A DNA stretch of 64,000 bases from a virus (Duplodnaviria; Caudoviricetes), in the IMG/VR virus record IMGVR_UViG_3300037484_000235, positions 32,001 to 96,000 of that record; one strand, given 5' to 3'. Below the pieces are notes generated by a model. The model was not told where the DNA came from, did no database searches, and saw nothing but the letters and a program-made list of their open reading frames with translations. Of the stretch, positions 1 to 64,000 are shown in pieces (positions within the stretch are counted from its first letter, which is position 1; every line of letters begins with the position of its first letter). The translations under genes were made by a program, and so were the position numbers.

Positions 1-106
1 TCGCATTTCCACCGACCTAATCCGAATGACTCGTCCCCAAGATCCCCATCATCTCGGGCAACGATCAGACGGGAGTCCGCAAGAATCAGGTTCTCGTAGA
101 CCTGCC

Positions 107-565
107 TCATACCCCACCTTCTGTCGCACCACCGTGCTGTGGACAAGCCACCTCTCGGACTACAAGGTGGCAGGTGCATCCTTCAAGGTAGTCACCATTC
201 TCAGGTCGGGACACGTTGCACAAGGCATCCCACGCAGCCAGTAGCCCACGCTCGATTCCAGACAGCCGATCCCCGGCCTCTTCCCAAGTCACAGAATAGA
301 CTTGGAGCTTGGCCCAAAGACCCGGCGCGTACTCCCCCGTGATGTCAAATTCCACAGTCGTGTAATCTACATCCACAGTCGGAATCCGAGTCTCACTCAC
401 GGTCGCGTGGACGGAAAGTTTGTTGTTCAGTATGCAAACAGGGTTCCCGCACTCATCACGAGATTCACCCTCATCTGCACGGCGGACTCTCTTCCAGAAG
501 GTACGCTCATGTTCATTCTTCCAGCCCCTGTTCGCAAACATGGCCTCAATCTCTTCGTACTTCAT
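107..565 (-). CDS. hypothetical protein
   Basis: 152 aa ORF, ATGA-coupled to upstream ORF; no recognised domain. Confidence 0.6.
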   Translation of the reverse strand: MKYEEIEAMFANRGWKNEHERTFWKRVRRADEGESRDECGNPVCILNNKLSVHATVSETRIPTVDVDYTTVEFDITGEYAPGLWAKLQVYSVTWEEAGDRLSGIERGLLAAWDALCNVSRPENGDYLEGCTCHLVVREVACPQHGGATEGGV

Positions 566-867
566 TTCGACACCTCACTCGGTGGGATAACGGAGAGGGT
601 GCTTTGGTGAAGCATCACCACCTCTTCGACGGAGCACTTCTCACACCGGACTGTCCGAAGGCCAGGACAGGCCAGGTCTGGCTGAACCCAGAATCTAACG
701 TCCTGCGGGGGGCTCGTAGGGGAAGCCGCTCTCACATGACGAACGGTCCCGTCAAACACAAAACGAGTCCCCCCGAATTTCAGTTGTGCACCCGAGAGGG
801 CACTTAGGGGGTCGTTAATCTGAATGACGGTTACCCGGACTCGGGTGCCTTTGGTCACGTAGGTCAT
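562..867 (-). CDS. hypothetical protein
   Basis: start moved to MTYVTKG, overlapping stop of 864-1124. Confidence 0.55.
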   Translation of the reverse strand: MTYVTKGTRVRVTVIQINDPLSALSGAQLKFGGTRFVFDGTVRHVRAASPTSPPQDVRFWVQPDLACPGLRTVRCEKCSVEEVVMLHQSTLSVIPPSEVSK

Positions 868-1124
868 GTGGTCTTTCGGTGACGGCGATAGAACTCCAGG
901 AGGGTCCACAGCCCGTCATCATGGAGAATGCCACCAAGCTGGAGCATCTCCTCTCGTGCCCTGGAGTCGCCCATACCACCGGCAAATCGGCGGGTCGCAT
1001 CGTCGTACCCCTGGACGATCACCTCCAATTCGGCGAGCTTCACTAGATGTTCAGCCTCCAGCACCTTCTCGCGTGCCAGGCGCTCTATTTCTTCTCGTGC
1101 GGCCCGTGCCTTTGTCATTGCCAT
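864..1124 (-). CDS. hypothetical protein
   Basis: first ORF after promoter 1145-1175, with RBS. Confidence 0.7.
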   Translation of the reverse strand: MAMTKARAAREEIERLAREKVLEAEHLVKLAELEVIVQGYDDATRRFAGGMGDSRAREEMLQLGGILHDDGLWTLLEFYRRHRKTT

Positions 1125-1144
1125 GGTAGATCTCCTACCTGTGT

Positions 1145-1175
1145 AACGGGGTGGGCTAGGGGGATTTACACGATT
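1145..1175 (-). promoter_or_regulatory. repeated phage promoter AATCGTGTAA-N17-CGTT
   Basis: motif read directly. Confidence 0.8.
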
Positions 1176-1278
1176 GTCGGATAGCGGTGACGGACCAATA
1201 TAGGACTATGACGGAGAACGCCAGAATCACCCCGGCAATCCAATCGAGGCCATTGTATCTATCGAACCAGTCTATCAC
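1156..1278 (-). CDS. 40-aa single-TM membrane peptide (not in ORF track)
   Basis: hand translation MIDWFDRYNGLDWIAGVILAFSVIVLYWSVTAIRQSCKSP; GTG start overlaps upstream TGA. Confidence 0.55.
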   Translation of the reverse strand: MIDWFDRYNGLDWIAGVILAFSVIVLYWSVTAIRQSCKSP

Positions 1279-1430
1279 TCGTCGTCTTCCTCATCCCCAT
1301 AGGAGCCCGGCGCACAGCACTCTTTGTCTGGTTCGCATTGGGCCTTTACGCATTCATCACAGAAATCCCCAGGTTCTCCGATTGTCGTCTCGAAACAATC
1401 TCGGCACCCACAGTGAATATATCCCGTCAT
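1275..1430 (-). CDS. 51-aa Cys-rich acidic protein (not in ORF track)
   Basis: hand translation MTGYIHCGCRDCFETTIGEPGDFCDECVKAQCEPDKECCAPGSYGDEEDDE; ATGA overlap. Confidence 0.6.
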   Translation of the reverse strand: MTGYIHCGCRDCFETTIGEPGDFCDECVKAQCEPDKECCAPGSYGDEEDDE

Positions 1431-1825
1431 CGGTAGGCACTCAGCCAGCTGGCAATCTCGGAGATGGTCTTGCCCGTCAAGTCAGCGGTGTGGTCCTCGA
1501 AGGTTGAGGTGTTTGTTGCCCCACCCTCGACCGTGCACCCGTCTGAGTCGAACACGATCTCAATGGCCCATGGCCCGTTGTCCCATTCCGCCTGGACACC
1601 TCCAGTCGGCGTTGGGAAGATGCCTGGGGCACCGATGTCCGGGTGTGCAGCGAGTAGGGCGAAGAGCACCTCACGCGAGCGACTGAGTGCGGCACCGGAA
1701 GGTGCATCTCCATAGCCATCAAGCCAGCCTGGCTTCAGGAGGTCATAGCCATCATTAAGCCAGCCTGGCTTCAGGTCTCCCAGTTCCTTGATGCGTGCCT
1801 CCAATGCTTGTAGGGTCAGGGTCAT
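1427..1825 (-). CDS. hypothetical protein
   Basis: coupled ORF, 132 aa. Confidence 0.65.
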   Translation of the reverse strand: MTLTLQALEARIKELGDLKPGWLNDGYDLLKPGWLDGYGDAPSGAALSRSREVLFALLAAHPDIGAPGIFPTPTGGVQAEWDNGPWAIEIVFDSDGCTVEGGATNTSTFEDHTADLTGKTISEIASWLSAYR

Positions 1826-2088
1826 CGGTAGATCGGCCGTGTGCTAGGTTGTACATCCTCAGGGGACACCGTTGGGGCGAATCCACGAAGACGCAGGCCA
1901 CCAGTCTTCGTGACGCTCTCGACGACGTACGCTTCGTTCGGGTGCATGTACACTGAGGCTTTTCCCATGAAGAATCCGACCCGCCTCTTCTTGGCCTTGT
2001 GCTCGTCACGGTCAATCGCTGCTTGACGCTTCACGTCGGCAAGTCGGCACTCCACTTTGTCTCCAGGACGAAAATCGGTTTGGGTCAT
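1822..2088 (-). CDS. hypothetical protein
   Basis: coupled ORF, 88 aa. Confidence 0.65.
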   Translation of the reverse strand: MTQTDFRPGDKVECRLADVKRQAAIDRDEHKAKKRRVGFFMGKASVYMHPNEAYVVESVTKTGGLRLRGFAPTVSPEDVQPSTRPIYR

Positions 2089-2294
2089 TCTGGGCTCCCA
2101 TCTTCACTGACGTACACGTCCGTCCGGACCGTTAGATCAGCACCCACAGGGAATTTTGAGGCCCTGACCCCGGCCACAACCGGAGACCTCGCGCCGAGTG
2201 ACGACACCCAATAGTGATTTCCGTCCCACATCTCACAGATGTACTGCTTGCCGAGCCACAGCCCGATCCCAGCGGCGATCATTTCATCGGTCAC
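2085..2294 (-). CDS. hypothetical protein
   Basis: coupled ORF, 69 aa. Confidence 0.6.
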   Translation of the reverse strand: MTDEMIAAGIGLWLGKQYICEMWDGNHYWVSSLGARSPVVAGVRASKFPVGADLTVRTDVYVSEDGSPE

Positions 2295-2626
2295 TTCGGC
2301 ACCAGGAACATTGGATCGGTGATCCCCCGGGTCTGCTCATTGAAGGTGCTCTGCTGGGAGTCGAACCGAGCCATGAGGGAGGTATGTACCCCACTCACCA
2401 TCATCTTCTGGTGCCAGTCCGGGGGGTAGTCGTAGCCACGCCGGAGCTTGATGGCATCGCAGGTCGCTCGGAACTGTGCGTAGTTCTCGCAGGCGGTGAG
2501 TGCCTGGAACTCCTCGGGGGTCATGTTCGTTTCACGGGGGAGCGGACCACCGAGATTCTTTGCAATCTCTGGCGCTGCAATGTACCGGAGGTCTCGGAAG
2601 TTCTGCGTATCTTGGGGGGTGTGCAT
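2291..2626 (-). CDS. hypothetical protein
   Basis: coupled ORF, 111 aa. Confidence 0.6.
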   Translation of the reverse strand: MHTPQDTQNFRDLRYIAAPEIAKNLGGPLPRETNMTPEEFQALTACENYAQFRATCDAIKLRRGYDYPPDWHQKMMVSGVHTSLMARFDSQQSTFNEQTRGITDPMFLVPK

Positions 2627-2639
2627 GGGTCTTTCCTAA

Positions 2640-2882
2640 CTACGGGCGGAGCGTGAAGGCGTTGACAGAGAAGATCTTGGTGGGCTTCTTCACAGCCCAG
2701 ATCTCCACGCGAGAAGGGCCGCAGCACTCACAGTCAGTGACCACCTTGTGTCGGAATTCATCCCCAAGAACATTGGAGAGGTTCCAGAGATTCTCAACAC
2801 GAGCCAGTCTGGCGCTCAGCATGAAGGGGAACTCCGCCTTGCGGAAGGCTCGGAACACACGACGCTTTTCATACTTTCCCAT
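2640..2882 (-). CDS. hypothetical protein
   Basis: 80 aa ORF with RBS; CECC motif. Confidence 0.6.
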   Translation of the reverse strand: MGKYEKRRVFRAFRKAEFPFMLSARLARVENLWNLSNVLGDEFRHKVVTDCECCGPSRVEIWAVKKPTKIFSVNAFTLRP

Positions 2883-2891
2883 TGGTTCCTC

Positions 2892-3242
2892 CTAGATGTC
2901 CCGACTGAGCGTGTGACGGTTTTCTTCTTCGTCGAGGGCTCGATCGACGCTGGCGTACATGAGTTCCTGAGACGAGTAGGCTTCTGAGCCGTAGCGGGGG
3001 GCCGTTTCCGCCCAGTGGCCTGAGTTCCTCGGATCCGTGCCCGCAGCCTTGATGTTGGAGAACAGGCGGGCCATGCGTGGAGGCAAGGCGTAGCCCTTGC
3101 GCACCTCCCGGTAGAAGTGGTTCCACCGGCGGCCATCCGGGCTCTCGGCAACGATGTAGTGGAGAAGGGAGAATTCGTCCTCACCAAATTCAGTCAGGCC
3201 GACCTTGACCAAGTCGTTGCGGGCGAAGTACACGAACTTCAT
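2892..3242 (-). CDS. hypothetical protein
   Basis: 116 aa ORF in operon. Confidence 0.65.
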   Translation of the reverse strand: MKFVYFARNDLVKVGLTEFGEDEFSLLHYIVAESPDGRRWNHFYREVRKGYALPPRMARLFSNIKAAGTDPRNSGHWAETAPRYGSEAYSSQELMYASVDRALDEEENRHTLSRDI

Positions 3243-3418
3243 GACGTGATCTCCTCGGGGGTGCGGTCGATGATCTTGGCAGCCATGTAGGCGAGCCAGA
3301 TCGCTTCGGGGGTGGCAGACGTGGAGAAGTGCTCCGCAATCTCTGGGCCCGTAAGACCCTGGCAGACCGCCGCGCGTACGCGGTTGATGAGCTTCTCTGT
3401 GTCGTTCGTGGTGTCCAT
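3239..3418 (-). CDS. 59-aa hypothetical protein (not in ORF track)
   Basis: MDTTNDTEKL... directly after promoter and AGGTGAG RBS; ATGA overlap downstream. Confidence 0.7.
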   Translation of the reverse strand: MDTTNDTEKLINRVRAAVCQGLTGPEIAEHFSTSATPEAIWLAYMAAKIIDRTPEEITS

Positions 3419-3429
3419 CTCACCTATGT

Positions 3430-3459
3430 GACGGGTGGGTAGAGGAACATTACACGATT
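3430..3459 (-). promoter_or_regulatory. repeated promoter AATCGTGTAA-N16-CGTC
   Basis: motif read directly. Confidence 0.8.
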
Positions 3460-3472
3460 GCCAAACCGATTT

Positions 3473-3814
3473 CTATGTGCGCCCGCCGTCGTCCGACCAC
3501 TGGCCCAGCTCCCGGAGACTGAGCTTGGCTTCGTCGTGGTGCCAACAAAACACGCAAGAAGGCCGACCGTTGCCTGTAGGCACACCTCTCGTGCAGAAGC
3601 CAGCAGGATCCACACGATGCATGGTCCCGTCCGCAATTATCGCAGGCGGGTAACTTGTGCCCAGATCGAAGAACAAGGGCATCTCGAAGGTTATCTTGAA
3701 GGGTGATGGTCGTGCTCGGCTTTTAAGGGTCACCAAACTCAGGTCCCGACGATCTTCCCTGGGCCAAGTCCAAACGAAGTCGGACACCAATTTCCCGTCA
3801 GGGTAGTCCGTCAT
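3473..3814 (-). CDS. hypothetical protein
   Basis: 113 aa ORF. Confidence 0.6.
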   Translation of the reverse strand: MTDYPDGKLVSDFVWTWPREDRRDLSLVTLKSRARPSPFKITFEMPLFFDLGTSYPPAIIADGTMHRVDPAGFCTRGVPTGNGRPSCVFCWHHDEAKLSLRELGQWSDDGGRT

Positions 3815-3816
3815 GA

Positions 3817-4296
3817 TCAGTACTGGTAGCGACTTCGGTTCTGCGGGGGTTCGATGCCCTCCGCACGAAGACGATCCAAGTTCTCCGGTGTGTTGCAGAT
3901 CTTCTCGAACACCTCGAACACGCCGCCACTCTTGCCGTCCGCCGAACAGCTGAGTCCCTGGTCATCCCGATTCTTGTTGGGGGCGTTCCCTGGGTACTGA
4001 TTGGCTGCTATGAGGATGAGCAGGCGAGGCTCGACAGGAACCCCCGGGAAGAGTGGGGTGGTCGGTTCGTAGACGCCGAGAGAGAATGTGAACCCATACC
4101 CGTGACTGAAGATGGTCGCAGGGCACCCCAACTGAATTGCTTCCCGTACGGTCTTCCACTCCTCTTCCGTAAGTGGGCGTGTTTCCGTGTAGATGCCATG
4201 AGGGCGATGATGAGGGCGCCCACTAAAGTAGTCCACTGTGGGGGTGCTGGTGTGGATGTCCTTCCACAGGGCGAGCAAGGTCTCAGCTGTGTTCAT
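3817..4296 (-). CDS. hypothetical protein
   Basis: start moved to MNTAETLL (ATGA overlap). Confidence 0.6.
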   Translation of the reverse strand: MNTAETLLALWKDIHTSTPTVDYFSGRPHHRPHGIYTETRPLTEEEWKTVREAIQLGCPATIFSHGYGFTFSLGVYEPTTPLFPGVPVEPRLLILIAANQYPGNAPNKNRDDQGLSCSADGKSGGVFEVFEKICNTPENLDRLRAEGIEPPQNRSRYQY

Positions 4297-4655
4297 GGGT
4301 CTAGATCCTTGAGTTTCTGAGCCAGTTCCCGATAGCGCTCTACCCCCATCACACCCATCGGACTCAAAGGTTCCTTTCCAGAGTCCGAGTTCTTGGGGGT
4401 ATCCCCCGAGACATAAGGAAACTCCAATTGCCCCCACCGTGGGTCGGACTCGGGTAGCAACACTACGAATGCCCGGAACCCCTCCCCATCCGCCGCAGTC
4501 GACTCGAAGGCACAGTTGGGAGCTACGCCTTGGAGTAGCACATCGCAGGCGTCTCTCAGACGCGTGAGCGCCACAGAGTCGCCTATGATGTACACCTCCT
4601 CATGTTCTCGGAAAGGAGCGTAGACGTGCAGCGAATTAGGGAAGGTTCGGTCCAC
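4293..4655 (-). CDS. hypothetical protein
   Basis: 120 aa coupled ORF. Confidence 0.6.
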   Translation of the reverse strand: MDRTFPNSLHVYAPFREHEEVYIIGDSVALTRLRDACDVLLQGVAPNCAFESTAADGEGFRAFVVLLPESDPRWGQLEFPYVSGDTPKNSDSGKEPLSPMGVMGVERYRELAQKLKDLDP

Positions 4656-4660
4656 GGATT

Positions 4661-5341
4661 CTACCTTGTTGCAACCGCCCGCTCTTCGGAGGCGAGAGGC
4701 CGACGACGGAACGAGTGGTTGATTGAGTGCACATTCGCGATGCGCAGGAATCCGGGCTCATCATGCTTGAGCATGAGTGCCTGACTCAGCATCGTGTCCG
4801 CATCCGGAACCCCGTCTCGGGGGTGCGCACAGAGGGACCTGACGACCTTTCCGTTTTCGTCAAGGACATCCACGTTCGCGCTCCGCCCACGGTTGATCCG
4901 GTACTTCTTGCCGGACTTCGAGCAGAGCATGAACCAGTCCTGGTTGGTGAGCTGGGCCCGTTGTTCGTCCGTCAGGTGCGCTCGAAGTAGGGCTTCTGCT
5001 CGCCCGTCGGCTGCGGCGCGTTCACTGGCCCGGAGTGCATCCTTGACTGCCCACTCCTGGCGCCGAAGCTCATCGCGTGCAATCCGTTCCGTACGCTGGG
5101 CGTCAGTCTCTGGTGCGCGGGGTGCCGCTGCTGAAACGTAGGACTGAACCCAAAGTGGCCAGATACCACTTGTGCCAGCACTTGTAACGGAGAGCGTCTG
5201 GGAATTCCAGGCGTTCCACACAAGGCTATTTGTAGTATTGGTACAAGCCGTTGTGGAGGAGTCCAACCACCCCTTCCATATAAGAAGTGGTTTGGGGCTG
5301 TACACAGCCTCCGTCGGTGCCGTTATGACCGACGTGGGCAT
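4661..5341 (-). CDS. partner of ubiquitin-like protein (WxxW/ST-rich N-term, coiled coil, C-terminal LCAHP domain)
   Basis: start MPTSV 1 nt after stop of GG-ending ORF; motifs YRIxxG.NV, LCAHP, DxMLxQxLxL..DE..FL..AN. Confidence 0.7.
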   Translation of the reverse strand: MPTSVITAPTEAVYSPKPLLIWKGWLDSSTTACTNTTNSLVWNAWNSQTLSVTSAGTSGIWPLWVQSYVSAAAPRAPETDAQRTERIARDELRRQEWAVKDALRASERAAADGRAEALLRAHLTDEQRAQLTNQDWFMLCSKSGKKYRINRGRSANVDVLDENGKVVRSLCAHPRDGVPDADTMLSQALMLKHDEPGFLRIANVHSINHSFRRRPLASEERAVATR

Positions 5342-5342
5342 T

Positions 5343-5648
5343 TCAACCACCGGCCATTGGCGGGACAAGTACGACGCGTCCGGCCTTGGGGTCGAACTCG
5401 GTCATCTGGTCCCCGTTGACCCCCTTCTCATCGGTGCGGAAGGCGAGGTATCCCTTTGCCCGAAGGTCATCGAAGCTACGACGAGCATCGTCGCATTCGA
5501 TGACCTTCGTTGGATCCCAGATCTTTTTCACGTCCCCAGAGAGCCCCATCGTCTCGAAGACGAGGTTACCCTCTCGGACGAGAGCCTGTAGCGCATCCTC
5601 GTTGAGGACTTCCTTGGTTCCATCGTGCCGCTGAATCTCGAAATTCAT
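5343..5648 (-). CDS. ubiquitin/ThiS-MoaD-like small protein ending in di-glycine
   Basis: C-terminus RVVLVPPMAGG-stop resembles the last strand and GG of beta-grasp carriers. Confidence 0.6.
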   Translation of the reverse strand: MNFEIQRHDGTKEVLNEDALQALVREGNLVFETMGLSGDVKKIWDPTKVIECDDARRSFDDLRAKGYLAFRTDEKGVNGDQMTEFDPKAGRVVLVPPMAGG

Positions 5649-5718
5649 CTGTGTATGTCTTTCTGTTGTCCCCCTAAGGGAGAACCTGTGCTGCCTTACG
5701 CTTTACCGTCAAGAAGTC

Positions 5719-6102
5719 TCACCCTTCTCCAAGAATTCTCTTCGCCATGAAGCGAAGGTGAATTGCAGAACTTTCAAATCGATCTGGACTGACCCAACGG
5801 TAGTGGATGGAACTTGCACCATGGTAGGGGCCGCGCGAGACCTTCGGTGCGTCTTCAACCCGAGCATTGTTCTTTGCAGCGTAGCTGCGCCACTGGCGCT
5901 CACAGTCCGCTAGGGACTCTTCAATCCCGATGCCCTGCCAAATGGCAACATAGAAGAGCCGTTGGATACGTGGCATCTCTGAGTCGGCCTGATCTGCCCC
6001 AGACATGGATTTGATCATGTACTCGTGCTGCTGCCCAAGTTGGCGCATCTGAACGAAGAGCTGCTCCTCTTGTGCCTCGGTGATGCCCGGACCTCGAATC
6101 AC
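5719..6102 (-). CDS. hypothetical protein
   Basis: GTG start VIRGPG overlapping upstream stop. Confidence 0.55.
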   Translation of the reverse strand: MIRGPGITEAQEEQLFVQMRQLGQQHEYMIKSMSGADQADSEMPRIQRLFYVAIWQGIGIEESLADCERQWRSYAAKNNARVEDAPKVSRGPYHGASSIHYRWVSPDRFESSAIHLRFMAKRILGEG

Positions 6103-6233
6103 GGCAGACCTCCCTTGGTTCGTTTGGTGAGCTTGTCGCTGAACGTGAGGCCAACCTTCTTGGGGGCGTGCATGCGTGTTCCGACAAAGTATCCGACCGT
6201 GAATCCAACGATGACTACGAGCGCGTACCCCAT
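6099..6233 (-). CDS. 44-aa single-TM peptide with basic tail (not in ORF track)
   Basis: MGYALVVIVGFTVGYFVGTRMHAPKKVGLTFSDKLTKRTKGGLP; coupled at both ends. Confidence 0.6.
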   Translation of the reverse strand: MGYALVVIVGFTVGYFVGTRMHAPKKVGLTFSDKLTKRTKGGLP

Positions 6234-6673
6234 CACTGTTCGTCCCCGTCCTTACGTGACAGAGCCCCCTCATGTTCGTCCTTGAGACGCCGCAACGCCC
6301 ACGCATCGATTGCGGCGAAGAGGGCGGAGCGGACACTTTCTACGTGCGCCACGTCATCCGGGGCGAATCGTGATGCCTGCGCTTGTGTACACGCACCAGC
6401 ATGGTCACGCACCGCCGCCACGATTTCTGCATCGTTTTGCGATCCTACCACCCATGAAACCCCAGAGCACAAATCCCCGTAATTCTTGTGATCTCGGGGC
6501 ATGTCGCAGGTCACCCCAGGGAAACCGGGAATCGGATCCCCACAAAGGTCGTCTCTCTCGTAAAGACGACGATGCACGTCGACCGGTTCAGCACACAAGT
6601 CGCAAGTGTCGTAATCCTTTCCACGCCAGGGCTGGAATCGATGCGGAGCATACACTCTGTTTTCATTCGTCAT
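6233..6673 (-). CDS. hypothetical protein with CxxC motif
   Basis: start MTNENRV; CDLC..H. Confidence 0.6.
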   Translation of the reverse strand: MTNENRVYAPHRFQPWRGKDYDTCDLCAEPVDVHRRLYERDDLCGDPIPGFPGVTCDMPRDHKNYGDLCSGVSWVVGSQNDAEIVAAVRDHAGACTQAQASRFAPDDVAHVESVRSALFAAIDAWALRRLKDEHEGALSRKDGDEQ

Positions 6674-6869
6674 AGTCAGGTTCCCGATGAGAGAGGAGTG
6701 CACCGCAGATAACACCAGTGAAGGCAACTAGGATAGTCGTGATAATCCACCCAGCCCCACCATCTGGGAGATCACTGAATCGTGCCGTGGGTCCTAGAAC
6801 GATGAGTGCCACTACTGCGGGAAGCGTCACCGAAGTCATGGGAATTGCAAATGACAGAAATCGTCTCAT
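6663..6869 (-). CDS. small two-TM membrane protein
   Basis: start MRRFLSF; two hydrophobic segments. Confidence 0.6.
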   Translation of the reverse strand: MRRFLSFAIPMTSVTLPAVVALIVLGPTARFSDLPDGGAGWIITTILVAFTGVICGALLSHREPDYDE

Positions 6870-7186
6870 AGGCTTACACTGCGACGCCAGGAATCCATGA
6901 AGGAAGCCAGATTGAGTATGCCCACGGGGTTGGCCGAGTGCACCAGGAACATGGGAACGGCCTGCACCCCATCCCAGTACTCGTTCGCCAGCCACTTGAG
7001 AAAGTCCATGGCCCGATCCTCACCACCGAGGTCGTGATCCAGAGACATGAGCGCGGGCATCCCCCGCTCCGAGACCAGAGCCTTGGCTGCCTCAGTCGAA
7101 CGGGCAACCGTCCAGGGTGTCACGTCCATGGGAGAGGGATCCCTCAGGTCATCCAGGTACAAACTCCAGGTCACTGAGTCTTCCAC
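6866..7186 (-). CDS. cyclic-phosphate-processing receiver (cREC/REC-like) domain protein
   Basis: motifs LYLDDxR, WxxxR, SLDHDLG, HSANPVG. Confidence 0.8.
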   Translation of the reverse strand: MEDSVTWSLYLDDLRDPSPMDVTPWTVARSTEAAKALVSERGMPALMSLDHDLGGEDRAMDFLKWLANEYWDGVQAVPMFLVHSANPVGILNLASFMDSWRRSVSL

Positions 7187-7530
7187 TCTTCTACGAACTT
7201 ACGCATGTCCCGCTCTGCTTCCCACGAACCCGTGAGGTAGCGGACGGTGTGCGGTGGGTTGTTCGGGTACATCCGCTTGGCTTCCACCAGAACGTCCATA
7301 CCGTTCTCGTGACCGACGATGTTGAAATCGAGGTACATCACCTCGGGCGGTCCATAGCACTGGAGGTAGAACACGGCCATGTCGTAGCTGGTGGCCCACA
7401 AGAGAAGCGGAATCTCTTCCTGCTTCGTTTCGATCCCGTAGGGCATTGCCCCGTTGGGACCTTCCATGTTCGAGGGGAACGAGCGCGGGGTGCACACATC
7501 ATCCAGGAAGAGCTGCCACTTGATGCGCAT
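7171..7530 (-). CDS. divergent cyclic-phosphate receiver-like paralogue
   Basis: LFLDD..P, W..S...A, GPP.VMYLDF, G.D; lacks DHDLG and HSxN histidines. Confidence 0.55.
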   Translation of the reverse strand: MRIKWQLFLDDVCTPRSFPSNMEGPNGAMPYGIETKQEEIPLLLWATSYDMAVFYLQCYGPPEVMYLDFNIVGHENGMDVLVEAKRMYPNNPPHTVRYLTGSWEAERDMRKFVEEWKTQ

Positions 7531-7553
7531 GGTGAGTGCCTTACACCTCTCGC

Positions 7554-7742
7554 TCAGCCCGGAGGAATGAACGTCTTGGTGTCCTGTCCGAAGGGACGAT
7601 GAATCAGAGCGCCGGGATAATCGTCCCGTACGTTTTCGAGGACGATGCGGGCCTCCCCGATGTCCTTGCATCCGATTCCAGCGAAGCGGCTGTCGTACAC
7701 CACGAAGTACGTGGTCTTGATCGTTTCGGTCTTGGTCGTCAT
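7554..7742 (-). CDS. hypothetical protein
   Basis: first ORF after promoter 7769-7798. Confidence 0.65.
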   Translation of the reverse strand: MTTKTETIKTTYFVVYDSRFAGIGCKDIGEARIVLENVRDDYPGALIHRPFGQDTKTFIPPG

Positions 7743-7768
7743 TGGGTTCCTACCTTCCTCACTTAGGT

Positions 7769-7798
7769 AACGGGTGGGGGCCCACGATTTACACGATT
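7769..7798 (-). promoter_or_regulatory. repeated promoter AATCGTGTAA-N16-CGTT
   Basis: motif read directly. Confidence 0.85.
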
Positions 7799-7827
7799 CG
7801 TTTTCTTCCTATGGGCGTAAGGTGAGT

Positions 7828-7890
7828 GTCTCCCTCCTACGGCTGTCCACTGCCCCCCCAGTTCCGGACGGCCAAGTTGAGGAGGGGGAC
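7828..7890. terminator. long intergenic hairpin (terminator or processing site)
   Basis: GTCTCCCTCCT/AGGAGGGGGAC outer stem plus nested GGC/GCC, GTCC/GGAC, ACTG/CAGT; followed by GTTTCTCTCT on +. Confidence 0.45.
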
Positions 7891-7898
7891 GTTTCTCT

Positions 7899-8576
7899 CT
7901 ATGGGGGCCCAAGCCTGGTAGCAAGAGATGGTGCGTAGGGCTTTGCCGTACGCACCAGGTAGCCAGGTGCCCACGGATCAAGATCACAGGCAAGTCTGTA
8001 GACATCCGTCTCGGCGCAACCCTCGAACTGGGTGAGCCACTTACGTGCATTCTCCGGGGTGTACCTGGTATCCCCCCTTGAAATCGACTCTTCTATGAAT
8101 TCCCGAATCACGATGAGAGCAAGATCTCGCGGTAAAATGTACTCACATCGGGTTTCGTCATAGGATTCCCGTACATGGGTCACTGCGGGTCGACCATCCT
8201 GGAGGATGTATAATGTGACCTTCGTAGAGACCCCCGTCTCTTTGTTCCTCGGTAGGATTTCCTTGGTAGCACCTTCAAGAACATCTCGCATCGGATGTTC
8301 AGTAGATATGCAATCGTGACCCACGAGGTGTTTCGCCTCCCGCACATCGGAATCTTCCTTGGGTTCCCGAACACGTGCCTTGTGACCCATAGGGCACGGT
8401 CTTAGATTGGTGCATCTTTCGCCTGTGGAAAGTAGGACGTTGCATACAATGGTGCACCTCTCACACTCGACGCCCCAGTCTCCCTTCTTACCGACGAGCC
8501 TGCCGCCATTCGCAGCAACATATACGTCGCACCTTCGACATAGCCCCGCGTAGGAATTTGATCTTTTCTTCATCAC
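7899..8576 (-). CDS. hypothetical protein with N-terminal Zn-binding motifs
   Basis: CxxC...CxxC and C...CxxC..H pattern. Confidence 0.65.
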   Translation of the reverse strand: MMKKRSNSYAGLCRRCDVYVAANGGRLVGKKGDWGVECERCTIVCNVLLSTGERCTNLRPCPMGHKARVREPKEDSDVREAKHLVGHDCISTEHPMRDVLEGATKEILPRNKETGVSTKVTLYILQDGRPAVTHVRESYDETRCEYILPRDLALIVIREFIEESISRGDTRYTPENARKWLTQFEGCAETDVYRLACDLDPWAPGYLVRTAKPYAPSLATRLGPP

Positions 8577-8582
8577 CCGGGT

Positions 8583-8612
8583 AACGGATGAAGGAGATCA
8601 CTTTTCACGTTT
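8583..8612 (-). promoter_or_regulatory. promoter variant AAACGTGAAA-N16-CGTT
   Basis: same spacing, GAAA instead of GTAA. Confidence 0.65.
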
Positions 8613-8917
8613 CACGGTCTATCAGACTCACAGGTCATGGGTCTTGCGTTTTCAGCTGCTGGAAGGATCGCATTTGAGGTAGTGGTACACCCCACGGCCA
8701 TCGGATTGAGCCGCTTCTCGCAAGCGGTTTTCCGAACTGGGGCTCGTGTATCCCACACGACCAGGGTGTCTTCCAGAGAGTACAAAGCGATTGTGTGGTT
8801 GAGAGTTGTGTCTGTGCCAATGTTCAAGAGCTTGTGCAAGCCTGCGTCCTTCGAGTTCATTGCCACACGAGACGTGACGCGTGGATGAAGATACAGGTGT
8901 AAGGTGCAGAAGAAGTC

Positions 8918-9184
8918 ATGCATGGGTACCCCATAAACTTCAATGACCCAAGATACTCGAACAGGGTGTGTGGGTCTTGTAACTGTCAGACAGGGTGCTG
9001 CGCCAATCAAGCGCTTCTGAAGCGGATAGGGGATAATGCATATCTCCGCCAGAGACTTGCTCTTTGGGAGGGGATTATTGTTGGATCACATCCTCCTCCA
9101 TCAGAGCCACGAAAGAATCGGAAAGAACGCCGCTTGAAGGAGCACCTGTCTCGGTGTGGTCCACCTGCAAAAAGGCGTTGGTGA
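8918..9184 (+). CDS. hypothetical Cys-rich basic protein
   Basis: 88 aa, CGSCNC..CC. Confidence 0.45.
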   Translation: MHGYPINFNDPRYSNRVCGSCNCQTGCCANQALLKRIGDNAYLRQRLALWEGIIVGSHPPPSEPRKNRKERRLKEHLSRCGPPAKRRW

Positions 9185-9238
9185 CGTGGTATGAAAGCCC
9201 CGTTTTCAAGGCTCTATCCTGCGCTTAGGTAGGCCCCC

Positions 9239-9520
9239 ATGAGCAGCAGTAAACCCCAGTCAATTCCGGTCCAGATCAACAACGTCGTGGACATCCGATT
9301 TGCCAGGGTCAAGAAACTATCCAGAGCATTCTTTGCAGACTTGAACTCGGCAGTCCCAGATGACAGATTGGTGCCAATGGCATTTGAGTTCATTGAGACA
9401 CTCAGGGGCTCAGGACAAGTACCCACAGCGCCAGTTAAGAGGGTCATCCTCAAGCACGCGATGCTAGTAGCACTTCTTGACACGCTTCGGAGTGAGAAGG
9501 TGCGCCGGAATCGACCTTAG
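9239..9520 (+). CDS. hypothetical protein
   Basis: 93 aa ORF converging on minus operon. Confidence 0.5.
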   Translation: MSSSKPQSIPVQINNVVDIRFARVKKLSRAFFADLNSAVPDDRLVPMAFEFIETLRGSGQVPTAPVKRVILKHAMLVALLDTLRSEKVRRNRP

Positions 9521-9819
9521 TCGGTGAGGTACTCCCACAGACACCCATCGAAATGGACCCTTCGATTGATCTCTTCCCAGAGGGCGTACAACGCAGGTTC
9601 ACTACCTAGGATTTTGGCAGCAAAGTTGGAGTTGAGAACTGGACCTTCGGGGGTCCACAACACCAGAATGTCTTTCCCACCAAGATCTGAGATCTTGTCT
9701 GGGTGATCTGCAAAGTAGGTCAGGAGCCATCGGATGCGGTCAGCACGAATTTCCTGCTTCTGGTCCCTGGATTGCTCACCTGCTTCCGCAATCCCATCCA
9801 TCCATTCTTTTGTGCTCAT
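9517..9819 (-). CDS. hypothetical protein
   Basis: start MSTKEW, ATGA overlap. Confidence 0.6.
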   Translation of the reverse strand: MSTKEWMDGIAEAGEQSRDQKQEIRADRIRWLLTYFADHPDKISDLGGKDILVLWTPEGPVLNSNFAAKILGSEPALYALWEEINRRVHFDGCLWEYLTD

Positions 9820-10028
9820 AGCGCCAACTCCACTGCATGTTCCAGGGCACGAATGCACTCAGTGCACTTGGTATCCACGAATAGATCCAGCCCCCATCCG
9901 TGCTTGGCCAGAAGTCCACATTCCGCTTTTCTATCATGGTTCACGGCGTGCAGCTTCCAGCCAGTTTGAGCTGCTGAGTGACTGTTGCGTGGGTTTGTAG
10001 TACGCCACTTAGTCATGAGACCGCTCAA
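9816..10028 (-). CDS. hypothetical protein
   Basis: 70 aa, LHAV..CG..CxxC. Confidence 0.5.
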   Translation of the reverse strand: MSGLMTKWRTTNPRNSHSAAQTGWKLHAVNHDRKAECGLLAKHGWGLDLFVDTKCTECIRALEHAVELAL

Positions 10029-10602
10029 AGGGACGGAGTTTCAGTTCCTCGCCAACTAGCGCCCGAAGGCGACGGAGTTTTAACTCGTCACTGACTAGCT
10101 TGTCGTGGAGTTTGAAATCGTCCTGAGTCCAATACCGGACTCGATTGTAATCAGGGATCTTACCCCTTAGGTGTTCCCATGCTTTTTGTAGAGTCCACCT
10201 GATTGGTTTCCGTCCTGTTCTCAACCAGGGCCAGTTCTTGGGGTCTGATTGTTGAACACACCATCTGTTCGATCCACTGGGGATACCTCTCCATCGCCTT
10301 TGACGTGGAGACTTCCTAAGGGACTCAGATTGAGCCAGGCTCCTGGCTCTACATACTTCACAATGGTACGGAGCATACAGTCCTGTGTTCCCTGGCTGGT
10401 TGCACCCTTTGCAGCGCACTGTTCCACACACCCGATCAAGATGGGCCAGAGCCTCATCCGCAAGATGGACGAACCCTCCTTGGCGAGCTAGCTTCTCAGC
10501 TTCGTAGATGAGTTCCCTGTCCCCAGAGCGGATGGCTGCCGTCACCGTCTCCCGGATGGGAACGATGCTTCTAGTGCCACGGTATTTTCGTACTGGGTCC
10601 AC
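10009..10602 (-). CDS. hypothetical protein with Zn-finger-like CxxC pairs
   Basis: probable GTG start; CKGC..CEVC. Confidence 0.55.
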   Translation of the reverse strand: MDPVRKYRGTRSIVPIRETVTAAIRSGDRELIYEAEKLARQGGFVHLADEALAHLDRVCGTVRCKGCNQPGNTGLYAPYHCEVCRARSLAQSESLRKSPRQRRWRGIPSGSNRWCVQQSDPKNWPWLRTGRKPIRWTLQKAWEHLRGKIPDYNRVRYWTQDDFKLHDKLVSDELKLRRLRALVGEELKLRPFERSHD

Positions 10603-10609
10603 CGGTACT

Positions 10610-10954
10610 TTAGGACGCCTTGTGCATCTCGATGAACGCGATGAGGGCGTCTGCGCGCTCCGACTTCTGAGGGCCGGAGACATCGACACCCTTGATGTTC
10701 TTGTAGCGGACCTCGAAGTACCCGTTCATCAAGGCCACGACATTGGCGTTCGGATAGCCACAGATGGTCCGCGCCTCAGCTCGAAGAGATTCGTACCTTT
10801 CCCAGTAGCCCGCAGGCCACTTCTTCGCAGTCTCGTCCTTGTCCTTGTGGCTCCAGTTGCCGTTGGTGTCGTCATCCTCGTGGAGGGTGTGTGCGAAGCG
10901 TTCGTCGTTCAGAATTGAGTCGTTCATGATTGTCTCGGGGTCGTTTCTTCTCAT
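10610..10954 (-). CDS. hypothetical protein
   Basis: first ORF after promoter 10993-11023. Confidence 0.65.
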   Translation of the reverse strand: MRRNDPETIMNDSILNDERFAHTLHEDDDTNGNWSHKDKDETAKKWPAGYWERYESLRAEARTICGYPNANVVALMNGYFEVRYKNIKGVDVSGPQKSERADALIAFIEMHKAS

Positions 10955-10992
10955 GTGGCCAAATCTTGGACACGATTACCTTACGCTCAGGG

Positions 10993-11023
10993 AACGATTA
11001 GGCGAGGAATAATTTACACGATT
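10993..11023 (-). promoter_or_regulatory. repeated promoter (N17), left member of divergent pair
   Basis: AATCGTGTAA-N17-CGTT. Confidence 0.75.
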
Positions 11024-11034
11024 CGCAATTCCAG

Positions 11035-11064
11035 AATCGTGTAAATCGCCTGCGCTCCGCCGTA
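11035..11064 (+). promoter_or_regulatory. repeated promoter, right member of divergent pair
   Basis: AATCGTGTAA-N16-CGTA then GGTGAGG RBS. Confidence 0.8.
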
Positions 11065-11082
11065 ACTGTGGTGAGGGTACCC

Positions 11083-11337
11083 ATGTCGTCCACCGAAGCA
11101 GAGATCAATGACGCAATCGAGGCGCTCACGTCCCCCGCACGGGAGAGACGATTGGCGGCTAGTCTTGACATGCGTGGCCTATGTCCGGCTGACTGCTACT
11201 GGCAAACGGAAGAGGAGCAACAGGCCCTGGACCGGCTGCAACTAGAGCTGATCCGAGTGCAGCCGACCACAGAACAGATTCGGGAGCGCGTCGCTCAGAA
11301 ACGTGCTGCCAGGTTGGCATCTGGAGAAAAGTCATGA
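11083..11337 (+). CDS. hypothetical protein
   Basis: ATG after RBS, MSSTEAE. Confidence 0.7.
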   Translation: MSSTEAEINDAIEALTSPARERRLAASLDMRGLCPADCYWQTEEEQQALDRLQLELIRVQPTTEQIRERVAQKRAARLASGEKS

Positions 11338-11642
11338 GCTGGTACCACTTTCACTGCAATTCAGGCGCCGGACACCAGTCGTTCCACGAGACCTACAGGT
11401 GGATCGATGCCCCCAATAAAGACGACCTGGAGTGTTACTGGGAAGATTGGGTCCGGGATGGGTACTGGCATGATGCCATTGGCGGAATCGACAAGGTCAA
11501 ATCTCTGCCGAAGGAGTGGCATGAGCGTCTAGTCGACAAGTACAAGAACAGAATCCTGCACAGCCGAGAGATGCTTGTTCTACTGGGTAAGACGCCAGTG
11601 AGGGCACCAAAGCGGGTGGCACGCAAGGAGAAGACGCCATGA
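11334..11642 (+). CDS. hypothetical protein
   Basis: ATGA-coupled. Confidence 0.7.
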   Translation: MSWYHFHCNSGAGHQSFHETYRWIDAPNKDDLECYWEDWVRDGYWHDAIGGIDKVKSLPKEWHERLVDKYKNRILHSREMLVLLGKTPVRAPKRVARKEKTP

Positions 11643-12043
11643 AGAGTCTGGTTTCGTTTCCCTTGACGAATCCACCGGATGACTTTCTCACGTGGTCCGT
11701 CAAAGGAGAGTCGGGCTGGTCGGATGAAAAGCTGTTCGTCGAGGCACGTGCCTGCGCTTGGGAGGGTGATGTAAAGGCGGCCGTTGTTGTGAACAACGGC
11801 CAGATTCTCGAAGTCTGTGACGCCTCTACCTTGTCCCTCTTCCAGCTTGCCCTCACCCTCCTCACTTGTGAGGCTTGCAACGGCTGTGAGCTTTGCTGCA
11901 TGGAGGGTGAATGTCAAGGTTGTGGGCAATGTGAGGTTTCCGACTTCGATGACACCATGGATGGTGACGCTGGTTCCGCGCTTTCCTCAGCAGGATTTGG
12001 GACGGACGAAGACTATGGCGGCCCCTGTGACTTCGAGTCATAA
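11639..12043 (+). CDS. hypothetical protein with Cys cluster and acidic GTDEDYG tail
   Basis: CEACNGCELCC..CQGCGQC; DGDAGSALSSAGFGTDEDYG. Confidence 0.7.
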   Translation: MKSLVSFPLTNPPDDFLTWSVKGESGWSDEKLFVEARACAWEGDVKAAVVVNNGQILEVCDASTLSLFQLALTLLTCEACNGCELCCMEGECQGCGQCEVSDFDDTMDGDAGSALSSAGFGTDEDYGGPCDFES

Positions 12044-12257
12044 GCTCGACTACCGGGACCAACTGCGGCCACGAAACAAGGAAGACCTATTGGCTGCACT
12101 CGTGGGACTCATTGGGGACTTCATGTACCCGAGTGATGTAGAGGAGGCTCTCATCATGATCGAAGTGCTCTGCCGTCATCACTACGTCGATGGCTACAAC
12201 TCCGCCACCAAACAGTTTGGGATCGGGCGGGAGTTCTTCAAGGAAGACCTGAAGTAA
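12027..12257 (+). CDS. hypothetical protein
   Basis: GTG start, 76 aa. Confidence 0.55.
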   Translation: MTSSHKLDYRDQLRPRNKEDLLAALVGLIGDFMYPSDVEEALIMIEVLCRHHYVDGYNSATKQFGIGREFFKEDLK

Positions 12258-12321
12258 CATCTGGTGTATGGTGTGTTTGAAAGGTTCGCCCCCTGTAAAA
12301 TAGGGCGTGAATTGAAACACC

Positions 12322-12855
12322 ATGACTGACGCCGATGACCGATCCACAAATGACGACCTGACTGATGACTACGACCCCAACGACTTAGGGGATCTCCAGT
12401 GTGGTATGATTTCATCCACAAGATCAGCGGTGTGTATTCTGAATCCTGGACATGGGGGTATGCACCGTGTCTTTTCCGTTACAACCCACAGTTTTGGACC
12501 CAGGAAGCCTATCCCATTTCCGGATCTGGAAAACATTAACCCAGGAATCCGAGAGACAGTCAGGCTCCTAAATCAGAATGGCTTCCGGACTACAGATAGT
12601 GGTGACGGAAAGACAGGTGACTATTCGTGTGACCGTCCCTACCCATACGTGTCGATTGCTTCAACCCGTGCGGGGTTGATCCAGGATGCAGACGACATCG
12701 CCTTTCTGTTCTCTGAGCACGGTGTTCAAGTCGGAGAACTCACCGAAGAGGGTGAAGGCCCCTACATCCAGGCGATGTACACCCCTCAGGTAAAAAACTG
12801 CGCAATCATCGACATTCAGAATGTCGATGACAAGCTGTTGGGGCTCGTACCCTAA
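12322..12855 (+). CDS. hypothetical protein
   Basis: 177 aa; GF.T.DSGDG motif. Confidence 0.65.
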   Translation: MTDADDRSTNDDLTDDYDPNDLGDLQCGMISSTRSAVCILNPGHGGMHRVFSVTTHSFGPRKPIPFPDLENINPGIRETVRLLNQNGFRTTDSGDGKTGDYSCDRPYPYVSIASTRAGLIQDADDIAFLFSEHGVQVGELTEEGEGPYIQAMYTPQVKNCAIIDIQNVDDKLLGLVP

Positions 12856-14459
12856 CCCTTGGTGACGTGCCCATCGTAGAAGTGGAAGAAGACCGGGACC
12901 CTCTCGATCCCCAGCTCCGCCGCAATGGCCAGTCGATGATTCCCTTCACCAACCTTGACTCCGCCTTTACGACCGATTTGGAGGTGCACGGTGCTCCCCT
13001 TCTTCCATCCTCGGCTGTTCATACTGTCCATCAGCTCGTCCCATTCATGTGGTTCCAGACGAGCCTTGTCCCGAGTCCAAACGTACTCCCTGTAGGGTAG
13101 TAGCTCAGACAGACGGACCATCACGGGCATGTCGTCCTCGTACATCTTGTCCCCGAGCTTTTGCCAGTTCGCAATCACGTCTCCCAGGCCCGTGTAGTTG
13201 GAGTAGTACCCAGCGGTACGACCACCATGTGTAACAGTGCCCAACGCCGCCCGCACGGCGTCCTGCAAACGGTCTGGTTGGAAGGCGAGCATTGGTGTGC
13301 TCAGCATCGCCTCGCGAGCTAGAGGGGCCAGTGCGCCCCGGTCTCGGCCCTGTAGGTTGAACTCTGTGATGAGGGCCGTGTTGTCGATCGGTGGCTTCTT
13401 GAGCTTCTCGAAGAACTCGTCAGCCTCATCGCTGATCATCCCCGTGGTGATTTCCCGGAGTCTGACTTGTTGAGGCTTCGTCAGGAAAGCTACGGGCTGC
13501 GACCCAAGCCCAAGGTCTGCCAGATCCAGAAGCAACGCCACCGCACGGTTCCCGTTGCTGAACTGCTTTGCCATGTACGAGGCAAACGGAGCCTCACTTT
13601 GGATCATTTCCGAGAGGGTCTCGATCAGGCCCAGGTGAGCCATTGTGAGAAGGGCCCCACGTGCATTAGGGGTGTCCAGAATGTCTTGCACCAAGATCGT
13701 GGCAATCGCCTCCCATGGCATCTTCTTCATCTTGGGGGCGTTACGCCGGACACTGGCCGCAACCTCATCGGTCAGATCAAGCTCGTACTTGATCGAGAAT
13801 TTAATCAGTCTGAGCATACGTGTTGGATCGTCGGAGAATGTTCGGTCCGGATCCAACGGTGTGTGGAGCATTCGCTCTTCGAGGTGCTGCACGCCAAGAC
13901 CCGTAAGGTCGATGACTTCTGCGTAGTCAGGTCCGTTTGCTAGGTCGAGCAGTCTCCAGAGCAGAGAATTGAGCGTGAAGTCGCGTCGATTTATATCCTC
14001 TTCGATGGTGGCTGGTTGGACATCGGTGGGCTTGTAGCCTTTTCCTTTCCCTTCGGCTCCACCGTAGGACTCTTTGCGCGCATTCGCGATTTCCAGAATT
14101 TCACCCTTCAGCGAGTGGCCCTCAAGTTCCCATTCTCCCTTAATTGTCAGTATGACAACCCCATACTGATTGGTTGTGAGATTCGTTGGGGCTGGGATAG
14201 CCTTGGCCAGTTGATTTGCAAACCACTCTGAGTTCTTGCCGAGCGCGATGGAATCTACGACGACGTCCAAATCATTGATTGGGTACTTGGATCCACCAGG
14301 GTCCATCATGAAGTTACGCACGGCCCCACCAACCACGTAAACGTGACTAGCCACACCCAATTCGATTGCTGTGCGAGACAAGAACTTCATCAGCGCCACT
14401 GAGCGTGCATGCGACCCAGCGTTGAGAAAGCGAGTTGCGACTTGAGATGCTTGATCCAT
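12852..14459 (-). CDS. cca: class II tRNA nucleotidyltransferase/poly(A) polymerase (CCA-adding type) fused to C-terminal ParB/sulfiredoxin-like domain
   Basis: VVGGAVR, DLDVVV, RKESY, EDINRRDFTLNSL, FSDDPTRMLR; C-term GEGNHRL..A..LG...VPV; no HD domain seen. Confidence 0.88.
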   Translation of the reverse strand: MDQASQVATRFLNAGSHARSVALMKFLSRTAIELGVASHVYVVGGAVRNFMMDPGGSKYPINDLDVVVDSIALGKNSEWFANQLAKAIPAPTNLTTNQYGVVILTIKGEWELEGHSLKGEILEIANARKESYGGAEGKGKGYKPTDVQPATIEEDINRRDFTLNSLLWRLLDLANGPDYAEVIDLTGLGVQHLEERMLHTPLDPDRTFSDDPTRMLRLIKFSIKYELDLTDEVAASVRRNAPKMKKMPWEAIATILVQDILDTPNARGALLTMAHLGLIETLSEMIQSEAPFASYMAKQFSNGNRAVALLLDLADLGLGSQPVAFLTKPQQVRLREITTGMISDEADEFFEKLKKPPIDNTALITEFNLQGRDRGALAPLAREAMLSTPMLAFQPDRLQDAVRAALGTVTHGGRTAGYYSNYTGLGDVIANWQKLGDKMYEDDMPVMVRLSELLPYREYVWTRDKARLEPHEWDELMDSMNSRGWKKGSTVHLQIGRKGGVKVGEGNHRLAIAAELGIERVPVFFHFYDGHVTKG

Positions 14460-14495
14460 GAGGGCTCCACCCAATGCAGAAAATAGACGGCTTCG

Positions 14496-14687
14496 CTAAG
14501 GCCGTGGCTTGGAACGACGTACGCGAGGTCTAGAAATACCAATCTGCTCGATGAGATCACTAGCCTTGCGGAATTCGCACTCCAGGCACGAGCACGTATC
14601 CCCACATCCCATACTCTTCGTTGTTGCAGCGTTTCGAAGTCGCAGCACTTCTCTTGCGGCACGGATTTTTTCTGCCAGACTCATCAT
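14496..14687 (-). CDS. hypothetical protein
   Basis: 63 aa, CGDTCSCLEC. Confidence 0.55.
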   Translation of the reverse strand: MMSLAEKIRAAREVLRLRNAATTKSMGCGDTCSCLECEFRKASDLIEQIGISRPRVRRSKPRP

Positions 14688-14926
14688 GGACCCATCCCCA
14701 CAAAGGAATTAGGCCCGTCCACAATGGCTTCGGTCTCTCTTCCTGTTGGGCTTAGCAGACGGAGACGGACACACAGTCGACCCCACCAAGGATGCTTTTC
14801 TTCCGCCGAGAGAATCTTGTAGGGCACTAGGATCATTTTGAAATCCGGTGGGTACCACTCTGGCATGTCTAGGGTCTTACCTACCACATAGCGTCTAGAT
14901 GGGGTGTCCCTGTATGGATGGGTCAT
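14684..14926 (-). CDS. hypothetical protein
   Basis: 80 aa coupled ORF. Confidence 0.55.
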   Translation of the reverse strand: MTHPYRDTPSRRYVVGKTLDMPEWYPPDFKMILVPYKILSAEEKHPWWGRLCVRLRLLSPTGRETEAIVDGPNSFVGMGP

Positions 14927-14934
14927 ACGAGGGA

Positions 14935-15261
14935 CTATTCTGGAGTGTCAATCGACCGATATTCCACAGGTCGGCCTTTGGACTCAGCACGCTCAATACC
15001 GAACCTCATCCCACGTGAGATGCCACGGTCTGTGTAGACGACCGTGGCATCCGCTTTCAATCCCCACGCAAGACCCGCTTCGATACCCCTGGTGCGCTCT
15101 TCCAGAATGAGGTCATCAAGGACGCCATCCTGTGTGTAGAGCAGGTGGCTTGCAAAGGGGGCCTCACCACGTAGAAGGGAATCTCGCATGCACCGTCGTG
15201 CATAGAGCTTGTTCGCCTCTACGTCACCTGCAAATGGACTCTCAAGGATGACGAGTCTCAT
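14935..15261 (-). CDS. conserved phage protein (deoxyribosyltransferase-like fold, uncharacterised)
   Basis: VILESPFAG, ARR, GEAPFASHLLY, GISxGM..G motifs. Confidence 0.65.
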   Translation of the reverse strand: MRLVILESPFAGDVEANKLYARRCMRDSLLRGEAPFASHLLYTQDGVLDDLILEERTRGIEAGLAWGLKADATVVYTDRGISRGMRFGIERAESKGRPVEYRSIDTPE

Positions 15262-15328
15262 GCTGCAAGTCTGTGTTCTGGGCTTGCCACAGCCAAGTAG
15301 ATACTAAGAGGGGGCGAGAATACTAGAC

Positions 15329-15868
15329 TCATTTGGAAATACCATCCTCTAGATTACGGGAAGCCGTGACGCCGACCTGATCCTGATACTTGGAACTCGT
15401 CCCATAGGGTTTTTCGGCGCTGCCTAGAAGAGCATGAAAGCTTACCTGACAGATCGAGTCCCCCTCTTGAAGCTCCACTGGCGGTCCCGCGATATCTAGC
15501 TCCAGGGTGATGTTCCCGGCAAATCCAGGGTCAATGAACCCAGCTGTGGCATGAATCCTAAGACCGACACGACCCCAGGATGAGCGGCCGTCAACTCTGC
15601 CTACAAGATCTCTGGGCATCACGATACGTTCCCGGGTCCCAATCAGATAGAGCATACCTGGTTTTAGAACCCAGGATCCAACGGGAACAAGTTCCGAGCG
15701 TCCTGGTCGCAATGCCACTCCGTAGGGCGCAGTAACCCTACATAGTGGGCCCACGATTGTCAGGTCTACAGACGCCGGTTGAACCCTCCCCTCGATCTCC
15801 AGGGCCCTGTGGTGGTCTGGAAACAGGGTTGGGAGTAACAGCTTGATCTGAGAGTCCTGAAGAATCAT
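15329..15868 (-). CDS. dcd: dCTP deaminase
   Basis: QPASVDL, GRSSWGRxGL, AGFIDPGFxGxITLEL, YQDQ. Confidence 0.9.
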   Translation of the reverse strand: MILQDSQIKLLLPTLFPDHHRALEIEGRVQPASVDLTIVGPLCRVTAPYGVALRPGRSELVPVGSWVLKPGMLYLIGTRERIVMPRDLVGRVDGRSSWGRVGLRIHATAGFIDPGFAGNITLELDIAGPPVELQEGDSICQVSFHALLGSAEKPYGTSSKYQDQVGVTASRNLEDGISK

Positions 15869-15925
15869 GTGCGTTACGATACCACCAGACTTGAGAGATT
15901 GAATGGCGGCACTGGGGCCCCTGCT

Positions 15926-16660
15926 TCAATACTCTTTTCTGGGATACCTGCCACCGTTCTCAATGGCCACGACCTGAGCCTGAGCCGCATCATACAGGCG
16001 CAGACCCTCGACGTGAGCGGGCCAGTCCCGTGCGGGGTTACACCCCTGCACTCGGTCTGCGGCACGCAGGGACTCAACTGCCATGCTTGTGCAGTCCCCT
16101 GGGCTAGGGCCATAGCGACTGACGATCTTCTGGGGGCCCCTCAGTTCAGGAGGGCAGCAGATGTAGAGATCTGCACGAGCGTAGAACTGCCTGCTTACCA
16201 CCCTGCCAATAGCATCCACACTGACCTCGGGGACAGCATCCGGCGTGTACCGTCCGAGGAACTGGCACTCTTTGCAGGTGTGTGGGTACTCCGGCACGGG
16301 CCGTGGCGTGCAGGGCGGATGACGTCGAGCGTAGTCATCGAGGATGGCATCGGCCTGCTTGGGGGTCAGGCGGGTAGGGTTGGGGCTCTCTGTGAACTCT
16401 TCGGGGGTGAACCGGAAACCGCCTGGCATCACATCGATTGTTCCAGGTGGTAAGCCCTCGATTGTGGTTGTACCACCCACCACCGGGCGCAGCTCCCCAT
16501 CTTCGGTGGCGTGAGCATAGAGCGCGTCAATGACCACATCGATTTCGGCAAGGGCCCGGACCTCTAGAGCCTCTTGAATGTCACCAGGCGGAGTAATGCG
16601 CATCGCCTCGCCATAGGCTCGAATTGCTTCCTTGAGATTACGGGCAGTCATACGATCCAC
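15926..16660 (-). CDS. hypothetical protein
   Basis: 244 aa; CxxC.FLG and DLY.C motifs as in 19720-20001. Confidence 0.6.
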   Translation of the reverse strand: MDRMTARNLKEAIRAYGEAMRITPPGDIQEALEVRALAEIDVVIDALYAHATEDGELRPVVGGTTTIEGLPPGTIDVMPGGFRFTPEEFTESPNPTRLTPKQADAILDDYARRHPPCTPRPVPEYPHTCKECQFLGRYTPDAVPEVSVDAIGRVVSRQFYARADLYICCPPELRGPQKIVSRYGPSPGDCTSMAVESLRAADRVQGCNPARDWPAHVEGLRLYDAAQAQVVAIENGGRYPRKEY

Positions 16661-16875
16661 TTACCCCTGATTTTCGAAGCGTGGAGTACGCATCGACGCT
16701 CGCCTGGATTCTTGCCCACCTCGTAAATTGCGAATCGAACCACCGCGTGAGTGTGGATGATGTTCGAGAGTTCGTGTAACGCGTCCACGATGGTGTCCGC
16801 GTCTCTACTGGCGTCCCCCTGATTTTTCATGGTCCATACGACCTCGAAGTGATCCTTCTTACGGGCGGTAGTCAT
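16648..16875 (-). CDS. hypothetical protein
   Basis: 75 aa in operon. Confidence 0.6.
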   Translation of the reverse strand: MTTARKKDHFEVVWTMKNQGDASRDADTIVDALHELSNIIHTHAVVRFAIYEVGKNPGERRCVLHASKIRGKWIV

Positions 16876-17206
16876 GTGTGATCTTCCCCTTTCTCAGGCG
16901 TTCGGTGAGGGCCCCTGCGATGAGGGCCTGGCGGATGGTCTTCCCCACTTCGGCCTCGATGGTGTCCCGCTCACCTCGGGATACCAGGAAGTCCTTGGTC
17001 CATCGGCCTCGGCCAGTGCGATATTCGAAGCGGACTAGAAACAATCCATCAGCCTTAGAGGGTGCGACTCGCAGACGTCGCCACTCACCTGAGGTAGGTG
17101 AGGGCTCCGGATTGTCTCGCAAGGTCTCTCGCACGCGGTTGAGTCCCCAGACCAGAAAGACCAGGACTAGCCAGCCCGTGACTGCGATGAAGAAAAAGAC
17201 CGTCAT
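16859..17206 (-). CDS. hypothetical protein with N-terminal TM anchor
   Basis: hydrophobic first 22 aa. Confidence 0.6.
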   Translation of the reverse strand: MTVFFFIAVTGWLVLVFLVWGLNRVRETLRDNPEPSPTSGEWRRLRVAPSKADGLFLVRFEYRTGRGRWTKDFLVSRGERDTIEAEVGKTIRQALIAGALTERLRKGKITHDYRP

Positions 17207-17218
17207 GCTTTGACCTGC

Positions 17219-17410
17219 TTATTTCACGTTTTCAAGCTGAGCGACAAGCGCCATGACGTCTTCTAGAACACTGGCTGCTACAAGAGAACGATTCACGTAT
17301 GGGTTCGCATGAGGAACCCCACTAAGATGCTCCTCATCGCAAGCATCTGCGATTTTCATGAGCCGTTCACGTTCGACGAGCAATTTCTTGATCAAGTCAG
17401 ACTTGGTCAC
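17219..17410 (-). CDS. hypothetical protein
   Basis: 63 aa coupled. Confidence 0.6.
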   Translation of the reverse strand: MTKSDLIKKLLVERERLMKIADACDEEHLSGVPHANPYVNRSLVAASVLEDVMALVAQLENVK

Positions 17411-17634
17411 ACGTCCTCGACTCGGATTACGACCCGCACGATGCGCACGAGGGGGCCCAGAGGGTGTCCACTCAGAGCCTTTTCGGCCTCTGCCAGATTT
17501 GAGAATCGGTAGGAATCCACTGCGTCATCAATCCACTGATGTGGACGTGAGTCCCCCTCTGGATTGATGAAGGAGGCATTGAGATAGCCCCTCTCGTAGA
17601 GACGCAGGGTGTACCACACCCACTGAGTGGTCAT
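17407..17634 (-). CDS. hypothetical protein
   Basis: 75 aa coupled. Confidence 0.6.
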   Translation of the reverse strand: MTTQWVWYTLRLYERGYLNASFINPEGDSRPHQWIDDAVDSYRFSNLAEAEKALSGHPLGPLVRIVRVVIRVEDV

Positions 17635-17870
17635 TTGAGATTGGCCTCATGATCTCGCTTGAGCAGGATCATGATCTTCGAGCGGGCCTCACGGAAGGCA
17701 ACAGACTCCCCCTTGGCCTCACCCCAGTTGAAGAGCATGGTCTCCCGGGCAGGGCCCTTCGCTCGCTTGGCAGCCAGTTCAAACCCGGTAGCTGCCTTGA
17801 GGTTGTGCTCCGCCTCATCCAGTAGCTCGTTGGCGATGGCCTCCAGCTTCATTCGTGTGCTCAGGTCCAT
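17631..17870 (-). CDS. hypothetical helical protein
   Basis: start MDLSTRM. Confidence 0.6.
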   Translation of the reverse strand: MDLSTRMKLEAIANELLDEAEHNLKAATGFELAAKRAKGPARETMLFNWGEAKGESVAFREARSKIMILLKRDHEANLK

Positions 17871-17877
17871 TAGCGTG

Positions 17878-18063
17878 TTACTCCCTTGCCTGGGGTGTGG
17901 GATAGACACATCGGCATTCTACAGGGGCCGGACTCATCTTTGGATCCAAGGAGAGCTTGATCATGGCCACCGCAATCGCGAAGAGGGAGATGGAAATGAG
18001 AAAGAGGAAGAAGAAAACGGTGCTCGAATCCTCGATTGCCACCGTCTTGGGTGTGGTCAGCAT
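17878..18063 (-). CDS. small single-TM membrane protein
   Basis: MLTTPK...VFFFLFLISISLFAIAVAMI. Confidence 0.55.
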   Translation of the reverse strand: MLTTPKTVAIEDSSTVFFFLFLISISLFAIAVAMIKLSLDPKMSPAPVECRCVYPTPQARE

Positions 18064-18284
18064 GGTGCGATCTCTCGCCGGAAATACACACCATGCCGAT
18101 TGAGAGGTGTGTACGGCTTGTCCAACACTGGACGGTTGTCGACGGGCTTGGGGGCCTTCGAAGCCTTGTCCAACTTCACAACGTAGAGCATCGCCCCACG
18201 GTCGATGGGATGAATAGTGGAAATCACGGTCCCCGTCCCTCGTGGTGTACTCACAGTGGAACCAATCGATAGTCGTGTCTTCAT
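18057..18284 (-). CDS. hypothetical (SH3-like beta) protein
   Basis: IGSTVSTPRGTGTV pattern. Confidence 0.5.
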   Translation of the reverse strand: MKTRLSIGSTVSTPRGTGTVISTIHPIDRGAMLYVVKLDKASKAPKPVDNRPVLDKPYTPLNRHGVYFRREIAPC

Positions 18285-18613
18285 GGGGTCTCTCCGCAGG
18301 CCGGGCAGTTGTCTCGAAACTCCAGGAGGTCACCACAGTGCGAGCACACGGGCTCTACAGGCGGCACGAAGCCCTGGCAGGCTGCGATGAGTCCCACGGC
18401 CTCTACGACGCGTATAACGCTTCCCAGGCGCAGTACGACGTACGTGCGGACGTTGGACAGGTGTCCCGCCACGATGACGATGGCATCGCCTTCGTCGAAC
18501 ACCCAGGCTTGGGTTTCAGCCCAAGAGCCTGTGCGGGGGTCTCGGTAGCGCACATCTCGTGTAGCTGAGGAAATCTCAGAGTGCTTGACCAGTCGGAGAT
18601 TGGTAGGTGTCAT
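18281..18613 (-). CDS. hypothetical protein with C-terminal Zn ribbon
   Basis: CSHCG...CPACG. Confidence 0.6.
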   Translation of the reverse strand: MTPTNLRLVKHSEISSATRDVRYRDPRTGSWAETQAWVFDEGDAIVIVAGHLSNVRTYVVLRLGSVIRVVEAVGLIAACQGFVPPVEPVCSHCGDLLEFRDNCPACGETP

Positions 18614-18840
18614 GACGTGCTCTTGCAGTACTCTCCGACCGACATGCCTGCACGGATTGCGGCACGGGCCGTTGCCGCCACAAGCTCGAACCACAGCTTG
18701 CGCACAATGCGGGCCTCGTGGTCTGCCTGGTCCGCTACACGACTCGCCTCACACTCAGGACAGGTGGTGAAGTTGTGCGATGCGCCGACTACAGCTACAT
18801 GCGCCAGTGAGGGATTCGGCGTGATGACAGGGGTGTTCAT
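18610..18840 (-). CDS. hypothetical protein
   Basis: first ORF after promoter 18858-18887. Confidence 0.7.
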   Translation of the reverse strand: MNTPVITPNPSLAHVAVVGASHNFTTCPECEASRVADQADHEARIVRKLWFELVAATARAAIRAGMSVGEYCKSTS

Positions 18841-18857
18841 GATGTCCTCACCTGTGT

Positions 18858-18887
18858 AACTGGCGAGACTCAGCCGATTACACGATT
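18858..18887 (-). promoter_or_regulatory. repeated promoter AATCGTGTAA-N16-AGTT
   Basis: motif read directly. Confidence 0.75.
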
Positions 18888-19090
18888 CAACGGGCCTTCT
18901 TTTGGAGGCAGTCCCTCAGCCGGGCATCCGCTTCCAGGTAGGCAGCAAAGGCCGCCCCCACGTCCTTGAGGAGAGGTTGAATCTCCGGATCCTCGGGAGT
19001 CACGGAGGCAGCCAGGAAATCAGGACGTACCGCATCCGAAAGGAAAAGAGCACTGAAGTGGGGGGTATCCATGGTGTTAGGGCGGGTCAT
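18887..19090 (-). CDS. hypothetical protein
   Basis: start MTRPNT, ATGA overlap. Confidence 0.6.
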   Translation of the reverse strand: MTRPNTMDTPHFSALFLSDAVRPDFLAASVTPEDPEIQPLLKDVGAAFAAYLEADARLRDCLQKKAR

Positions 19091-19269
19091 GCGCAGGGCT
19101 CTACTCGTGCAGTGAAGGACCGTCCGAGGCGTACCAGGGCGTTCTCTGCGCCTCGCAGCGTGCGGTAGACTCGTGCGGAGTACCCGCCGGGCCCGATGAG
19201 GTGTGTCCACTCCCCTGTGGTAGCGAGCACCAGTGCTGGATTCACCGTGGAGCGCAGGATGTAGATCAC
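19087..19269 (-). CDS. hypothetical protein
   Basis: GTG start VIYILRS. Confidence 0.55.
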   Translation of the reverse strand: MIYILRSTVNPALVLATTGEWTHLIGPGGYSARVYRTLRGAENALVRLGRSFTARVEPCA

Positions 19270-19273
19270 TTGC

Positions 19274-19390
19274 TTACCAGAACTTTGCGATGAAGTGATA
19301 GAGGACCATGGCAATAGTGCTGAAGACTGCCACAGCGACTACGATGGACAGAAGCTCCACCAGTGTGAATCCGGAGTTTCGCTTGATCAT
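19274..19390 (-). CDS. 38-aa prepilin-like peptide (type IV pilin N-terminus only; not in ORF track)
   Basis: MIKRNSG-FTLVELLSIVVAVAVFSTIAMVLYHFIAKFW; basic leader, G/F site, E5, hydrophobic helix; promoter and RBS upstream. Confidence 0.8.
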   Translation of the reverse strand: MIKRNSGFTLVELLSIVVAVAVFSTIAMVLYHFIAKFW

Positions 19391-19416
19391 TGGATGTGTG
19401 TTCCTCTCACCTAAGT

Positions 19417-19446
19417 AACGAGTGGGGCCTTGTGGATTACACGATT
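19417..19446 (-). promoter_or_regulatory. repeated promoter AATCGTGTAA-N16-CGTT (extra upstream box at 19469-19478)
   Basis: motif read directly. Confidence 0.85.
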
Positions 19447-19477
19447 TCGGAGGATTTCGCGCAGTGGATTACACGAT

Positions 19478-19711
19478 TCAGTGACGGCAGAGATTGGCAA
19501 GCCTCAGGATTGCGGCCTGAAGGTCAAGTCCATGCCCCTGGCCATCTGCCTCCTCGTTTCGCGCTACTACAAAACCCCCGCGTCCAGCTACGAATCCACC
19601 AGTATGGTATGCGATCATAGGGAGGGTACGAGAGGCCGACACGTCGATGTCCTCGATGGCCTTGAGCAAGGCCAGGGCATTCTTGATTCTTTCCGCAGTG
19701 GGCTTGGTCAT
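19478..19711 (-). CDS. hypothetical protein
   Basis: 77 aa. Confidence 0.55.
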   Translation of the reverse strand: MTKPTAERIKNALALLKAIEDIDVSASRTLPMIAYHTGGFVAGRGGFVVARNEEADGQGHGLDLQAAILRLANLCRH

Positions 19712-19719
19712 GGGTATCC

Positions 19720-20001
19720 TCAGGTCCCGGAGAGACCGGCGTCCTTCGCAATCAGGTAGGCAACTCGTAGTGCTCGGTTGGAGGCGTCCATGTGGTCGGC
19801 ACGGGTGTCCTGGGTGAGGCTCTTCGCGAAGACCATCCCAGAGACGTAGTCGGGACCGTCTGAGCTGTGCCGGGCGATGACCGTGCTGCCGGTAGCTTGC
19901 TTGCAGTGGTAGAGGTCATGCTTCTCGTACGTTCCGAGGAACGTGCAGACTTCGCAGTCGTGATCGAACTTGGGGTTCCCCGTGTCAGGTAGCTTTTTCA
20001 T
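19720..20001 (-). CDS. hypothetical protein
   Basis: start MKKLPDT; HDCEVCTFLG..DLYHC. Confidence 0.6.
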   Translation of the reverse strand: MKKLPDTGNPKFDHDCEVCTFLGTYEKHDLYHCKQATGSTVIARHSSDGPDYVSGMVFAKSLTQDTRADHMDASNRALRVAYLIAKDAGLSGT

Positions 20002-20123
20002 GGCACCCCCATGACTTTCTGGAGAGCAAGAATGACGACCTCTACCAGCATCACGACCAGGATGAAGCCGAGCACCATCCCGAATCCGATCTCTATCTTG
20101 AGCATCAGCGTCTTGATTTTCAT
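19998..20123 (-). CDS. 41-aa single-TM peptide
   Basis: MKIKTLMLKIEIGFGMVLGFILVVMLVEVVILALQKVMGVP; coupled at both ends. Confidence 0.55.
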   Translation of the reverse strand: MKIKTLMLKIEIGFGMVLGFILVVMLVEVVILALQKVMGVP

Positions 20124-20410
20124 GCCGTCTCCGAGTGTCGTGCGAACCAGTCCTTGAGCCAGAGCCACCGACCCGCATTGGCATGGGTCGAGGCCGCCTG
20201 CTTGGCTTCCTTGCGGCTGTTGAACGTGCCGTTTTGGAGGACCCCATCGATCCGAAGTCTCCACTTGCGAGTGTAGCCCGTCTCGACGCCCCACGTAGTC
20301 TCAATGAGGTAGGGGCCGCAGACTCGGGCATCACCGTCTTCGACCGAGACGACAGGGATGCGCTCCCAGACGAGCTTGGGGTACGAGCGAACGGCTGGGA
20401 TGGTGGTCAT
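20120..20410 (-). CDS. hypothetical protein
   Basis: first ORF after promoter. Confidence 0.7.
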   Translation of the reverse strand: MTTIPAVRSYPKLVWERIPVVSVEDGDARVCGPYLIETTWGVETGYTRKWRLRIDGVLQNGTFNSRKEAKQAASTHANAGRWLWLKDWFARHSETA

Positions 20411-20430
20411 GGTGGTTCTCTCACCTGTAT

Positions 20431-20460
20431 AACGGGCGAGTGGACCGGGATTACACGATT
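20431..20460 (-). promoter_or_regulatory. repeated promoter AATCGTGTAA-N16-CGTT
   Basis: motif read directly. Confidence 0.85.
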
Positions 20461-20511
20461 TCGGTCACTCCGTGTCTTCCGGCCAGGGATTGATCTGAAT
20501 TCCACGCACCC

Positions 20512-21051
20512 TCACTGAAATACAACCCCGCCGTGATCCCCAGCGTTGATGAGGGATACCTCCCACTTCTCGCACCACCGAAGGAACGCATCCCCGTGGC
20601 TATATGGGACCAAGCCAATCGAACTTGTGGCTTCTCCCATAGGCAGGGCGTTGGCGTAGCTGCGGATGACCCCAGCATGCTCTGCGAAGTCACGGGCAAG
20701 ACTCACGCAGTGGTCTCCACCAATCACACCCTCGCAGTCAGACATGGCAATCAGCCAGCCGAATGCCCGTTCGAAGACACTCGGGTCCGTCCATGTGAGA
20801 TGGTTGAACGCTGTGCAATCCATGCCGTGGATTGCCTGGGTAAGATGATCTCTCATCCTGGAATGACCCATGTAGGAGATGCTCGCGCCAGGCCAACGTT
20901 TCTCGGCCGTATAGAGCCCCGTCACCAAGCCCCCAGCGTTGCGGACGAAGTTGGGGTTGACGTAGACCCATACCTGGCCGTCGACTTCATTGAAGTGGTC
21001 AGTTGCCCGAGCCAACTGGAGTCCGCTGTACACCGTTGTGTCTAGTCCCAT
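20512..21051 (-). CDS. hypothetical protein
   Basis: 179 aa; SDCEG.IG motif. Confidence 0.65.
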   Translation of the reverse strand: MGLDTTVYSGLQLARATDHFNEVDGQVWVYVNPNFVRNAGGLVTGLYTAEKRWPGASISYMGHSRMRDHLTQAIHGMDCTAFNHLTWTDPSVFERAFGWLIAMSDCEGVIGGDHCVSLARDFAEHAGVIRSYANALPMGEATSSIGLVPYSHGDAFLRWCEKWEVSLINAGDHGGVVFQ

Positions 21052-21062
21052 GACGTGTTCTC

Positions 21063-21311
21063 TTACTCGATTTCGATTTTGGTGCGCTTGGCATCGTAAG
21101 CATATGCCGCCTGTGTGATCGCCAAGTTACCTACGGAGCACGCGACTCGCAGGTCATCAGCTGCCTTGAGGGCGTCAAAGACTGCATCCAGGTCATTGTA
21201 GACATTGAACTCCCTACGCTGGGCCTGTGCCTTCTGTTTGATGGTGCGTCCAACCGACTCCGTGGCGAAGTACTTACGGATGATGGCTCGAAACTGATTG
21301 TGTGTTGTCAT
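21063..21311 (-). CDS. hypothetical protein
   Basis: 82 aa. Confidence 0.6.
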   Translation of the reverse strand: MTTHNQFRAIIRKYFATESVGRTIKQKAQAQRREFNVYNDLDAVFDALKAADDLRVACSVGNLAITQAAYAYDAKRTKIEIE

Positions 21312-21365
21312 GCGATGCGCTCGTTGGTGGTCCCAGGCTTGATGAGACCATGAGGACTACACGAT

Positions 21366-21815
21366 TCACCAGAGATCTTCCGAGTAGAGAATCTTTCCGA
21401 TGGGGTAGCCTGGGTCTCTCAAAGGCTGCTTTGCGGCCTTGGCAAGCTTAGCCGCTACCCCACGCGTCACATACCGCCCGTGACTTGTTACGAAGCCCTG
21501 GCTCCTGCCCTGAACATTGAGAGAGTGCAGCCCCAAATGGAACAGTCGCTGCCGCATGATTGTGTCGTGTCGACCGGGGCGTCTAATGCTCCAAATCTCC
21601 CCATCGATACGCATGGCCGCTTGAAAGACAGTCTCTACTTCCCCAGGAAGCACGGGGTGCTCAAGCATTTCCCCCACGGGTGTGCGGCTCAAGAGCAGGG
21701 TGCGACCGCATCCCGCACAGGCGCCGCAGTAGCCATGGTCTACAGCCGGGCCCGTGTTGCCCGTGCCCGAACAGTGCAGGCAGGGGATGCCATAGGTCTT
21801 CAGGTAGGGGTTCAC
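21366..21815 (-). CDS. conserved phage protein (QGF.TS.GR...SEDLW family) with N-terminal Cys-rich repeat
   Basis: CLHCSGTG..CGACAGCG; RPGRHD; QGFVTSHGRYV; LYSEDLW. Confidence 0.65.
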   Translation of the reverse strand: MNPYLKTYGIPCLHCSGTGNTGPAVDHGYCGACAGCGRTLLLSRTPVGEMLEHPVLPGEVETVFQAAMRIDGEIWSIRRPGRHDTIMRQRLFHLGLHSLNVQGRSQGFVTSHGRYVTRGVAAKLAKAAKQPLRDPGYPIGKILYSEDLW

Positions 21816-22135
21816 AGCATAGCCTCTATCACCAGGGCCCTGAGATCCACCTTGGAGAAACCATTGGGGGCAACGACGTATACACCCTCAGGGGTCTCCA
21901 GCAGGTCACCCACCGAAGTCGAGCGCGGGCTCTGGAGGGTCAGCATCTTCACACCGTCCGCCTTGGACCAATCCGAATCAATGTGCTGGCTGGCCTTGAA
22001 GGCATCTCCAAGAGATGGAACCTCCAGAACGGCCACCGCATCGAAGTTCACGAGAGGCGCGACCTCACCGCACGAGACAGCCCAGCGAACGTTCCTACTC
22101 GCATCCGACCGAAGGTGAAAGACTGTGACTCGCAT
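21812..22135 (-). CDS. YodL-like domain protein
   Basis: RSTSVGDLL....YVVAPNGF motif. Confidence 0.55.
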   Translation of the reverse strand: MRVTVFHLRSDASRNVRWAVSCGEVAPLVNFDAVAVLEVPSLGDAFKASQHIDSDWSKADGVKMLTLQSPRSTSVGDLLETPEGVYVVAPNGFSKVDLRALVIEAML

Positions 22136-22154
22136 GTGTGTTCCTCACCGGTGT

Positions 22155-22184
22155 AACGCTTGGCCTACCATCGATTACACGATT
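22155..22184 (-). promoter_or_regulatory. repeated promoter AATCGTGTAA-N16-CGTT
   Basis: motif read directly. Confidence 0.85.
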
Positions 22185-22193
22185 GCGTGTACG

Positions 22194-22511
22194 TCACTTA
22201 CACCTGATGATGGAGACTTTCACCAGACGGCCGAATGACGCACGCTGCGTACGTGCAATCGAGCGGGCGAGGTCCATCCGCTGCCTTCGCTTCTCGCGGA
22301 AGATGAGGCGCCAGGGCTTGTCGATGATGAGTTTGTTGATCTCCTCCTGGACGCGCTGCTCCCGCTCGGCATCGGTCATCAGGTCGGACCACATCGCCAC
22401 CGACGCTCGCCGGATTGCCGTGATGCGGCAATGCAGTTCCACATCACGGCTCTGCTCCGCCCTCTTGAGTTGACGCGCCCACCGACGGCGCTTCTTCGAC
22501 GCAATGCTCAC
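22194..22511 (-). CDS. hypothetical basic protein
   Basis: 105 aa coupled. Confidence 0.55.
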   Translation of the reverse strand: MSIASKKRRRWARQLKRAEQSRDVELHCRITAIRRASVAMWSDLMTDAEREQRVQEEINKLIIDKPWRLIFREKRRQRMDLARSIARTQRASFGRLVKVSIIRCK

Positions 22512-23248
22512 AGACAGGGGTCCCCGCAGTTAGCACAGCCCCCATTGATACCGCGTCGTTCGTTGTTGCAGCACGCCGCATCGGGCTTGTTCGGGTCGTT
22601 CTGAGCGTCAAGGGCTTCTTGCCCCGTCAGACGCGGGTTGTACTCGTTGTACACCTGACGGTACGTACCATCCGCCTGTAGAACGTACCCGTCGGACTCC
22701 AGATCTGCATGCAGCAGATCACGGTCCTGCTTGCGCATCGCAAGCACATAGGGGTGGGTGTCCATATTGCGGCGAAGCCACCCCTCATGGTGCTCCCCCG
22801 CCCCAAGTCGTCCCTCCCCACTCCCGTGCCGCCCTGCAAAGAAGCTGAGGGCCCGGCGCAGCATCTTCTCCTGGTCTGCCAGGAACGAGAGGGCGTCATC
22901 CCGGGTCTGACCCCGCACAGGACACACAGCCATGCGTGCTGCATCCACCACGGCCCACAGCTGCTCCCAGACCTCCGGGTGACAGTCTGGACGCTCTGGC
23001 CCCGCACCGGCCTTCACCTTCCCGTAGGTGGCAAGGGAGGGACCGTCGCCGTTCGTGAGATCACCAAGCCGTGCAAGGAGCGCGGCCTTCGCCGTGGCAG
23101 CTCGCTCCACCTTCTCCGCAGGGGTGAGTGCCCGGTGCCGCCAGCACTTGCCGTCGTACTTGCCAGGCAGCTTGCACCCGTCGGAGATGGTGCCTCGCCC
23201 CACATGCTCCATGCAGTCGGGAACAGTCTTCTTCTTGGTCTTAGTCAT
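22508..23248 (-). CDS. hypothetical protein
   Basis: 246 aa, Cys motifs at both ends; first after promoter. Confidence 0.7.
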   Translation of the reverse strand: MTKTKKKTVPDCMEHVGRGTISDGCKLPGKYDGKCWRHRALTPAEKVERAATAKAALLARLGDLTNGDGPSLATYGKVKAGAGPERPDCHPEVWEQLWAVVDAARMAVCPVRGQTRDDALSFLADQEKMLRRALSFFAGRHGSGEGRLGAGEHHEGWLRRNMDTHPYVLAMRKQDRDLLHADLESDGYVLQADGTYRQVYNEYNPRLTGQEALDAQNDPNKPDAACCNNERRGINGGCANCGDPCL

Positions 23249-23267
23249 GTATCTTCCTCACCAGTGT

Positions 23268-23297
23268 AACGGGCGGGACTCAGCCGATTACACGATT
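23268..23297 (-). promoter_or_regulatory. repeated promoter AATCGTGTAA-N16-CGTT
   Basis: 28/30 identical to 18858-18887. Confidence 0.85.
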
Positions 23298-23311
23298 GCC
23301 CTAGGTCGTAT

Positions 23312-23536
23312 TCATCGACCCCTTGCTGACACACCATTGAGCAGATCGGCTGCTTCACGGAGTGATTCCGCATGGTGGTAGTTTGAGTTCTCGTCACGAT
23401 CCGCTTGGTTCAGGAGGCGTTCCTGTGCAGCAAACACACCCATCTGCCACGCTTCGTGGAGAGCGCGACGGAACTCGCGCTTTGTCTTCGGTAGCGTCGC
23501 TAGTGCGTCGCCGTACTTGGGTAGCGGCTTGGTCAT
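23312..23536 (-). CDS. hypothetical protein
   Basis: 74 aa after promoter. Confidence 0.65.
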   Translation of the reverse strand: MTKPLPKYGDALATLPKTKREFRRALHEAWQMGVFAAQERLLNQADRDENSNYHHAESLREAADLLNGVSARGR

Positions 23537-23555
23537 GGGTTTTCCTCACCAAGGT

Positions 23556-23585
23556 AACGGATGGCCTTTTGCGAAGTACACGATT
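23556..23585 (-). promoter_or_regulatory. promoter variant AATCGTGTAC-N16-CGTT
   Basis: motif read directly. Confidence 0.75.
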
Positions 23586-23587
23586 CC

Positions 23588-24367
23588 TCAGGCTGTGCTC
23601 TTCTCGATGAAGAGCACGCAGGTGTTGACGAGGGTGCCGCTCTCCCGGAATGACCCAGGGTGCAAGTCGGTGATTGTGCCCCCCGCCTCACTCACCCAAG
23701 TACGGAACTCCGCATGCCGCCGATCCTGACGGAAGAGAACGCTAGAGGGCAGGACACACACGAGGATGCCACCTACCTTGAGGAGTCGGTACGCGAGCCG
23801 AGCGTGGTCAAGATGATCATTCAGGTTGATCTTGCAGAACGGGGGGTTCATCACCACACGATCGAACTCAGGCGTGAATACGCTGCCCCCAAATCCCATT
23901 TCCATGAAGTCATCGATCGGAGACACATCACATACGTCAGGGAATGTCTTGACGAGGTGGTGCCGCATCTTCTGATCGCGCTCAATGGCCCACACCTTCC
24001 CGGCGCCAGCTGCGATCAACGCACGTACGATGTTTCCAGTTCCAGCACTGGGCTCTAGACAGATGTGTCCAGATTCAACTCCTGCCATGCCCACCAGTTC
24101 GATTGCTAGCTGAGGCGGTGTAGGGAAAAACCCGATGTCCTTGTGCGTCGTGACCTCACCCATGAGGATGGCTTGATCAATGCGTTCTGCCGCATCCCCA
24201 TCAAAGACGTGGGCCTTGGCCTTGCGTTCCCACTTGCCACCTAGGGCTGTGAGCACTTCGTTCACCTTGGTGTAGAGTTTGCGGTCTAGTTGATCAACAA
24301 TGACCGCTTGATTTCCTACGCACTTGACGGTCGACAGGACGATCTGGACTTCGGGAGAGATCTTCAT
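23588..24367 (-). CDS. SAM-dependent (N6-adenine-type) DNA methyltransferase, orphan
   Basis: FFPTP, LEPSAGTG, VVMNPPF, FRESGT. Confidence 0.85.
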   Translation of the reverse strand: MKISPEVQIVLSTVKCVGNQAVIVDQLDRKLYTKVNEVLTALGGKWERKAKAHVFDGDAAERIDQAILMGEVTTHKDIGFFPTPPQLAIELVGMAGVESGHICLEPSAGTGNIVRALIAAGAGKVWAIERDQKMRHHLVKTFPDVCDVSPIDDFMEMGFGGSVFTPEFDRVVMNPPFCKINLNDHLDHARLAYRLLKVGGILVCVLPSSVLFRQDRRHAEFRTWVSEAGGTITDLHPGSFRESGTLVNTCVLFIEKSTA

Positions 24368-24739
24368 TTAGCTGCGTGCTCCAGGATACCGTATGTTGTA
24401 CTTCGTCATGAACTTCGCACGGGACTCTTTGGCTTCCTTTTCGAAGGTCTCCGCTAGTTTTCGAAGAAGGAAGGCCTCATCGGTCTTGCCGTCTGCGAAC
24501 GACTTCCCAGATAGCTCACGGAATCGGGGCCAGAAGTCTTCTTGCATAGAGACCTGGCCCAGTTCGAAGTTCTTAGTCCTCAGGGTTTCGAGAGGGTCCC
24601 CCTCAGACTCATCGCCTAGATCCCCGTTGAGAGCGTTGTTGTGAAAGCCAATCGGACACACGAAATTGACGCAGTGTTCGTAGCTCTGTTCCTCGCACAC
24701 CAAACACTTGGAACTCTTTCCGTCTTTTGCTTTGCTCAC
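24368..24739 (-). CDS. hypothetical protein
   Basis: GTG start overlapping upstream stop. Confidence 0.55.
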   Translation of the reverse strand: MSKAKDGKSSKCLVCEEQSYEHCVNFVCPIGFHNNALNGDLGDESEGDPLETLRTKNFELGQVSMQEDFWPRFRELSGKSFADGKTDEAFLLRKLAETFEKEAKESRAKFMTKYNIRYPGARS

Positions 24740-24999
24740 GTTGGTACCTCTTCCAGGGGCCATGAAATTGCAGGCCAGTAGGCAACGACTCCCTTGCCCA
24801 TATTGTCAGTAGTCGGGCGGAACCCAACCACTGAGGTAAGTTCGCCGGCCTCCACGTTGCTGTGCACGCGGACTGATACACAGAGCCCACCATGCATACC
24901 ACGACCAGAGTAGGGCTCAGGCTCGTATCCTGCGGTATCGAGTGCCACGATGACGGCTTCCAAATCGGAAGCGCGTCCCACATAAAAACGCCTGGTCAT
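24736..24999 (-). CDS. hypothetical protein
   Basis: YSGRGM.G..C motif, common in phage ORFs. Confidence 0.65.
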   Translation of the reverse strand: MTRRFYVGRASDLEAVIVALDTAGYEPEPYSGRGMHGGLCVSVRVHSNVEAGELTSVVGFRPTTDNMGKGVVAYWPAISWPLEEVPT

Positions 25000-25196
25000 C
25001 TGTAGCCTCTGTCGGATAGCTCTTTTCGTACGGACTTCACGGCCTTTAGCCGTGTCTTGTAGGTCTCTTTAGGGACTTCTCGTGTTCCGTCTTCTGTTTC
25101 CGTAAGCCACTCGTATTGACCACAGAGAGACTCTTCCAGGTATGCCTCTAGGCGTCGAAGAACGAAGCGACGTGCTTCTTGGTACTCAGTGCTCAC
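24996..25196 (-). CDS. hypothetical protein
   Basis: 66 aa coupled. Confidence 0.6.
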   Translation of the reverse strand: MSTEYQEARRFVLRRLEAYLEESLCGQYEWLTETEDGTREVPKETYKTRLKAVKSVRKELSDRGYR

Positions 25197-25612
25197 CTGG
25201 TTACCGTTGATTCAGGCGGCGTTGTTTTCCAAGTGTCTCCAGTTGAAAGGTCGGCAATCTTGACCAGATCGGTGGATCGAGCAATGATTCTCTCAAGTGC
25301 AGCTCGCGGGTCATTAGTGTGACCATCTCGGATGTTCATGGCGTCCATCTTGATGCTCTGGGCGCACGAGATGACCTGCATCATGGGAGTATCCTGCTTG
25401 AACACAGGTCCCTCTTCCGGCAGGTCCATCCACTTCTCCCAGTGGACTTCAAGTGCTCGTAGCAGGTGCTGACCCGCCCCGTTCCGCAGTAGAATAGCGA
25501 TTCGAGAGGAGAGGGGGAGTTGCTCCATCCACCGAGTCTTGTCTTCTCTGGTGAGCATGTGCTCGACCAGTTCGATGCTGTGGTGTCCGAAGCCCTTCTT
25601 ATTGGTGGTCAT
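25193..25612 (-). CDS. hypothetical protein
   Basis: start MTTNKKG. Confidence 0.6.
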   Translation of the reverse strand: MTTNKKGFGHHSIELVEHMLTREDKTRWMEQLPLSSRIAILLRNGAGQHLLRALEVHWEKWMDLPEEGPVFKQDTPMMQVISCAQSIKMDAMNIRDGHTNDPRAALERIIARSTDLVKIADLSTGDTWKTTPPESTVTR

Positions 25613-25929
25613 GACGATTTGAATCTGAGTGTGATGGGATCCGTGATCGAGTCCCACTGGTCGTCCAGCCTGTTGAGAAGGGCGCACCGAAGGCACTTAC
25701 GATCTCTCTGACGATTGGTGTCCGTGCACCGGTAGTCGTGCTGCACAATTCCCAGGATGGTCTTAGGATTCTCCAGGAAGAGCACGAGGAAGGCACTCTG
25801 GGCGGCAGCCTCCTTGGCTTCAAGCGCAAGGCGCTCCGCCTTCTCCCGAGCCTCACGATCATCGTTGCGGCGCTTGGCCTCAGCGAAGATCTCCACGTCG
25901 GTGAACTTCTTGATGTCAGCCACGGTCAT
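25609..25929 (-). CDS. hypothetical protein
   Basis: start MTVADIK. Confidence 0.6.
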   Translation of the reverse strand: MTVADIKKFTDVEIFAEAKRRNDDREAREKAERLALEAKEAAAQSAFLVLFLENPKTILGIVQHDYRCTDTNRQRDRKCLRCALLNRLDDQWDSITDPITLRFKSS

Positions 25930-26203
25930 TGATCTCCCTCTGGGCAGTGGACAGCTCGACCGCAGATTCCAGCGCCAACACAGCCTCATCATGCAGGTAC
26001 CTGGGCATCACGCCGAGTCCCTCTTCCACGATCAGCTCCAGGGCTTCCTGCATCTTCAGCATGCGTTCGCGCTCTTGCTTGGTCATCATGGGGGTGTCCA
26101 GTACTTCGGTTGGCCACTCAATGGACGTCGCTGTGCAATCTGCCTTGGGGCCAATCTTGCGTGGTACTCGGAGCGTCTTCGTCCTGGGCTTCTTTTCGGT
26201 CAT
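25916..26203 (-). CDS. hypothetical protein
   Basis: 95 aa. Confidence 0.6.
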   Translation of the reverse strand: MTEKKPRTKTLRVPRKIGPKADCTATSIEWPTEVLDTPMMTKQERERMLKMQEALELIVEEGLGVMPRYLHDEAVLALESAVELSTAQREINDRG

Positions 26204-26211
26204 GACAATTC

Positions 26212-26433
26212 TCAGCGTCGATGGGGGTAATACATTCGAAGATACTTCTCAGAGATGCGCCATGGTTGAACGCTTCTTGGGGGTGGATTTACGCTCTCCA
26301 CCAGAAGCATCCCTTGCTCGTTGGGCTCGTACTCCGGGAATTTCCCACAAGTTCCTACGATGATCACACCGGATGAGGAATCCACTCCTGGCTCCCATCT
26401 TTGACCAACCTGGAGTTCCTCAGGATCCGTCAT
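26212..26433 (-). CDS. hypothetical protein
   Basis: 73 aa. Confidence 0.55.
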   Translation of the reverse strand: MTDPEELQVGQRWEPGVDSSSGVIIVGTCGKFPEYEPNEQGMLLVESVNPPPRSVQPWRISEKYLRMYYPHRR

Positions 26434-26699
26434 CGCTTGGACATCCTAACGGGTGATTTCTTCTTGACGGGCATCCCGCCGCGAATGGTGAGCACCTTGC
26501 CGTGTAGGTTGCTCAGAGCTTCAATCGGCGTGTCCCCCTGTGCCTGTGTGTTGACGATGTTCTGCCAACCCGCGCTGGACAACACGGTGTAGCCAGCGTA
26601 CCAAAACAGGACACCCTTCTTGTCGATCACAGGACCGAGCTTTACCCGACGGCGAGTCATCCAGGCAAACCACTCAGCCTCAGTCTTGGGTGTCTTCAT
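26430..26699 (-). CDS. hypothetical protein
   Basis: 89 aa coupled. Confidence 0.6.
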   Translation of the reverse strand: MKTPKTEAEWFAWMTRRRVKLGPVIDKKGVLFWYAGYTVLSSAGWQNIVNTQAQGDTPIEALSNLHGKVLTIRGGMPVKKKSPVRMSKR

Positions 26700-26887
26700 G
26701 CCTTGTATCCCCTTGCCTTGTATCCCCTTGCCTTGTACGCCTTTAGATCAGCTTTCAGAATGCAGATGCTGCAAGTCCCGCATTCGTCTTCGCACTCACG
26801 GAGCCCTACGACCATTTCTGCGGAATAAATCAGATTCCACAGGAGGTCTGCCTTGGTCTTGCGAGGGGTCTTCGTCTTGGTCGTCAT
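26696..26887 (-). CDS. hypothetical protein with YKARG tandem repeat
   Basis: first ORF after promoter; ends YKARGYKARGYKA. Confidence 0.65.
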   Translation of the reverse strand: MTTKTKTPRKTKADLLWNLIYSAEMVVGLRECEDECGTCSICILKADLKAYKARGYKARGYKA

Positions 26888-26906
26888 GGGCTTTCCTCAC
26901 CTAAAT

Positions 26907-26936
26907 AACGGGTCAGCCCCCAGGGATTACACGATT
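26907..26936 (-). promoter_or_regulatory. repeated promoter AATCGTGTAA-N16-CGTT
   Basis: motif read directly. Confidence 0.85.
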
Positions 26937-26982
26937 CCGGGCCTGTGTAACGAACGGACCCATTCCACCCAAACCAGCGGAT

Positions 26983-27243
26983 TCACCGCCCTTTCATTCG
27001 CTGGCCATGCCGCTTGCGTTGTTCACGTTCAATGCGCTTTCGTTCGTGGGTCTTGCCCTGGGGTCCTACCGATTTGCCCTTGTTGTAACACCACTTAGGC
27101 AGAGTGGGAGGCATCGGAAGATCCTCGTGCTGCACTGGTCGCACTTCGAGCAGTATCACTGGATCGTTGCGATGCTGACGCAGCAGCTCGGCCTGAAGAG
27201 CTACTTCGGCAACCATGAGTAGGACAGTCTTGGGGCTTCTCAC
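26983..27243 (-). CDS. hypothetical protein
   Basis: 86 aa. Confidence 0.5.
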   Translation of the reverse strand: MRSPKTVLLMVAEVALQAELLRQHRNDPVILLEVRPVQHEDLPMPPTLPKWCYNKGKSVGPQGKTHERKRIEREQRKRHGQRMKGR

Positions 27244-27246
27244 GGG

Positions 27247-27516
27247 CTAGTCCTTCGGGAAGTCGAATTTGTCGACTGTGGCTGCCTTCCAGGCTCGAAG
27301 TTCCTCAAAGTCACGAAGCTCGTACTCCGTGACCTGGCCCGGGTAGATGTCCGAGATGTATAGGCGCTGGCCGTAGCAATCCACAACCCAATCTCCCACA
27401 CGGAACTCCCGGCGAACCTTGCGAAGCTCTTCTGCGACGAGCTTTTGGAGAGCGAGGGTCAGTTGGTCTGCCACCTTGGAGGGGAGTTCGTCTGGGATGT
27501 CTAGTGTGATTTTCAT
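27247..27516 (-). CDS. hypothetical protein
   Basis: 89 aa; ribbon-helix-helix-like start, FRVGDWV. Confidence 0.6.
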   Translation of the reverse strand: MKITLDIPDELPSKVADQLTLALQKLVAEELRKVRREFRVGDWVVDCYGQRLYISDIYPGQVTEYELRDFEELRAWKAATVDKFDFPKD

Positions 27517-27884
27517 GCGGGGGTCTTTCGGTCTTGAGCGTGCTGGAAGGCTGTCTCAGGGCTTGCCTGCTCCAAAAGGTTGTTCCATGCCTCAGCAGCG
27601 ACCCTTGCCCTCTTGTTCGCCTCGAACGCAAGAGAACGCAGTCGCAAGTAAGCCGCATGCGCTTCTCGCAAACGAACGAGCATCTCAGCGTCGCACTCAC
27701 GCTTGTACTCAGTAGCTGCGCCCAAGGCGTCCTCAACCGTGGGACGGGCCCCACCCCGTTCATTGGCCGCAGCCGCAGCCTGGAACCCTGCCAGGACGTC
27801 TGGGTGGTCACTGGGGGGTACGTATCCGAACGAGACCCAGACCTTCCAGCCGGTGATAAACGCGGCGCGTTGGCAGGTGTTCAC
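27513..27884 (-). CDS. hypothetical protein
   Basis: 123 aa coupled. Confidence 0.6.
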   Translation of the reverse strand: MNTCQRAAFITGWKVWVSFGYVPPSDHPDVLAGFQAAAAANERGGARPTVEDALGAATEYKRECDAEMLVRLREAHAAYLRLRSLAFEANKRARVAAEAWNNLLEQASPETAFQHAQDRKTPA

Positions 27885-28114
27885 GACTCGCTCCCCGGGC
27901 CCCAGCGGTGGTCACAGGCGCAGCACCGGAACTCCTGGCGTGAGCCCTGGCACCCGTTGTCCTCAGTGTCCTTGCACCCGCAAGAGGGGCACTCGGAGCC
28001 CTCAGCTTGGCGCACAGACTTTGCGAGTGATCGGAGCTGGATCTGACGCTCCAGGTCCGTGAAGGGAGCAAGCAGGATACCGAGAGTGATTTGATCGATG
28101 GTCTTGGGGGTCAT
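27881..28114 (-). CDS. Zn-ribbon protein
   Basis: CPSCG..EDNG..FRCCACDHRW. Confidence 0.6.
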   Translation of the reverse strand: MTPKTIDQITLGILLAPFTDLERQIQLRSLAKSVRQAEGSECPSCGCKDTEDNGCQGSRQEFRCCACDHRWGPGSES

Positions 28115-28305
28115 GGGGCCTCCGGATGAAATGTGAGGTTGCTTGGACCAGCGTAATAGCCACTCTTGTATGCCTGCACCGCGTACCCACGCTCGTAACC
28201 AATGAGTCGGTCCGTAGGCCAGCCGTGCTCTACGGCCCAAGTTCGCGCCGCAACGAGCGTTGGCCAGTAGTAAATGCCGCGATGCGTCTTTAGCGTGTCG
28301 TCCAT
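28111..28305 (-). CDS. hypothetical protein
   Basis: AGGAG RBS, MDDTLKT. Confidence 0.65.
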   Translation of the reverse strand: MDDTLKTHRGIYYWPTLVAARTWAVEHGWPTDRLIGYERGYAVQAYKSGYYAGPSNLTFHPEAP

Positions 28306-28317
28306 AGTTCTCCTGAG

Positions 28318-28413
28318 TGGCGCTACATCACACACGCGGTGAGCCATGATCCCAAGGGTCGCCCTTGCTGGCCCTGGGTAGCGCCGTTCCTAGCGGTTCG
28401 TGTGCGGTGTAGC
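28318..28413 (-). ncRNA. candidate CCA-ended structured RNA (acceptor-like helix)
   Basis: GCUACA/UGUAGC + C.A + CGCACACG/CGUGUGUG, then G-CCA; internal hairpins; directly downstream of a promoter. Confidence 0.5.
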
Positions 28414-28428
28414 GTCTCTCACCTAGGT

Positions 28429-28458
28429 AACGGTTGAGCCCACCAGGATTACACGATT
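28429..28458 (-). promoter_or_regulatory. repeated promoter AATCGTGTAA-N16-CGTT (no ATG follows)
   Basis: motif read directly. Confidence 0.85.
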
Positions 28459-28463
28459 ACAGG

Positions 28464-28757
28464 CTATCGATCGTAGAACCTCGCGTTTGGGTTCTCACGA
28501 AGGAAATCACCAAGTTCTTTGATCTGCTCCTCAACCCACTCGGGTTTGCCCTCGAAAACTGCTGTGTTCCAGGGCTGCTTGACCCAATCCGGTTCTGGCC
28601 AAAGATTGCGAAGCCACTCACAGTAGGCTGCGTAGCGGGCCTGAGTCGTCGTGTGGGAGAGGATGCGGTAAGTCACCTCTGTAGGTGTCTGCGCCAAGCC
28701 CATCGTCTTGCGATGCTTGCCATGTGCGCCGTTATCGACCCCCAGATTCATACTCAT
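28464..28757 (-). CDS. hypothetical protein
   Basis: 97 aa; L.QTPT..T..IL motif. Confidence 0.65.
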   Translation of the reverse strand: MSMNLGVDNGAHGKHRKTMGLAQTPTEVTYRILSHTTTQARYAAYCEWLRNLWPEPDWVKQPWNTAVFEGKPEWVEEQIKELGDFLRENPNARFYDR

Positions 28758-28761
28758 GGTG

Positions 28762-28947
28762 TTAGCGTCCAGTCTCGTTGTCTACGACCGTCTCGATGGT
28801 GTCCCCACCTTCGGGAGTCTGCGCCACACGCACCGCCACACACTCTTGGCAGCACCAAATGACCAGACGCCCTTGACCGCTCTTGGTCTCTAGCTCGGGC
28901 CGACGACCCCAGCGGTGGGTCACGCAGAACTGCTTGATCGTGGTCAT
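28762..28947 (-). CDS. hypothetical protein
   Basis: first ORF after promoter, MTTIKQF. Confidence 0.65.
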   Translation of the reverse strand: MTTIKQFCVTHRWGRRPELETKSGQGRLVIWCCQECVAVRVAQTPEGGDTIETVVDNETGR

Positions 28948-28964
28948 GATGTCCTCACCTGTAT

Positions 28965-28994
28965 AACGGTCGGGGACCAGAGGATTACATGATT
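28965..28994 (-). promoter_or_regulatory. promoter variant AATCATGTAA-N16-CGTT
   Basis: motif read directly. Confidence 0.8.
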
Positions 28995-29002
28995 CAGGAC
29001 CA

Positions 29003-29156
29003 AATCCACTCCTACAAGCTGCCCTCGACCCCAGCTCCACCCCCGGCCTAGGATGGGGGCTTCTTTGACTGGTAGGTTAGGTCGTGATTGCAATCACACC
29101 TACTGCGGCTTTTGCATGCCGGAGCCCATTTCGAGAGCAGCTTGTAGAAGTGGATT
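29003..29156 (-). ncRNA. candidate structured RNA: 26-bp terminal stem enclosing a multibranch core
   Basis: arms 29003-29028 and 29131-29156 are reverse complements at 24/26; both mismatches become G.U on the minus strand. Confidence 0.55.
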
Positions 29157-29173
29157 CTTAGCGCTGAGGGACC

Positions 29174-29395
29174 TCATGACTTCCTCAGCTTTGCCAGCTC
29201 GGTTTCCATCCGGTCCCCGAATGCAGCCGCTTCCTTGAAGAGGATTCCAAGATCCCCGGGGATCTGCTCACCCACCTTCTCAAAAGGAACGGATTGCAGT
29301 TGCCGAACGGCTTCTTCAAGATTTCGTCGCATATCGCGCACGATACGTTCCCGTTCGTTTAGAGGCAGACCCTCCCATGTCGTAGAGGTGCTCAT
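29174..29395 (-). CDS. hypothetical protein
   Basis: 73 aa. Confidence 0.6.
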   Translation of the reverse strand: MSTSTTWEGLPLNERERIVRDMRRNLEEAVRQLQSVPFEKVGEQIPGDLGILFKEAAAFGDRMETELAKLRKS

Positions 29396-29400
29396 GGCCC

Positions 29401-29706
29401 TCAGGTGTCCTCTCGCATGCCACCACGAAGGCGGTCTGCTACGTCTTCGAGGCCCCGTCGGAGACTCGGTGGCATCTCCGTGCCCTCGATCATCTTGAGC
29501 GCCGACTCACAGATGTTCTTGAAGCGGGCCCGTGCGCTCTTGCCCGTGGACTTGGGCAGCCCGTAGGCCGTTGCCGCATGGCAGTCCGCCAGGTAGAGGG
29601 CGATGCTCTTCCAGTGAGCGGCCTCCTGCTCCGCCGTGGTGACGGCTGCGCTCAGGCGGTCGATGCGCTCGTTGCTGGTCTCAGGCTTGGTGAGATCGTG
29701 GGTCAT
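29401..29706 (-). CDS. hypothetical protein
   Basis: first ORF after promoter. Confidence 0.7.
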   Translation of the reverse strand: MTHDLTKPETSNERIDRLSAAVTTAEQEAAHWKSIALYLADCHAATAYGLPKSTGKSARARFKNICESALKMIEGTEMPPSLRRGLEDVADRLRGGMREDT

Positions 29707-29728
29707 TTGACGGTTCCCTCACCTGTAT

Positions 29729-29758
29729 AACGGGTGAGGGCCAGACGATTACACGACG
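29729..29758 (-). promoter_or_regulatory. repeated promoter with 11-bp tandem duplication of the upstream box (second box 29760-29769)
   Basis: ACGATTACACG-ACGATTACACG-ATT on +. Confidence 0.8.
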
Positions 29759-29768
29759 ATTACACGAT

Positions 29769-30554
29769 TCATCGGCGAGGATACTGCGGGCGAGGGATCT
29801 TCCCACCCCCAGCAAGCAGGTCCATGGGCACCTCTGTGCCGAACTTGCTTCCACCAGTGATCCGCACGAATCCCGGAGGTAGACCCGGATCTCGGTGCAC
29901 CCGGCCAAGGGCCTGTGTCACATCCCCCAGAGGCATTCCAGGAGTCCGACGCACCGTGGACTTGTCCGACGGACGTACCGGGCGCTCCTCATTGCGGATG
30001 ATGGTCTTCGTGACCCCGGCCCGCATCGCAGCCTCAAGCTGGTCCATGACGGCCATGCGCCCCGCTCGGGACTGAGGTGGTGTAGGCGCAATCTCAGGCA
30101 CCTTGCAGCGGCCACAACACGGGCCGAGGTGCTCGTCTTCTGCTGCATTGCACTCAGGCTCCGCAGGTTGGCCAAAAGGGAGTGCTTCCAGTTCGTGCCG
30201 GGCGATGCGGCGGCCCACGATGTTGACCTGGCGCAGGTCAGTGGCAATAGCCGTGAGAGCGAGTACAAGAGGGTGAGTCTCCCCGTCGAAGTGCTCCACG
30301 TAGCGGCTGCGTTCGACCTTGAGACGTCCAAGAGCAATCTTCTTGCCCTTCTCACGATCGAACACCTCACCTGGGATGAGATACGTGAAGAACGTGTCTG
30401 GCAGGGGCCCAGGCTCAGTTACCCAGTGCGGGGGCTTGTTGACGGAGTACGCGATGTAGAGCGACGAGCCCTTGATTTGAGTCACGAGGGTCATGACTCG
30501 GTCTGGATTGCGCAGGTCTTGGATGTATCGAATCTTGGTATTTGGAGTAGTCAT
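29769..30554 (-). CDS. hypothetical protein
   Basis: start MTTPNTK; two-part ORF. Confidence 0.6.
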   Translation of the reverse strand: MTTPNTKIRYIQDLRNPDRVMTLVTQIKGSSLYIAYSVNKPPHWVTEPGPLPDTFFTYLIPGEVFDREKGKKIALGRLKVERSRYVEHFDGETHPLVLALTAIATDLRQVNIVGRRIARHELEALPFGQPAEPECNAAEDEHLGPCCGRCKVPEIAPTPPQSRAGRMAVMDQLEAAMRAGVTKTIIRNEERPVRPSDKSTVRRTPGMPLGDVTQALGRVHRDPGLPPGFVRITGGSKFGTEVPMDLLAGGGKIPRPQYPRR

Positions 30555-30577
30555 TGTGTTCTCTACGCTCTTTGAAG

Positions 30578-31216
30578 TCAAGATTTGTGCTTCCAGTCAG
30601 CGAAAAGCGTGAGCCACTCTTCGAATGGTACAAAGCGATCGTACGTCCACCATCCACCAGCCTCGTTTGCGTAGTCCATCAAACTAGCCAGCTCCCTCTC
30701 AGTTACGAGACCCATTCCGTACTTAAGGTCTCCACTGCCACAGGCGGCTTCCCACAGATCGGATTCAATCTCCGAACTCCAACCAGCGCACCACGTCTCT
30801 TCAGAGATTTCCCGAATACGGCTATCCAGGAGAAGTGCAGCATTCTGGTTCCGTGCCTCACGTAATGAGGCCTCACGTGCGCCCATACGATTCTTCTGGA
30901 TCTCAGCATGTCTAGCGAGACCATCCTCAGCGATCACACGTTGTGTCGGCCAACACATATCGCAACAATCTGACGGCTGCCACACCATCACATCCTGTTC
31001 TTCCGGGATGTTGTCGGACCAACGGTCGTAGAATTTACCGCAGTGCTTACACGTGCAGCATTGTTCGGCGTGCGCACGGCTACCCTCGGCATATCGAGCC
31101 ACGTTCTCATCTGTATTCGAGGTCATGCACGTGCCTGCACCTCCGATGTGACGACACTTGCTGCACACCCAAGCATAGGTCACACCATCTGGTCCGAACA
31201 ATCGGAACGCTTCCAT
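30578..31216 (-). CDS. hypothetical protein with CxxC motifs
   Basis: 212 aa. Confidence 0.6.
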   Translation of the reverse strand: MEAFRLFGPDGVTYAWVCSKCRHIGGAGTCMTSNTDENVARYAEGSRAHAEQCCTCKHCGKFYDRWSDNIPEEQDVMVWQPSDCCDMCWPTQRVIAEDGLARHAEIQKNRMGAREASLREARNQNAALLLDSRIREISEETWCAGWSSEIESDLWEAACGSGDLKYGMGLVTERELASLMDYANEAGGWWTYDRFVPFEEWLTLFADWKHKS

Positions 31217-31219
31217 CTT

Positions 31220-31642
31220 CTACCCCTTTGTCCAAGTCCAAACGTACGAGGCTGTCTTGAATCCAGCGCTCCGAACCCGCTTCTTCTTGAAACCATTTTT
31301 CTCGTAGAACCTCTGTTGGTCTTCTGGGTTTGCCCCATACCCACCCGGCACAACATGTACCTTTGTGGCACCCATCGAGACTGCCTTCTCCAGTGCGAGA
31401 TTCAACAGTGTGGACCCGATGCCCTTGCCCCTTACCTCTGGAGATCCTTGCACTATAGCCCTAGCTACCCACCAGTCCTCAGGGCCCCCGAGAGTGTCTA
31501 GGTCGACAGTCCCACGATTCATCCCGGCATACCAGGAAGCTGAGCAGGATTGTCCATGCCCTTGGACGACAACCTTGCCTGGTGGGAGACTCGGGTTTGC
31601 GAGGAGTAGTGTTTCGGACTCCTGGGTCTGTTGCGTTACCAC
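31220..31642 (-). CDS. GNAT-family acetyltransferase
   Basis: VRGKGIGSTLL motif A; FYEKNGF motif B. Confidence 0.8.
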   Translation of the reverse strand: MVTQQTQESETLLLANPSLPPGKVVVQGHGQSCSASWYAGMNRGTVDLDTLGGPEDWWVARAIVQGSPEVRGKGIGSTLLNLALEKAVSMGATKVHVVPGGYGANPEDQQRFYEKNGFKKKRVRSAGFKTASYVWTWTKG

Positions 31643-31649
31643 GGGTGAT

Positions 31650-32075
31650 TTACTCTTCCGGTACCAAATCTGTCTTGCCAGTCAGGTAGTCGAGAAGATC
31701 GAGACGCCCACCGTAATTGGCCCGGATCGTCTTTCTTCCGAGAAATCTATGGGCATAGATCCTGTGCCACCCGTCAATAATCACTGGGATGGGGTAGACA
31801 TTACCCCCATCACACACGTTGTCCACGCTGATGGGATCTTCAAGGCCCTCTGGATTTAATAATATCCAACGGATTCTGGCGACGTGCCATCTTCGGTAAG
31901 CTGGGATCTCTGGGTCATCCGGCCGAGTGGTGTGGTCCCCTGCGCCGAGGACCCCGATGTCCTTGTTTGATGCCTTGCTGACAGATCTGAGTGTGAGGCG
32001 CGGACTGCATCCCCAGGGATCTTCCCCCTTGGGGATGAATTTTGATAGGCGAGAGAGGATGAGTACATCAGACAT
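31650..32075 (-). CDS. ParB/sulfiredoxin-like domain protein
   Basis: PISVD...IIDGWHR..A; start could be 32141. Confidence 0.7.
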   Translation of the reverse strand: MSDVLILSRLSKFIPKGEDPWGCSPRLTLRSVSKASNKDIGVLGAGDHTTRPDDPEIPAYRRWHVARIRWILLNPEGLEDPISVDNVCDGGNVYPIPVIIDGWHRIYAHRFLGRKTIRANYGGRLDLLDYLTGKTDLVPEE

Positions 32076-32316
32076 GGGAACCACCGGGTAGGTGTGGAAG
32101 GAGTCCGTTCTCTCGAAGCCACGCTTTCTCGTCTTGCTCAAACTTGTCGCTGTCCATTCGAATCAGGTACAGGGCCTGGTCGTACCCATCTTGAGCAGTG
32201 ACGACAGATCCATCCCAGCTCACTGGGGATCTCATTGCCCCGATCGCCTTGTTGAGAACCGGGTGATTTCGATTCTCGTTGTAGGCTTCCAGCTTGGAGA
32301 GCAGGCCGTCCATCAC
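32068..32316 (-). CDS. hypothetical protein
   Basis: 82 aa coupled. Confidence 0.55.
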   Translation of the reverse strand: MMDGLLSKLEAYNENRNHPVLNKAIGAMRSPVSWDGSVVTAQDGYDQALYLIRMDSDKFEQDEKAWLRENGLLPHLPGGSHV

Positions 32317-32489
32317 CCCTCCTTAAACATCTCGTCGGCCAGCCTTCGAACAGCACTGGCTGAAAGCTCGTAAGCGATTGCGCAGCCGTCATCGAAGTCA
32401 CCTTCCGCGTTCTGCCTGGAGGACTTGGCGTCATGCTCCAGCTTGGCAGCGAGAGCTTCGAGCTTCTTCACGGTCTTGAACTTGTCCAT
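32313..32489 (-). CDS. hypothetical protein
   Basis: start MDKFKTV. Confidence 0.6.
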   Translation of the reverse strand: MDKFKTVKKLEALAAKLEHDAKSSRQNAEGDFDDGCAIAYELSASAVRRLADEMFKEG

Positions 32490-32908
32490 CAGCAGTGCTC
32501 CCAATCGTAGGCCACTAGGCGGCCATCCTTGGTTGTCCCGACTTGCCCGCAGTCCACCGACCACGTCCAATCAGCTTTCTCCGACCAACCTACGTGCTTG
32601 ACGGACTCCATGCGTAAAATCGGCAATCCGAACCTCGTGGACAGTTCCTGGTCGAACCAAGCACGGGCCCGAGGCTCCCACTGGTTATCACACGTATGTT
32701 CCTCGTAGCAGTTGGCATCGATCCCACTCAGGACGGTGGGAACCTTGATTACAGTGTCACCATCACGGAAGACTGCCCGGTGACGACCCACCATAGGCTC
32801 TCCAAAGACCTGGGTGAGTGCGGCACGGGCCTGCTCAAAGAGACATGGGTCCGGCTCGATGCACACCTCGACTGGGCGGGGCTTGGGGCGTTGCTTGGGC
32901 GGATGCAC
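32489..32908 (-). CDS. small protein-kinase-like fold protein
   Basis: GRHRAVF, VIKVP, ANCYE, D..Q.G....G.LVAYD. Confidence 0.55.
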   Translation of the reverse strand: MHPPKQRPKPRPVEVCIEPDPCLFEQARAALTQVFGEPMVGRHRAVFRDGDTVIKVPTVLSGIDANCYEEHTCDNQWEPRARAWFDQELSTRFGLPILRMESVKHVGWSEKADWTWSVDCGQVGTTKDGRLVAYDWEHC

Positions 32909-32912
32909 AGGA

Positions 32913-33107
32913 TCACTCCTTCAGGGCACGGAGGGCCACGCATGCCATGCGAAGTTCCTCCCGCTCAAGCGACGTGCGGTGCCTCAGGACGACCTTGTTG
33001 CGCCGCGCAGACTTCAGCGTCGAGTAGGTCGGACGGTGGCGAAAGCCCATCGTGACCTTGTACTCGAAGTGCTCGATCGCTTCCAGGGTCTTCTTGGTGG
33101 GGGTCAC
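32913..33107 (-). CDS. hypothetical basic protein
   Basis: GTG after GAGGA RBS and promoter. Confidence 0.6.
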   Translation of the reverse strand: MTPTKKTLEAIEHFEYKVTMGFRHRPTYSTLKSARRNKVVLRHRTSLEREELRMACVALRALKE

Positions 33108-33127
33108 GGTGTCTTCCTCGTCTAGAT

Positions 33128-33158
33128 AACGGGTGACCCACCCATAGATTACACGATC
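33128..33158 (-). promoter_or_regulatory. repeated promoter GATCGTGTAA-N17-CGTT
   Basis: motif read directly. Confidence 0.75.
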
Positions 33159-33166
33159 GGTAACCC

Positions 33167-33421
33167 CTATTCGTCGTTGGATTCGGATCCGAAGAGTTCG
33201 TCCAGACGAAACTTCAGTGTGCGGGGCATGGCACAGTACTCGACCAACTTCCTGGTTTCTGGCTTGGACTTGAACGCATCCGAACCAGGCAAAGCTCCAC
33301 GCTCCCCACGGAGGTCTACCTCCCAGGTCCAGATGTCTTCCAAAAGCTTTTCCATGAGCTTTGCCCGAGCAAGCTCTTCCGCCAGATTCTCTAGGGTTGG
33401 GAATGTGTTGTCGCTGCGCAT
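33167..33421 (-). CDS. hypothetical protein
   Basis: GGAGG RBS, MRSDNTF. Confidence 0.6.
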   Translation of the reverse strand: MRSDNTFPTLENLAEELARAKLMEKLLEDIWTWEVDLRGERGALPGSDAFKSKPETRKLVEYCAMPRTLKFRLDELFGSESNDE

Positions 33422-33444
33422 TTGGTCTGTCCCTCCATCTAGAC

Positions 33445-33474
33445 AACGGGTGGGGGCCCAGAGTTTATATGCTT
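33445..33474 (-). promoter_or_regulatory. degenerate promoter AAGCATATAA-N16-CGTT
   Basis: spacer similar to that of 7769-7798. Confidence 0.5.
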
Positions 33475-33489
33475 GAGGACACCAGACGG

Positions 33490-33984
33490 TCATTCCTTTG
33501 ATGGATCTGGACCTACACCCAAGTCAACGAGATTCGATCCGGCAAATTGAAGAGATACCCGAGGTGTACCTTCAATTTCCTCGATTGCTGACAACACAGA
33601 TGATCGGACCTCCTTTTTGAGGCCCGATATACGACGCACTATGTTAGGGTGGCACTCGTAAGTGCAGGTCTCCTCAAACAGGGCGCTAAACACCATTGGG
33701 GTGATGGATCTCTTCAAGGCAGCAATGTCGGTTTTTTTGGACACTTGGAGGATGCTTTTTGGGAGAGTCACCATGGCACGGGTCATTCCCGTTCCTTCGA
33801 TGACTACAGTCCCAGGTATCTTGCGCTTGAGCTTAGCCTGGTTGCGTAGCTCGTCTTTCAATGGCACAAGAGCTTCATTTGCACGCTTGATGACATCCCA
33901 AAGGCGTGCCCCCGCTGCAATCCGGACCTCTAGTGGGAGGTTCGGATCTTTAGCAGCAAGCATGTCACGATCAGGATCGTCCAC
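33490..33984 (-). CDS. hypothetical protein (possible Gp157/Mu Gam-like helical protein)
   Basis: K..LR...K...GT..IEG..V pattern; family uncertain. Confidence 0.55.
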   Translation of the reverse strand: MDDPDRDMLAAKDPNLPLEVRIAAGARLWDVIKRANEALVPLKDELRNQAKLKRKIPGTVVIEGTGMTRAMVTLPKSILQVSKKTDIAALKRSITPMVFSALFEETCTYECHPNIVRRISGLKKEVRSSVLSAIEEIEGTPRVSLQFAGSNLVDLGVGPDPSKE

Positions 33985-33988
33985 AGCG

Positions 33989-34876
33989 CTACTTAGACGG
34001 GAAGCTTTCGGCGCGCACTACACCCTCACCAGGGATGTAGTAGCAAGCGTCCCCTTCCTTGATCTGGCTCCCGGATCTTGCACAGATCCCATCGTGTTGA
34101 GCAACCATCTTTTTCCCCTCAGGGGCAGGAGTCACACGTGCGACGGTCTGTGTATCTGAGAGAACAGACCCAATGATCGGCCTCAATTTGTCGATAGCCC
34201 TTTGGTTCTCTTTCGAGGATCCAGATGCAGCGACTGCGGCTATTCTGGCTGAGAGATTCGACAGCCCCTTAGCCAGGGTAGTTCCACACGGACTCGCAAG
34301 GGGGCAGTTAGTACAAGCTGGATCCTTCGAAGACCAGTATCCGTAACAGGGCGTATTGCCCTTGACGAGACTTCGAATGTAAGGATCCTGCATCCAGGCA
34401 GGTGCCCCGGTATCCTCTTGGGGGATTGGGGACCTGACAACAATAGGTTCCAGAGCCACTACAGGAATGGACTCCTTGACGTGTTGTGTGACTGACGGCA
34501 CTTCAGGTGAAACCACTGCCTTGGGCTCCTTCGGTGCCTTGGGCTCCTTCGGTGCCTCAGGTGCAGACTTCAGTCCGTTGAACTTCGTCCAATCCGCGAC
34601 CACTTCCCATCCTAGGGGGGTCAACCTCGTTGCCGTTGGACCGGGACCTGTGATGAGTCCCTTCTTGCGGAGGTGTGAAACCGCGTTGCTCATCGGGATG
34701 AGGACCGCAGGTCGCTTGTCCTTGAGACCCATGCAGTCACGCGTGAGTCCTAGATTGGCTAGTGCAAGATCCGAGAATACCGGGTAAGGATGACACGCAT
34801 CTTTGTCATCCTTACCGAGGGCGGCCAGAGCGTTGCAGATCGGTTTGTGCAGTTCGGAACCAGAAACGTTGGTCAT
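33989..34876 (-). CDS. winged-helix protein with short KxP linker and C-terminal Cys motifs
   Basis: N-terminal domain paralogous to 34956-35492; LRKKGLI...LTPLG; CYG..S..CTNCP..C. Confidence 0.65.
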   Translation of the reverse strand: MTNVSGSELHKPICNALAALGKDDKDACHPYPVFSDLALANLGLTRDCMGLKDKRPAVLIPMSNAVSHLRKKGLITGPGPTATRLTPLGWEVVADWTKFNGLKSAPEAPKEPKAPKEPKAVVSPEVPSVTQHVKESIPVVALEPIVVRSPIPQEDTGAPAWMQDPYIRSLVKGNTPCYGYWSSKDPACTNCPLASPCGTTLAKGLSNLSARIAAVAASGSSKENQRAIDKLRPIIGSVLSDTQTVARVTPAPEGKKMVAQHDGICARSGSQIKEGDACYYIPGEGVVRAESFPSK

Positions 34877-34927
34877 TGTGTGCGCGGTTCATCCCCATTT
34901 GCACAGGGAATACCTTTCTGGTTCTGT

Positions 34928-34957
34928 AACTCTTGGGATCGCCCTGTTTTCACGATC
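34928..34957 (-). promoter_or_regulatory. promoter variant GATCGTGAAA-N16-AGTT
   Basis: motif read directly. Confidence 0.6.
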
Positions 34958-35492
34958 AGATCGTCGGAACAGTCGGTTCCGCGGATTCCTCAGCTACCAC
35001 AGGGGCGACAGCCTTGGGCGCCTTCGGTGCCTTGGGCGCCTTGGGGGCCTTCGGTGCCTTGGGGGCCTTCGGTGCCTTGGGGGCCTTCGGTGCCTTGGGG
35101 GCCTTCGGTGCCTTGGGTGCCTTGGGTGCCTTGGGTGCCTTGGGCTCCTTCGGTGCCTTCGGTGCCTTGACAGGCATCTTCGGGAGTTCCGCACGTCCCT
35201 CTGCCACATCCCATCCAAGTGAAGTCAACTTGGACTTGCGACCATCGGATACGATGACACCACGCTGACGGAGGCTGAAAAGTGCGTTGCTCATCGGGAT
35301 GAGAACCGCAGCTCTCTTGTCCTTGAGACCCATGCAATCGAGCGTGAGGTTCAGGGACGCCAGTGCGTGATTTGCGAAGTCCATGAACTGGTGCCAGGAA
35401 TCCCTGTCGGCCTTGCCGAGTTCGGCTAGGGAGGCGTAGATTGGCTTGATGAGATCGCCCTGCGAAACCGTCTTTGTCGTTGTATTCGTCAT
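34956..35492 (-). CDS. winged-helix protein with histone-H1-like (KAP)n tail
   Basis: shares DCMGLKDKR.AVLIPMSNA with 33989-34876; about 17 K[A/E]P units. Confidence 0.75.
   Translation of the reverse strand: MTNTTTKTVSQGDLIKPIYASLAELGKADRDSWHQFMDFANHALASLNLTLDCMGLKDKRAAVLIPMSNALFSLRQRGVIVSDGRKSKLTSLGWDVAEGRAELPKMPVKAPKAPKEPKAPKAPKAPKAPKAPKAPKAPKAPKAPKAPKAPKAPKAPKAPKAVAPVVAEESAEPTVPTI
35011..35168 (-). repeat. 9-bp coding tandem repeat (18 units, higher-order 18-bp unit)
   Basis: GCCTT/TCCTT recurs every 9 bp from 35011 to 35164. Confidence 0.95.
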
Positions 35493-35555
35493 GATATTTC
35501 TCCGGATCTGAACACGAACTGTTTGGTGTTTACTGCATTGATTATGACAGGCCGC

Positions 35556-36743
35556 TCACCAACCATCGGTTAGTGGTCTGTCAGAAATGTGAGAGGTGTC
35601 CCCCTCATTGACCAGGCCCCCCTTGATATGTGGGTCCATGATCCTCTTGACGTTCTCCCTAGTGTCAGCATCTGGCATTCCGTCGAGAACGACCCGGGCG
35701 GCACGTTTGAGAAGTACCTCAAGCGCTACTGTACGTGGTAGGATCTCCAGAAGATCCTCAGCCGCACTTGCCCACGAGCAGACTGTACGGTGGCTCCACT
35801 CACAGTAGACTTCTTCCTTCTCTACACCTTCACGTACTGCAAATGTAGCACGCATCATAGTGCTGATTGCATTCGGAGCACGTTCCGCGAGCAGGGGGAA
35901 CTTTGCTTTCGCGATTGGCTCTTCGTCACGTAGATCCATTGAGTGGAACTGAATCTTACGCTCGAAGCGATCCAAAATGGATGCATCAATTGGATTTGAT
36001 GAGATGCATCGTCCCGTAGTGTCTCCGGCACCCGATGAATTTGCGGTGGCTACGATGGTTGTACCAGGAAACACCGGATAGATTTCACCGGTTGGCCCGC
36101 TGATGCGACCCTGGATTGAATCCAGTATCTGACGAAGCTCCTCCGCTTGTTGGCGTGTGGCCCGATCAAAATCTGAGAGGATAATCAGGTAAGGTACGCG
36201 CCTTCCACTACCGGTCAAGTAACCGTCTCGGAGAGCCTTGAGAAGAACTCCCTCTTCCCACTTCGTTCCTTGGGCGTCAAAGCTTCGTGTGAACTTCCAG
36301 GATTGGAGATCAGCACCCTGGACGACAGAAAAGAGAAGCGAGGGACGCCTGGTCATAGCACAGAGTGCCGACACGGCTGCGTCTTTGCCAACTCCAGGGG
36401 CGCCCCACACCCAAATCGAACGGCATTTCTTGACTGCTACAGCTACGTCCTGTACATCCCTGGCGAGAGGGCCGTGGGTTGGAACAGTGTAATGTGCTGG
36501 CATTGGCAAACAGGCGGATGCAGGAACCTCTATGTCAACTGGAAATGTCACCCCCGCGAACTTCAGAGAGAGCCCCTCTACAGTAGCTTCTTTCCGCTTC
36601 CCTGTGGTGGCCTCCGGGTACTGCACTAGGTACCCATCGAGTGACAGATCGTGTTCGTTGACGAGGTGATCCCCAAGCCAATGGGCTTCTATGCCACAGA
36701 TACGGCACTTGGCGAGACCAGATTGGGTAGCGATCATGTTCAT
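35556..36743 (-). CDS. CobS-like/MoxR-family AAA+ ATPase with N-terminal C2H2 Zn finger
   Basis: CRIC..H..EH; Walker A GAPGVGKD; ATAN..G.GD; LDRF; start may be TTG at 36770. Confidence 0.85.
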   Translation of the reverse strand: MNMIATQSGLAKCRICGIEAHWLGDHLVNEHDLSLDGYLVQYPEATTGKRKEATVEGLSLKFAGVTFPVDIEVPASACLPMPAHYTVPTHGPLARDVQDVAVAVKKCRSIWVWGAPGVGKDAAVSALCAMTRRPSLLFSVVQGADLQSWKFTRSFDAQGTKWEEGVLLKALRDGYLTGSGRRVPYLIILSDFDRATRQQAEELRQILDSIQGRISGPTGEIYPVFPGTTIVATANSSGAGDTTGRCISSNPIDASILDRFERKIQFHSMDLRDEEPIAKAKFPLLAERAPNAISTMMRATFAVREGVEKEEVYCEWSHRTVCSWASAAEDLLEILPRTVALEVLLKRAARVVLDGMPDADTRENVKRIMDPHIKGGLVNEGDTSHISDRPLTDGW

Positions 36744-36797
36744 TTGAGGACTAGATTGAGCGGCAGCCAATCACTGATTGATTCCTTACGCTTTCCA

Positions 36798-36827
36798 AAC
36801 GAACGAGGCGACTCATCTTACACGTTA
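36798..36827 (-). promoter_or_regulatory. promoter TAACGTGTAA-N16-CGTT driving AAA+ gene
   Basis: motif read directly. Confidence 0.7.
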
Positions 36828-36919
36828 TGGGCAATCTTTCTCATAACCAATCGAAATTGCTGCATATTTTATTTCAACACACAGCTACCAATTGGGGACA
36901 GTACCCGGTAGGATTGCTG

Positions 36920-36949
36920 GATCGTGAAAAACTACTTTACCCAAACGTT
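36920..36949 (+). promoter_or_regulatory. promoter GATCGTGAAA-N16-CGTT driving vWA gene
   Basis: motif read directly; AAGGAG RBS follows. Confidence 0.7.
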
Positions 36950-36969
36950 GGGTGTGTAAGAAGGAGAAG

Positions 36970-39042
36970 ATGACCTCTACTACAGGTAAGGACATGATGG
37001 CAGGTTCGATTTCAGGGGCACGGGTGCGCTCGGGTCATCGGGCAAGCCTGTTTGGGATCTTGGGCAGAAAGATGATCCCCATCCACAGCAGTGGAACCGG
37101 ATTCATGATGCGGGGGCACTTCCCGTTCCGCCAGGTGCTCCAGAAGATAGTTGCGCACTCTAAAATCTCGGTTGACCCCCCCACTGATCTTATCTTCCGC
37201 AAGTGGGCCAGTCAAATCTCCAAGGACTCGAAGGTCAAACCGAGTATCCAAATCGCAGAGACAGGGGACCTGCTCACACGTCGTGAGTACATGGCACTGA
37301 TCGGAGGAGCGAATCATGAGGGGTGGCATCATCTCTACACTGCTCAGGGACCTGTGACAGGGGAAGAGTTGTCTCAATCTATCCTACCTGGCTATAGGGT
37401 CGGTGTACCGTACCACTTGTACCCCGATCTGTTGAGTGCATCCCAAAATGTCTTTGAGGACATCCACATTGAAAGGATTGGATGCGCGGAGTTTCCTGGT
37501 GCCTACACGAAGATGGCGGATCTGGCAGATTTCATTCTGGACCAGGAATCCAAAGCTCTCAAATCGAATCCTGAAACGAAAGAGTCTGCGGCTGGTACTG
37601 CGTTGTGTTTGATCCGTGAAGTTGGTTTCGGCTACAACACGGTGAAAACCAGAGCAGCGATGGATCACTATCGCTCGACGCACCCGGAAATCGTTGATCT
37701 TGTACTCAACGGTGCACTTTCGCCAGTCCTACGTGAGGCCATTCCGGATGTGTCCACACCGGCTGCAATCCTTCAAGCCAAAGAAAACAAGGGATTGTCT
37801 ACAACTCTTGCCCTTCGGTTTATTGCGCTGCTTCACGAACTGGTCGTGGCCCCACCTACCCCACCTGAACCGGAAAATCAAGGGGAGACACAACAGAACG
37901 ATCCAGAACAGGATCCAGAACAGGATGATCTGAAAGATCCGGAATCGAGTAATGGAGACCCGGTAGACCTCAGCAAGGAAGAAAGACCTGGAGGCACCTC
38001 CCCGGACGGTTCTGGTGAGGCTGCGGCGGCGATTCTCCAGTCTATACCCGATGGCGTGTTAGATTATGCGAGTGCTCTAGAGCAGGCTGTCTCAAATGCA
38101 CTCAAAGCGGAGGACAAGACCCAGGAAGCTGGCGAGATGCCCTACCGACCCTACACCACAACTCAAGATCAGACACTCAAACCTACGGAAAATGAGCCTG
38201 AAGCTCGTCTTCTAATCAAGAAGGTCATTGCCGGAACCAAGAGGGAGACATCGTTCCTTCGATCCAAGCTTCGACTCATGTTTCGTGCACTAGAGGATGG
38301 TGCCAGGTTCCATGGTGTTCGAAAAGGGACTGGGCTCTCTGAACGATTTCTGGTGGACACATTGGCTTCAATCCAAGATGGAAAGGACCCCTCTCGGGCT
38401 TTCTACGAGGACTCCACGTCGATGGACACATCGATAGCTGTTTGCATCGTAGTGGATGAGAGTTCCTCAATGTCTAGAAAGCTCAAAGACACAAGCGCAA
38501 TCCTCTACACCCTGTGTCAGTCCCTAGATTCGATTGAGGCTAACTTCTCTGTAGTGGGATTCCGTGACAGAGATATTGGCTATGTTCAGGGGGCGAAGAC
38601 CAATGTCGTTTACCACCGTCACGGTCCTATCACATACGACATTTTCAAGAGTTTTGAAGAAAAGTTCCGTAGCGTTTCATGGCGACTTGGGAACATCAAA
38701 GCAACCGGAGGCACTCCAATGGCCGATGGTATCGAGTTCGCCCTCAACGCTCTTTCAACACGACGGGAGGGGCACCGAATCCTTTTTGTAGTCACTGACG
38801 GTCAACCAAATCCAAACCACAGGCCAATCATTAAGGGTCAAATTCGCCGCGCCCAAGCGGCTGGTATTCTTGTCATCGGTGTGGGACTTGGAAAAGACGC
38901 CAGGTACGTTCAAACAACCTTCCCAGACAACGTGTGGGCCATGACCCTATCGAGTATCCCTGCTCTCCTTGTTGCCAAACTTCACGAAATGGTCAGAAAG
39001 ATTGGTACCTCTAAGCGAGGGATTCGAGTCAAGTCTGTCTGA
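36970..39042 (+). CDS. CobT-like vWA protein (HExxH N-term, acidic linker, MIDAS)
   Basis: NHEGWHH; VVDESSSM; GGTP; VVTDGQP; VIGVGLG. Confidence 0.85.
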   Translation: MTSTTGKDMMAGSISGARVRSGHRASLFGILGRKMIPIHSSGTGFMMRGHFPFRQVLQKIVAHSKISVDPPTDLIFRKWASQISKDSKVKPSIQIAETGDLLTRREYMALIGGANHEGWHHLYTAQGPVTGEELSQSILPGYRVGVPYHLYPDLLSASQNVFEDIHIERIGCAEFPGAYTKMADLADFILDQESKALKSNPETKESAAGTALCLIREVGFGYNTVKTRAAMDHYRSTHPEIVDLVLNGALSPVLREAIPDVSTPAAILQAKENKGLSTTLALRFIALLHELVVAPPTPPEPENQGETQQNDPEQDPEQDDLKDPESSNGDPVDLSKEERPGGTSPDGSGEAAAAILQSIPDGVLDYASALEQAVSNALKAEDKTQEAGEMPYRPYTTTQDQTLKPTENEPEARLLIKKVIAGTKRETSFLRSKLRLMFRALEDGARFHGVRKGTGLSERFLVDTLASIQDGKDPSRAFYEDSTSMDTSIAVCIVVDESSSMSRKLKDTSAILYTLCQSLDSIEANFSVVGFRDRDIGYVQGAKTNVVYHRHGPITYDIFKSFEEKFRSVSWRLGNIKATGGTPMADGIEFALNALSTRREGHRILFVVTDGQPNPNHRPIIKGQIRRAQAAGILVIGVGLGKDARYVQTTFPDNVWAMTLSSIPALLVAKLHEMVRKIGTSKRGIRVKSV

Positions 39043-39046
39043 GCAC

Positions 39047-39553
39047 GTGGTAGAGTCCAGGGTGCGTGCATGTCCCGATTGCGGTCTTTCCTACCAAGAC
39101 CCAAAAACAGTCTCCGAGAAGAACGCTCCGTTCGTATGCCCTGCATGTCTACGAAAGGCCGCACCGCGCCCCCCTGGGGGTTGGCCCATCGAACCCAGAT
39201 GGGTGAATGATTCCCGAGGAAGGGGCGTATTTGCCTCCCGTGACATCCTCAAGGGGGAAACGGTCGAACGCTGTTGGGTGATGCCACTCCCGGTCGAAGA
39301 GTCCAAGATGACTCTCACCATTCCCACAATCAATCGCTATCTGTTTCCATGGTCGGATGGTCAGCGAGCAATGCTTTCGGGTGAGGGACTACTCTACAAC
39401 TTTGACTCATTGGAGGCCACCAGACGCCAGCCCAACATGGAGTGTGTCCTGCGCAGAGGGATTGCCGCCATCGAGTTCCGGGCGATTCGGGACATCCGAG
39501 AAAACGAAGAGTTGACTTGGAATTACAAACGGGCGGTGTCTCGCAGGGAGTAA
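39047..39553 (+). CDS. SET-domain lysine methyltransferase with N-terminal Zn ribbon
   Basis: CPDC..CPAC; GRGVFASRDI; AIRDIRENEELTWNY; probable GTG start. Confidence 0.85.
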   Translation: MVESRVRACPDCGLSYQDPKTVSEKNAPFVCPACLRKAAPRPPGGWPIEPRWVNDSRGRGVFASRDILKGETVERCWVMPLPVEESKMTLTIPTINRYLFPWSDGQRAMLSGEGLLYNFDSLEATRRQPNMECVLRRGIAAIEFRAIRDIRENEELTWNYKRAVSRRE

Positions 39554-39563
39554 GTCCCCTGAT

Positions 39564-40034
39564 ATGGCACCACCCATCTCCAAGTTCTCTGGGCGGTACC
39601 GATTTCTGTCCAACTTCTTCCCAGCCCCGATTGTCATGAGCTTCGTCCATGAGGGCAAGAGATACAGATTCCTCATGCCCACCGTCGAGAATGCTTTTCA
39701 GGCTGCAAAGGTGGACACTCACATCATTGGACGTGTGGCTCGCATCCGGGCCTTTGTGGACCTCACGGCTGGGGAGGCAAAGAGGGCCGGTCGAAAAGTT
39801 GCCCTCCGATCTGATTGGGAGGGGATCAAATTATCAATCATGCACGCTCTTCTGGTCCAGAAGTTCTCCCATGCGGATCTTCGGGCCAGGCTCCTTGCAA
39901 CGGGGGACACTGAGCTGATCGAGGGAAATACTTGGGGGGATACTTGGTGGGGTGTTGATTTGCGAACAGGTGAAGGCGAAAATCATCTTGGGAAGACGCT
40001 AATGCGGGTTCGAGCCGAGATTCAGAGCGCCTAA
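39564..40034 (+). CDS. NADAR (YbiA-like) N-glycosidase / ADP-ribosylhydrolase
   Basis: FLSNF, TVENAFQAAK, QKF, LIEGNTWGDTWWGV, GENHLGK.LM.VR. Confidence 0.9.
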   Translation: MAPPISKFSGRYRFLSNFFPAPIVMSFVHEGKRYRFLMPTVENAFQAAKVDTHIIGRVARIRAFVDLTAGEAKRAGRKVALRSDWEGIKLSIMHALLVQKFSHADLRARLLATGDTELIEGNTWGDTWWGVDLRTGEGENHLGKTLMRVRAEIQSA

Positions 40035-40057
40035 TCCATCTATTGGCCCCTAGAAGC

Positions 40058-40744
40058 ATGTCGAACCTTCGTTCTGGCCTCATCCGCCTCGCTCATAGCA
40101 AGCCAGAGTTTCGGCCTGCGATCCTGCCTCTGCTCAAGGAAGCCGGTTGTGAGAAACTCCCCGAAGGGGGTATGAGGGACAATTGCGAAAAGAAGGTCGA
40201 AGAGGGCAAGAAGGCATCCTCCTACCTCACTGAAGAGCAGTTTCGAGACAACAACCACACGCGCAACATGCGTTATCTAAACACGGCTCTTAAAGCGTTG
40301 TTGACGATTTCACGTTCTGTGAAATCCATTTACACCTCGGATGAGGGGGCACAACCGACGCGAGAGCAGTCGGCAGAGATGCTGATGACGGCTCAAGCCA
40401 TTGCGCTCAATGCTGGGGACATCGTCAAACTGGTGGGGCGTTCATCACGGACCACTAGAAGTAGGTCTTTCACCGCGAGTGCACGCCAAGAACTATTGTC
40501 CAAAACAGCCGCTTCGGAGATCCCTTTTTCGGAACTCCCAGAGCCTCAGATGGAACTCGTGAAGATCGTAGATCTGTCCCCGGTTACCATTTGGGATGGA
40601 GTCCACGGGTACATTGTGTCGTTCAAGAGCAGCTCACAAAGTGGGGCTCGGTTAGAGCGGGACACGCTCAAGAAGATTGTCGACCACAAGGACTTCCGTT
40701 GGATCTCCCCCTCTGGTAGGGGTAGCTTCTACATCGGGATGTGA
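40058..40744 (+). CDS. putative virion-internal protein with LRSxLIRLAH leader
   Basis: MSNLRSGLIRLAHSKPEFRPAILPLLKEAG; KxA junctions. Confidence 0.65.
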   Translation: MSNLRSGLIRLAHSKPEFRPAILPLLKEAGCEKLPEGGMRDNCEKKVEEGKKASSYLTEEQFRDNNHTRNMRYLNTALKALLTISRSVKSIYTSDEGAQPTREQSAEMLMTAQAIALNAGDIVKLVGRSSRTTRSRSFTASARQELLSKTAASEIPFSELPEPQMELVKIVDLSPVTIWDGVHGYIVSFKSSSQSGARLERDTLKKIVDHKDFRWISPSGRGSFYIGM

Positions 40745-41217
40745 GGACACCAATCATGGAACCCAAGAGTCAATCCAATCAGTCAAGTCTTGCTCAGCTA
40801 CTTGCCGTTCTCAGGGCAATCCACTGGAGTCATTGGACGGCTCACTGGCAAGTCAAGGGGACACCATCGTATAGCGATCACATCCTCTTCGATAGCCTAT
40901 ACACGGGGATCCCGGCTGAGATAGATGCTCTGGCCGAGAAGATGGTTGCCTATTTTGGCGCGGAGGCAGTTGCACCAATACCCAGCATGGCCCTCTCGCA
41001 GCAATTCCTTGCGACCCATAGCAGTGAGCCCAACGTGTACCGGCGCGCGTTGAAGATGGAACTCCAACTTCAACGGACGCTTAAGCAGGTATACGAGTCA
41101 ATTGAAGACTCCAATGAAATGAGCCTTGGGCTTGACGACTTTCTCATGGCTGTTTCAAACACCCATGAGACCTCAATCTATCTCCTCCGCCAGAGGTTGC
41201 GACCGTCAGCCGTCTGA
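40741..41217 (+). CDS. Dps/ferritin-like four-helix protein
   Basis: HW..HW.VKG, DH.LFD.LY, ID.LAEK. Confidence 0.8.
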   Translation: MRTPIMEPKSQSNQSSLAQLLAVLRAIHWSHWTAHWQVKGTPSYSDHILFDSLYTGIPAEIDALAEKMVAYFGAEAVAPIPSMALSQQFLATHSSEPNVYRRALKMELQLQRTLKQVYESIEDSNEMSLGLDDFLMAVSNTHETSIYLLRQRLRPSAV

Positions 41218-41859
41218 GTCCGGAGTAGATTCTTCCGCAGGACCGTTGATACCAGACATCTGCGATGCAGTGTCAGCGAGTGCTCTGGGTAGTAACTCCC
41301 CGTACTGCTCAACGGGGAGCAAGAACTTGCCGTCCTTTGTCTTCCCTGAGGCATCAAGTCCCTTGAGGAATTCCCCCATGACCGTGTAGAGGAAGTGCCA
41401 GACCTCGGGATTGCCCTGGGCGACAGGGTCCCCCTTCGCTGCCCAGACGAACTTCTTGGCGCGATTGACCAAGGCGAACATCTCCCGGGGCTTCAGGGAA
41501 CACCACAGGATGGTTCGGGTGCCCGAGGGGGATAGCTGATTCGTCGTGGCATCAAGGTGTGCTTCCAGCACGCGCTTGAAGAGTGCGGTGCGGGTGACGG
41601 TCTTCCCCTCATAGATCTCCGGGAACGCAGGGCTCCACACCCCCTGCTCGTAGGAGGACAGGAGGAAGTTCGATCCGTGAATCAGCCAGAACTCGTAGCC
41701 CGTCTGCGGATTCAAGGTGAAGTGTTCCAGGGAGTGCTTCTTCTTCTCCCGAAACTTGGTGGCTTCGCGGGCCTTTTCGATTTGTCGGTCTTTGGACCTG
41801 GCACTTGCCTTTTTTGCTCGTGTGCCTGCCTTCTGTGCTTTGTTCTTTGACATTCCCAC
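41206..41859 (-). CDS. hypothetical protein
   Basis: 217 aa, basic N-terminus. Confidence 0.6.
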   Translation of the reverse strand: MGMSKNKAQKAGTRAKKASARSKDRQIEKAREATKFREKKKHSLEHFTLNPQTGYEFWLIHGSNFLLSSYEQGVWSPAFPEIYEGKTVTRTALFKRVLEAHLDATTNQLSPSGTRTILWCSLKPREMFALVNRAKKFVWAAKGDPVAQGNPEVWHFLYTVMGEFLKGLDASGKTKDGKFLLPVEQYGELLPRALADTASQMSGINGPAEESTPDSDG

Positions 41860-41888
41860 ACCTTACACCCGGCGTAACGTACAACGTG

Positions 41889-43466
41889 ATGAATCCTGTT
41901 CTTGATCAGCAGAGGGCGTGGGAGCTTCTTTCGAGTGGCGCCCATGAAGTTGCACGCGTCGTGTCCAAGACCTTCGGCCCTGCGGGCGGCAAGGTCATGA
42001 TAGAGAAGGCAGGGTCGGTCCTTGTAACGACTGATGGGGCCGCACTCACACGCGAGACTCAGCTTGACGGTGCGAAGAGACTGGGTGCGACCCTCATCCG
42101 ATCTGCCGCAATCAAGACCGATGAGCAAGTTGGAGATGGGACTTCCACAACGGTGATCTTGGCGGACGCTCTCATCCGGGAGATTGGAAAGAGGGCTTGT
42201 GTGCACGGCTGGGATCCGGTGTGCACGGTAGCTCAAATCCGAGAAGCTCATCTGGAGGCAGAGGGTCAGATTCAGCATATGTCCCGCCTCGCAGATCGTG
42301 AGTGTTTGGATCGGATAGCCCTCATGGCTTCCCATGAAGACCCACTCATTGCCGAGAAGGTAGTTGAGGCGGTGCTTGCAGTAGGCGAGGGCGGGTCCGT
42401 GGTGATCTCGCCCTACGAGGGGACGGGGATTGTCCTTGAGCAGAAGGCCGGACTTTATCTCAATCAAGGGTGGACCTCCTTCGATATGGCACCGGCAGAC
42501 GGATCCACCGAGCGGGAGATGGATGGGCCTCTCGTGGCCGTGTTCCGCCAAGGACTTCGACGGGTGGGTGACATTGCGACTGCGATGGAGCAAGCGAGTC
42601 AGTGGCCGGGTCGTGGTCTCGTGGTGTTTGCGCCCAGTATCCAGGGGGATGCCCTCAAGACCCTCTTGGTCAATGACAAGAAGGGCGTGCTCTCGTGTGT
42701 GGGTGTCGAGTACTCGGGGTCATCTGCGGACCTGGACGACTGGCTTGAGGACATCTCGGCAGTCACCAATTCGATGATCGTGGATACAGGGACAGGGATG
42801 TCCCCTGAGAAGTTCGAGGGGTCGTGGTTGGGTTCCGCTCGAAGAGTGACCCTGACTCGGGAACACACACTCGTCGTCTCCTACCTGGATGGGGATATTC
42901 CCCAGAAGATTGATCTGAGAGTTGCCCAGCTTCGGGCGCGAGCCGAGGTCTCCCCCTACCCCTACGAGAAGGCCAAGCTCACGGAGCGTGCTTCGGCGAT
43001 CGATGGGGGCCTCTGTACGCTGCGGATCGGTGGACTCACCAAGCAGGAGGGTCAGGACCGTCGCTCACGGGTCGAGGATGCCCTCAAGGCTGTGCAGACG
43101 TGTCTGAGGGGCGGCGTGGTTCCTGGAGCGGGCTACGCGCTGTTCAGGGCCTGTGTGTGGCTCCCTCAGACCGAGGGCGGCGTGATACTGGACAGGGCTC
43201 TCATGTCGGTCCTGGGCACGCTGGCGAGCCGGGCGGGGGCAGAGCCTCAGACCGTTTTTCGGGAGGGCATGGAGGTCACTCTGTACGATCCCGATGGGTG
43301 GTACGGGTGGGATCCACTGCTTGGGGATTGGCGAGACTTCTGGGTGACGGCCCCACGAATCGTAGACCCCACTGAAGTCGTGTTGGCAGCTCTTAGGAAT
43401 GCCGTATCCGTTGCTTGTCAGATCGCTTTGTGCGGGGTGGTCCTTGGAGTGCACCCAAAACGATAA
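41889..43466 (+). CDS. groEL: divergent GroEL-like chaperonin
   Basis: TFGPAG, TTDG, GDGTST, GGVVPGAG, IVDPTEV..AL.NA.SVA; no GGM tail. Confidence 0.85.
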   Translation: MNPVLDQQRAWELLSSGAHEVARVVSKTFGPAGGKVMIEKAGSVLVTTDGAALTRETQLDGAKRLGATLIRSAAIKTDEQVGDGTSTTVILADALIREIGKRACVHGWDPVCTVAQIREAHLEAEGQIQHMSRLADRECLDRIALMASHEDPLIAEKVVEAVLAVGEGGSVVISPYEGTGIVLEQKAGLYLNQGWTSFDMAPADGSTEREMDGPLVAVFRQGLRRVGDIATAMEQASQWPGRGLVVFAPSIQGDALKTLLVNDKKGVLSCVGVEYSGSSADLDDWLEDISAVTNSMIVDTGTGMSPEKFEGSWLGSARRVTLTREHTLVVSYLDGDIPQKIDLRVAQLRARAEVSPYPYEKAKLTERASAIDGGLCTLRIGGLTKQEGQDRRSRVEDALKAVQTCLRGGVVPGAGYALFRACVWLPQTEGGVILDRALMSVLGTLASRAGAEPQTVFREGMEVTLYDPDGWYGWDPLLGDWRDFWVTAPRIVDPTEVVLAALRNAVSVACQIALCGVVLGVHPKR

Positions 43467-43498
43467 ACACCCTATCACCTAGACAAGGTGACGGGATT

Positions 43499-44737
43499 AT
43501 GCCCACCCCAAGAAATCTGTATGCTGCAATCGGGGGGACTCAGGAGAGTGCCCGTTCCGCAATCGGGGCGCTGGGTGAGGTCCAATCTGGAAACTCGTTG
43601 TATGTGGACTCCGTCTACGGTTCAAATGACACAGCGGCTCGGGGGCGCATTGACAAACCCTACCTGGCAGTTGCAGCGGCATTGGCCGCAGCCCAAGCAG
43701 GGGATGTTGTCCACGTTCGACCTGGAACATACCCCGTCACACCGTTCACAATTCCTGCCAATGTTTCCCTCGTTGGTGACATTAAACGGAGGACGCATCT
43801 GACATATACGGCTACGGGAAATGCCGCCATGATCACGATGGGTGTAGGGTCCAGCCTTAGGGAGATTACTATCGAGTTGTCGAGCGTTGGCCACCACACC
43901 CTCACTGGTGTTTGGTTTGACGACGCTACGGTTCAAACCGCGTATCTCAGGTCCGTTCATGTCCATGTGGACAACGCAGGGGCTGGTGCAGGTGCCAGCG
44001 ATGTTACTGGGGTTTTGGTCCAGTCTCTAGGAACCCAGGTGGTGGACAGCATCATGTTTGAGTCCACAATCACCGTGGATACGGTTGGGACGGGCCGTAA
44101 AAGATGCTTCCTAATGGACACATCGGTAGCGGATGCCAATCTGCAACACGTAGATATGCTGCTGAGTGCGCCTGCGTCCATCGATGCAATCGGGGCAGAG
44201 ATCAATATTGCGGGGGGTACGCTCCGCTATCTATCTGGTTTGGTGTCTGTCATTGCGGCGGTGTCCCCCACGACAAATGCCGACATATCTCAAACGGCGG
44301 GATTCCTACGGATGGGGGCGGTGACGCTTCTAGACAGTAGTTGTAAGGGTTTGGCATTTACAACCGTGGGGCAGAACTCCCCTGTCATCTTTGGGGATCC
44401 TGGGGGCATCACAGGCAACTTGTTCCTGCGTCCAGGTGGTGGATCAGGCAGTATCACGGAAGCTGACAATCAGCTGTATGTGGCCACGAGGTCCATCATT
44501 CAGGCGTTGTCAGCTCACGCAAATACTGGTCCAGGCGGGGTACTAACTTGCGTAGTCACTGTGCGCGTCAACGGGGTTCCCACCACATTGACGCTGACAC
44601 TTACGGGTGTGCAAACCAGCGGGACTGACCTGGTGCACGCTGTTGAAGTGCCTGCCGGTTCCCTTGTCTCCGTGCACGCGGCGGACGCTGGTGCAACTAC
44701 TGATCTCAATGTGTCCTTCCTAATCTCAGGCTGGTAA
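43499..44737 (+). CDS. beta-helix tail fibre/spike-like protein
   Basis: LYVD...G.N.....PY..A...A..GD.V.VRPGTY; G/T/V-rich beta content. Confidence 0.65.
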   Translation: MPTPRNLYAAIGGTQESARSAIGALGEVQSGNSLYVDSVYGSNDTAARGRIDKPYLAVAAALAAAQAGDVVHVRPGTYPVTPFTIPANVSLVGDIKRRTHLTYTATGNAAMITMGVGSSLREITIELSSVGHHTLTGVWFDDATVQTAYLRSVHVHVDNAGAGAGASDVTGVLVQSLGTQVVDSIMFESTITVDTVGTGRKRCFLMDTSVADANLQHVDMLLSAPASIDAIGAEINIAGGTLRYLSGLVSVIAAVSPTTNADISQTAGFLRMGAVTLLDSSCKGLAFTTVGQNSPVIFGDPGGITGNLFLRPGGGSGSITEADNQLYVATRSIIQALSAHANTGPGGVLTCVVTVRVNGVPTTLTLTLTGVQTSGTDLVHAVEVPAGSLVSVHAADAGATTDLNVSFLISGW

Positions 44738-44747
44738 AAGGATCCCA

Positions 44748-45416
44748 ATGGCTGTTACTTTTCTTGACCTGACGGGGGAATCCCGAAACCCACCACCACC
44801 CAAGACGGCGTCAGATGGCTCCAAGAATCCTATCTGTCGGCTTAAGAACAGCAAAGTTCTCGTTCGAGACCCTAAGACCATCACTGGCATTGGCATCCAC
44901 CAGACCGCTTGTGTCTTTGGACCAGCGGACAACTTGATCAAGAGGCATCGCAGAGCGTTCGACGTGCCATCCCACGCTCTGGCCTTTAGGGATGGTGTGG
45001 TGGCTACCGCGTTCCCGATGCTCTGGTACATGTACCACGGACACCGACTTAACGCCTTCACCTACGGCCTGGAAATCGAGGGACAGTACCCAGGTCTTCT
45101 CGATGACCCAGCGACTCCACAGCGTGAGGACATTCAGACTGCTTGGAAGGGCATCACCCCACTCGATGATCTCACGATTGAGACAGCACGAGCCGCACTC
45201 AAATACCTCTATGAAGAGGGGTTGAAGCTCGGGTCGCCTGTCCAGTATGTATGGGCGCACCGGCAGTCCAACGACAAGAAGATTCACGACCCTGGGGCTG
45301 GGATTTGGAAGCATGTTGTTCTGGACTACGCAGTGGCTGTCCTGGGGCTCAAGGTCGAACCCAACAGGAAGTGGAACGATGGTAATCCTATCCCCGCCGC
45401 ATGGGGAAAGCCATGA
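44748..45416 (+). CDS. N-acetylmuramoyl-L-alanine amidase (Amidase_2), endolysin candidate
   Basis: IGIHQTA, SH, N....GLEIEG, AHRQS...DPG. Confidence 0.8.
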   Translation: MAVTFLDLTGESRNPPPPKTASDGSKNPICRLKNSKVLVRDPKTITGIGIHQTACVFGPADNLIKRHRRAFDVPSHALAFRDGVVATAFPMLWYMYHGHRLNAFTYGLEIEGQYPGLLDDPATPQREDIQTAWKGITPLDDLTIETARAALKYLYEEGLKLGSPVQYVWAHRQSNDKKIHDPGAGIWKHVVLDYAVAVLGLKVEPNRKWNDGNPIPAAWGKP

Positions 45417-46180
45417 CCGTAAAGATCGCACGAGCCAACGTTCGCCCCCAACGCCAGCCAAATCAGTACTCATGCTGTACCACAAGTTTAAGTATGAGCC
45501 TGGAGGCTTTGGGTCTCCCGTTGTCAGAGGTGGGTGTAGAGCAGGTGAACAAGGTGCTCGGAGCCCAGCCTCTTCAGGGCGCAAGTTGGGACCAGGTTGC
45601 GGGCGCGGCTTCGCACTTCGGTTGTAGGGCGACGCTCGTGGTCCCGTCCACTTTGGCCCAGGTACGGGCTTGGACAGATGCGGGAACCCCCGTTCTAATC
45701 GGTTGGAACACGGGTAGCGAGTGGAGCCACGCAAGTCTGATTTTCGACGTGACGGACACCCACGTTTACATTGCGGACCCCAACATCACCAATCCGGAAC
45801 GGACCACACACGTTCTGCCTCACGATGAGTTCTACGAGAAGTGGTACGAGAAGGCGGCACCCGGATATAAGATCCGACGCTCAGCCATGGCAATCGAGCG
45901 TGAGATCACACCAGACGGGAGACAGGTCATGGCCAGTTCTATTCACTCAAAGTTGGCATCCAAGGTTGCAACCCGATTCGTCGCCGGCAAGAAGCTCCCT
46001 GAAGTGTGGGCTGTGATGATGCCCAAGAACACATCGGAACTGGAAGACATTTGGTTCAATGCGGGGGAGTTCATTCAGTCTCAGTTCCAGGACCATGGGG
46101 GTGTTGTTCACCTCTTCGACAATCGTATGCAAGCTAGAGACGTAGCGAAGTTGCTTTTGAAGACTCTTCCGAGAGTCTAA
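45413..46180 (+). CDS. C39-like papain-fold cysteine peptidase plus C-terminal ASKVATRF module
   Basis: Q....SC..TSL; WSHA; YIADPN. Confidence 0.8.
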   Translation: MTVKIARANVRPQRQPNQYSCCTTSLSMSLEALGLPLSEVGVEQVNKVLGAQPLQGASWDQVAGAASHFGCRATLVVPSTLAQVRAWTDAGTPVLIGWNTGSEWSHASLIFDVTDTHVYIADPNITNPERTTHVLPHDEFYEKWYEKAAPGYKIRRSAMAIEREITPDGRQVMASSIHSKLASKVATRFVAGKKLPEVWAVMMPKNTSELEDIWFNAGEFIQSQFQDHGGVVHLFDNRMQARDVAKLLLKTLPRV

Positions 46181-46217
46181 GTTAGACCCCCTATAATCCC
46201 CCGGTGGGAGAACCCAT

Positions 46218-49200
46218 ATGCCCACCGCCGGAAAGCGCGAACGTCGTCAGATGAAGGACCGGGAAATGTCCCGGACCATCAAGTATGGTCCTCCGAGTCA
46301 TGAGGGACCTAGCGAAGATCAGTCTGCCATTTCAGGGGTCGGCTGGCGTGAACGTAAAGAACAAGGGCAAGCTGGGATGGCGGGTGCCGGACGAGGAGGT
46401 CGACACAAGTCTCCTCTTGACTACCAGCGCAATCCCAAGCACCGGGACCAAGCCGAAGAGCGCTACGCGGATGTGGGGAGCCCACTCTCAACCCGTCGGG
46501 ACTATGGGGAGAAGACAGCTCGGGCGCCTAAGACCATGGAAGACTTCGCAGGACACATTAGTGTCCTTGTGGGGGGCATCAAGGACTTACAGCGTGCAAC
46601 GAAGCGCCTCAAGCCTCAGTTGCTTGAGCTGAGTCAGTCCGTGGATTTTCTGCCAGACATGCTGGGGTCTGCCCCCACGATGTCTGGGGACATGTTCGGG
46701 AAGGAACTCGACCTCATCTCGCGGTCCACCGAGGAGATTGAGAACTTCATCGACGAGGCACAGCGGTCGGCCGCGCTCTTGGAGCGCGTGTTGACCTCTG
46801 ACCGAAATCTTCGATTGGCTGCGACCGAAGTACCTCCCGGCCTAAAGAAGGGTGACTACATCGAAGTCATCGTATGGGATCGGAAAGACGCGGATGCTGA
46901 TCGGGCGGGAAACGTTCACAGCACTTACCGTGTGGTTCGCATTGAGGGTCCGAAGATCCTTGGTGTGGATTTTGAAGGACACAAAGCCTTCATTGATGTG
47001 GGCGACCGAAACGTAAAGTCTGTTCACGTACTAGATGACGATGCTGTTCACAAATTCGGGGGGGCTGCGACCCTTACAATCGTAGACGGACACCTGGAGA
47101 AGCTCATGATCACTGCCTCTGATTTCGAAGACGCGCTCAAAGAGTCCAAGTTCGAGGAAGGCAAGCCAGCCGACCCCACGAAGAACATGAGTAAGGAAGA
47201 CGCCGCTGAATGGAAGCGTCAGACCGAAGAGCACAAGGATGAGTTTAAGACGGCCGGGGTGCCCGAGGACCATCAGTTGAAGATCCTCAAGGACACCGTG
47301 AAGAACCCAATGAAGGGGAAGTTCCTGGGAGGGCCCTCTGCGGAAGAGGCTGAGAAAACTCTGCGCGAGAAGTTTCACTTCACGGATAAGCAGATTACTA
47401 CTCTGAAGAAGGCGTCCGTTGGCAAGATCGCAAGTGTAACCGTAGGTGCCATTGCTAGCTTGGTGGCAGAGGAACTAGGTGCTTTCTCGTCAGCTATCAA
47501 GAAGACCGAGGATACTCTTGAGACCATCAAGGACAGCGACACAGATTGGAAGATCTGGGGCAAGAATTCTGAGGGAGAAGACTTTGAAGCTACTCTCACA
47601 GTCACTGGAAATGGCTACTACAGCCTCTATGTCTCTACTCAACTTGGGTCTCGAATGGGATTTTACATCATAGGCCCGCACGAGAGAGACCCATCGAAGA
47701 TCAACGGGGCCCTACGTGGGTACACTGATCTTACTTGGGACATGCAGGGGTCGACACGGCCTCGCTTGGCATCGATTAAGGACTACGAGGTTGCCCTGCG
47801 CGTTGCTTCCCCAGGGGACAGCAAGGAGTCCAAGTTTGAAGAGGGCAAGCCAGCGGATCCAACCGAGAACATGTCCAAGGAAGATGCTGCCGAGTGGAAG
47901 CGTCAGAATGAAGAGCACAAGGACGAGTTTAAGACCGCCAAGGCAACCTATGTAGACCCCTCCATCGTTGGGGCGAAGCGAGTTGTCGATGAAGCTCGTA
48001 AAGAACTTGATCTTCTTTGGAGTAAGGGGCCTATTGTGTCTGGGTCGCCGGAGGCAAATAAGGCTAAGGACGCGTACAGGAAGTTTGAGGAGGCCAGTAG
48101 GGATCTCATGGATACCTACAAGTCTCTCCAAAATTGGAGATCAGCAACTCTGTCGGTAGACGACTACGCTGAGAGCTTGCGCGAAGCGAAGTTCCCCAAG
48201 GACAAGTCCATGACCGTGGACGAGGTGTCCGAGGTTGTGGGCCCTGAATTCAAAGAGATGAACGAGGACCCCCCGGAGTCTGTCAAGAAGCTTCAGAAGG
48301 AAATGCAGGGCAAGTCTGCTAGTGAGAAGATTGCGTTCCACTCCAAGCCTGCAATCAAGGCCATCCGCGATTATTACCTCGAAGCCATGTCTAAGCCCCT
48401 TCAGGAGTCTCTGGGTAAGGCGCTCTCAGAGCTGTACTCAGGACCGGGGTCCGCTGGTGATGACGAGGACGGCTGGACCTACAGCAAGGCCCTACGCGAC
48501 CTAGGGCGTTGGTGGGACTCCGTGGGGACCACGCTCTACTACGACACCCAGAGTGGCTTGGTGGAAGAGAGCCTACCCACAGCCTATCAGGATGGCGATG
48601 AGATGGTTGAACCCATGCTTGAGGACTACATGGAGTTCTCCGAGCGTGATGGTGCAAAAGCAATCTTTGGAGCGCTGATCACCGATGGTGGGATGCGTCT
48701 GGGGTCTCAGAAGGCCTCCAGGTCATCCGATGTTTCGAAGCGGGAGTGGCAGCGTGCCCTCAAGACCGATGAGGACATGCTCGTGAGTCTCAATGCCAAC
48801 ATCAAGAAATTGGAGTCCGGGGAGACGGTCGAAAACCTCACCCTGGAAAACGCGAAGCTGATCAAGGGTGGCCTTGAGCAGGTCATTGAGAACAAGAAGA
48901 ACCTCATCAAGAAGTTCGCGAACCTGTCGGACGAGACCACAGACAAGACTGCCGAGTGGAAGGGCTGGGACGAGGACATGCCTGTCCAGGTCGCGTCTGA
49001 ACACGGCAGTGAGGTCTTCGAGAACCTTGCGGATGCTCGTCGCAAGTACCCCGAACTTGACCCTAAGAAGGGTGGTGGAGGCTTTCACTGGGCTATGCGT
49101 GGTGAGGTGAAGGGTCGCCCTGCCATCCGATTTGAGAGCCACGGCCTATACAGGGCCATCTCGCGTGATGCCTCAGTGCATGAGGCGGCGGCTGGCCTCT

Positions 49201-50000
49201 ACGGTTTCACGAAGGAAGCTGAACGGGTCTGTGGGTCGGCCACGAACAAGCTCGCCAAGTTCACGGCGAAGCTCGCCAAGGACATCTACTCGAAGGACGC
49301 CGAGACCCCAGGCTTTCTAGAGGAACACACGACACGCACTGCGTCCAAGGCCGCTCGGATGCTCCGTGCATCCATGGCTGACATCGGCCCAGGCAAACCC
49401 TCCAAGACCGCAGCCTACAATCCGTGGATCAAAGAGCTAGGTGGGACTACAGACTTTTCCTCCATCGAGGTAGGCAAGTCATTTTCGTTCCCCAAGAGCG
49501 AAGAGGTTCTCACGAAGATTAGCCCTCGGAAATACAGGGACTCCTCAGGCCACTCCTTTGCAACGGGTTCTGGAACATCCGTTGTCCAGATTAAGACCGC
49601 AGCCAAGAGCGGCAAGGGGCGCTATGGGTTCTCTGCGAAGACCGCCAAGCTAGCCCTTGAGGCTTGCCACGAAGTAGAGCACCAGGCGGGTGTGGTCGCA
49701 AGTGACCTGCACACGCGCATGGGTGCAAAGCACGCCAGCATCACGGGCTTCCTTAACAAGCACGCGAAGCGCGCTAAGTGTGGTTGGAGCGACATGATCC
49801 TCGAAGCGTATCCGACTCCGGATGAGGCTGAGGTTCTGGCTTCGAAGTCTGCATCCCTAGAGAGCTACAAGATCCACCCAACGGTGGATGAGATTCTCTC
49901 GTGGGACGGTAAGGGTGGACGCCTGGCCGCTTCGTTCCTTGCTTCTGAGGAAGAGGGGTCCGAGGATAAGCCTGAGAACGAGGATGACAATCTAGCCTGA
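46218..50000 (+). CDS. large modular putative virion polyprotein
   Basis: 1260 aa; duplicated 39-aa module; two G.YGF modules; many [K/R]xA junctions. Confidence 0.75.
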   Translation: MPTAGKRERRQMKDREMSRTIKYGPPSHEGPSEDQSAISGVGWRERKEQGQAGMAGAGRGGRHKSPLDYQRNPKHRDQAEERYADVGSPLSTRRDYGEKTARAPKTMEDFAGHISVLVGGIKDLQRATKRLKPQLLELSQSVDFLPDMLGSAPTMSGDMFGKELDLISRSTEEIENFIDEAQRSAALLERVLTSDRNLRLAATEVPPGLKKGDYIEVIVWDRKDADADRAGNVHSTYRVVRIEGPKILGVDFEGHKAFIDVGDRNVKSVHVLDDDAVHKFGGAATLTIVDGHLEKLMITASDFEDALKESKFEEGKPADPTKNMSKEDAAEWKRQTEEHKDEFKTAGVPEDHQLKILKDTVKNPMKGKFLGGPSAEEAEKTLREKFHFTDKQITTLKKASVGKIASVTVGAIASLVAEELGAFSSAIKKTEDTLETIKDSDTDWKIWGKNSEGEDFEATLTVTGNGYYSLYVSTQLGSRMGFYIIGPHERDPSKINGALRGYTDLTWDMQGSTRPRLASIKDYEVALRVASPGDSKESKFEEGKPADPTENMSKEDAAEWKRQNEEHKDEFKTAKATYVDPSIVGAKRVVDEARKELDLLWSKGPIVSGSPEANKAKDAYRKFEEASRDLMDTYKSLQNWRSATLSVDDYAESLREAKFPKDKSMTVDEVSEVVGPEFKEMNEDPPESVKKLQKEMQGKSASEKIAFHSKPAIKAIRDYYLEAMSKPLQESLGKALSELYSGPGSAGDDEDGWTYSKALRDLGRWWDSVGTTLYYDTQSGLVEESLPTAYQDGDEMVEPMLEDYMEFSERDGAKAIFGALITDGGMRLGSQKASRSSDVSKREWQRALKTDEDMLVSLNANIKKLESGETVENLTLENAKLIKGGLEQVIENKKNLIKKFANLSDETTDKTAEWKGWDEDMPVQVASEHGSEVFENLADARRKYPELDPKKGGGGFHWAMRGEVKGRPAIRFESHGLYRAISRDASVHEAAAGLYGFTKEAERVCGSATNKLAKFTAKLAKDIYSKDAETPGFLEEHTTRTASKAARMLRASMADIGPGKPSKTAAYNPWIKELGGTTDFSSIEVGKSFSFPKSEEVLTKISPRKYRDSSGHSFATGSGTSVVQIKTAAKSGKGRYGFSAKTAKLALEACHEVEHQAGVVASDLHTRMGAKHASITGFLNKHAKRAKCGWSDMILEAYPTPDEAEVLASKSASLESYKIHPTVDEILSWDGKGGRLAASFLASEEEGSEDKPENEDDNLA
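47141..47939 (+). repeat. duplicated 39-aa module (about 47140-47255 and 47823-47939)
   Basis: KESKFEEGKPADPT[K/E]NMSKEDAAEWKRQ[T/N]EEHKDEFKTA, 37/39 identical, many synonymous DNA changes. Confidence 0.9.
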
Positions 50001-50393
50001 TCCGTCAGGTTTATTGTTCTCGTCCGTGTGCTTCTTGATTGCTGCTAGCACGACCTTCCTCAGGTCGGGCCCGGAACGCAGGTGGCAGTTGCACTTTTGT
50101 CCCCCGCGGGTGCCACACCATTCTCCGTGCGGCACCCCCTCACGAGCCGCCGCAAAGACGGCCCGTGCTATAGCCATCTCGTAACGCAGAGGCAGCTCTG
50201 GCTTCTCGGGCTTGGGGGGAAGCATCGGCGTATCCCTCGTGTCCAGATTGATCTCCCGAAGCCGATCGAAGAAGATCACGAGAGACTGGGCTAGGGTATG
50301 CCTCAAGTCCATGGGGGTGTTAGGATCAAATCCTCCCCCCATCTCCATACGATGCATGACCTTGCGGTACGTCTTGTCGCCCTTGTAAGTCAT
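49992..50393 (-). CDS. hypothetical protein
   Basis: first ORF after promoter; HGEWC..CNC. Confidence 0.65.
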   Translation of the reverse strand: MTYKGDKTYRKVMHRMEMGGGFDPNTPMDLRHTLAQSLVIFFDRLREINLDTRDTPMLPPKPEKPELPLRYEMAIARAVFAAAREGVPHGEWCGTRGGQKCNCHLRSGPDLRKVVLAAIKKHTDENNKPDGSG

Positions 50394-50414
50394 GATCTCT
50401 TTGCTCACCTTGGT

Positions 50415-50444
50415 AACGGGTGGGCAAAGAGAGATTACATGATT
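50415..50444 (-). promoter_or_regulatory. promoter variant AATCATGTAA-N16-CGTT
   Basis: motif read directly. Confidence 0.8.
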
Positions 50445-50450
50445 TGCTTC

Positions 50451-51137
50451 TTACAAGGAATTGGGGTGCTGGGCGTTGTACGTCTCACTCTCCAGCTTCG
50501 AGATGCGTGCCCGATTCATCTCGGAGTTGATTCCCCCGCCGTACCAGGTATCGAGGAACTTGTAGAGGTACGTGAAGCCCTTGTCCTCTCGTTCGTCCCC
50601 CGAATAGAACGGGATGAGCTTGAGGCCCGCCGCCTTTGCCTTGATGATCTCGTCGAGGCGTGCGAGGCGCTCTTCCATCGAGTTCTTGTTGCTCTTGAGG
50701 AACGCGATGACCTTGGCCCGCTCGTCCTTGCGCTTCTTGATTCCGGCCTGTCGATCCGCTTCGGCCTTCTCACGGGCTTTGTGCTCCACTCGGATCTCCT
50801 GCTCCATGGAATCGGGGTCGATTCCTGCGGCTAGGATCAGGTTGTGGATGAGGGCGTGGAAGGAACGCGCTGTGCCCTTGTCTCCGAAGAGGGGGTAGCT
50901 CCACGCCTGGCTTCCGAAGAATGGACGCCGGAGGCGTCTCTCTGCTGTATCCCCCTTCTGGATCCACTGGTTCTTGCGACCAGCCTTCATGAACTCCTTC
51001 GTCAGTCCCTCAGTGGCGAGCCCGCAGTCGGGCACCCACGCGAGAAGCGCACGGGCCGCCTTGCGTGTCTCATTGTGGCAGGCATGACTGACCACGTCAC
51101 CGCAGTCCGGACAGATTACACGTACGCCGTTGCTCAT
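50451..51137 (-). CDS. hypothetical protein
   Basis: start MSNGVRVICPDC. Confidence 0.65.
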   Translation of the reverse strand: MSNGVRVICPDCGDVVSHACHNETRKAARALLAWVPDCGLATEGLTKEFMKAGRKNQWIQKGDTAERRLRRPFFGSQAWSYPLFGDKGTARSFHALIHNLILAAGIDPDSMEQEIRVEHKAREKAEADRQAGIKKRKDERAKVIAFLKSNKNSMEERLARLDEIIKAKAAGLKLIPFYSGDEREDKGFTYLYKFLDTWYGGGINSEMNRARISKLESETYNAQHPNSL

Positions 51138-51787
51138 CGCTTCTTCTCCTTGAACTTGTACTTGGTCAGGGTGACCTTGTGGATGCTGATAGTTCGGTTC
51201 TTTTCCGACCATTTGAGTACGGCCGACGCGTCCTTGCCCCTCTTGGGCAAGAGAACCCCCAACTCACTTTCCCCCGGGTCATTCCAGAAGATGCAAGTGT
51301 CCCCTACAGGTTCATCGAGCGTGAAAGAGGAAACTCCGTCCACCGAGTAGTACCCCTCACCCAGTTCCTTGACCCGGACCCAGACAAGATCCGTCTTCGG
51401 GAGTGCCTTGAGCTGACCCACGGTCATCACTCGTCCGCACGAGGAATAGGGCTCCCCTTCGACGAAGTACTGATTGATGTTGGGGGATGGGACGCGATGG
51501 TAGAGCCGTCGGAACCCACGCCACTGCCCAAGCCACTTCTCGGCTTCGCTTGCTTGCTCGTAGCGGCGTGACGTGTCCACCTCACACACTGGCTTACCCA
51601 TTCGCACGAGAGTCACCGTGAGCTTGAGCCCATTGCGACCCTTGCCGGGCCAGCGCAGGCGTGATCCTGAGATGTCAGAATCAGTGTTCGACCAACTCGA
51701 CTTGACCTCAGCCCGAAGGCCGAGTTCAGGGTGTGCGTTGATGTCCGCTGCAATGGCCTTAAGGGAGCGTTTTGTGGTGGCCAGCAT
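51134..51787 (-). CDS. hypothetical protein
   Basis: 217 aa coupled. Confidence 0.65.
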   Translation of the reverse strand: MLATTKRSLKAIAADINAHPELGLRAEVKSSWSNTDSDISGSRLRWPGKGRNGLKLTVTLVRMGKPVCEVDTSRRYEQASEAEKWLGQWRGFRRLYHRVPSPNINQYFVEGEPYSSCGRVMTVGQLKALPKTDLVWVRVKELGEGYYSVDGVSSFTLDEPVGDTCIFWNDPGESELGVLLPKRGKDASAVLKWSEKNRTISIHKVTLTKYKFKEKKR

Positions 51788-51788
51788 C

Positions 51789-52124
51789 CTAGAGCCCCTT
51801 CCGAGAAATCCCGAATCGCCAGGTAGGCCAGAACAGGTCGAAATTGGGGAGCGCCTCCACTAGCTCGTGGTGAATCTTGAGCGCCTTGACACGATCTCGA
51901 CTGGTTCCCTTCAGGAACGCCGTAGCCCGCCGAAGGAGCTTCTCGGTTGTGCTGCCTGTCGGCTTACACTTCTGCCGAGCTAGCTTCTCGATTATCTCGG
52001 CCTCTTCCGCGTTCAGCTGATCTCGCTTCATTTTGAGGAGATCCAGATCCGTCTTCAGTTCCAGACGCCTACGACACCGGTCACACACGCCACAGGAATG
52101 GGTCTTTGCCGTCTTGGTCGTCAT
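51789..52124 (-). CDS. hypothetical protein
   Basis: CGVCDRC then coiled coil. Confidence 0.6.
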   Translation of the reverse strand: MTTKTAKTHSCGVCDRCRRRLELKTDLDLLKMKRDQLNAEEAEIIEKLARQKCKPTGSTTEKLLRRATAFLKGTSRDRVKALKIHHELVEALPNFDLFWPTWRFGISRKGL

Positions 52125-52137
52125 CAGAGGGCTTCCT

Positions 52138-52404
52138 TCAGGCAACCACACCGGATATGGTGGTGAAACACTCGGTCGATGGCACGAATCGAGATCGCGC
52201 GTGGGACAGCGTAGGTCGTACCCACTGAAAACCATCTGGTCGGACTTCCTGAAGTCCAACGTGTCCAGCGGGTTCACTGACGAGTCGTGCCTCTTCGATG
52301 ACCGGATCTCCGTTCTCGATTCGGGTCACGCAGTAGTTCCGACGGTCGTGCCCTGCAAAGAGGTGTCCTACCAGACTGGGGATCTTGTTGGTGATGGGTG
52401 CCAT
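52138..52404 (-). CDS. hypothetical protein
   Basis: first ORF after promoter. Confidence 0.55.
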   Translation of the reverse strand: MAPITNKIPSLVGHLFAGHDRRNYCVTRIENGDPVIEEARLVSEPAGHVGLQEVRPDGFQWVRPTLSHARSRFVPSTECFTTISGVVA

Positions 52405-52429
52405 TTTGGTATCAGCCTTCTGCTGGTGT

Positions 52430-52459
52430 AACGGGTGAATCCAGGAGGATTACACCATT
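52430..52459 (-). promoter_or_regulatory. promoter variant AATGGTGTAA-N16-CGTT
   Basis: motif read directly. Confidence 0.75.
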
Positions 52460-52464
52460 GGGGA

Positions 52465-52626
52465 TCAACTTTTCCAGAAAGGATCCATGGCCGCATAGTC
52501 TGCCGCCTTCTTCGCGGCTCGTGCCCGGCACATCTTCAAGTCCTTGCAGAGGATGCGCGCACCCACATAGAACTTGACCTTGCGGGCATCGAAGTGGGTG
52601 TACCCACACAGGTAGCAGCGGTTCAT
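52465..52626 (-). CDS. 53-aa Cys-containing protein (not in ORF track)
   Basis: MNRCYLCG...ILCKDLKMC; ATGA overlap. Confidence 0.6.
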   Translation of the reverse strand: MNRCYLCGYTHFDARKVKFYVGARILCKDLKMCRARAAKKAADYAAMDPFWKS

Positions 52627-53249
52627 CGACGGCTCCGCGCCCAGGGGTCCCTCTTCTCACGAGCCTTATGGTACTCGCACTGAGAACGAGACCAGCTACC
52701 CTTCCAGTTTGCACGACGTCCAAACCGACGGCTGAGGGTCTTCATCTCCGCGAGATTGTCAGTGCAAATGTTATCCCAAATGTCGAACCAAGCCGTGTCC
52801 CACTTCTCCCCCTTGGGTGGGGTCCACGAGAGAATGTCCGCCTGGATGATCGTGACCCGGCCCGGGAACTTCTCCGTGAGCCAAGGGCCCGTCAGTGCGA
52901 TCACATCGCTCGAAAGCTCGATGATCGTGACGTGGGTGACCTCTGGCTTGTTGAGCATCGCCTGAGCAACCATGCCGATTCCGAGTCCCGCCACGAGACA
53001 GCGACCCCGGGCCTGACGGATGGCTTCCCGGTGGTCTCGAATCTCGTCCGGAGTATCACTCATGACCGTGGTGCCACCCCGCGAGAGCATCGTGTAGGTG
53101 CCCTCCGGCACCCCACGCCCGCCCCCACCGAAGACAGCCCGAAGGCGTTCCATCTCTGCGTCCTTGGGGGAAACGGTGAAGCGCTGGATGCTCCACGGAC
53201 CGGACTTGCCTTCCGGAACGTCGACTTGGTATCTGCTTGCTGTGTTCAT
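52623..53249 (-). CDS. SAM-dependent methyltransferase (spermidine-synthase-like fold)
   Basis: LVAGLGIG, VTIIE...D, ADI..W, FDIWD. Confidence 0.8.
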   Translation of the reverse strand: MNTASRYQVDVPEGKSGPWSIQRFTVSPKDAEMERLRAVFGGGGRGVPEGTYTMLSRGGTTVMSDTPDEIRDHREAIRQARGRCLVAGLGIGMVAQAMLNKPEVTHVTIIELSSDVIALTGPWLTEKFPGRVTIIQADILSWTPPKGEKWDTAWFDIWDNICTDNLAEMKTLSRRFGRRANWKGSWSRSQCEYHKAREKRDPWARSRR

Positions 53250-53268
53250 TGGTCTTCCTCACTTTTGA

Positions 53269-53298
53269 AACGAATGGGACCCCAAGGTTTACACGATC
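53269..53298 (-). promoter_or_regulatory. repeated promoter GATCGTGTAA-N16-CGTT, left member of divergent pair
   Basis: motif read directly. Confidence 0.8.
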
Positions 53299-53312
53299 GG
53301 GCGTAACAATCG

Positions 53313-53342
53313 GATCGTGTAAATGGTGGAGGGTCACTCGTT
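53313..53342 (+). promoter_or_regulatory. repeated promoter GATCGTGTAA-N16-CGTT, right member of divergent pair
   Basis: motif read directly. Confidence 0.85.
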
Positions 53343-53362
53343 ATACTAGTGAGAAATCGACC

Positions 53363-53641
53363 ATGGACCCCAAGAACACCGCCAAGCATGAATCCCAGCA
53401 CGCCAAGCAGATTGCTCTTCGTGAGCTGAAGGCTGCGAAGAACATACTCGGCACGGGCTGGAACCACGTCTCGGATGACGTTCGGTGGGGCCTTCTCTGT
53501 GCTGGCATCCTGGGCGTGATCGTCGGGCAGCATGCCATCGACAATGAAAATGCAACTCCCGGAGAGCTTGCTGCTGTGGCCATCTACGCGCACGAGCTTT
53601 GGAAGGCTGCCTACACCATTCGCGAAAACGGGTGGCGGTGA
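53363..53641 (+). CDS. hypothetical protein
   Basis: ATG after promoter. Confidence 0.7.
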   Translation: MDPKNTAKHESQHAKQIALRELKAAKNILGTGWNHVSDDVRWGLLCAGILGVIVGQHAIDNENATPGELAAVAIYAHELWKAAYTIRENGWR

Positions 53642-54078
53642 TGAGCCGCTTTGGGGAAGTCCGACGGAGTCATTACGCGGACGCTAGCGGGAAGCCCGTG
53701 TGTGCACCTGTCTTAGAGGGTCCCCACGCATGCGTTTCAGACCCGGTGTTGGTGAACTGCGCCCACTGCAAGCGTTGGCTGAAGGGGTACAAGGGTCCGG
53801 GGTGCATTGCAACCGTCGAGTCCGATGAGGGAGTCCCCAGCTACAGCATGCAGCGCATTCGAGTCACCCGTGCGAAGCGCTGTGACCGGAAGGCCACCAA
53901 GAAGATCGGTCACCTGGACCTGTGCACGGTCCACGCGAGAATGGCGCGTGAGGGATTCGTAGACGAGTTGGGCGGGGTGTCCTCGTCCAGTGACATCGCA
54001 AATGCCCGGAAGTACCCCAGGAATTTCCCCGGTGGGTTCAACAACTGGCACACCAAGTACCCGGAAAAGGACGACTGA
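53641..54078 (+). CDS. hypothetical Cys/His-rich protein
   Basis: H..C..CxxC; C..LC.VH. Confidence 0.65.
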   Translation: MSRFGEVRRSHYADASGKPVCAPVLEGPHACVSDPVLVNCAHCKRWLKGYKGPGCIATVESDEGVPSYSMQRIRVTRAKRCDRKATKKIGHLDLCTVHARMAREGFVDELGGVSSSSDIANARKYPRNFPGGFNNWHTKYPEKDD

Positions 54079-54450
54079 ATGGCCAAGACCAAGATCTACA
54101 CCGTCCGCAAGCTGAATCCACAACTTCTGGCACTTGCCGTCGAAGCGTACCGCCTCGCCGTCCAGTACGACCGTAGAAACGAACTCAAGTGGGAGACCCG
54201 TGGTGCCGAACTGCGAAAGGCAGACGAGTTCTCGCGCGTGCGGTGCGCGTGGGAGAACTCGTCTTTCTTGGGTGAGCGGATAGTGGCCAGGGCTTCGGAC
54301 GTGCTCCTGGCCATCGTTCGAGCTGACCGGATCCTGCCGGGACAGAATCCGTTTGATCTCCAGTTCTTCGACAAGAGCAAAGACAGAGACTTCCTGCGTG
54401 CACGCAAGGCTGTCGACGCGACCGTTTTAGCCTTCGGAGGGTTGCGATGA
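54079..54450 (+). CDS. hypothetical protein
   Basis: 123 aa. Confidence 0.65.
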   Translation: MAKTKIYTVRKLNPQLLALAVEAYRLAVQYDRRNELKWETRGAELRKADEFSRVRCAWENSSFLGERIVARASDVLLAIVRADRILPGQNPFDLQFFDKSKDRDFLRARKAVDATVLAFGGLR

Positions 54451-54767
54451 GTGGTTGCCTCTGGTGTGACGATCCTACCGAAGGCCACAAGCTCTGCGAA
54501 CCCTGCCGGGCAGTCAATGAGCACCCCCCGTTTCACTGCCACAAGCCCCAGCATGCCGTGCCAACTCTAGGACCGTCTTGTGCCCAGTGTGACTCGGAGA
54601 AGGCCCGGGAAGAGGCTCGTAGAGAGCGGAACGCACCCATGATAGCTCAGCTTCTCCAGATTCGAGCGGGTCTGATCCAGGACTGGAACAAGCCGTGGCC
54701 CGGGATGAACTTCGCGAAGGGAATGCTTGGTCAAAGCATCGACGCGGTTCTGGCTGAACTGAGTTAG
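54447..54767 (+). CDS. hypothetical Zn-binding protein
   Basis: CxxC..CxxC; C...H..CxxC. Confidence 0.65.
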   Translation: MSGCLWCDDPTEGHKLCEPCRAVNEHPPFHCHKPQHAVPTLGPSCAQCDSEKAREEARRERNAPMIAQLLQIRAGLIQDWNKPWPGMNFAKGMLGQSIDAVLAELS

Positions 54768-54985
54768 GCTTTGACGACGCCTGTTGTGACCATCCACCAA
54801 TGAAACGCAAGAGCCTGACGGGAAGGGAGCAAGACTCTCATTTCCGTCGAGCGCTTGTTGCCTGAGGTGCGAAACGCGAGGACAACAAGCTCTTTTCTGT
54901 TTGGGTCAAAGTTAGTGGTCTCTGTTGGCGTGTCCATGTTCATGGACACGTTACGCTTATCGGCTGGTGGAATCCAGTGCGACAT
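54764..54985 (-). CDS. hypothetical protein
   Basis: 73 aa with AGGTGA RBS. Confidence 0.55.
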   Translation of the reverse strand: MSHWIPPADKRNVSMNMDTPTETTNFDPNRKELVVLAFRTSGNKRSTEMRVLLPSRQALAFHWWMVTTGVVKA

Positions 54986-55138
54986 ATCACCTAGGGTAAC
55001 CTAGGATCTGCCGCAGCGCTAGTGGTGCCTCATCTGTTGTCACGCGTATTGGCCACCACCCATGATACATTTGGATGTTGTGATGAACAACACCCCCTCG
55101 GTGAGGCCCATCGATGCTGGCACCTTCTGGTGTTACGG

Positions 55139-55321
55139 TCAGTCCTCGTCTTCTGGTTCCATCGCCAGGTTTTTCTTCCACCATCCTGGACGCCCATTGT
55201 CTCTGAGCCTGCCACACGCCTCGTCCAACATGCCTACAGAACCGTGCTCCCATTGGCGGACCACCTCTGCGGCGTCTTCCAGAAGGGACTCGTAATTGGC
55301 CTTCAAGTTGTCGCTGGTCAC
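55139..55321 (-). CDS. hypothetical protein
   Basis: 60 aa coupled. Confidence 0.55.
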   Translation of the reverse strand: MTSDNLKANYESLLEDAAEVVRQWEHGSVGMLDEACGRLRDNGRPGWWKKNLAMEPEDED

Positions 55322-55764
55322 GGATCCTCGCTAAGCAAGAGAGATTCCATAGCCTCATCCATAGCCTTATCGAAAGCCATCTCGTAACGCCTGTGGATTA
55401 CTAAGTCCTCAGCATCCATCTCTGCAAGCGTGTCTACACCACCATCCAACAGCGTACCGACAAGAGAGTCTATGGTAGTCTTGATTTCCTCAAGGGTTAA
55501 TGCTGTTTTAACGGTGGACACTGGAGAGCTTGTACCATGTTTTGCTTCCCACTCCAAGACGTATCCCAGACACTTGGGGCAGTTGGGGCGCCTCTTGGTG
55601 AGCCCCCGCTTGAAGTTCGCCCAGATTGTGCAGAGTGTCCACGCACCCCCATCTAGAAGTGAGGGGGGTGGTGAAAACTGACCTTGTATCAGGTGCCAAA
55701 CGTCCCCAACAAGGACGCAGTGGTACCCATCGCTGAAGAGCTTCTTCGGTGGGTCAGTAGCCAT
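55318..55764 (-). CDS. hypothetical protein
   Basis: WH...LC...CPKC. Confidence 0.6.
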   Translation of the reverse strand: MATDPPKKLFSDGYHCVLVGDVWHLIQGQFSPPPSLLDGGAWTLCTIWANFKRGLTKRRPNCPKCLGYVLEWEAKHGTSSPVSTVKTALTLEEIKTTIDSLVGTLLDGGVDTLAEMDAEDLVIHRRYEMAFDKAMDEAMESLLLSEDP

Positions 55765-55936
55765 CTTTGAACCATCCCCCACCCCTGAGAACGAATGACG
55801 GGGCCCCTGAGATCAGGCGGCGCACCTCTCCCTTGCACCCCTTCTTCCGGCACTTCTTCAGCGGGGGGTCTGAGATTTTCTGGTCTGCCTCAAAGGTCTT
55901 TTTGCACTTCGAGCACGCATAATCATAGAGAGGCAC
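55754..55936 (-). CDS. FmdB-family zinc-ribbon protein
   Basis: PLYDYACSKC...FE..Q......C..C...RLIS..SF.L.GGGW..DGY. Confidence 0.8.
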   Translation of the reverse strand: MPLYDYACSKCKKTFEADQKISDPPLKKCRKKGCKGEVRRLISGAPSFVLRGGGWFKDGY

Positions 55937-56216
55937 TAGTTCGCTCCGCCTTATCCACCCACCAGCGAATGTTCTGTTCGGCCTCAACCCTAGAAACACT
56001 CCTAGCACACCACGGCAGTGAGAGCTGGGAGTCTTCCGGAAGGCTCTTGCCCCGAGTGGCATCTACCACCAAAGCGTGAATCCCGTCGTGTGGGTCTTGG
56101 GACCACTCGCTCGGATGATCCTCCGCCCAGTACTCAGCATCCTTTGAGCTTTTCGCGACTACAAAAACCCGATAGTTGATCTCGACTTCGTAGAGCTTGT
56201 GGCCGTTGTCTTCCAT
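55923..56216 (-). CDS. hypothetical protein
   Basis: start MEDNGHK. Confidence 0.6.
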   Translation of the reverse strand: MEDNGHKLYEVEINYRVFVVAKSSKDAEYWAEDHPSEWSQDPHDGIHALVVDATRGKSLPEDSQLSLPWCARSVSRVEAEQNIRWWVDKAERTSASL

Positions 56217-56230
56217 TTGGACCCCAGCTC

Positions 56231-56515
56231 TCAGTTCAGGTTCTCGATGCGAACGGACTCTACCGCTTCCTGAACGCACTTCTCCAGATACTCAATGGCG
56301 CCGATCTCAGGCCAACCGCCTTCAAGAGCACGGTGCATACTTGCAGTGTAGTTCACTCGTCCATCCCACTTTTGACCACGAATCTGGTCCTTCATGTAAG
56401 CAACTAGCTTCTCACGTTCCTCAAAGCCAATGCTCACGTCAAGAAGCTTTCTCTTCTGACCGAGTTTCTGAGTCCTAAGCTTGAGCTTTCCGTCTTCAAT
56501 GTAGGCGTAGAGCAT
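56231..56515 (-). CDS. hypothetical protein
   Basis: 94 aa with GGAGG RBS. Confidence 0.6.
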   Translation of the reverse strand: MLYAYIEDGKLKLRTQKLGQKRKLLDVSIGFEEREKLVAYMKDQIRGQKWDGRVNYTASMHRALEGGWPEIGAIEYLEKCVQEAVESVRIENLN

Positions 56516-56589
56516 GGTGCGTCAACCTCCCATACACTGTGCGGGGTATGCCACCATCATCGCGGGACACGGCCGAAAGTTGCTTTTCA

Positions 56590-57420
56590 TCAGATGGCAA
56601 TTGGGAAGGAAATCGCCGGATGGGGGTCATACCCCACGAGCTTGGAATCGTCGTGCTTCCATAGAAAGATGGAGTTCGACGGCGCTACTGTCTCCAATGT
56701 CGGGAGCTGAAGCGATTCCCTAGAGAGCTGTTCTACAGCCCCCTCCATCTGATTGACGTAGATATGGGTGTCAGCCAGGAAGCCAATGAGCTTCCCCTCT
56801 AAAAGGCCACAGTGTCTCGCGATGAGGTGCAGCAAAAGAGCATACGACGCGATGTTGAACGGTAGGCCAAGCATGGTGTCGACAGATCGCTGAGACCACA
56901 GCAGGTCCAGTTTTCCATTGTTCACCAGAAGCTGGAACGCGAAGTGACATGGTGGTAGGGCCATTGCCGGTATGTCCGTTGGATTCCATGCAGAACAGAT
57001 GAGCCTGCGGTTCTTCGGATCGTCCTGGCAAAGGCGCAGGATGTTTGCAAGCTGGTCAATCCCGTTGAAGCTGCGCCACTGTGCACCATAAATGGGGCCC
57101 AGGTCTGGTTCGTTGCGCATCGCAAGGAAGGACTCCGAAGAGTGACCGTAAGGCACTTTGGCGGGGGAGCACCACTCGTCCCAGATGGTACACTTGCGCT
57201 CCTGATACCATCTCTTGTCTGTGACCCCGTTGATGAAACCCTCAAGCTCAACTTTTACGGATCGGAACGGGACCCTCTTCGTAGTCAACAGGGGGAATCC
57301 GTTCCCCATGTCGTGCTCAAAGAGAACCCCAGACAGCGAGCGGGTGTCAACCCCCGTGCGGTTGGGTTTTAGTTGCCCCTCACGGATGATGCGCCGCACT
57401 ATGGTCTGATAGGAATGCAT
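56590..57420 (-). CDS. thyA: thymidylate synthase
   Basis: FPLLTTK, LGPIYGAQWR, MALPPCH, QRSVD..LGLPFNIASY, DTHIY.N. Confidence 0.95.
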   Translation of the reverse strand: MHSYQTIVRRIIREGQLKPNRTGVDTRSLSGVLFEHDMGNGFPLLTTKRVPFRSVKVELEGFINGVTDKRWYQERKCTIWDEWCSPAKVPYGHSSESFLAMRNEPDLGPIYGAQWRSFNGIDQLANILRLCQDDPKNRRLICSAWNPTDIPAMALPPCHFAFQLLVNNGKLDLLWSQRSVDTMLGLPFNIASYALLLHLIARHCGLLEGKLIGFLADTHIYVNQMEGAVEQLSRESLQLPTLETVAPSNSIFLWKHDDSKLVGYDPHPAISFPIAI

Positions 57421-57439
57421 GATCCTCTGTATTTCTCTC

Positions 57440-57943
57440 TTATAACTTCAAACCCATCGCACGCATCTTGAGGAGTGCCTCAGCATTCCCCCGGGCATCA
57501 TCCAGAGGGTCATGCGTGTGCTTGGTTCCTCGAAGGTGCTTAAAGTTCTGACGGGTGTCATTCACCATCCCCTTGTAGAGGGATCCAAGATTTGTTGAGC
57601 TGAAACCAAATGGGCAGTGCCCCAAGAAGTGGTGAAAGTACCAGCAGACAAATTGCCAGTCAAATCCATTGTTGTCCGAGATGAACATCGGTCGGGGGAT
57701 TGTGGAGAGCCACTGGGAGAATGCCTCCATCCCATCTGTGGCAAATGGGAACTCAAGCGTCTCTTCCCTGGAATGTCCGCTGATGGCTAGTGCCTCGGGA
57801 ATCCACCTTTCGGAGATTGGTCGGAACCGAGCGGCAAAGGTCCGGTTGAGACCAGGCTCCACTACGATGGCCCCAAGGGAAATCATAGAGAAGTCCCCGG
57901 GGATCGGCCCATCGGTTTCCACGTCCACCATAACGTACGTCAT
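57440..57943 (-). CDS. DEDDh 3'-5' exonuclease (RNase T / RNase AS-like)
   Basis: VDVETDGP, DN.GFDW, H.PLDDA. Confidence 0.85.
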   Translation of the reverse strand: MTYVMVDVETDGPIPGDFSMISLGAIVVEPGLNRTFAARFRPISERWIPEALAISGHSREETLEFPFATDGMEAFSQWLSTIPRPMFISDNNGFDWQFVCWYFHHFLGHCPFGFSSTNLGSLYKGMVNDTRQNFKHLRGTKHTHDPLDDARGNAEALLKMRAMGLKL

Positions 57944-58134
57944 GGTGCCACCCACAGGTCGTGTGCCATTGCGTTAGCCCCACAGCGGGAACAGCTTGCA
58001 CTGTCCGAAAGGTCAGTCGATTGGGTAGGTCCATCCCAGACGTGCTCGCATGTACCCTCCGGGCACTTGCACTGGCAAGTTCTTGAAGATGGCCCACAGA
58101 AGAACAATGAAATGGCAGACTCAGTGGTGTTCAC
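57940..58134 (-). CDS. small Cys-rich protein
   Basis: probable GTG start; CEH.WDGP..CSRCG..AM.HD. Confidence 0.55.
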   Translation of the reverse strand: MNTTESAISLFFCGPSSRTCQCKCPEGTCEHVWDGPTQSTDLSDSASCSRCGANAMAHDLWVAP

Positions 58135-58388
58135 TTGCGGCCTTTTTTCTCTGTGATGATAGTGATTGGAACCACCGTCTCGCACTCGATCTCACGGATG
58201 ATCCGACCAAGAGCCCGTCGAAGTTCCTTGGCATCCTCAACAGAGATGTGGGCGACCCCAGTTTTCTCATTGGATGAAGCCAGAATCTTGACCAACCCCT
58301 TACCATTTCCTGAATGGCCGATTTCCGCAATACCCTCTTGCCAGGCAGATACTATCCTCACAGACCACCTCCGCGCTCGGTCCTTCAC
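58131..58388 (-). CDS. hypothetical protein
   Basis: 85 aa coupled. Confidence 0.5.
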   Translation of the reverse strand: MKDRARRWSVRIVSAWQEGIAEIGHSGNGKGLVKILASSNEKTGVAHISVEDAKELRRALGRIIREIECETVVPITIITEKKGRK

Positions 58389-59005
58389 TTGGACCCACCT
58401 GTCAGGGAGTCACCTGTGTGGAACAACGGCCAGCGAGATTCCCACCCGTAGTGATTGGACACCACCCGGTAGGCGTCCTTGAAGAGGATCACAAGCTCAG
58501 AGATTCTCGTGTCCATCTGAGGGCCCTCTGCGGCCAAGACGACTTCAAGCGCTGCATCTGAGTAGCCACGGATGGCCTTGAGACCCCATTTTGGTGGAGC
58601 GAGGAACAGGTCGAGGACATTTGATGTCTTGTCGGCGATCTTGATCGCCTGACCCTCGATGCCCATGCTTCGCATCTTGCCGAGCTGGAAGATGTGCTTC
58701 GCTTCCCGGTCTTTCTTGACGTCATCCGGAAGTGTGAGGTCGTGGACCAGCCCCGCTACGTGGACACCGAACTTGGTGTTGATCTGTTCGATTGTGACTC
58801 TGGTGTCCTCTACTGTGTCGTGTAGAAGAGCGGCAATCAATGTGCTCGGGTCATTGAATCCAGCCTGGGAGACCCGACTGGATACATCGAAGCAGTGATT
58901 GACGTATGGGGTCCGAATCTCCCCACCACGGACCTGATCGAGGTGTGCGTTTGTTGCGAACTTCACAGCTTCCATGAGCTGTGGTACTAGGATTTCTGGT
59001 TTCAT
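58385..59005 (-). CDS. HD-domain small alarmone hydrolase (Mesh1/SpoT-hydrolase-like)
   Basis: FA..AH..Q.R, PYVNH, AALLHDTVEDT, IKIADK.SN. Confidence 0.88.
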   Translation of the reverse strand: MKPEILVPQLMEAVKFATNAHLDQVRGGEIRTPYVNHCFDVSSRVSQAGFNDPSTLIAALLHDTVEDTRVTIEQINTKFGVHVAGLVHDLTLPDDVKKDREAKHIFQLGKMRSMGIEGQAIKIADKTSNVLDLFLAPPKWGLKAIRGYSDAALEVVLAAEGPQMDTRISELVILFKDAYRVVSNHYGWESRWPLFHTGDSLTGGSK

Positions 59006-59016
59006 TTTGGAACCAC

Positions 59017-59247
59017 TTACGCCTTTTTGCCGGACTCCAAGTAAATCTCCGCCAGAGTCTTATTGGGCAGGGTGGGGTCTTGGATATCCCGTGCGAGCAT
59101 GTCTAGCTCGGCTGCGAACTTCTTGCGATTGGCACCGCGCATCAGATCCGCTAGGGTACTGACCATCCCTGCGCAACGGTTGCGTTCCGTCCTTTGGGCT
59201 TCTCGAACAAGGTCTTCATCCCGGGGGTCTAGGCGCTTGAGGTTCAT
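59017..59247 (-). CDS. hypothetical protein
   Basis: start MNLKRLD. Confidence 0.6.
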   Translation of the reverse strand: MNLKRLDPRDEDLVREAQRTERNRCAGMVSTLADLMRGANRKKFAAELDMLARDIQDPTLPNKTLAEIYLESGKKA

Positions 59248-59630
59248 CACATTGGCCCGCTCTTTCTGAACTGATCTTCGCAACACCACGTTCCGGTCGC
59301 CCATTCAGTAAGGGGGAGAATTCGCCCCTGACAGAACGGGCAGGGCTTTACGATCCTGAGACCAGAGCTGGCTAGATCCAGAGTGGCCTGCACCTTGGCC
59401 GTCACGAGTCCGTACCACTCTCCGCCAGGTAGAGCGTTGCAAGCGGGGCAGAGGATGTCCCCGTGGTCCAAGTCAATCTTGAAGTCAGGGGCAGGTACAA
59501 TCACCCGACGGAATTCAAATGGGGCACCACCACATTTGGGATGCGAAAGATGTGGGTCGAAGACGCTGAGCCAGTGCCACACCCGATCGAAACCACGTGC
59601 CGCGAATCGCTTCTCTGGTTTGTCGCTCAT
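59247..59630 (-). CDS. hypothetical Zn-ribbon protein
   Basis: CPAC..CPFC..CC. Confidence 0.6.
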   Translation of the reverse strand: MSDKPEKRFAARGFDRVWHWLSVFDPHLSHPKCGGAPFEFRRVIVPAPDFKIDLDHGDILCPACNALPGGEWYGLVTAKVQATLDLASSGLRIVKPCPFCQGRILPLTEWATGTWCCEDQFRKSGPM

Positions 59631-59635
59631 GATAC

Positions 59636-59863
59636 TCAACTCTCTTGAAAGACACCCAGATTGGTCACGGGCTGGCAGGTTGCACTGCATGTCAGGCACC
59701 ACATTCCCTTCCGTACGTAGTCCCCAACCAACATTGCACAAAGATCCTTGGATACACGGTACCTACCCGTGGAAATGTGTCCGATGTGACCGCATTCAAG
59801 AGTCACGCGGATCTCACGGGGAGCTTTCTTTCTGGTTGCCACGCCGCCCCTAACCCTCTTCAT
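59636..59863 (-). CDS. hypothetical protein
   Basis: LECGH..CLTC. Confidence 0.55.
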   Translation of the reverse strand: MKRVRGGVATRKKAPREIRVTLECGHIGHISTGRYRVSKDLCAMLVGDYVRKGMWCLTCSATCQPVTNLGVFQES

Positions 59864-60056
59864 TGGCGAGGAAGCGGACTGCAACCCGCGACACGCGACG
59901 GGTCTCACGAGCGTTGGCCTTCTTGGCATCCGACTTACGCCCCCGCACACAGCAAGAGCAGTTGAGCCCACCGGGTCCGTGCACCGAGTGTGTGTGGCAG
60001 ACACGACGAACACTACTACGGAGAGGGAGATACATTTGCAGTCCTTTCAGTTCCAC
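59850..60056 (-). CDS. hypothetical basic protein
   Basis: CHTH..GG..C.CC. Confidence 0.45.
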   Translation of the reverse strand: MELKGLQMYLPLRSSVRRVCHTHSVHGPGGLNCSCCVRGRKSDAKKANARETRRVSRVAVRFLANEEG

Positions 60057-60337
60057 TCCAGAAGGATCCAGATTCCTCCCTGACGAAGGTCTACGACTCG
60101 CGAGAAGTAGTACAGGTTACCCGATCGAATGACCCAGTCGTGCCCGAAGTCTTCGAGGAACGCTGTATGAAGGTGGATCGGCATGAAGGGGAGAGTGGGG
60201 GACTTGCTTTCATCCGTAAAGAACTGGAGCGTCCAGACTCGGTTTGGGCGTCCGGGAAGAGTCGGCCCACCAGCGAAGGGCACATGTCCTCGCGCAGTTT
60301 CACTCTTGGGCATCCAGACCAGTTCTTGACGGGGCAT
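60047..60337 (-). CDS. hypothetical protein
   Basis: AGAGG RBS immediately after tRNA-like RNA. Confidence 0.6.
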   Translation of the reverse strand: MPRQELVWMPKSETARGHVPFAGGPTLPGRPNRVWTLQFFTDESKSPTLPFMPIHLHTAFLEDFGHDWVIRSGNLYYFSRVVDLRQGGIWILLEWN

Positions 60338-60350
60338 GACGTGTTCCTCT

Positions 60351-60439
60351 TGGTGCCGGGTCAGGGAATTGAACCCTCAGATTTTAACCTGCCCCCAACC
60401 CTTGCGGGCCACCGCCTGGTGCTTCGAGGGGGTACCGAC
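60351..60439 (-). ncRNA. tRNA-like RNA with T-arm, acceptor 3' strand and ACCA but non-canonical 5' half
   Basis: GAGGG-UUCAAUU-CCCUG-ACCCGGC-A-CCA has exact tRNA 49-76 spacing; 5' GUCGG pairs with CCGGC; no 7-nt anticodon loop. Confidence 0.6.
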
Positions 60440-60461
60440 GTTGTGCTCTCTACACCCTAGT

Positions 60462-60491
60462 AACGGCAGGTAGGAGGATCATTACACGGTT
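60462..60491 (-). promoter_or_regulatory. promoter AACCGTGTAA-N16-CGTT driving tRNA-like RNA
   Basis: motif read directly; divergent pair. Confidence 0.8.
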
Positions 60492-60514
60492 CCCAGTCGA
60501 TTTTTCACTCGACG

Positions 60515-60544
60515 AATCGTGTAAAGAACCTTCCACCATACGTT
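60515..60544 (+). promoter_or_regulatory. repeated promoter AATCGTGTAA-N16-CGTT
   Basis: motif read directly. Confidence 0.85.
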
Positions 60545-60562
60545 ACACAGGCGAGGATGCAC

Positions 60563-61348
60563 ATGACCACCAATGCAAAGTCGGTTCTGGTAGCGGGATG
60601 CCTGGCGGAGATGGTTGAGGACGCTGGGGGTTCCCCTCGCTTCATCAGCTTCGCAACCCGCCTTTCGGGGGAAGTCCGTGGCTCGGGGGCCAACCGGATG
60701 CGTCGTGGAGATCACGTCATGGAATACACGCTCCTGACGGGATTTAGCTACATGAACATGGTCCGGAGGTCCGCACGCATGTTGCAAGAAGCCCTGCTCA
60801 GCCCATACTTTGTGGGCGAGGTGGTTGCCCTTCTGGCAGAGACCGTCGATGAACAGACCGGAGAGCCCATCAACGACACCGACGTACTGGACGCCATCTT
60901 TGGTACTGAACGGGGGCGCAAGGGTTTGCTTACGGCCTACAGTGAAACCCTGGCTGAGTCCAACACCTCCAGCAACGACCACGTTTACGAGCCCCTCATG
61001 GTGGATGGGGAGGAAGTCTCTGGGTGCAAGGTCTACACGGGCGAGGGTGACCCCACGGACCCGAAGGCGCCGGTTCCGGGCACCATGTACCTGAAGGGTG
61101 TCGAGATCTCCAGCCGGTGCGTCGAGAAGAGCCCCAATGGGGACAAGATCCTGAGCAAGCGGGGCGCCGTGGCCCTCGCCAAGGACTTCATCGAAGCCCG
61201 TCTCGCTCTTCCTGCAAGCACCTACCGCACGTTCCGCCTGTTGCCTGGAGAGGCCCTGAGCCTCAAGTGCGGTGGGGTCTCTCTCCACGCCGCAGAGGGT
61301 GAAGAGGCGCAGCCGGGGGCTGCTCGGATCGGGACGTTGATCGCCTGA
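60563..61348 (+). CDS. hypothetical protein
   Basis: 261 aa after promoter and RBS. Confidence 0.75.
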   Translation: MTTNAKSVLVAGCLAEMVEDAGGSPRFISFATRLSGEVRGSGANRMRRGDHVMEYTLLTGFSYMNMVRRSARMLQEALLSPYFVGEVVALLAETVDEQTGEPINDTDVLDAIFGTERGRKGLLTAYSETLAESNTSSNDHVYEPLMVDGEEVSGCKVYTGEGDPTDPKAPVPGTMYLKGVEISSRCVEKSPNGDKILSKRGAVALAKDFIEARLALPASTYRTFRLLPGEALSLKCGGVSLHAAEGEEAQPGAARIGTLIA

Positions 61349-61411
61349 CCGCGCATTTTGGTCTATATCTTCGGGTCTACGTCAGGAAATTTCTCCCTGC
61401 ACAGGCCCATC

Positions 61412-61966
61412 ATGAGTAATCCACGACAAGCCATCAATCTCCCGAAAGACGTAGAACGCTACGTCGAAGAGGGAAAAGACCAGGGTCTTACCGAAGACGT
61501 GGCCTGGCCAGTTGCTTGGAGTAGGTACTGCAAAAAGAATCCTGGCAGTGACCACTGCCACAAGTCCAAGGATGAGTATTTTCCTGGGCGAAAGGCTGAG
61601 GACGTGAGTTTAGCAAAGCGTGTGGCACAGCGGTATGCAACGCTCCAGAGCAACTCTGTTGTGGGTAGTCCAATTCGCCAGAGGATCAACTCTGAACTCA
61701 TCCGAGAGGGGATGGACGGTAACACCCGGTTCAAGTCTCCCGGAATGGCGTTGGCGAAAATCAACAGTGTGCTCCAGAAATTCAAGATTGAGTGGGATGA
61801 AGTCATCGATTCTTGGCGATTAAAGCAATCCAAAGGTCAAATGATGGTGACCTTGGCTACGCAGACAGCAGACCCTTTCTCCCCTGTTTCAATCGAGAAC
61901 ACAGCACTGTCGTTCCACTGGGACACACTTGAGTCTGGCATTGAAGTCATTGCCTATCTAGGATGA
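61412..61966 (+). CDS. putative virion protein (ChaB-like N-terminus, AKRVAQRY module)
   Basis: LP..V....E..AW.VAWS.Y; shared AxxVAxR[F/Y] motif. Confidence 0.55.
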   Translation: MSNPRQAINLPKDVERYVEEGKDQGLTEDVAWPVAWSRYCKKNPGSDHCHKSKDEYFPGRKAEDVSLAKRVAQRYATLQSNSVVGSPIRQRINSELIREGMDGNTRFKSPGMALAKINSVLQKFKIEWDEVIDSWRLKQSKGQMMVTLATQTADPFSPVSIENTALSFHWDTLESGIEVIAYLG

Positions 61967-61968
61967 TC

Positions 61969-63072
61969 ATGTCAAATCTTCGATCTAAGCTCATCCGGCT
62001 TGCCCACGCCAACCCAGAGTTGCGTGCAGATCTCCTGCCCCTCTTGAAGAAGATCGCAGGGGAAGAGGATCCGAGAGTTCAAGGTCTCAGCTCAGCAGAT
62101 CGAAAGGTCTACGATCGGTGGCTCTCCGAGGGGGAACCCGAGCTTGCGGACCGTTGGCTCAACAGGGTCTCCCCCATCGAGGATTCTAGCTCTGTGCTGT
62201 GGGACAAGATTGACGCCATCGTGAAGAGTGCACGAGAACGCTCAATGAAAGAGGGAAAGACTGTCTGGAAAGATAACACACCCCAGCACCTTCCCCTGTT
62301 CCGGAAGTACCTTGAAGAGGGCCTGAAAAAGGTCTTCCCTGGGGTGTCTATCAAGCGACAGATTGACCACGTTGTTCATGACCCGCAGGATAGATTCAAG
62401 ACACGCATGGATATCACGGACTACCTCCACAGGTATCTGCAAGGTAACCCAGCGAAGTTCGCAAGTGACAAAGAGGCGGGCCTTCCCCGTTCGACCTACC
62501 TACCGAAGGACAACGACACCCTCACTGAGCGCATCAATACTCCAGAAGGCCTGGACATCTGGACTTGGGAGATGCCAATTAGAGGAAACCCAGCCTATAG
62601 TGCCATCGCTTTCGCTGGCAAAGCTGACAAGCCTCTTTGGCAGTTCAACTACTCAGATTTCTCACGACGAGAGCGCCAGATTCAAGACACCATCAAGAAC
62701 TACGAGGCCGGTGCTGAGGCCAAGCGCAAGCGCCAGGAAGAGCGCAAGCAGTTCCAGCACGGACTCCAAGTAGGGGACATTCTTGTGGCCTCGTGGGGCT
62801 ATGACCAAACAAATGTCAACTGGTACGCCGTAGTCGGGGTGCCTACCGTAAAGATGGTTCTGGTACGAGAGATTGGATCCAAGATCATCTCTTCCGATGG
62901 GTCTGGATCAGACAGAGTTGTCCCAGACCCCAGTAGGCCCATTGGCAGTGTTCTGAGACGCATTCCAGGAGGCACCGCAGGAAATCCCAGGGTCAAGATT
63001 GAAGACAGCATAGTGGCCCACAAGTGGGAGGGGAGGCCTGAGCGTGCAACTTCTAGTGGTTGGGGGCACTGA
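61969..63072 (+). CDS. putative virion-internal protein with LRSxLIRLAH leader
   Basis: MSNLRSKLIRLAHANPELRADLLPLLKKIAG; internal KFAS/KEAG junctions; F..GDILV.SWGYDQTNV.WY module. Confidence 0.7.
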   Translation: MSNLRSKLIRLAHANPELRADLLPLLKKIAGEEDPRVQGLSSADRKVYDRWLSEGEPELADRWLNRVSPIEDSSSVLWDKIDAIVKSARERSMKEGKTVWKDNTPQHLPLFRKYLEEGLKKVFPGVSIKRQIDHVVHDPQDRFKTRMDITDYLHRYLQGNPAKFASDKEAGLPRSTYLPKDNDTLTERINTPEGLDIWTWEMPIRGNPAYSAIAFAGKADKPLWQFNYSDFSRRERQIQDTIKNYEAGAEAKRKRQEERKQFQHGLQVGDILVASWGYDQTNVNWYAVVGVPTVKMVLVREIGSKIISSDGSGSDRVVPDPSRPIGSVLRRIPGGTAGNPRVKIEDSIVAHKWEGRPERATSSGWGH

Positions 63073-64000
63073 TGACATACAACGAAGCTGTGGCCCTCCA
63101 GGAGGCCCTCCTAAAAGAGCTTCGCAAGGAGGCTGTTAGGAAGGATAGATACGAGCCAGTCCTGTCCACTCCACGCAAGATTCCATTCAAACCCAAGAAG
63201 TACTTGAGTGGTGGAGATCTGGTCCTGCGTCGAATAGCACTCTCGGCTAAGCGAGATGCAAGACATCAGAATGAGACTCGGGCTATGGACCTGCCATTAC
63301 CCGAACGGTACACCAACGAGATCAACCATGCCCTCGGATACAGCACCCTTCCATCGGAGCGCCAAGAGATTCTTGTGGAAGCCACTCGTGTGTACAACGA
63401 GAAGTTCAACTCAGTGATCCAGGAAGAGGCCCAGATGAAGACCGCAGCAGAAGTCACCAAGTCCACCGTCAAGTCCTGGATGAAGAAGAACGTGGCCGAC
63501 CACGTTGATCCCAAGACTGACGAAGTCAATGCCACAGGTCTTGCTGAGGCAGCTGCCCAGGAGTTCGACAAGAAGGATCTTGGGGGATGGCTCGACGACG
63601 AGAGTCATTGGGTTTGGGAGATAGCATCAGACGTGGCTGAGGCCCATGAGAAGTCCTCGAAGAAGGCAGGCAGACTTCGCTCTGGTCTGATCCATCTCGC
63701 ACACGCTAATCCTGATCTGCGCCCACACCTACTTCCGCTTTTGGTGCGAAAGGAGTCGAACTTCGTCCAACCCATCCTTGAAGGGATGACACTCACGATC
63801 CTTGGAAAGCCACACAAGGTGATGGGGGTGACTCGCGGGACGGAGTGGGATCTGTACTCATTTGATGATGGGTTCAGCTTCAGAAACATCAAAAGCAATA
63901 GGGAAGACCCTGGATCCAAAGTGGGGGGTGACCTCTACAAGAATGGCAAGCCAGTAGGAAAGCACCTGTCCCCCATAGAAGTGAAGAGGATTCTCCAAGA
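63072..64000 (+). CDS. putative modular virion protein, truncated by window end (not in ORF track)
   Basis: hand-read open frame MTYNEAV...; internal LRSGLIHLAHANPDLRPHLLPLL at 63675-63743. Confidence 0.75.
   Translation, partial: MTYNEAVALQEALLKELRKEAVRKDRYEPVLSTPRKIPFKPKKYLSGGDLVLRRIALSAKRDARHQNETRAMDLPLPERYTNEINHALGYSTLPSERQEILVEATRVYNEKFNSVIQEEAQMKTAAEVTKSTVKSWMKKNVADHVDPKTDEVNATGLAEAAAQEFDKKDLGGWLDDESHWVWEIASDVAEAHEKSSKKAGRLRSGLIHLAHANPDLRPHLLPLLVRKESNFVQPILEGMTLTILGKPHKVMGVTRGTEWDLYSFDDGFSFRNIKSNREDPGSKVGGDLYKNGKPVGKHLSPIEVKRILQ

Follow-up and report, generated by a model that had tools for sequence, protein, structure and literature searches.

A gene pair on the minus strand of the window (the whole stretch of 64,000 nucleotides that was analysed, from a huge uncultured phage) is best read as a phage module in which two translationally coupled genes are conserved together. 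The first gene encodes a small protein that ends in Gly-Gly (P0001), and the second a larger protein with an invariant cysteine (P0002, hereafter the partner). We tentatively interpret the pair as a ubiquitin-like (Ubl) carrier and a cysteine enzyme that make up a two-gene system, activated in trans or by precursor cleavage, an interpretation that falls a little short of probable.

Gene pair, linkage, and distribution

P0001 is encoded by a minus-strand open reading frame (ORF) at window positions 5346–5648, and its C-terminal end reads ...EFDPKAGRVVLVPPMAGG. The coordinates and translations agree with the initial annotation, which had described a GG-terminated 101-amino-acid ORF followed, one base downstream, by a 226-amino-acid ORF. 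The two genes and their parts map as follows.

5343–5648, minus strand: gene P0001 (coding sequence 5346–5648, TGA stop codon 5343–5345), encoding the 101-amino-acid GG-terminated protein
5346–5366, minus strand: C-terminal tail of P0001, V95-P-P-M-A-G-G101, read from the sequence (residues VPPMAGG)
5339–5345, minus strand: junction TGA-A-ATG between the P0001 stop and the partner start, with the single base A5342 between them (partner ATG, 5339–5341)
4661–5341, minus strand: partner gene P0002 (coding sequence 4664–5341, stop codon 4661–4663), encoding 226 amino acids
5132–5341, minus strand: partner residues 1–70, with a Met-Pro start, S/T-rich and Trp-rich, containing three WxxW motifs, predicted to be disordered
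4979–5104, minus strand: partner residues 80–121, a long coiled-coil-like helix (model pLDDT >95)
4697–4969, minus strand: partner residues 125–215, a core made of a helix, a four-strand meander, and two helices in the predicted model
4820–4831, minus strand: Cys171-Ala-His173-Pro174 (codons TGT GCG CAC CCC) at the end of strand 4

The GGT GGT codons located just 5' of the junction have a Shine-Dalgarno-like appearance, and in most loci, the GG codons lie 4–8 nt upstream of the partner start. Comparably tight coupling between a P0001-type gene and the partner, from a 4-nt overlap to ~6 nt, was observed in most of the related loci. The TGA-A-ATG junction in the window would permit a +1 fusion. 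A programmed frameshift or read-through that fuses both genes was considered and rejected given that the partner frame varies among 0, +1, and +2 across loci.

The conclusion that the genes are obligately paired is supported. The initial annotation had called the pairing tight and proposed a survey of gene neighborhoods; in that survey, each of the 32 loci for which DNA beyond the GG gene was available had the partner following it, directly adjacent in 31. The 29 linked loci counted (29 of 29) comprise 24 IMG/VR loci, the window, Rctr197k, and three contigs, and the same order was found in LR756511, two metagenome-assembled genome (MAG) contigs, and two divergent contigs. All-against-all clustering of the ORFs from 30 loci identified no third conserved gene, the pair alone being common to them, and the pair is single-copy in the phage. 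Auxiliary genes around the pair include those for a cREC receiver, NADAR, SET, and nucleotide metabolism, and one sub-clade contains extra conserved neighbors without a Pfam match along with a baseplate-like protein. Scans of the surrounding DNA for promoters, terminators, and Rfam families were negative.

As the initial annotation had stated, no E1, JAB, ThiF, or sulfur-transfer gene was detected nearby: Pfam searches of the 85 window ORFs revealed no adenylating enzyme or JAB, no rhodanese or other Moco gene was found in the window, and neither ThiF nor Prok-JAB had a match anywhere in the 252.5-kb virus record (57% complete). A ThiF-type E1 was likewise missing from five carrier phage genomes rated 98–100% complete and from one rated 91%. 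Three larger phages encode a short ThiF+JAB cassette, located 56–190 kb from the pair.

The family of the GG protein is large. A profile search retrieved 2,330 clusters (50% identity, E ≤ 1e-3), of which 947 were retained at E ≤ 1e-10, and nearly all the alignments reach the C-terminus. The source of these proteins is almost exclusively uncultured large phages. Among 185,579 species genomes, searched with narrow patterns, only two MAG contigs carried the family, and tblastn with three family members as queries matched 2 of the 50,697 GenBank phages, both uncultured, so that no cultured phage with a member was found in this set. Neither P0001 nor P0002 showed a meaningful match in Pfam, PHROGs, NCBIfam, or PADLOC.

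The Gly-Gly terminus and the fold of the small protein

Judged from the sequences, conservation of the Gly-Gly ending is far above chance. Of 150 representatives taken from the family without selection, 144 have G in the final profile column and six have an alignment gap there; in the penultimate column, 141 have G and three have A. GG is the true C-terminus in 125 representatives; 15 have a tail of 1–3 residues after GG, and 10 have an extension of 26–120 residues, so that these 25 are tailed in the same manner as ubiquitin precursors. At locus L077, the long post-GG extension belongs to a real gene with the partner next to it. The N- and C-terminal extensions of family members contained no informative domain. 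All nine close homologs of P0001 end in GG. The initial annotation had named failure of GG to persist in homologs as evidence against its proposal; GG is retained, in these nine and in the 141 representatives alike. The family tail conforms to the motif [VAS]-P-[PQ]-[ML]-x-G-G, which resembles the tail of MoaD, in line with the earlier comparison of this terminus with those of MoaD and Ubls.

Profile comparison using hhalign aligned the GG family with a set of 31 ThiS/MoaD sequences at P = 0.0011, better than all 30 column shuffles (best shuffle, 0.036). The similarity was lost (P = 0.12) once the last eight columns were dropped. By this comparison, similarity between the GG family and MoaD is demonstrable in the tail only. 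The Pfam ThiS family matched none of 126 family members, a search of PDB sequences with the family profile yielded nothing, and a language-model search reached a ThiS-named cluster at 0.77, too weak for use.

The AF2 model of P0001 has a pLDDT of 76, with residues 31–36 (strand 1) below 50. Foldseek and VIA searches with this model found no beta-grasp, ubiquitin, ThiS, or MoaD entries. The best structural matches were a kinase N-lobe, a calpain domain, and HIT proteins (Z = 3.4–4.8), the top Z-scores of 4.5 and 4.8 both being to unrelated proteins, and an Atlas search returned family members only. The order of secondary structure elements in the family, strand-strand-helix-strand-strand-strand, is compatible with a beta-grasp, and the contacts in the predicted complex (see below) set strands 32–36, 91–97, and 68–72 side by side, as strands 1-5-3 are in the beta-grasp sheet (order 2-1-5-3-4, with a crossing helix). 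Of the earlier suggestion that the small protein is Ubl-like, the MoaD/Ubl-like GG tail is supported; the beta-grasp fold, for which the AF2 model had no match, is putative.

The cysteine partner and the predicted complex

The N-terminal region of the partner contains WxxW motifs at W21/W24, W42/W45, and W61/W64; W42 and W61 are invariant, W45 and W64 are nearly invariant, and the Met-Pro start is invariant as well. The model has pLDDT below 50 over residues 1–57, and the Trp-rich region is missing in minimal, 145-amino-acid homologs of the partner. The three WxxW motifs in an S/T-rich stretch and the LCAHP domain reported in the initial annotation are read directly from the translation, and its coiled coil corresponds to the predicted helix 80–121.

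The core of the partner carries the sequence LC171AH173P...P179.D.D182TML.Q187 and consists of predicted helices (H) and strands (E) in the order H125–134, E136–140, E146–150, E157–160, E166–171, H180–193, and H195–201. This arrangement is compatible with the helix, four-strand antiparallel meander, and subsequent helices of the E2/UBC superfamily. The search for homologs retrieved 24 proteins (E = 1e-17 to 1e-63). Among divergent partners, Cys171 is present in 31 of 31, His173 in 29 of 31, and Asp182 in all; the RGRxxN motif (R151-G-R153) and Gln187 are also conserved. The partner contains no Cys downstream of C171-x-H173-P174. Pfam searches with the 24 partner members at E ≤ 1 produced no match, including to E2 families and MoaE, and no longer fused forms of the core were found, which is weak evidence.

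When the partner core was compared with 48,161 chains, the five best matches were RWD, RWD, Ubc9, RWD, and FANCL (2daw, Z = 4.3; 2yz0, Z = 4.2; 4y1l, Ubc9, Z = 4.1; 7e2k, Z = 3.6; 3k1l, Z = 3.6), and further RWD, UEV, and FANCL entries were among the top 40. Foldseek produced no match at E ≤ 0.001, and a second VIA search added nothing. The modeled core thus appears to weakly resemble RWD/E2/UEV folds. At the profile level, no similarity to Prok-E2_B was detected (hhalign P = 0.44). The order of the presumptive active residues differs as well: in classical E2s, the Cys lies ~8–10 residues beyond an HPN motif that comes after strand 4, whereas in the partner, it precedes His-Pro by two residues, and Prok-E2_B sequences read P-H-V-x-x-D-G-x-L-C compared to L-C171-x-H173-P174 in the partner. 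Bacterial E2-like families with the His placed unlike in the classical HPN motif exist (PMC1779556). The suggestion that the partner Cys may act like that of an E2 is supported in part: the Cys is invariant, and RWD, Ubc9, FANCL, and UEV are weak structural neighbors, but the profiles are dissimilar and the Cys-His order is different.

Prediction of the P0001-P0002 complex, one of the checks that had been proposed at the outset, gave a confident pairing, with the tail placed on the Cys-His loop (ipSAE 0.90, 0.91, and 0.90 versus 0.55 for the best control; 58 of 80 solved complexes attain the ipSAE mark, as do 2 of 110 mismatched pairs). The runs have at least 97% of the contacts in common, with a partner-chain pLDDT of at least 92. 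In the model, one sheet face of P0001 is docked on the two main helices of the partner: strand residues 34, 68/70, and 93/95 contact helices 114–122 and 182–193, and partner residues 107–124, the C-terminal part of the long helix, contact the GG protein. Tail residues 95–101 contact partner residues 171–179 and 154–155, so that the GG tail is predicted to lie along the Cys-x-His-Pro loop. Both proteins are small and soluble-looking.

Candidate functions and relationship to known systems

Under the carrier-enzyme interpretation, P0001 would be a small carrier that works through its flexible tail, which is of the MoaD/ubiquitin type and has a free Gly-Gly carboxylate. P0002 would be its dedicated partner, the core of which contains the invariant Cys, the near-invariant His two residues on, and the conserved Asp. 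In the manner of an E2 enzyme, the Cys could form a thioester (or acyl-disulfide) with the terminal Gly and then hand it on. A free carboxylate cannot be converted into a thioester without activation. Because most of the carrier phages lack an E1 of their own, activation might come from the host in trans, through a MoeB/ThiF-type enzyme, for which a MoaD-like tail would be a fitting substrate. Peptide-bond energy is unavailable to P0001 because this protein already ends at GG, as do most members of its family of 75–100-amino-acid proteins; in the minority of members with residues after GG, activation could occur if the partner cleaves the peptide bond behind GG, as the E2 of E2-CBASS does. The minimal conjugation pair envisaged in the initial annotation agrees with the pairing, the GG terminus, the invariant Cys, and the predicted position of the tail on the loop; membership in the E2 family and the beta-grasp fold are putative, and the covalent chemistry is what we infer. 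The more specific version, minimal two-gene protein tagging by large phages with a MoaD/ubiquitin-like modifier and a single RWD/E2-like Cys enzyme, without a dedicated E1 and either by parasitizing the housekeeping MoeB/ThiF of the host or by a new activation route, seems possible but doubtful.

A stable non-covalent heterodimer is a somewhat unlikely alternative. Here the GG tail would be an anchor plugged into a groove on the partner, and the complex would serve large phages in regulation or as a structural component. The carboxylate would be held by the conserved Arg-Gly-Arg loop, and the Cys would be structural, redox-sensing, or metal-binding. Binding, as modeled, is what the data support directly; partner residues 154–155, beside the invariant R151-G-R153, are within the predicted interface; RWD and UEV, which are non-catalytic E2 relatives, are among the best structural matches; and no E1 was found. 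However, catalysis is what one would expect of a cytoplasmic protein with an invariant Cys flanked by His and Asp. Furthermore, in members with 1–120 residues after GG, an anchor that depends on a free carboxylate would be buried or blocked unless these proteins are processed, and the partner is the only constant candidate for such processing.

We consider it improbable that the pair serves counter-defense or host takeover. In that case, P0001 would mimic a MoaD/ThiS/Ubl tail so that an E1-type enzyme of the host, either MoeB/ThiF or the E1 from a Bil, Bub, or type II CBASS system, accepts it; the partner would then trap or discharge the activated species, and the host pathway would be blocked or redirected. 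A decoy for host Ubl-like defenses, the alternative named in the initial annotation, might also apply. The MoaD-like tail, the almost wholly viral distribution (with the two MAG contigs found by narrow patterns), the auxiliary-gene surroundings, and the phages without their own E1 would fit such a function, but the PADLOC models of Ubl defense match neither protein, and a family this widespread suggests a broader role than countering sporadically distributed defenses.

Quite improbable, too, is a sulfur-carrier system akin to MoaD-MoaE, in which a thiocarboxylate tail would enter the partner, which then thiolates a small molecule or nucleic acid. Gene order and sizes parallel moaD-moaE (a 75–100-amino-acid GG protein and then a protein of at least ~145 amino acids, with overlapping stop and start), the tail motif is common to both, and the complex prediction inserts the tail into a pocket that is conserved. 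The partner itself, however, is unlike MoaE in sequence (hhalign P = 0.54–0.98 against 10 MoaE sequences, and no Pfam MoaE match) and matches RWD/E2 rather than MoaE in fold, and the window lacks detectable genes for E1, rhodanese, or Moco synthesis.

A toxin-antitoxin-like module, with the partner as a Cys-His-Asp hydrolase inhibited by the product-like tail of P0001 in its active site, appears highly unlikely. Type II modules do typically pair a small gene with a larger one tightly coupled behind it, and the tail is predicted to lie on a catalytic-looking loop. But such modules are abundant in cellular genomes, from which the family is nearly absent; the pair is single-copy in the phage; there is no DNA-binding domain; and antitoxins are not known to conserve a terminal GG strictly. 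Hardly credible is the notion that GG has no function at the protein level and that the GGN GGN codons, which in most loci do lie where a ribosome-binding site would, are kept as that of the coupled gene, considering that every synonymous combination of GGN codons is found, even ones that match Shine-Dalgarno poorly (for example GGC GGC), that GG is kept where the partner starts 40–90 nt away (L007 and L013) or where a long extension intervenes (L077), that the preceding P-P-M is conserved at the protein level, and that the tail contacts are confident in the predicted complex.

Among known systems, the GG protein resembles MoaD/ThiS (PF02597) in its small size (the core of the P0001 family is ~74 amino acids), in the order of secondary structure elements, and in the C-terminal motif, which is [FV]-P-P-[VM]-x-G-G (FPPVTGG in the MoaD tail). 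As in MoaD-MoaE, the GG gene is located just upstream of, and coupled to, the gene for a ~150-amino-acid partner that receives the tail, here by prediction; in the bacterial loci compared, MoaE starts 0–22 nt after MoaD. The phage pair differs in being viral, in having a partner unrelated to MoaE, and in that most of the carrier phages lack MoeB/ThiF.

To our knowledge, descriptions of bacterial Ubl conjugation have until now concerned host defense (Bil, Bub, and type II CBASS), always with an E1. The phage module shares with bacterial Ubl operons (classes 6a–6e, Bil, Bub, and CBASS Cap2/Cap3) a GG protein encoded beside a Cys protein, the core of which is weakly E2/RWD-like in the phage pair. 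In these operons, of which classes 6a–6e were defined by Iyer, Burroughs, and Aravind in 2006 (PMC1779556), a ThiF-type E1 is always present and a JAB peptidase usually so, whereas the phage module includes neither; the operons are found in host defense islands, whereas the GG/Cys pair is carried by phages. In E2-CBASS (short type II CBASS), no E1 is needed: the E2 cleaves the C-terminal extension of the substrate encoded next to it, a cGAS-like cyclase, and a covalent link forms between the E2 and this cyclase (PMC12948482). The phage pair would be similar in that a protein with a putative E2-like fold acts alone on the glycine-containing C-terminus of a dedicated neighbor. The E2-CBASS substrate has a cleavable extension, whereas P0001 and 125 of the 150 family representatives already end at GG.

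The GG/Cys module is set apart by its very large size as a family, its absence from Pfam, PHROGs, NCBIfam, and PADLOC, its almost exclusively viral distribution, and its composition of two genes. If the pair only binds, large phages still share a widespread complex of two proteins that is under strict conservation and has a clearly delimited predicted interface. If it conjugates, a virus would tag proteins with a minimal kit, and the source of the activation energy becomes the question. Protein tagging by this module, if true, would be a third kind of Ubl conjugation in the prokaryotic world, used by viruses rather than by their hosts, beside the E1-E2-JAB operons and E2-CBASS.

The GG gene and its partner as a two-gene module

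Reading of the window sequence bore out the initial annotation of a 101-aa, GG-terminated ORF (P0001) followed one base on by a 226-aa ORF with three WxxW motifs (P0002). Both genes are single copy in the window's genome (parent IMG/VR virus record of 252,521 bp, rated 57% complete; window, bases 32001-96000), and neither product matched any model in Pfam, PHROGs, NCBIfam, or PADLOC. The window carries the auxiliary gene complement of a phage of very large size; on the strand of the pair, a cREC_REC gene lies 1.2 kb upstream.

Features of the window
4664-5341, minus: P0002 gene, 226-aa ORF, ATG at 5339-5341, 1 base past the P0001 stop
4820-4831, minus: codons of the L-C171-A-H173-P174 motif, at the end of P0002 strand 4
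5346-5648, minus: P0001 CDS, 101 aa, ending EFDPKAGRVVLVPPMAGG; stop TGA at 5343-5345
6866-7186, minus: cREC_REC "cyclic-phosphate processing receiver" domain (PF20274), 106 aa, E = 4e-19
12855-14474, minus: PolyA_pol-family nucleotidyltransferase
35559-36770, minus: AAA_5 (MoxR-type) ATPase of a MoxR-VWA pair, divergent from the VWA gene
36952-39039, plus: 696-aa VWA-domain protein of the same pair, divergent from the AAA_5 gene
41805-43463, plus: Cpn60-type chaperonin
Also in the window: genes with thymidylate synthase, dCTP deaminase, NADAR, and SET domains

With a cut-off of E<=1e-3, a search profile built from P0001 and nine close homologues retrieved 2,330 clusters (50% identity representatives); a cut-off of E<=1e-10 left 947. 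Alignments nearly always reached the last residue of proteins of 74-125 aa. The terminal Gly-Gly, the feature that had suggested a ubiquitin-like protein (Ubl), proved to be conserved. The best 150 representatives yield the consensus tail [VAS]-P-[PQ]-[ML]-x-G-G. No alignable sequence lacks the last Gly, which is preceded by G in 141 sequences and by A in 3. Of these proteins, 125 end exactly at GG, 15 continue for 1-3 residues, and 10 continue for 26-120. The long-extension member in locus L077 is a real gene with a partner gene downstream and, therefore, no overlap artefact. In having a mature GG in most members and an apparently removable tail in a minority, the family follows the ubiquitin-type pattern. 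The conserved core is ~74 aa long, and the first 30 residues of P0001 are an addition specific to its lineage; in tandem two-domain forms (Rctr197k, P0131, and P0159), only the last domain keeps the tail. In a complete 210-kb phage (L028, 7929-8687, plus), no stop codon follows GG and the GG gene stays open for a further ~165 codons, overlapping in a different frame with the partner gene; either the stop was lost or this is a true precursor.

Virtually all members are from uncultured viruses: IMG/VR contributed 25 loci, on contigs spanning 14-436 kb; GenBank contributed only Virus Rctr197k (197 kb) and an uncultured phage of 595 kb; and a scan of 185,579 species genomes with narrow patterns yielded only two MAG contigs. 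The tight pairing noted in the window was upheld by a gene-neighborhood survey. HMM searches of all ORFs of the fetched loci showed that, wherever downstream DNA was available (29 loci: 24 from IMG/VR, the window, Rctr197k, and three contigs), the partner lies directly 3' of the GG gene. The same adjacency was found in LR756511, the two MAG contigs, and L077; locus L079 has one small gene in between. In most loci, the GG-gene stop and the partner start overlap or are a few bases apart. All-against-all clustering of neighboring ORFs revealed no third conserved gene; the module, therefore, consists of exactly two genes. In Rctr197k, the pair is flanked by two annotated CRISPR repeat regions and transposase-like genes (KX853510, L001 4321-4575 and 11539-12195). 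In a 436-kb phage (L007), a single GG gene is surrounded by three partner paralogues, of which one lacks the His (C-V-I-F), a loss that suggests partner diversification.

Partner paralogues in L007
6590-7306, minus
8298-8990, plus
8980-9843, plus

Folds of the two proteins and their predicted complex

P0002 begins Met-Pro, and almost all partners start with Met-Pro or Met-Ala/Val, so that Met removal would expose residue 2. Partner N-termini (P0002 residues 1-70; also L012, L015-L017, L022, L024, and L027) are disordered, W/Y-rich, and S/T/Q/N-rich, with repeated WxxW(N); the W/Y-rich region is absent from minimal 145-aa homologues. It might serve in target binding, in condensate formation, or as an acceptor N-terminus. 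In the AlphaFold model, the S/T-rich WxxW stretch of P0002 is disordered (residues 1-57, pLDDT <50), and a long helix (80-121) precedes a compact core (pLDDT >95) comprising helix 125-134, strands 136-140, 146-150, 157-160, and 166-171, and helices 180-193 and 195-201. Cys is invariant across 31 divergent partners (31/31), in keeping with its proposed role as the active residue. All of these partners also have Asp182, and 29 have the His; further conserved elements are RGRxxN, Gln187, and a closing Ala-Asn.

Foldseek returned no significant match for the P0002 model. The top five entries of an exhaustive VIA search (48,161 chains) were RWDD2 (Z = 4.3), the GCN2 RWD domain (4.2), Ubc9 (4.1), the human GCN2 RWD domain (3.6), and FANCL (3.6), low values that would mean little alone, followed by further RWD, FANCL-DRWD, Tsg101-UEV, and VPS37A-UEV entries. 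Because one superfamily supplies the whole top of the list and matches the core's succession of helix, four-strand meander, and helices, the modeled core appears to bear a real but distant resemblance to the RWD/E2 superfamily. At the sequence level, the partner does not qualify as an E2, to which the initial annotation had likened its Cys: there is no Pfam match, hhalign against five Prok-E2_B domains gave P = 0.44, and the Cys lies two residues before His-Pro, whereas Prok-E2_B domains carry P-H-V-x-x-D-G-x-L-C. RWD domains have a Y-P-x-x-x-P loop at the Cys-x-His-Pro position, and its resemblance to H-P-x-x-x-x-P of P0002 is a lead. Bacterial E2-like families with a non-classical His position have been described in a 2006 survey of prokaryotic Ubls (PMC1779556).

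Complex prediction for P0001-P0002 gave ipSAE of 0.90, 0.91, and 0.90, against 0.55 for the best control. Of 80 solved complexes, 58 attained that mark, as did 2 of 110 mismatched pairs; these counts serve only as a rough calibration because our own alignments were used. The runs shared at least 97% of contacts, with small-protein pLDDT of at least 92. The predicted assembly is a 1:1 complex with the P0001 tail (95-101) on the Cys-x-His-Pro loop (P0002 171-179) and residues 154-155, by the invariant Arg-Gly-Arg; P0001 32-39, 68-72, and 93-95 pack against P0002 helices 107-124 and 182-194. P0001 residues 34, 93/95, and 68/70 contact the same P0002 side chains, which places three strands side by side in the order 1-5-3. 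We infer that this would be the center of a beta-grasp sheet, the face that ubiquitin uses for most partners.

The GG tail, core size, element order (strand-strand-helix-strand-strand-strand), and modeled strand adjacency favor a Ubl, and the tail motif is close to F-F-P-P-V-T-G-G of MoaD. Against a ThiS/MoaD alignment from 31 bacterial loci, hhalign gave P = 0.0011, ahead of 30/30 column-shuffled controls (best 0.036), dropping to 0.12 once the last eight columns were removed. The AF2 monomer (pLDDT 76; presumed first core strand <50) had no beta-grasp match in Foldseek, VIA-wide, VIA second-look, or Atlas. Given the Ubl-like tail, order, and adjacency versus this lack of a structural match, the beta-grasp fold is unproven.

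The missing E1 and candidate mechanisms

In agreement with the initial annotation that no E1 lies near the pair, ThiF (PF00899) had no match in the window's record, nor in six carrier phage genomes: four of 190, 210, 162, and 118 kb with a completeness rating of 100%, one of 115 kb rated at 98%, and one of 194 kb rated at 91%. A short ThiF-like gene (~200 aa) occurs in three larger carriers (436 kb, 595 kb, and Rctr197k), in two of which it adjoins a Prok-JAB gene; its distance from the pair is 56-190 kb in all three, and so it belongs to a separate cassette.

ThiF-like cassettes
L030: G001 335288-338830
L075: LR756511 279203-282730
L076: KX853510 175535-178906

Such an E1/JAB cassette could in principle act in trans on the pair. 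With ThiF lacking from these six genomes and the cassettes distant elsewhere, the module is, therefore, independent of a phage-encoded canonical E1. Host MoeB/ThiF-type enzymes are near-universal (14/14 control genomes).

The genes form an obligate pair, with a conserved terminal GG in one product and an invariant Cys in the other. We tentatively favor covalent carrier or enzyme chemistry, in which acyl chemistry at Gly101 would proceed by way of Cys171, with His173 and Asp182 assisting. Adenylation might be provided in trans by a host MoeB/ThiF-type enzyme, whose natural substrate tail the GG family would imitate; alternatively, in precursor forms, the Cys might attack the Gly-X peptide bond, in the way that the E2-CBASS E2 acts on its cyclase (PMC12948482). 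A purely non-covalent complex, with the tail simply docked on the partner, is a rather unlikely but serious alternative to acyl chemistry. It is improbable that the pair targets host E1-type enzymes as a decoy or takeover device, and a MoaD-MoaE-like sulfur carrier is quite doubtful, the MoaD-like tail notwithstanding, as the partner has no similarity to MoaE. That the two genes form a toxin-antitoxin-like pair is highly improbable, and the idea that GG serves only as a ribosome-binding site hardly merits consideration because GG persists where the partner start is distant and under every synonymous codon choice.

Comparison with known systems

We found no paper describing the GG family, which is very large, unnamed, and phage-specific and offers a clear and easily tested hypothesis. 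Every described bacterial Ubl operon (classes 6a-6e, Bil, Bub, and CBASS type II) is defined by an E1, which the module lacks. To our knowledge, E2-CBASS is the only described E1-less case; it differs in its substrate and needs a C-terminal extension, which the window copy lacks. A sequence-level member of neither, the pair is likest in its working to a Ubl with an E2 or to MoaD with MoaE.

Follow-up and report, generated by a model that had tools for sequence, protein, structure and literature searches.

The most interesting element in this stretch of phage DNA (the window, 64,000 nucleotides that form part of a 252-kb huge-phage fragment) is a conserved tRNA-like RNA without an anticodon, here called RNA2; it is a real structured RNA, beyond what chance would produce. 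On balance, RNA2 and the enzymes discussed below are probably independent parts of the RNA-maintenance and counter-defence repertoire of a huge phage, and not one co-evolving module. The original prediction had combined five features of the window into a single "tRNA 3'-end defence module"; all five exist where it placed them, with the DEDDh frame running here from 57440 to 57955, and yet the module itself is not supported. The features, all on the minus strand, are as follows:

60452-60492, minus strand: phage-type promoter motif for RNA2 and the minus-strand gene run, by match to the record-wide consensus
60351-60439, minus strand: RNA2, an 89-nt tRNA-like cloverleaf RNA, by fold, covariation and covariance model
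60392-60424, minus strand: invariant 33-nt core of RNA2 arm I, by cross-lineage identity
60047-60337, minus strand: first ORF after RNA2 (96 aa), whose Shine-Dalgarno sequence GAGGA begins 3 nt past the CCA
58385-59005, minus strand: Mesh1-like small alarmone hydrolase (SAH; 206 aa), by HD_4 and MESH1 matches
57440-57955, minus strand: Cap18/Exo-like DEDDh enzyme (171 aa), by a match to 7T2S and motif residues
56590-57420, minus strand: thymidylate synthase ThyA, the next gene in the run (Pfam Thymidylat_synt, 3.9e-86)
28419-28458, minus strand: phage-type promoter motif for RNA1, by motif match
28318-28413, minus strand: RNA1, a 96-nt rod-like leader RNA, by folding
28111-28305, minus strand: first ORF after RNA1 (64 aa), no relatives found
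12852-14474, minus strand, with ATG at 14459: class II CCA-adding-type nucleotidyltransferase, by sequence and fold
6866-7186, minus strand: cREC_REC (cyclic-phosphate-processing receiver domain) protein (Pfam PF20274, 4.2e-19)

The fold of RNA2 comprises an acceptor stem whose U2-G71 wobble is invariant, an arm I in which a P1 stem surrounds the invariant core, an arm II that resembles a class II variable arm, and a canonical T-arm (4 bp plus UUCAAUU) that is followed by the discriminator A and CCA. The same four-way fold was found in three lineages, all of which keep the T-loop consensus; the core is 100% identical over 33 nt in a distant phage (L020/L051), which shares no protein with this genome detectable within 7.9 kb, and over 31 nt in L018. 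Homologs of RNA2 are present in other metagenomes; the 33-nt core itself was found neither in 185,579 species genomes nor in IMG/VR, and none of the RNA runs searched contained stretches of RNA1 or RNA2. In an alignment of three independent sequences, one of which was reconstructed from an incomplete list of differences (12 not shown), 95.7% of the cells were paired and five pairs had changed on both sides, compared to 0-1 in slid controls. Compensatory changes occur in L020 and also in a close strain, on whose contig a T-stem pair has changed on both sides (60363 A>T, 60377 T>A), as has acceptor pair 5 (60435 C>A, 60359 G>T); in the ORF adjoining RNA2 on this contig, four of six changes are spaced 3 or 6 nt apart. 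The internal fold of the core is predicted only, because the core is without variation.

RNA2 was not called as a tRNA by ARAGORN or Rfam; its nearest relatives in the genome are tRNA genes. A covariance model (R1) gave RNA2 a score of 102 bits, followed by the class II tRNA-Leu genes of the phage (genome positions 109.8-110.3 kb) at 18-20 bits, and placed arm II on the tRNA-Leu variable arm. RNA2 and these tRNAs are alike in acceptor and T-arm geometry, in T-loop sequence, in the discriminator A73 and encoded CCA, and in a hairpin of similar sequence at the position of the long variable arm. In contrast to tRNA-Leu, RNA2 lacks the D arm as well as the anticodon arm and loop, and carries instead a 41- to 44-nt arm with the invariant core, and its acceptor stem has 5-6 base pairs and is mismatched at the base. 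RNA2 is probably a tRNA mimic that does not decode and that either derives from a class II tRNA-Leu or is built like one; it would keep the "top half" of a tRNA (7 layers in the acceptor and 5 in the T-stem, the canonical T-loop, A73, and CCA) plus the variable-arm-like hairpin, whereas the D and anticodon arms would be replaced by a three-way-junction arm that presents the core. Small non-decoding RNAs are also made by phage T4 together with its tRNA genes; these stable RNAs, species 1 and 2 (rnaC, rnaD), have tRNA-like acceptor ends and no known function. RNA2 is likewise small, phage-encoded and non-decoding, a likeness by description; unlike the T4 species, it stands at the head of an operon for mRNA, at a distance from the tRNA cluster, and one of its arms is defined and invariant.

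The proximity to tRNA-Leu in the covariance model could also indicate a decaying tRNA-Leu pseudogene without its own function, which would be consistent with the patchy retention of RNA2: in L013/L014, where the sequence was read, the syntenic site lacks it, and a deletion in L018 takes its 3' half together with the first ~50 codons of the next ORF, so that RNA2 must be dispensable in some lineages. Yet the compensatory changes preserve all four helices, the core has stayed invariant between phages without detectable shared proteins, and three lineages retain the T-loop consensus; simple decay appears exceedingly improbable.

The genomic setting bears on how RNA2 is made. The original prediction stressed that the window contains no canonical tRNA, which is true for the window and misleading for the record, where 46 tRNA genes and a tmRNA were found, the tRNAs beginning 6.3 kb beyond the window end. 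The tRNA clusters are preceded by the same type of promoter motif, AATCGTGTAAT-N16-CCGTTACnnAGG, that lies upstream of RNA1 and RNA2 and occurs in dozens of copies in the record. The motif matches were read by eye, and 21 stricter matches were scored for start-codon distance; at most of these the start codon follows 11-20 nt downstream, whereas the distances at the RNA1 and RNA2 sites, 117 and 118 nt, are exceptional. RNA2, the hydrolase and the DEDDh exonuclease form one apparent transcription unit, in which no internal promoter motif and no convincing terminator were found; its first ORF matched no Pfam or PHROG family.

RNA1 differs from RNA2 in shape. Its closing helix, 6 + 8 bp interrupted by a C-A mismatch, precedes GCCA, AGGAG, and ATG in that order; the minimum free energy is -42.1 kcal/mol (z = -2.6; z = -3.6 with flanks). 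When RNA1 is folded with its flanks, the GCCA pairs with the 5' leader, and therefore the CCA "end" is a chosen boundary; of the two RNAs proposed to end in NCCA, at least RNA2, which is tRNA-like and ends in ACCA, bears out this description, and the end of RNA1 is ambiguous. No Rfam match was found for RNA1; a fraction of 0.46-0.55 of its 31-mers was recovered in three independent metagenomes.

Each of the two RNAs directly follows an early promoter and precedes, at almost equal spacing, the first Shine-Dalgarno sequence of a long run of genes, and neither matches a known free RNA family; together with the RNA1 helix that runs through GCCA, this layout would suit cis-acting leaders that are never released and that modify the polymerase, as the put antitermination RNAs of HK022 do, or stabilize or regulate the mRNA. 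For RNA2 such a role is unlikely to account for the exact tRNA spacing of T-arm, acceptor, discriminator and CCA with a canonical T-loop, features that covariation has conserved in L020 upstream of unrelated genes; moreover, true tRNA genes are driven by the same promoter type at similar distances, and related operons work without the RNA2 element. We consider the leader explanation unlikely for the pair. Instead, RNA2 is probably an independent RNA gene, located downstream of an early phage promoter and ahead of the first ORF, like the promoter-following tRNA clusters; it would be released by RNase P and 3' processing, its end could be completed or repaired by the CCA enzyme, and the invariant arm would bind one specific partner. 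RNA1 is probably a second promoter-proximal structured RNA of another shape.

A possible partner is Ro60, since a TROVE/Ro60 ORF and a YrlA-like RNA (59 bits) are encoded just past the right edge of the window. Known bacterial Y RNAs bear tRNA-like modules, and YrlA and other Y RNAs that occur with Ro60 (Rfam RF02553) are tRNA-mimicking non-coding RNAs; RNA2, and perhaps RNA1 with its rod-like shape and paired 5' and 3' ends, could serve as a Y-RNA-like adaptor that tethers Ro60 to a nuclease or to substrates. However, neither RNA gave an Rfam YrlA match even at E<=10, the Ro60 gene is ~22 kb from RNA2 and ~54 kb from RNA1, and the known YrlA layout of a closed acceptor with permuted tRNA halves is not seen; the acceptor end of RNA2 is open, with CCA. 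Such an adaptor role is quite improbable.

Among the proteins, the CCA-adding-type enzyme is genuine as judged from sequence and the predicted fold, and the original assignment holds: Pfam identified a PolyA_pol head domain (1e-13) and PHROG a "tRNA nucleotidyltransferase" (3e-24), the AlphaFold model has pLDDT >90 over residues 1-415, and the top 45 Foldseek matches in the PDB, with ~430 aligned columns, are all class II CCA-, CC- or A-adding enzymes or poly(A) polymerases. The phage enzyme shares the head-neck-body-tail fold and motifs A and B with class II CCA-adding enzymes such as those of T. maritima (3H38) and B. stearothermophilus (1MIV), at only 14-20% identity in the Foldseek alignments; its motifs read GGAVRN...DLDVV, RRDFTLN, and DDPTRMLR, the motif D being DDxxR and not EDxxR, and the CCA-type part of ~415 aa is extended by a C-terminal region of ~125 aa of uncertain fold. 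The family (221 representatives at E<1e-30) is often embedded in proteins of 1000-3400 aa, with fusions to topoisomerase IB and to 2H/LigT-like phosphoesterase domains. An ordinary use for the enzyme follows from the 46 phage tRNAs, since 37 encode CCA and nine do not: it would mature and repair the 3' ends of these tRNAs and of the tRNA-like RNAs. As members of the family are incorporated in giant phage proteins with many domains, the enzyme probably mends clipped CCA ends early in infection as well.

The hydrolase likewise bears out the original assignment to the SpoT/Mesh1 type: the HD_4 match (2.5e-13; 50.5 bits against a cut-off of 27.2) and the best solved relative, human MESH1/HDDC3 (5.5e-20), are accompanied by intact catalytic residues (H37, H62-D63, E66-D67, D125, N129). 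Like MESH1, C. marina ATfaRel and PaSpo of phage SSU5, it has one HD_4 domain in which the metal-binding and ED catalytic residues are present; that group, to which it is likened by sequence, neutralizes toxSAS toxins and restores ppCCA-tRNA. Unlike these enzymes it is an orphan, with no RelA_SpoT synthetase and no toxSAS partner in the phage record. MESH1 and ATfaRel strip pyrophosphate from tRNA CCA ends, restoring ppCCA-tRNA (bioRxiv 10.1101/2021.04.30.441581), and PaSpo, the hydrolase of Salmonella phage SSU5, neutralizes toxSAS toxins (PMC9712102). The phage enzyme may clear host alarmones, pyrophosphate on tRNA CCA ends, or both.

The DEDDh enzyme, previously read as a trimmer, is probably not a tRNA trimmer to judge from its closest homolog. 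All DEDDh residues are present (D11/E13, D99, H148/D153), and the only close solved relative is E. coli Cap18, a CBASS-associated Exo (PDB 7T2S; 1.1e-26 over residues 7-160; next best 0.0075), with which it shares the DEDDh core and a PFG segment. The Cap18 assignment depends on one preprint, in which Cap18/Exo is reported to lack DNA and RNA activity and to cut 2'-5' dinucleotide intermediates (bioRxiv 10.1101/2025.03.04.641389). The phage gene differs in adjoining thyA instead of belonging to a CBASS operon, and the residue after the conserved SE is R and not D; its 2'-5' specificity we only infer. The most likely role of the enzyme is to destroy 2'-5'-linked intermediates that arise in cyclic-nucleotide (CBASS-type) signaling of the host; RNA 3'-end activity is possible, because the nearest Pfam family, below cut-off, is the Rv2179c-like exoribonuclease. 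As a caveat, the substrates of these enzymes are taken from relatives at about one-third identity or less.

Whether these parts cooperate can be judged from their distribution. The original prediction had the RNAs soak up an attacker, the hydrolase strip pyrophosphate, the exonuclease trim, and the CCA enzyme rebuild tRNA 3' ends. This sequence of steps is compatible with the ability of MESH1-like hydrolases to dephosphorylate ppCCA-tRNA, with the canonical acceptor/T-arm minihelix and ACCA of RNA2 in one apparent transcription unit with two of the enzymes, with at least one giant protein in which a member of the CCA-enzyme family is fused to a 2H phosphoesterase, and with the cREC domain protein inside the window. 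Co-occurrence in relatives, however, is not found: L013/L014 (hydrolase identity 52%) and two ENA contigs retain the hydrolase in this operon, but RNA2 is missing there at the site and the fetched flanks contain no exonuclease gene; L016 lacks the hydrolase and carries other exonucleases; in L020/L051 RNA2 occurs alone; and the homologs found in the huge phages LR756500 and LR756501 are >100 kb apart. DEDDh homologs occur in four of 50,697 phage records, all >460 kb. The CCA enzyme is not linked to the proposed module either, being located 44-46 kb from the other genes in a separate transcription unit, beside a dCTP deaminase in a nucleotide-metabolism neighborhood. With a Cap18-like exonuclease, an invariant 33-nt arm that a decoy would not need, and an L020 homolog that ends in ACUA, so that the encoded CCA is not conserved, the combined pathway is very improbable.

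Counter-defence roles for individual parts are plausible, and a decoy role of the RNAs is possible. In jumbo phages, CCA enzymes, alarmone hydrolases and TROVE proteins have been predicted to act in RNA repair or as counter-signal factors (PMC7824862). Here, the hydrolase and the Cap18-like enzyme lie in a fast-changing early-gene island, which holds other counter-defence-type genes in relatives; there the same run carries AcrVA2-like, PARG, SspB, ThyX and RNase_T genes or tmRNA, with ThyX at the place of ThyA. The cREC_REC gene, inside the window and outside the interval of the original prediction, represents further RNA-repair-type content.

The comparative data settle that RNA2, the tRNA-like RNA heading an early gene run, is a real structured RNA. 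RNA2, the second RNA and the three genes discussed with them lie in the window as follows.

60351-60439 (-), RNA2, a tRNA-like RNA
28318-28413 (-), RNA1, a leader hairpin RNA
12852-14459 (-), nucleotidyltransferase
58385-59005 (-), Mesh1-like hydrolase
57440-57955 (-), Cap18-like DEDDh enzyme

The folding energy of RNA2 taken alone is unremarkable (z = -0.6). When JGI metagenome contigs were scanned with a 20-nt core of RNA2, 39 places matched, three of which are genuine homologues (L018, from a close strain, and L020 and L051, from a distant phage); the other 36 were discarded as chance matches, many of them encoding one peptide (QAVARK). Three full-length versions of the RNA, folded independently, yielded an identical four-way junction; 95.7% of the cells in the alignment are paired, and five pairs are altered on both sides, compared with none or one when the partners are slid by 1-3 columns. 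The core of arm I (60392-60424, 33 nt) is identical across all lineages. Close-strain contigs from another metagenome span 60233-60638 and carry numerous differences within RNA2: 60363 A>T together with 60377 T>A flips a T-stem pair, 60435 C>A together with 60359 G>T converts acceptor pair 5 from G-C to U-A, and 60360 G>T adds a sixth acceptor pair; in the adjoining ORF, four of six differences are spaced 3 or 6 nt apart. Over its 7.9-kb locus, the L020/L051 phage has no protein detectably in common with this genome; there the RNA2 homologue follows a similar promoter and sits 5' of unrelated genes. An attP site or a tRNA 3'-half remnant was rejected as an explanation, as the 5' strand pairs and covaries and the flanking ORFs tested have no integrase-like Pfam match.

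RNA2 has the following elements at tRNA spacing: a canonical T-loop (UUCRANN type) on a T-stem of 4 bp, an acceptor stem of 5 bp, and discriminator A with the CCA after it; the acceptor/T-arm minihelix that they form is found in RNA2, not in RNA1. RNA2 shares this minihelix with canonical tRNAs but differs from them in lacking D and anticodon arms, and it is called by neither ARAGORN nor Rfam. Neither a D arm nor an anticodon stem with a 7-nt loop appears in the folds of the three RNA2 homologues, and the Rfam tRNA model (RF00005) matches neither RNA even at E<=10. The YrlA model (RF02553) likewise fits neither RNA, which sets both apart from YrlA and Y RNAs; the same search recovers a YrlA-like RNA elsewhere in the genome (59 bits, E 2e-11), in an island that also holds a TROVE/Ro60 ORF. 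Identification of RNA2 as tmRNA, mascRNA or pemK was dismissed, since the Rfam matches are fragmentary and far under thresholds. The covariance model built from RNA2 (R1) scores it at 102 bits; the next matches in the genome are class II tRNA-Leu genes at 18-20 bits, and the model aligns arm II of RNA2 with the tRNA-Leu variable arm. On these grounds RNA2 looks like a tRNA-Leu-derived mimic in which the D and anticodon arms have been replaced. The close strain whose contigs span 60233-60638 encodes the CCA, as this phage does; the L020 homologue ends in ACUA instead, and an encoded CCA is thus not a conserved feature.

A 26-mer search with the RNA2 core found no match in 185,579 species genomes, and there is thus no exact copy of it in host RNA and no prophage copy; a degenerate pattern of the core retrieved from IMG/VR a single chance coding match and no homologue. 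Neither blastn-short nor a covariance model detected a paralogue of RNA1 or RNA2 elsewhere in this genome, and an R1 scan of three complete huge-phage genomes found no RNA2. In L018, from a close strain, a deletion (L018:346-444) leaves the T-arm of RNA2 joined, after its 5' half, to mid-ORF sequence of the following gene; the 3' half of RNA2 is gone, and so are the ribosome-binding site and the first ~50 codons of that gene. L018 is a natural knock-out of both RNA2 and this ORF.

The original prediction had described both RNAs as promoter-driven, and the order of promoter, RNA, ribosome-binding site and ORF is accurate at both sites, given that the start codon lies 117 and 118 nt past the promoter motif at the two RNA sites. 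These two sites are the clearest exceptions in the window to an otherwise tight arrangement: the two-part motif AATCGTGTAAT-N16-CCGTTACnnAGGTGAG occurs in dozens of copies across the record, mostly on the coding strand and immediately 5' of a start codon, and most of the 21 matches to a stricter pattern stand 11-20 nt from the start codon. The tRNA clusters are preceded by the motif as well. Examples with the promoter-like consensus are the following.

60505-60550 (+), promoter-like motif
28419-28458 (-), promoter-like motif
26869-26933 (-), promoter-like motif
50377-50441 (-), promoter-like motif

The recurrence of this phage-specific, promoter-like motif suggests an RNA polymerase specificity that is phage-encoded or redirected. 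Of the seven IMG/VR contigs that matched in a scan with the motif, none was a relative; six have in common a single conserved sequence that is unrelated.

The predicted fold of RNA1 is a rod-like hairpin that bears a second, small hairpin on its side (z = -2.6; -3.6 when flanks are added). With flanks included, the predicted helix extends through the 'GCCA', so that the CCA 'end' depends on the boundary chosen. No homologue was recovered for comparison: the downstream 64-aa protein has no relatives, a pattern scan of IMG/VR was empty, and the sole relative contig near RNA1 (L059) diverges before reaching it. About half of the RNA1 31-mers are present in three independent metagenomes, which indicates that RNA1 exists in other strains.

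The absence of canonical tRNA genes from the window, as originally noted, is borne out by ARAGORN, which called none there; over the whole record (252,521 bp, GC 56%, estimated completeness 57%) it called 46 tRNA genes and a tmRNA, the first tRNA lying 6.3 kb past the right end of the window. These tRNA genes are supported by Rfam as well; CCA is encoded in 37 of them and absent from nine. An ordinary role for a CCA-adding enzyme, in a phage with 46 tRNAs, was concealed by the window edge. Large tRNA sets are typical of huge phages, and their purpose is debated. The phage was classed among the huge phages by the kinship of its GroEL-type chaperonin (553 aa, 41805-43466, plus strand), which is 49% identical to GroEL of the 485-kb uncultured phage LR745208.1; this gene was the best relative-finding marker encountered. 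Megablast with both regions found no near relative among 50,697 public phage records, and IMG/VR searches for related loci with the hydrolase and with GroEL found none.

The nucleotidyltransferase is, by its motifs and its modelled fold, a predicted class II CCA-adding-type enzyme. It has a PolyA_pol (Pol-beta head) domain (1e-13) and the motifs GGAVRN, DLDVV and RRDFTLN, whose positions are invariant among 30 homologues; motif D reads DDPTR, not EDxxR, with the second D and the R invariant in the family and the first D nearly so. In an AlphaFold model built on these 30 homologues (pLDDT >90 for residues 1-415), the match to known structures spans head, neck, body and tail, and the top 45 PDB entries, aligned over 400-500 columns, are all class II CCA-, CC- or A-adding enzymes or poly(A) polymerases. 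An exhaustive profile search gave 221 family representatives at E<1e-30, with 45-62% identity over residues 10-412; many are embedded in proteins of 1000-3400 residues, with topoisomerase IB, 2H/LigT-like phosphoesterase or other partner domains. Three homologues (P0046, P0063 and P0040), in which the module sits within proteins of 1200-3400 aa alongside topoisomerase IB, 2H/LigT-like phosphoesterase, DUF5661 and phosphatidylserine-decarboxylase-like domains, resemble 'polyvalent' proteins of phages. At its C-terminus the window's enzyme has an extra region of ~125 aa (12852-13230, minus strand) with a terminal GEGNHRLAIAAELG segment, kept in a few homologues (P0034, P0050 and P0046); a ParB/Srx domain was sought in this low-confidence part of the model, with no Pfam match at E<=5. 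The upstream neighbours are as follows.

15329-15868 (-), dCTP deaminase
14935-15261 (-), DUF7768 protein

The 55% identical homologue P0034 also adjoins a dCTP deaminase, followed by a faint nucleoside-deoxyribosyltransferase-like ORF.

The hydrolase (206 aa) is a predicted Mesh1-type small alarmone hydrolase with a single HD_4 domain (50.5 bits against a Pfam cut-off of 27.2); no RelA_SpoT synthetase domain was found in the protein or anywhere in the record. Its closest solved structure is human MESH1 (5.5e-20), and in this alignment NH, LLHDTVEDT and ADK..N are retained, with all metal-binding and catalytic (ED) residues kept; homologues occur in 73 phage records. The background originally invoked on tRNA-end attack and its reversal is correct: MESH1 and ATfaRel restore FaRel2-pyrophosphorylated tRNA (bioRxiv 10.1101/2021.04.30.441581), and a hydrolase of Salmonella phage SSU5 counteracts toxSAS toxins (PMC9712102). 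The Mesh1-like hydrolase adds a further member to this established kind of enzyme and is a testable candidate against toxSAS immunity.

The third protein had been taken for a DEDDh exonuclease that trims tRNA ends. Its DEDDh motifs stand, with the full set of catalytic residues. Among solved structures, 7T2S alone is closely related (1.1e-26); this is E. coli Cap18 (PMC12345164), and the next matches are PolC exonuclease (0.0075) and DnaQ (0.063). According to a 2026 preprint, Cap18/Exo enzymes are inactive on DNA or RNA, and their substrates are 2'-5' oligoadenylate and the linear, 2'-5'-linked intermediate that CBASS cyclases make (bioRxiv 10.1101/2025.03.04.641389). This kinship, together with the reported substrates, makes a tRNA trimmer the less likely function, and the enzyme more likely acts against cyclic-nucleotide signalling. 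Judged by spacing against the selectivity residues of VcExo (P15, D49/E51, F120), P17 and a PFG segment are present, and an R stands in place of one acidic residue. The phage gene does not share the CBASS operon setting of Cap18 and CBASS Exo, but lies in the early run between small ORFs and thyA. Homologues were found in four of 50,697 phage records, all >460 kb. The Cap18-like enzyme offers a testable candidate against CBASS immunity.

RNA2, the hydrolase, the DEDDh enzyme and thyA form one apparent transcription unit; relatives of this run were reached via a divergent 263-aa gene.

Gene content of relatives of the hydrolase/RNA2 gene run
L013/L014: hydrolase present, with ThyX and SspB; RNA2 absent at the site (sequence read); no exonuclease seen in the fetched flanks
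Two ENA contigs (gene lists): hydrolase present, with AcrVA2-like protein and ThyX; gap of 118 nt at the RNA2 site; no exonuclease seen in the fetched flanks
L016: no hydrolase, two RNase_T genes; RNA2 not seen (184-nt gap, no R1 match); exonuclease genes present, without a match to the window's Cap18-like gene
L015: no hydrolase; PARG, tmRNA and ThyX; RNA2 not seen (no R1 match); no exonuclease seen in the fetched flanks

At the syntenic site of L013/L014, the promoter leads directly into ATG. The hydrolase occurs in L013/L014 and the ENA contigs without an exonuclease in the fetched flanks, and the content of the run differs in each relative; LR745208.1 has no homologue of the CCA enzyme or the Cap18-like protein, and the homologues present in LR756500 and LR756501 sit >100 kb apart. 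The early-gene run is a fast-changing island, not a conserved module, and it appears to gather counter-defence and host-takeover genes. The original prediction, which had assembled two CCA-ended RNAs, an HD hydrolase, a DEDDh trimmer and a CCA enzyme into a single tRNA 3'-end defence module, is thus partly confirmed in its observations; the attractive single-module picture has to be corrected as unsupported, since its parts are not both linked and co-occurring in the relatives examined. Counter-defence roles for individual parts are plausible. The equivalent runs of L015 and the ENA relatives also hold PARG, nucleoside deoxyribosyltransferase, AcrVA2-like protein and SspB, and that of L015 includes a tmRNA gene (L015:3992-4362, minus strand) with the tag ANDNDVPVFAAAA.

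What lasts from the analysis is RNA2, a new and conserved RNA that is a probable tRNA-Leu-derived mimic with an invariant arm. RNA2 might function as follows: RNase P and the CCA enzyme of the phage would mature a tRNA-Leu-derived scaffold, and the invariant arm of 33 nt would trap a single specific protein that recognises tRNA. That protein could be a factor of translation or processing, or else a host defence enzyme that attacks the acceptor ends of tRNA; the RNA, expressed early, would then serve as a decoy or an inhibitor. The phage-captured Cap18/Exo, the host's own threshold enzyme, would destroy the 2'-5' intermediate of the cyclase. That RNA2 founds a previously undescribed class of tRNA mimics in phages and, jointly, the captured Cap18/Exo in the same island represents a new anti-CBASS strategy is in our estimation rather improbable. 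A conserved, non-decoding mimic with an invariant arm at the head of an early operon would show that phages evolve tRNA-shaped RNAs for non-decoding jobs as well; at just 89 nt, and with natural variants, RNA2 is a concrete RNA on which this can be tested.

CCA-adding enzymes, alarmone hydrolases and TROVE proteins have been surveyed as jumbo-phage RNA-repair and counter-signal equipment (PMC7824862). Searches of the record for RtcB and for T4 Rnl1, the latter run without a positive control, found neither. A tRNA-Ser is missing from the 46 tRNAs called by ARAGORN. Beyond the window, two stretches of the same record (L009:12992-13076 and L009:11260-11343; genome 112992-113076 and 111260-111343) gave sub-threshold tRNA-Sec-type Rfam matches (33-34 bits) and may be class II tRNAs or additional mimics. 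Nearby, about 80 nt past a phage promoter, a stretch of ~100 nt (L009:13200-13300; genome 113200-113300) partially matches the tmRNA model (26.8 bits); the full tmRNA is a separate one, at genome 168034-168418. The cREC_REC (cyclic-phosphate-processing receiver) domain is tied to RNA-repair systems, and a protein with this domain is encoded at 6866-7186 on the minus strand (Pfam 4e-19).

Follow-up and report, generated by a model that had tools for sequence, protein, structure and literature searches.

A predicted two-module tRNA nucleotidyltransferase of a huge uncultivated phage carries a short recurrent peptide with a possible docking role

For most class II CCA-adding enzymes, the absence of an HD domain is the normal state. 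Phages are known to encode tRNA-repair enzymes, and a group of RNA-repair proteins called 'Swiss Army Knife' proteins (Pfam HAD_SAK_1) was reportedly described by Burroughs and Aravind in 2016. Polyvalent effectors are known as well: phage polyvalent proteins combine domain types of the kind considered below, and their injection has been predicted (Iyer et al. 2017, PMC5512222). A short mobile peptide placed at module ends throughout a phage clade, as sequence comparison suggests for the tag described here, did not turn up in the searchable literature; the accessible polyvalent and RNA-repair literature contained no such module-end tag, and searches on the motif and on DUF5661 returned nothing relevant.

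Architecture and origin of the two-module protein

We analysed a gene of a huge uncultivated phage within a window of 64,000 nucleotides (the whole stretch of DNA under study), the features of which are collected in Table 1. Its coding sequence starts with an ATG at 14459 on the minus strand, 6 nt downstream of a GGTGGAG Shine-Dalgarno sequence, and the encoded protein opens MDQASQVATRF, with an N-terminus that stands in register with its homologues in the alignment. The database gene call (P0004, 484 residues) places the start too late and loses the GGAVRN motif. Our search of GenBank phages found no close relative of either the nucleotidyltransferase or the ParB-like module.

Table 1. Features of the locus and tag copies, in window coordinates
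Feature	Position	Strand	Basis or remark
Whole coding sequence, 535 aa: tag, predicted class II nucleotidyltransferase and ParB/Srx-like module	12855..14459	-	stop codon 12852-12854
N-terminal tag copy ASQVATRFLN, residues 4-13	14421..14450	-	PSSM 22.3 bits; homologues
Predicted class II tRNA nucleotidyltransferase, residues 17-411	13227..14411	-	PF01743, PHROG 2244, AF2, Foldseek 5hc9/3h38/6qy6, alignment A1
RTAG junction, residues 414-417, inter-module linker	13209..13220	-	AF2, homologue alignments, L013, P0206
ParB/sulfiredoxin-fold module, residues 418-535	12855..13208	-	AF2, Foldseek PDB/AFDB, SbnI profile match
E505-G-N-H-R509 motif	12933..12947	-	invariant columns of alignment A2; aligned to SbnI DGVHR
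Nearest co-oriented repeated promoter-like element, AATCGTGTAAT-N17-CCGTTAC-N3-GGTGAG	18847..18893	-	4.4 kb upstream, same gene run
Tag copy LASKVATRFVA, C39-like peptidase gene 45401-46180, residues 185-195	45953..45985	+	just past peptidase domain
Tag copy LAKRVAQRYAT, ORF 61358/61412-61966	61610..61642	+	between N- and C-terminal parts

A preliminary description of this DNA, made from the sequence alone, had called the first module a CCA-type nucleotidyltransferase, and our analysis agrees: by sequence and model it is a complete class II tRNA nucleotidyltransferase, an assignment that covers CCA, A and poly(A) addition alike, as that specificity is not readable from sequence. The Pfam PolyA_pol head matched residues 40-198 (PF01743, E 1e-13) and PHROG 2244, tRNA nucleotidyltransferase, matched with an E value of 3e-24. 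In the AF2 model, with a pLDDT above 90 for most of residues 1-411, the head is followed by the helical neck, body and tail expected of class II, complete to residue 411, and the top 46 Foldseek matches in the PDB were class II CCA-adding, A-adding and CC-adding enzymes together with bacterial poly(A) polymerase; among these was 5hc9 (E 8e-12), and the matches to full-length CCA enzymes spanned 430-495 aligned columns. The head motifs G44-G-A-V-R-N49 and D63-L-D65 are followed by R158-R-D160 and D210-D-P-T-R214, and the invariant positions of alignment A1 include G44, G45, R48, D63 and D65 of the pol-beta head and R158, R159, D211, T213 and R214 of motifs B (RRD) and D ((E/D)DxxR).

The pol-beta head with GGxVR and DxD is held in common with the solved enzymes of Thermotoga maritima (5hc9/3h38), Planococcus (6qy6), Geobacillus (1miv) and Aquifex (4wc2/1vfg), as are, with class II CCA- and A-adding enzymes at large, RRD, (E/D)DxxR, the helical neck, body and tail, and the full-length structural match. 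The phage protein is nevertheless only 15-20% identical to the solved enzymes, from which it is set apart by a long Gly/Lys-rich loop between the head motifs (approximately residues 131-146), by its N-terminal tag and by its C-terminal ParB/Srx module. A Pfam search for the HD domain (PF01966), which would mark an E. coli-type Cca, found none in the 535-residue protein, and some homologues (P0088, P0099) do carry one; the preliminary description was right that an HD tail is lacking, but wrong to treat that tail as usual for the class. NCBIfam equivalog models for CCA enzymes and PcnB gave at best 72-73 bits against cut-offs of 306-439, and by its sequence the enzyme belongs to a divergent phage clade and is not an equivalog.

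The second module, which had been singled out for its GEGNHRL stretch as ParB/sulfiredoxin-like, does have that fold and is probably a small NTP-binding unit. It was modelled by AF2 with a pLDDT of 96 and a pTM of 0.87, and its top 50 PDB matches were all ParB, KorB, Noc, Srx, SerK or SbnI (best E 8.5e-4; TM by query 0.41-0.49); fold searches of AFDB and Atlas likewise led to the ParB/Srx superfamily, and a profile of the module matched SbnI with an E value of 0.014. Detection depended on the family profile and the fold searches, since Pfam and a single-sequence PDB search gave nothing for the C-terminal module; Pfam ParB_N had no match above its gathering score in this protein and matched 6 of 68 relatives weakly (best E 2.6e-4). 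The family comprises 335 representative clusters, and among the 68 members in alignment A2 G506-N507-H508-R509 is invariant and E505 nearly so, EGNHR corresponding to the phosphate-binding GxxR/GCHR motif of ParB and Srx. Beyond the N-domain core only about 18 residues follow, with neither an HTH nor a C-terminal dimerisation domain, so the module is not a partition protein; the catalytic Cys of sulfiredoxin (FGGCHR) is also absent, the motif here being GEGNHR with an invariant Asn at that place. The fold and the strand-G-x-H-R-helix phosphate-binding motif are shared with the CTP-binding N-domains of ParB, KorB and Noc, with sulfiredoxin and with SerK/SbnI, whereas N-terminal YY, R-E-Y and Trp motifs are the phage family's own. 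Elsewhere the module is encoded by a gene of its own or is built into giant multi-enzyme polyvalent proteins.

The RTAG junction is a true module boundary, as had been claimed, and the evidence for it includes the AF2 model, the stand-alone relative P0206 of the ParB-like module, which starts MAGYY, and the syntenic relative L013. The latter, the closest syntenic relative at 82% identity and flanked like our gene by a deaminase upstream and a convergent gene downstream, shows 80% amino acid identity over 418 residues, its homology stops at window position 13242, and it lacks some 385 nt precisely at the ParB-like module; the closest relatives of the 535-residue protein are in fact single-module proteins. 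Because L013 has no second module and P0206 begins MAGYY, the ParB-like module would seem to have been added to the nucleotidyltransferase gene in frame, at its 3' end, quite recently. RTAG is possibly a decayed tag copy, to judge by RVAGYY in P0081 and P0087 and GRVASHY in P0013, but RTAGYY lacks the tag's invariant Arg and its GYY forms the first residues of the ParB-like module. Nucleotidyltransferase and ParB modules are fused in several lineages far removed from one another, with either module first, and in relatives the slot of the ParB/Srx module is occupied by HD, 2H or HAD phosphoesterases; that CCA-type enzymes are repeatedly paired with this fold points to a putative activity of the fold in RNA-end metabolism.

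A short peptide at the ends and joints of unrelated modules

The peptide that we call the tag is short, amphipathic and basic, with a core of R/K-V-A-x-R-F/Y/W and a consensus of roughly (S/L/M)(A/P/T)x(R/K)-V-A-x-R-(F/Y/W)-(L/M/I). It had been noticed as a leader shared by three proteins, and the two further copies cited, ASKVATRF at 45956-45979 and AKRVAQRY in the ORF at 61412-61966, are indeed present, but both are internal (residues 186 of 259 and 86 of 202, respectively); the tag is real and more widespread than was then apparent, yet it is not strictly N-terminal and also occupies C-termini and internal joints.

When scored with a PSSM, the ORFs of this genome yielded 11 tags of at least 12 bits against a shuffle mean of 0.6 (maximum 6 in 200 shuffles). 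Two sets independent of PSSM training, the C39 peptidase family and the ParB-like family, contained 32 and 21 tags, with shuffle means of 0.2 and 0.5, and 75 related huge-phage loci, collected by an alignment-query search where a single-protein query gave none, contained 117 tags of at least 13 bits (shuffle mean 4.0). The count within the nucleotidyltransferase family is circular, because the PSSM was trained on that family's copies; the remaining sets are free of this dependence. The tag recurs with a preference for termini: in the 75 loci 30% of copies are N-terminal (9% expected), 17% are C-terminal (6.7% expected) and half are internal. Domain joints are also enriched, including those of polyvalent proteins of 2000-3100 residues.

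Conservation of the leader among homologues, the lack of which would have told against the original proposal, is borne out. An N-terminal copy is present in 47 of 119 nucleotidyltransferase relatives, and N-terminal copies, 5-10 residues into the protein, are strongly kept across orthologues that are 40-80% identical; other family members (P0051, P0053, P0060, P0091, P0111, P0113 and P0119) have no N-terminal copy and bear the tag at the extreme C-terminus. Among C39 homologues 30 of 81 carry it, at the corresponding place past the domain or at the C-terminus. The codons used for the tag differ from copy to copy, and selection on it acts at the peptide level.

In the AF2 model the tag opens a long N-terminal helix (residues 3-34), so its role may be partly structural. 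Small residues are weakly preferred at the positions that follow the tag, with no double glycine or other fixed pair, and a GG/AG site for C39 cleavage after the tag was rejected on that ground; co-folding of the C39 domain (residues 1-175) with nucleotidyltransferase residues 1-40 gave a score of 0.02, which speaks neither for nor against binding. Genome ORF 173778-174590 carries the tag in tandem copies. The tagged protein g172 has a homologue in Agrobacterium phage Atu_ph07 that bears no tag, so the tag is not linked to any cultured phage with virion proteomics. A second tag, NLRSxLIRLAHxxPELRxxLLPLLK, occurs in the same genome and may mark a second cargo class or a second destination.

Genomic setting and possible roles of the tag

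The gene lies at 44.9-46.5 kb of the genome, which codes for roughly 270 proteins; the genes for terminase, portal, protease and capsid protein are some 100 kb away (148-163 kb) and were located by PHROGs; Pfam models of T4 Gp23 and the S77 protease had no match in the genome, and the controls were equally silent. The nucleotidyltransferase gene closes a long operon in a promoter-bearing, non-structural region, beside nucleotide-metabolism genes. The repeated promoter-like element has 21 copies, confined to 14.6-113 kb of the genome and missing from the structural half, and it is absent directly upstream of our gene, in agreement with the preliminary description. The genome also encodes 46 tRNA genes, approximately 10 of them without a full encoded CCA.

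The tag travels in a wide network of modules. Tag-bearing proteins of 1100-3100 residues combine topoisomerase IB, inorganic pyrophosphatase, RNA ligase, 2H phosphoesterase, GNAT and peptidases, ParB-like relatives of 1200-3200 residues add ART and zincin peptidase domains, and homologues fuse the two modules with 2H, HD, HAD_SAK_1, DUF5661, InPase, topoisomerase IB, RNA ligase, GNAT, ART and peptidases. The many effector domains and their variable orders among relatives are those of polyvalent proteins. A place among late or head genes, another hallmark of that class, is found for a tagged HAD-topoisomerase IB gene, which in this genome has the portal gene on one side and the prohead protease gene on the other, and not for the nucleotidyltransferase gene.

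We propose, as an explanation whose chances we judge to be evenly balanced, that the protein is a two-module enzyme whose tag is a docking or targeting peptide bringing enzymes to a shared partner. The nucleotidyltransferase would most likely rebuild or complete the 3'-CCA ends of host and phage tRNAs. In this phage group a wide range of unrelated enzyme modules bear the tag, at one end or the other or where genes were fused, and one tag per module could recruit each enzyme to the common partner. Of the candidates for this role we place the capsid interior (cargo loading) first and co-assembly of split modules second. A more specific form of the proposal, which we advance only tentatively, would make the tag a position-independent cargo-loading peptide that binds a head component and so brings a whole set of counter-defence enzymes into the capsids of huge uncultivated phages belonging to a widespread clade; the cargo would then include the tRNA nucleotidyltransferase, ParB-like modules, topoisomerase IB, peptidases and giant polyvalent proteins.

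The preliminary description had gone further, in that the tag would be a capsid-targeting leader and the protein would be loaded into the prohead, cut at RTA and injected, so that tRNA repair precedes phage expression. The conservation of the tag and its occurrence in unrelated enzymes are consistent with this scenario, as are the resemblance of the module network to polyvalent proteins predicted to be injected (PMC5512222), the tagged gene between portal and protease, the lack of any tag in terminase, portal, protease, scaffold candidate or capsid protein, and the contrast between an extremely acidic scaffold candidate and a basic tag. We nonetheless consider it unlikely, as a T4-type leader would not be expected at C-termini and internal positions, the supposed cleavage site lacks the invariant Arg and runs into the ParB-like module, the nearest relatives have a single module, the gene belongs to the region of the promoter-like element that the structural half lacks, and the head module is not significantly enriched in tagged genes (3 of 11, p = 0.15).

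Tags at the joints of 2000-3100-residue multi-enzyme proteins, C39-like peptidases tagged right after their catalytic domain and the frequency of peptidase modules in the same network could also be read as signs of a site at which a phage protease, C39-like or prohead, splits polyproteins, terminal copies being leftovers of gene fission; such leftovers would not remain strongly conserved at the N-termini of orthologues, and a fixed small-residue pair after the tag is missing, which makes this reading highly doubtful. Quite improbable, too, is an ordinary cytoplasmic enzyme that does no more than mature and repair tRNAs during infection, its ParB-like module acquired when a small mobile gene happened to fuse and its motif a helix cap or a linker lacking any partner in trans. 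The non-structural surroundings near nucleotide-metabolism genes, the tRNA genes without encoded CCA, the unfused closest relative and the position of the tag within the N-terminal helix all suit it, but a passive linker would neither keep R-V-A-x-R-aromatic across unrelated families nor switch between N- and C-terminus inside one enzyme family, and the fusion with ParB recurs in distant lineages in both orders.

Should the tag be a docking or cargo signal, the enzymes that huge phages assemble or deliver jointly could be listed from sequence only, and the peptide would offer a pull-down handle for its partner and possibly a tag for loading foreign proteins. If the cargo-loading form of our proposal is true, the injected proteome of these phages would be readable in the same way.

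Comparison with known systems

Akin to polyvalent and Swiss Army Knife proteins, the phage family brings together nucleotidyltransferase, 2H, HD, HAD_SAK_1, InPase, GNAT, ART, peptidase and ParB domains in many orders, and with the ParB of phage polyvalent proteins (DdrB-like) its second module shares co-occurrence with ART and zincin peptidase domains (PMC5512222). The protein studied here differs from polyvalent proteins in having only two modules, no peptidase and a gene distant from the head genes. The tag has no sequence likeness to the T4 capsid targeting sequence, encapsulin cargo-loading peptides, microcompartment encapsulation peptides or the docking domains of split PKS/NRPS, and in T4 the sequence occurs at the N-terminus alone and is cut off by the prohead protease, whereas the phage tag is also C-terminal or internal. 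Like all of these peptides, however, the tag is short, probably helical and common to unrelated proteins, is placed at a terminus or in a linker, and is conserved as a peptide.

Architecture of the fusion protein

The 535-aa product of the nucleotidyltransferase gene is read from an ATG with a ribosome-binding site (GGTGGAG) 6 nt 5' of it; the shorter database gene call (484 aa, start Met52) was rejected, because it would remove the conserved GGAVRN motif and because homologues favour the longer form. The gene closes a long minus-strand run and faces a convergent plus-strand gene, the two stop codons overlapping. As the preliminary description stated, no copy of the repeated promoter-like element (AATCGTGTAAT-N17-CCGTTAC-N3-GGTGAG, in which GGTGAG may be a ribosome-binding site) stands directly upstream, the nearest co-oriented copy lying at window 18847-18893. 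The gene nonetheless falls inside the region using this element: all 21 copies are at genome 14.6-113 kb, the structural half being devoid of them, and about 15 lie within window 3406-60491, always oriented to match the downstream genes.

The PolyA_pol head domain is recognised at residues 40-198 (E 1e-13), and PHROG 2244 (tRNA nucleotidyltransferase, E 3e-24) is matched as well. The sequence contains the motifs G44-G-A-V-R-N, D63-L-D65, R158-R-D160 and D210-D-P-T-R214, most residues of which are invariant in a 55-sequence alignment. In an AlphaFold2 model, pLDDT is mostly >90 over residues ~11-411; its best 46 PDB matches, aligned across the whole head-neck-body-tail, are class II CCA-adding, A-adding and CC-adding enzymes and bacterial poly(A) polymerase (top match 5hc9, E 8e-12). 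Tested on the curated NCBIfam models for CCA and PcnB enzymes, the protein scored far under the cut-offs; judged by its sequence, the predicted enzyme is a member of a divergent phage clade, and the sequence does not show which nucleotides exactly it adds. The HD domain is indeed absent from the 535-aa protein, a state shared by most class II enzymes and exceptional only next to the E. coli type.

The nucleotidyltransferase finishes with a helix (residues 395-411), and RTAG follows at residues 414-417. A search with residues 412-535 against 1.84 billion representatives returned 335 clusters, many of them stand-alone proteins of 120-200 aa that start just ahead of a conserved YY (one, P0206, begins MAGYY). 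The closest syntenic relative, contig L013, shares 80% identity over 418 aa of the nucleotidyltransferase and retains the upstream dCTP deaminase and the downstream convergent gene; homology with it breaks off at window 13242 and restarts at 12855, so that the present genome has ~385 nt more, equal to the entire second module.

Modelled with a 68-sequence alignment (pLDDT 96), this module matched only the ParB/Srx superfamily among its top 50 PDB entries (best E 8.5e-4), including KorB, ParB, Noc, sulfiredoxin, the serine kinases SerK and SbnI, and PadC; AlphaFold DB and ESM Atlas searches agreed. The best PDB match of the family profile was SbnI, at the G-x-H-R motif (E 0.014), and within the family G-N-H-R never varies and the E before it hardly does. 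The ParB/sulfiredoxin-like assignment is thereby upheld. Missing HTH and dimerisation domains rule out a partition ParB, and the missing sulfiredoxin Cys rules out a sulfiredoxin.

Comparable fusions of a nucleotidyltransferase with a ParB-like module recur in distant lineages (P0013, P0081, P0087, P0117 and the 2970-aa P0253), once in reverse order (P0332). Other nucleotidyltransferase relatives carry 2H, HD or HAD_SAK_1 (phosphoesterase/phosphatase families), or DUF5661 or InPase, at this C-terminal position. These data accord with a shuffling of modules.

A mobile RVAxRF tag

The new element of the finding is a mobile tag with the core (S/L/M)(A/P/T)x(R/K)-V-A-x-R-(F/Y/W)-(L/M/I). The preliminary description had seen a leader shared by the nucleotidyltransferase, the C39 peptidase and ORF 61412-61966; all three matches are real, but two are internal rather than N-terminal. 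Most of the 119 nucleotidyltransferase homologues examined carry the tag near the N-terminus (5-15 residues in), several without that copy have one at the extreme C-terminus (e.g. ...RRVATRFMSFST, ...ERVAARFKG), and multi-domain relatives have it at domain joints, often with a C-terminal copy too. A PSSM built from these copies and used to scan independent sets found 11 tags in the present genome (shuffle mean 0.6), 32 in 81 C39 peptidase homologues (0.2), 21 in 148 ParB-like representatives (0.5) and 117 in the unique ORFs of 75 related IMG/VR loci (4.0). In these loci, 30% of tags were N-terminal (9% expected) and 17% C-terminal (6.7% expected). Copies within the present genome use different codons, and selection thus acts on the peptide; as a helix, it would line up V, A, L and the aromatic residue on a single face with the two basic residues alongside.

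The joint between the modules reads GRVASHY-LVS-GYY in P0013, (K/R)VAGYY in P0081 and P0087, and GRTAGYY in the present protein. GYY belongs to the ParB-like module, and the residues ahead of it look like a decayed tag without the invariant Arg, a pattern that fits a fusion of two separately tagged modules whose redundant internal copy is decaying. RTAG, proposed earlier as a cleaved junction, marks a real module boundary (L013, P0206), but the pattern at the joint does not point to a cleavage site under maintenance.

Tag carriers in the present genome include the nucleotidyltransferase, a C39-like peptidase, an M78-like HExxH protein, a PHROG 29287 protein and the proteins of loci L006 and L008; its shell proteins have no copies. 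In the L006 protein, HAD_SAK_1 (25-162) precedes a topoisomerase IB of eukaryotic type (199-398); its tag, RVSTRY, is at residue 492, and another ~600 residues are uncharacterised. The L008 tags lie 20 residues apart (SMASRVARRYLLVQGV / SMESRVSRRYLLAQGV) behind an N-terminal half without family matches, and this protein could be an adaptor or heavily loaded cargo. In related phages the tag sits at the joints of 2000-3100-aa proteins in which topoisomerase IB, InPase, RNA ligase, 2H, GNAT and peptidases are combined with the nucleotidyltransferase itself; ParB-like relatives are also found inside giant proteins that have ART and zincin peptidase domains. Topoisomerase IB was present in every giant tagged protein examined among relatives. 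In one related phage a LAGLIDADG intein splits the nucleotidyltransferase module of a 2805-aa polyvalent protein (L083:8213-16627); after this module come 2H, topoisomerase IB and GNAT domains.

A second peptide, ~25 aa long (NLRSxLIRLAHxxPELRxxLLPLLK), is likewise mobile: it stands at the N-terminus of several ORFs unrelated to one another and, as with the RVAxRF tag, is not limited to N-termini. One carrier directly follows the portal gene.

Genomic setting

The window spans positions 32001-96000 of the source contig, a 252,521-bp IMG/VR virus rated 57% complete by CheckV, and the GenBank phages searched included no close relative of this huge phage. Its tRNA array covers nearly all amino acids and begins ~6.3 kb past the window end; ~36 of the 46 genes encode the CCA end, and the ~10 tRNAs without a complete encoded 3'-CCA (e.g. 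Gln-CTG, Trp, Arg-CCT, Gly-TCC, Leu-AAG, Thr-TGT) would have to be completed by a CCA-adding enzyme. The MoxR-like ATPase, 696-aa protein and chaperonin at window 35556-43466 indicate that the C39 peptidase region is not a virion module. The protein of ORF 34956-35492 should contain a repeated tripeptide, since a 9-nt repeat lies within the frame.

Coordinates of features in the window and genome
Feature	Position	Strand	Remark
Nucleotidyltransferase-ParB-like CDS	window 14459 (ATG) to 12855	minus	535 aa
Run related to GCCTTSGGK repeat	window 34491-34567		shorter
GCCTTSGGK tandem repeat, 9 nt	window 34984-35195		~20 copies, in ORF 34956-35492 (minus)
MoxR-like AAA+ ATPase	window 35556-36770	minus	
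696-aa protein	window 36952-39042		function unknown
ORF with second peptide	window 40043-40744		N-terminal, 40043-40135
Phage GroEL-type chaperonin	window 41805-43466		
ORF with second peptide	window 61963-63072		N-terminal, 61963-62046
ORF with second peptide	window 63060-63998		internal, ~63660-63745
tRNA array	genome 102336-116928		46 genes
Terminase large subunit	genome 148081-149922		
Portal	genome 150512-152212		
HAD_SAK_1 + topoisomerase IB (L006)	genome 153591-156965		1124 aa; between portal and prohead protease genes
Prohead protease	genome 158327-159844		
Major head protein	genome 162035-162913		
Tandem-tag protein (L008)	genome 173778-174590		270 aa, two copies
Further second-peptide ORFs	genome 152515, 168965, 201679-202749(-), 209810, 216131, 217375		

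Possible role of the tag

The domains, their boundary and the tag bear out and extend the original observation. For the tag we infer a docking or targeting role: it shifts between termini within one enzyme family, about one good copy is kept per module, and shell proteins lack it. The capsid is the leading candidate for its partner, given that the module set overlaps that of the polyvalent proteins (Iyer et al., PMC5512222), for which injection is predicted, and that the tagged topoisomerase IB gene lies within the head module. Against a capsid partner, the nucleotidyltransferase gene stands in a promoter-bearing, non-structural region ~100 kb away from the head genes, tagged genes show no significant enrichment in the head module (p = 0.15), and no fixed cleavage motif was seen in the positions following the tag. 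The fuller scenario, in which the enzyme is packaged, cleaved and injected, is plausible but unproven. As working analogies for a docking or targeting peptide of this kind, the T4 capsid targeting sequence, encapsulin and microcompartment loading peptides, and PKS/NRPS docking domains may be considered.
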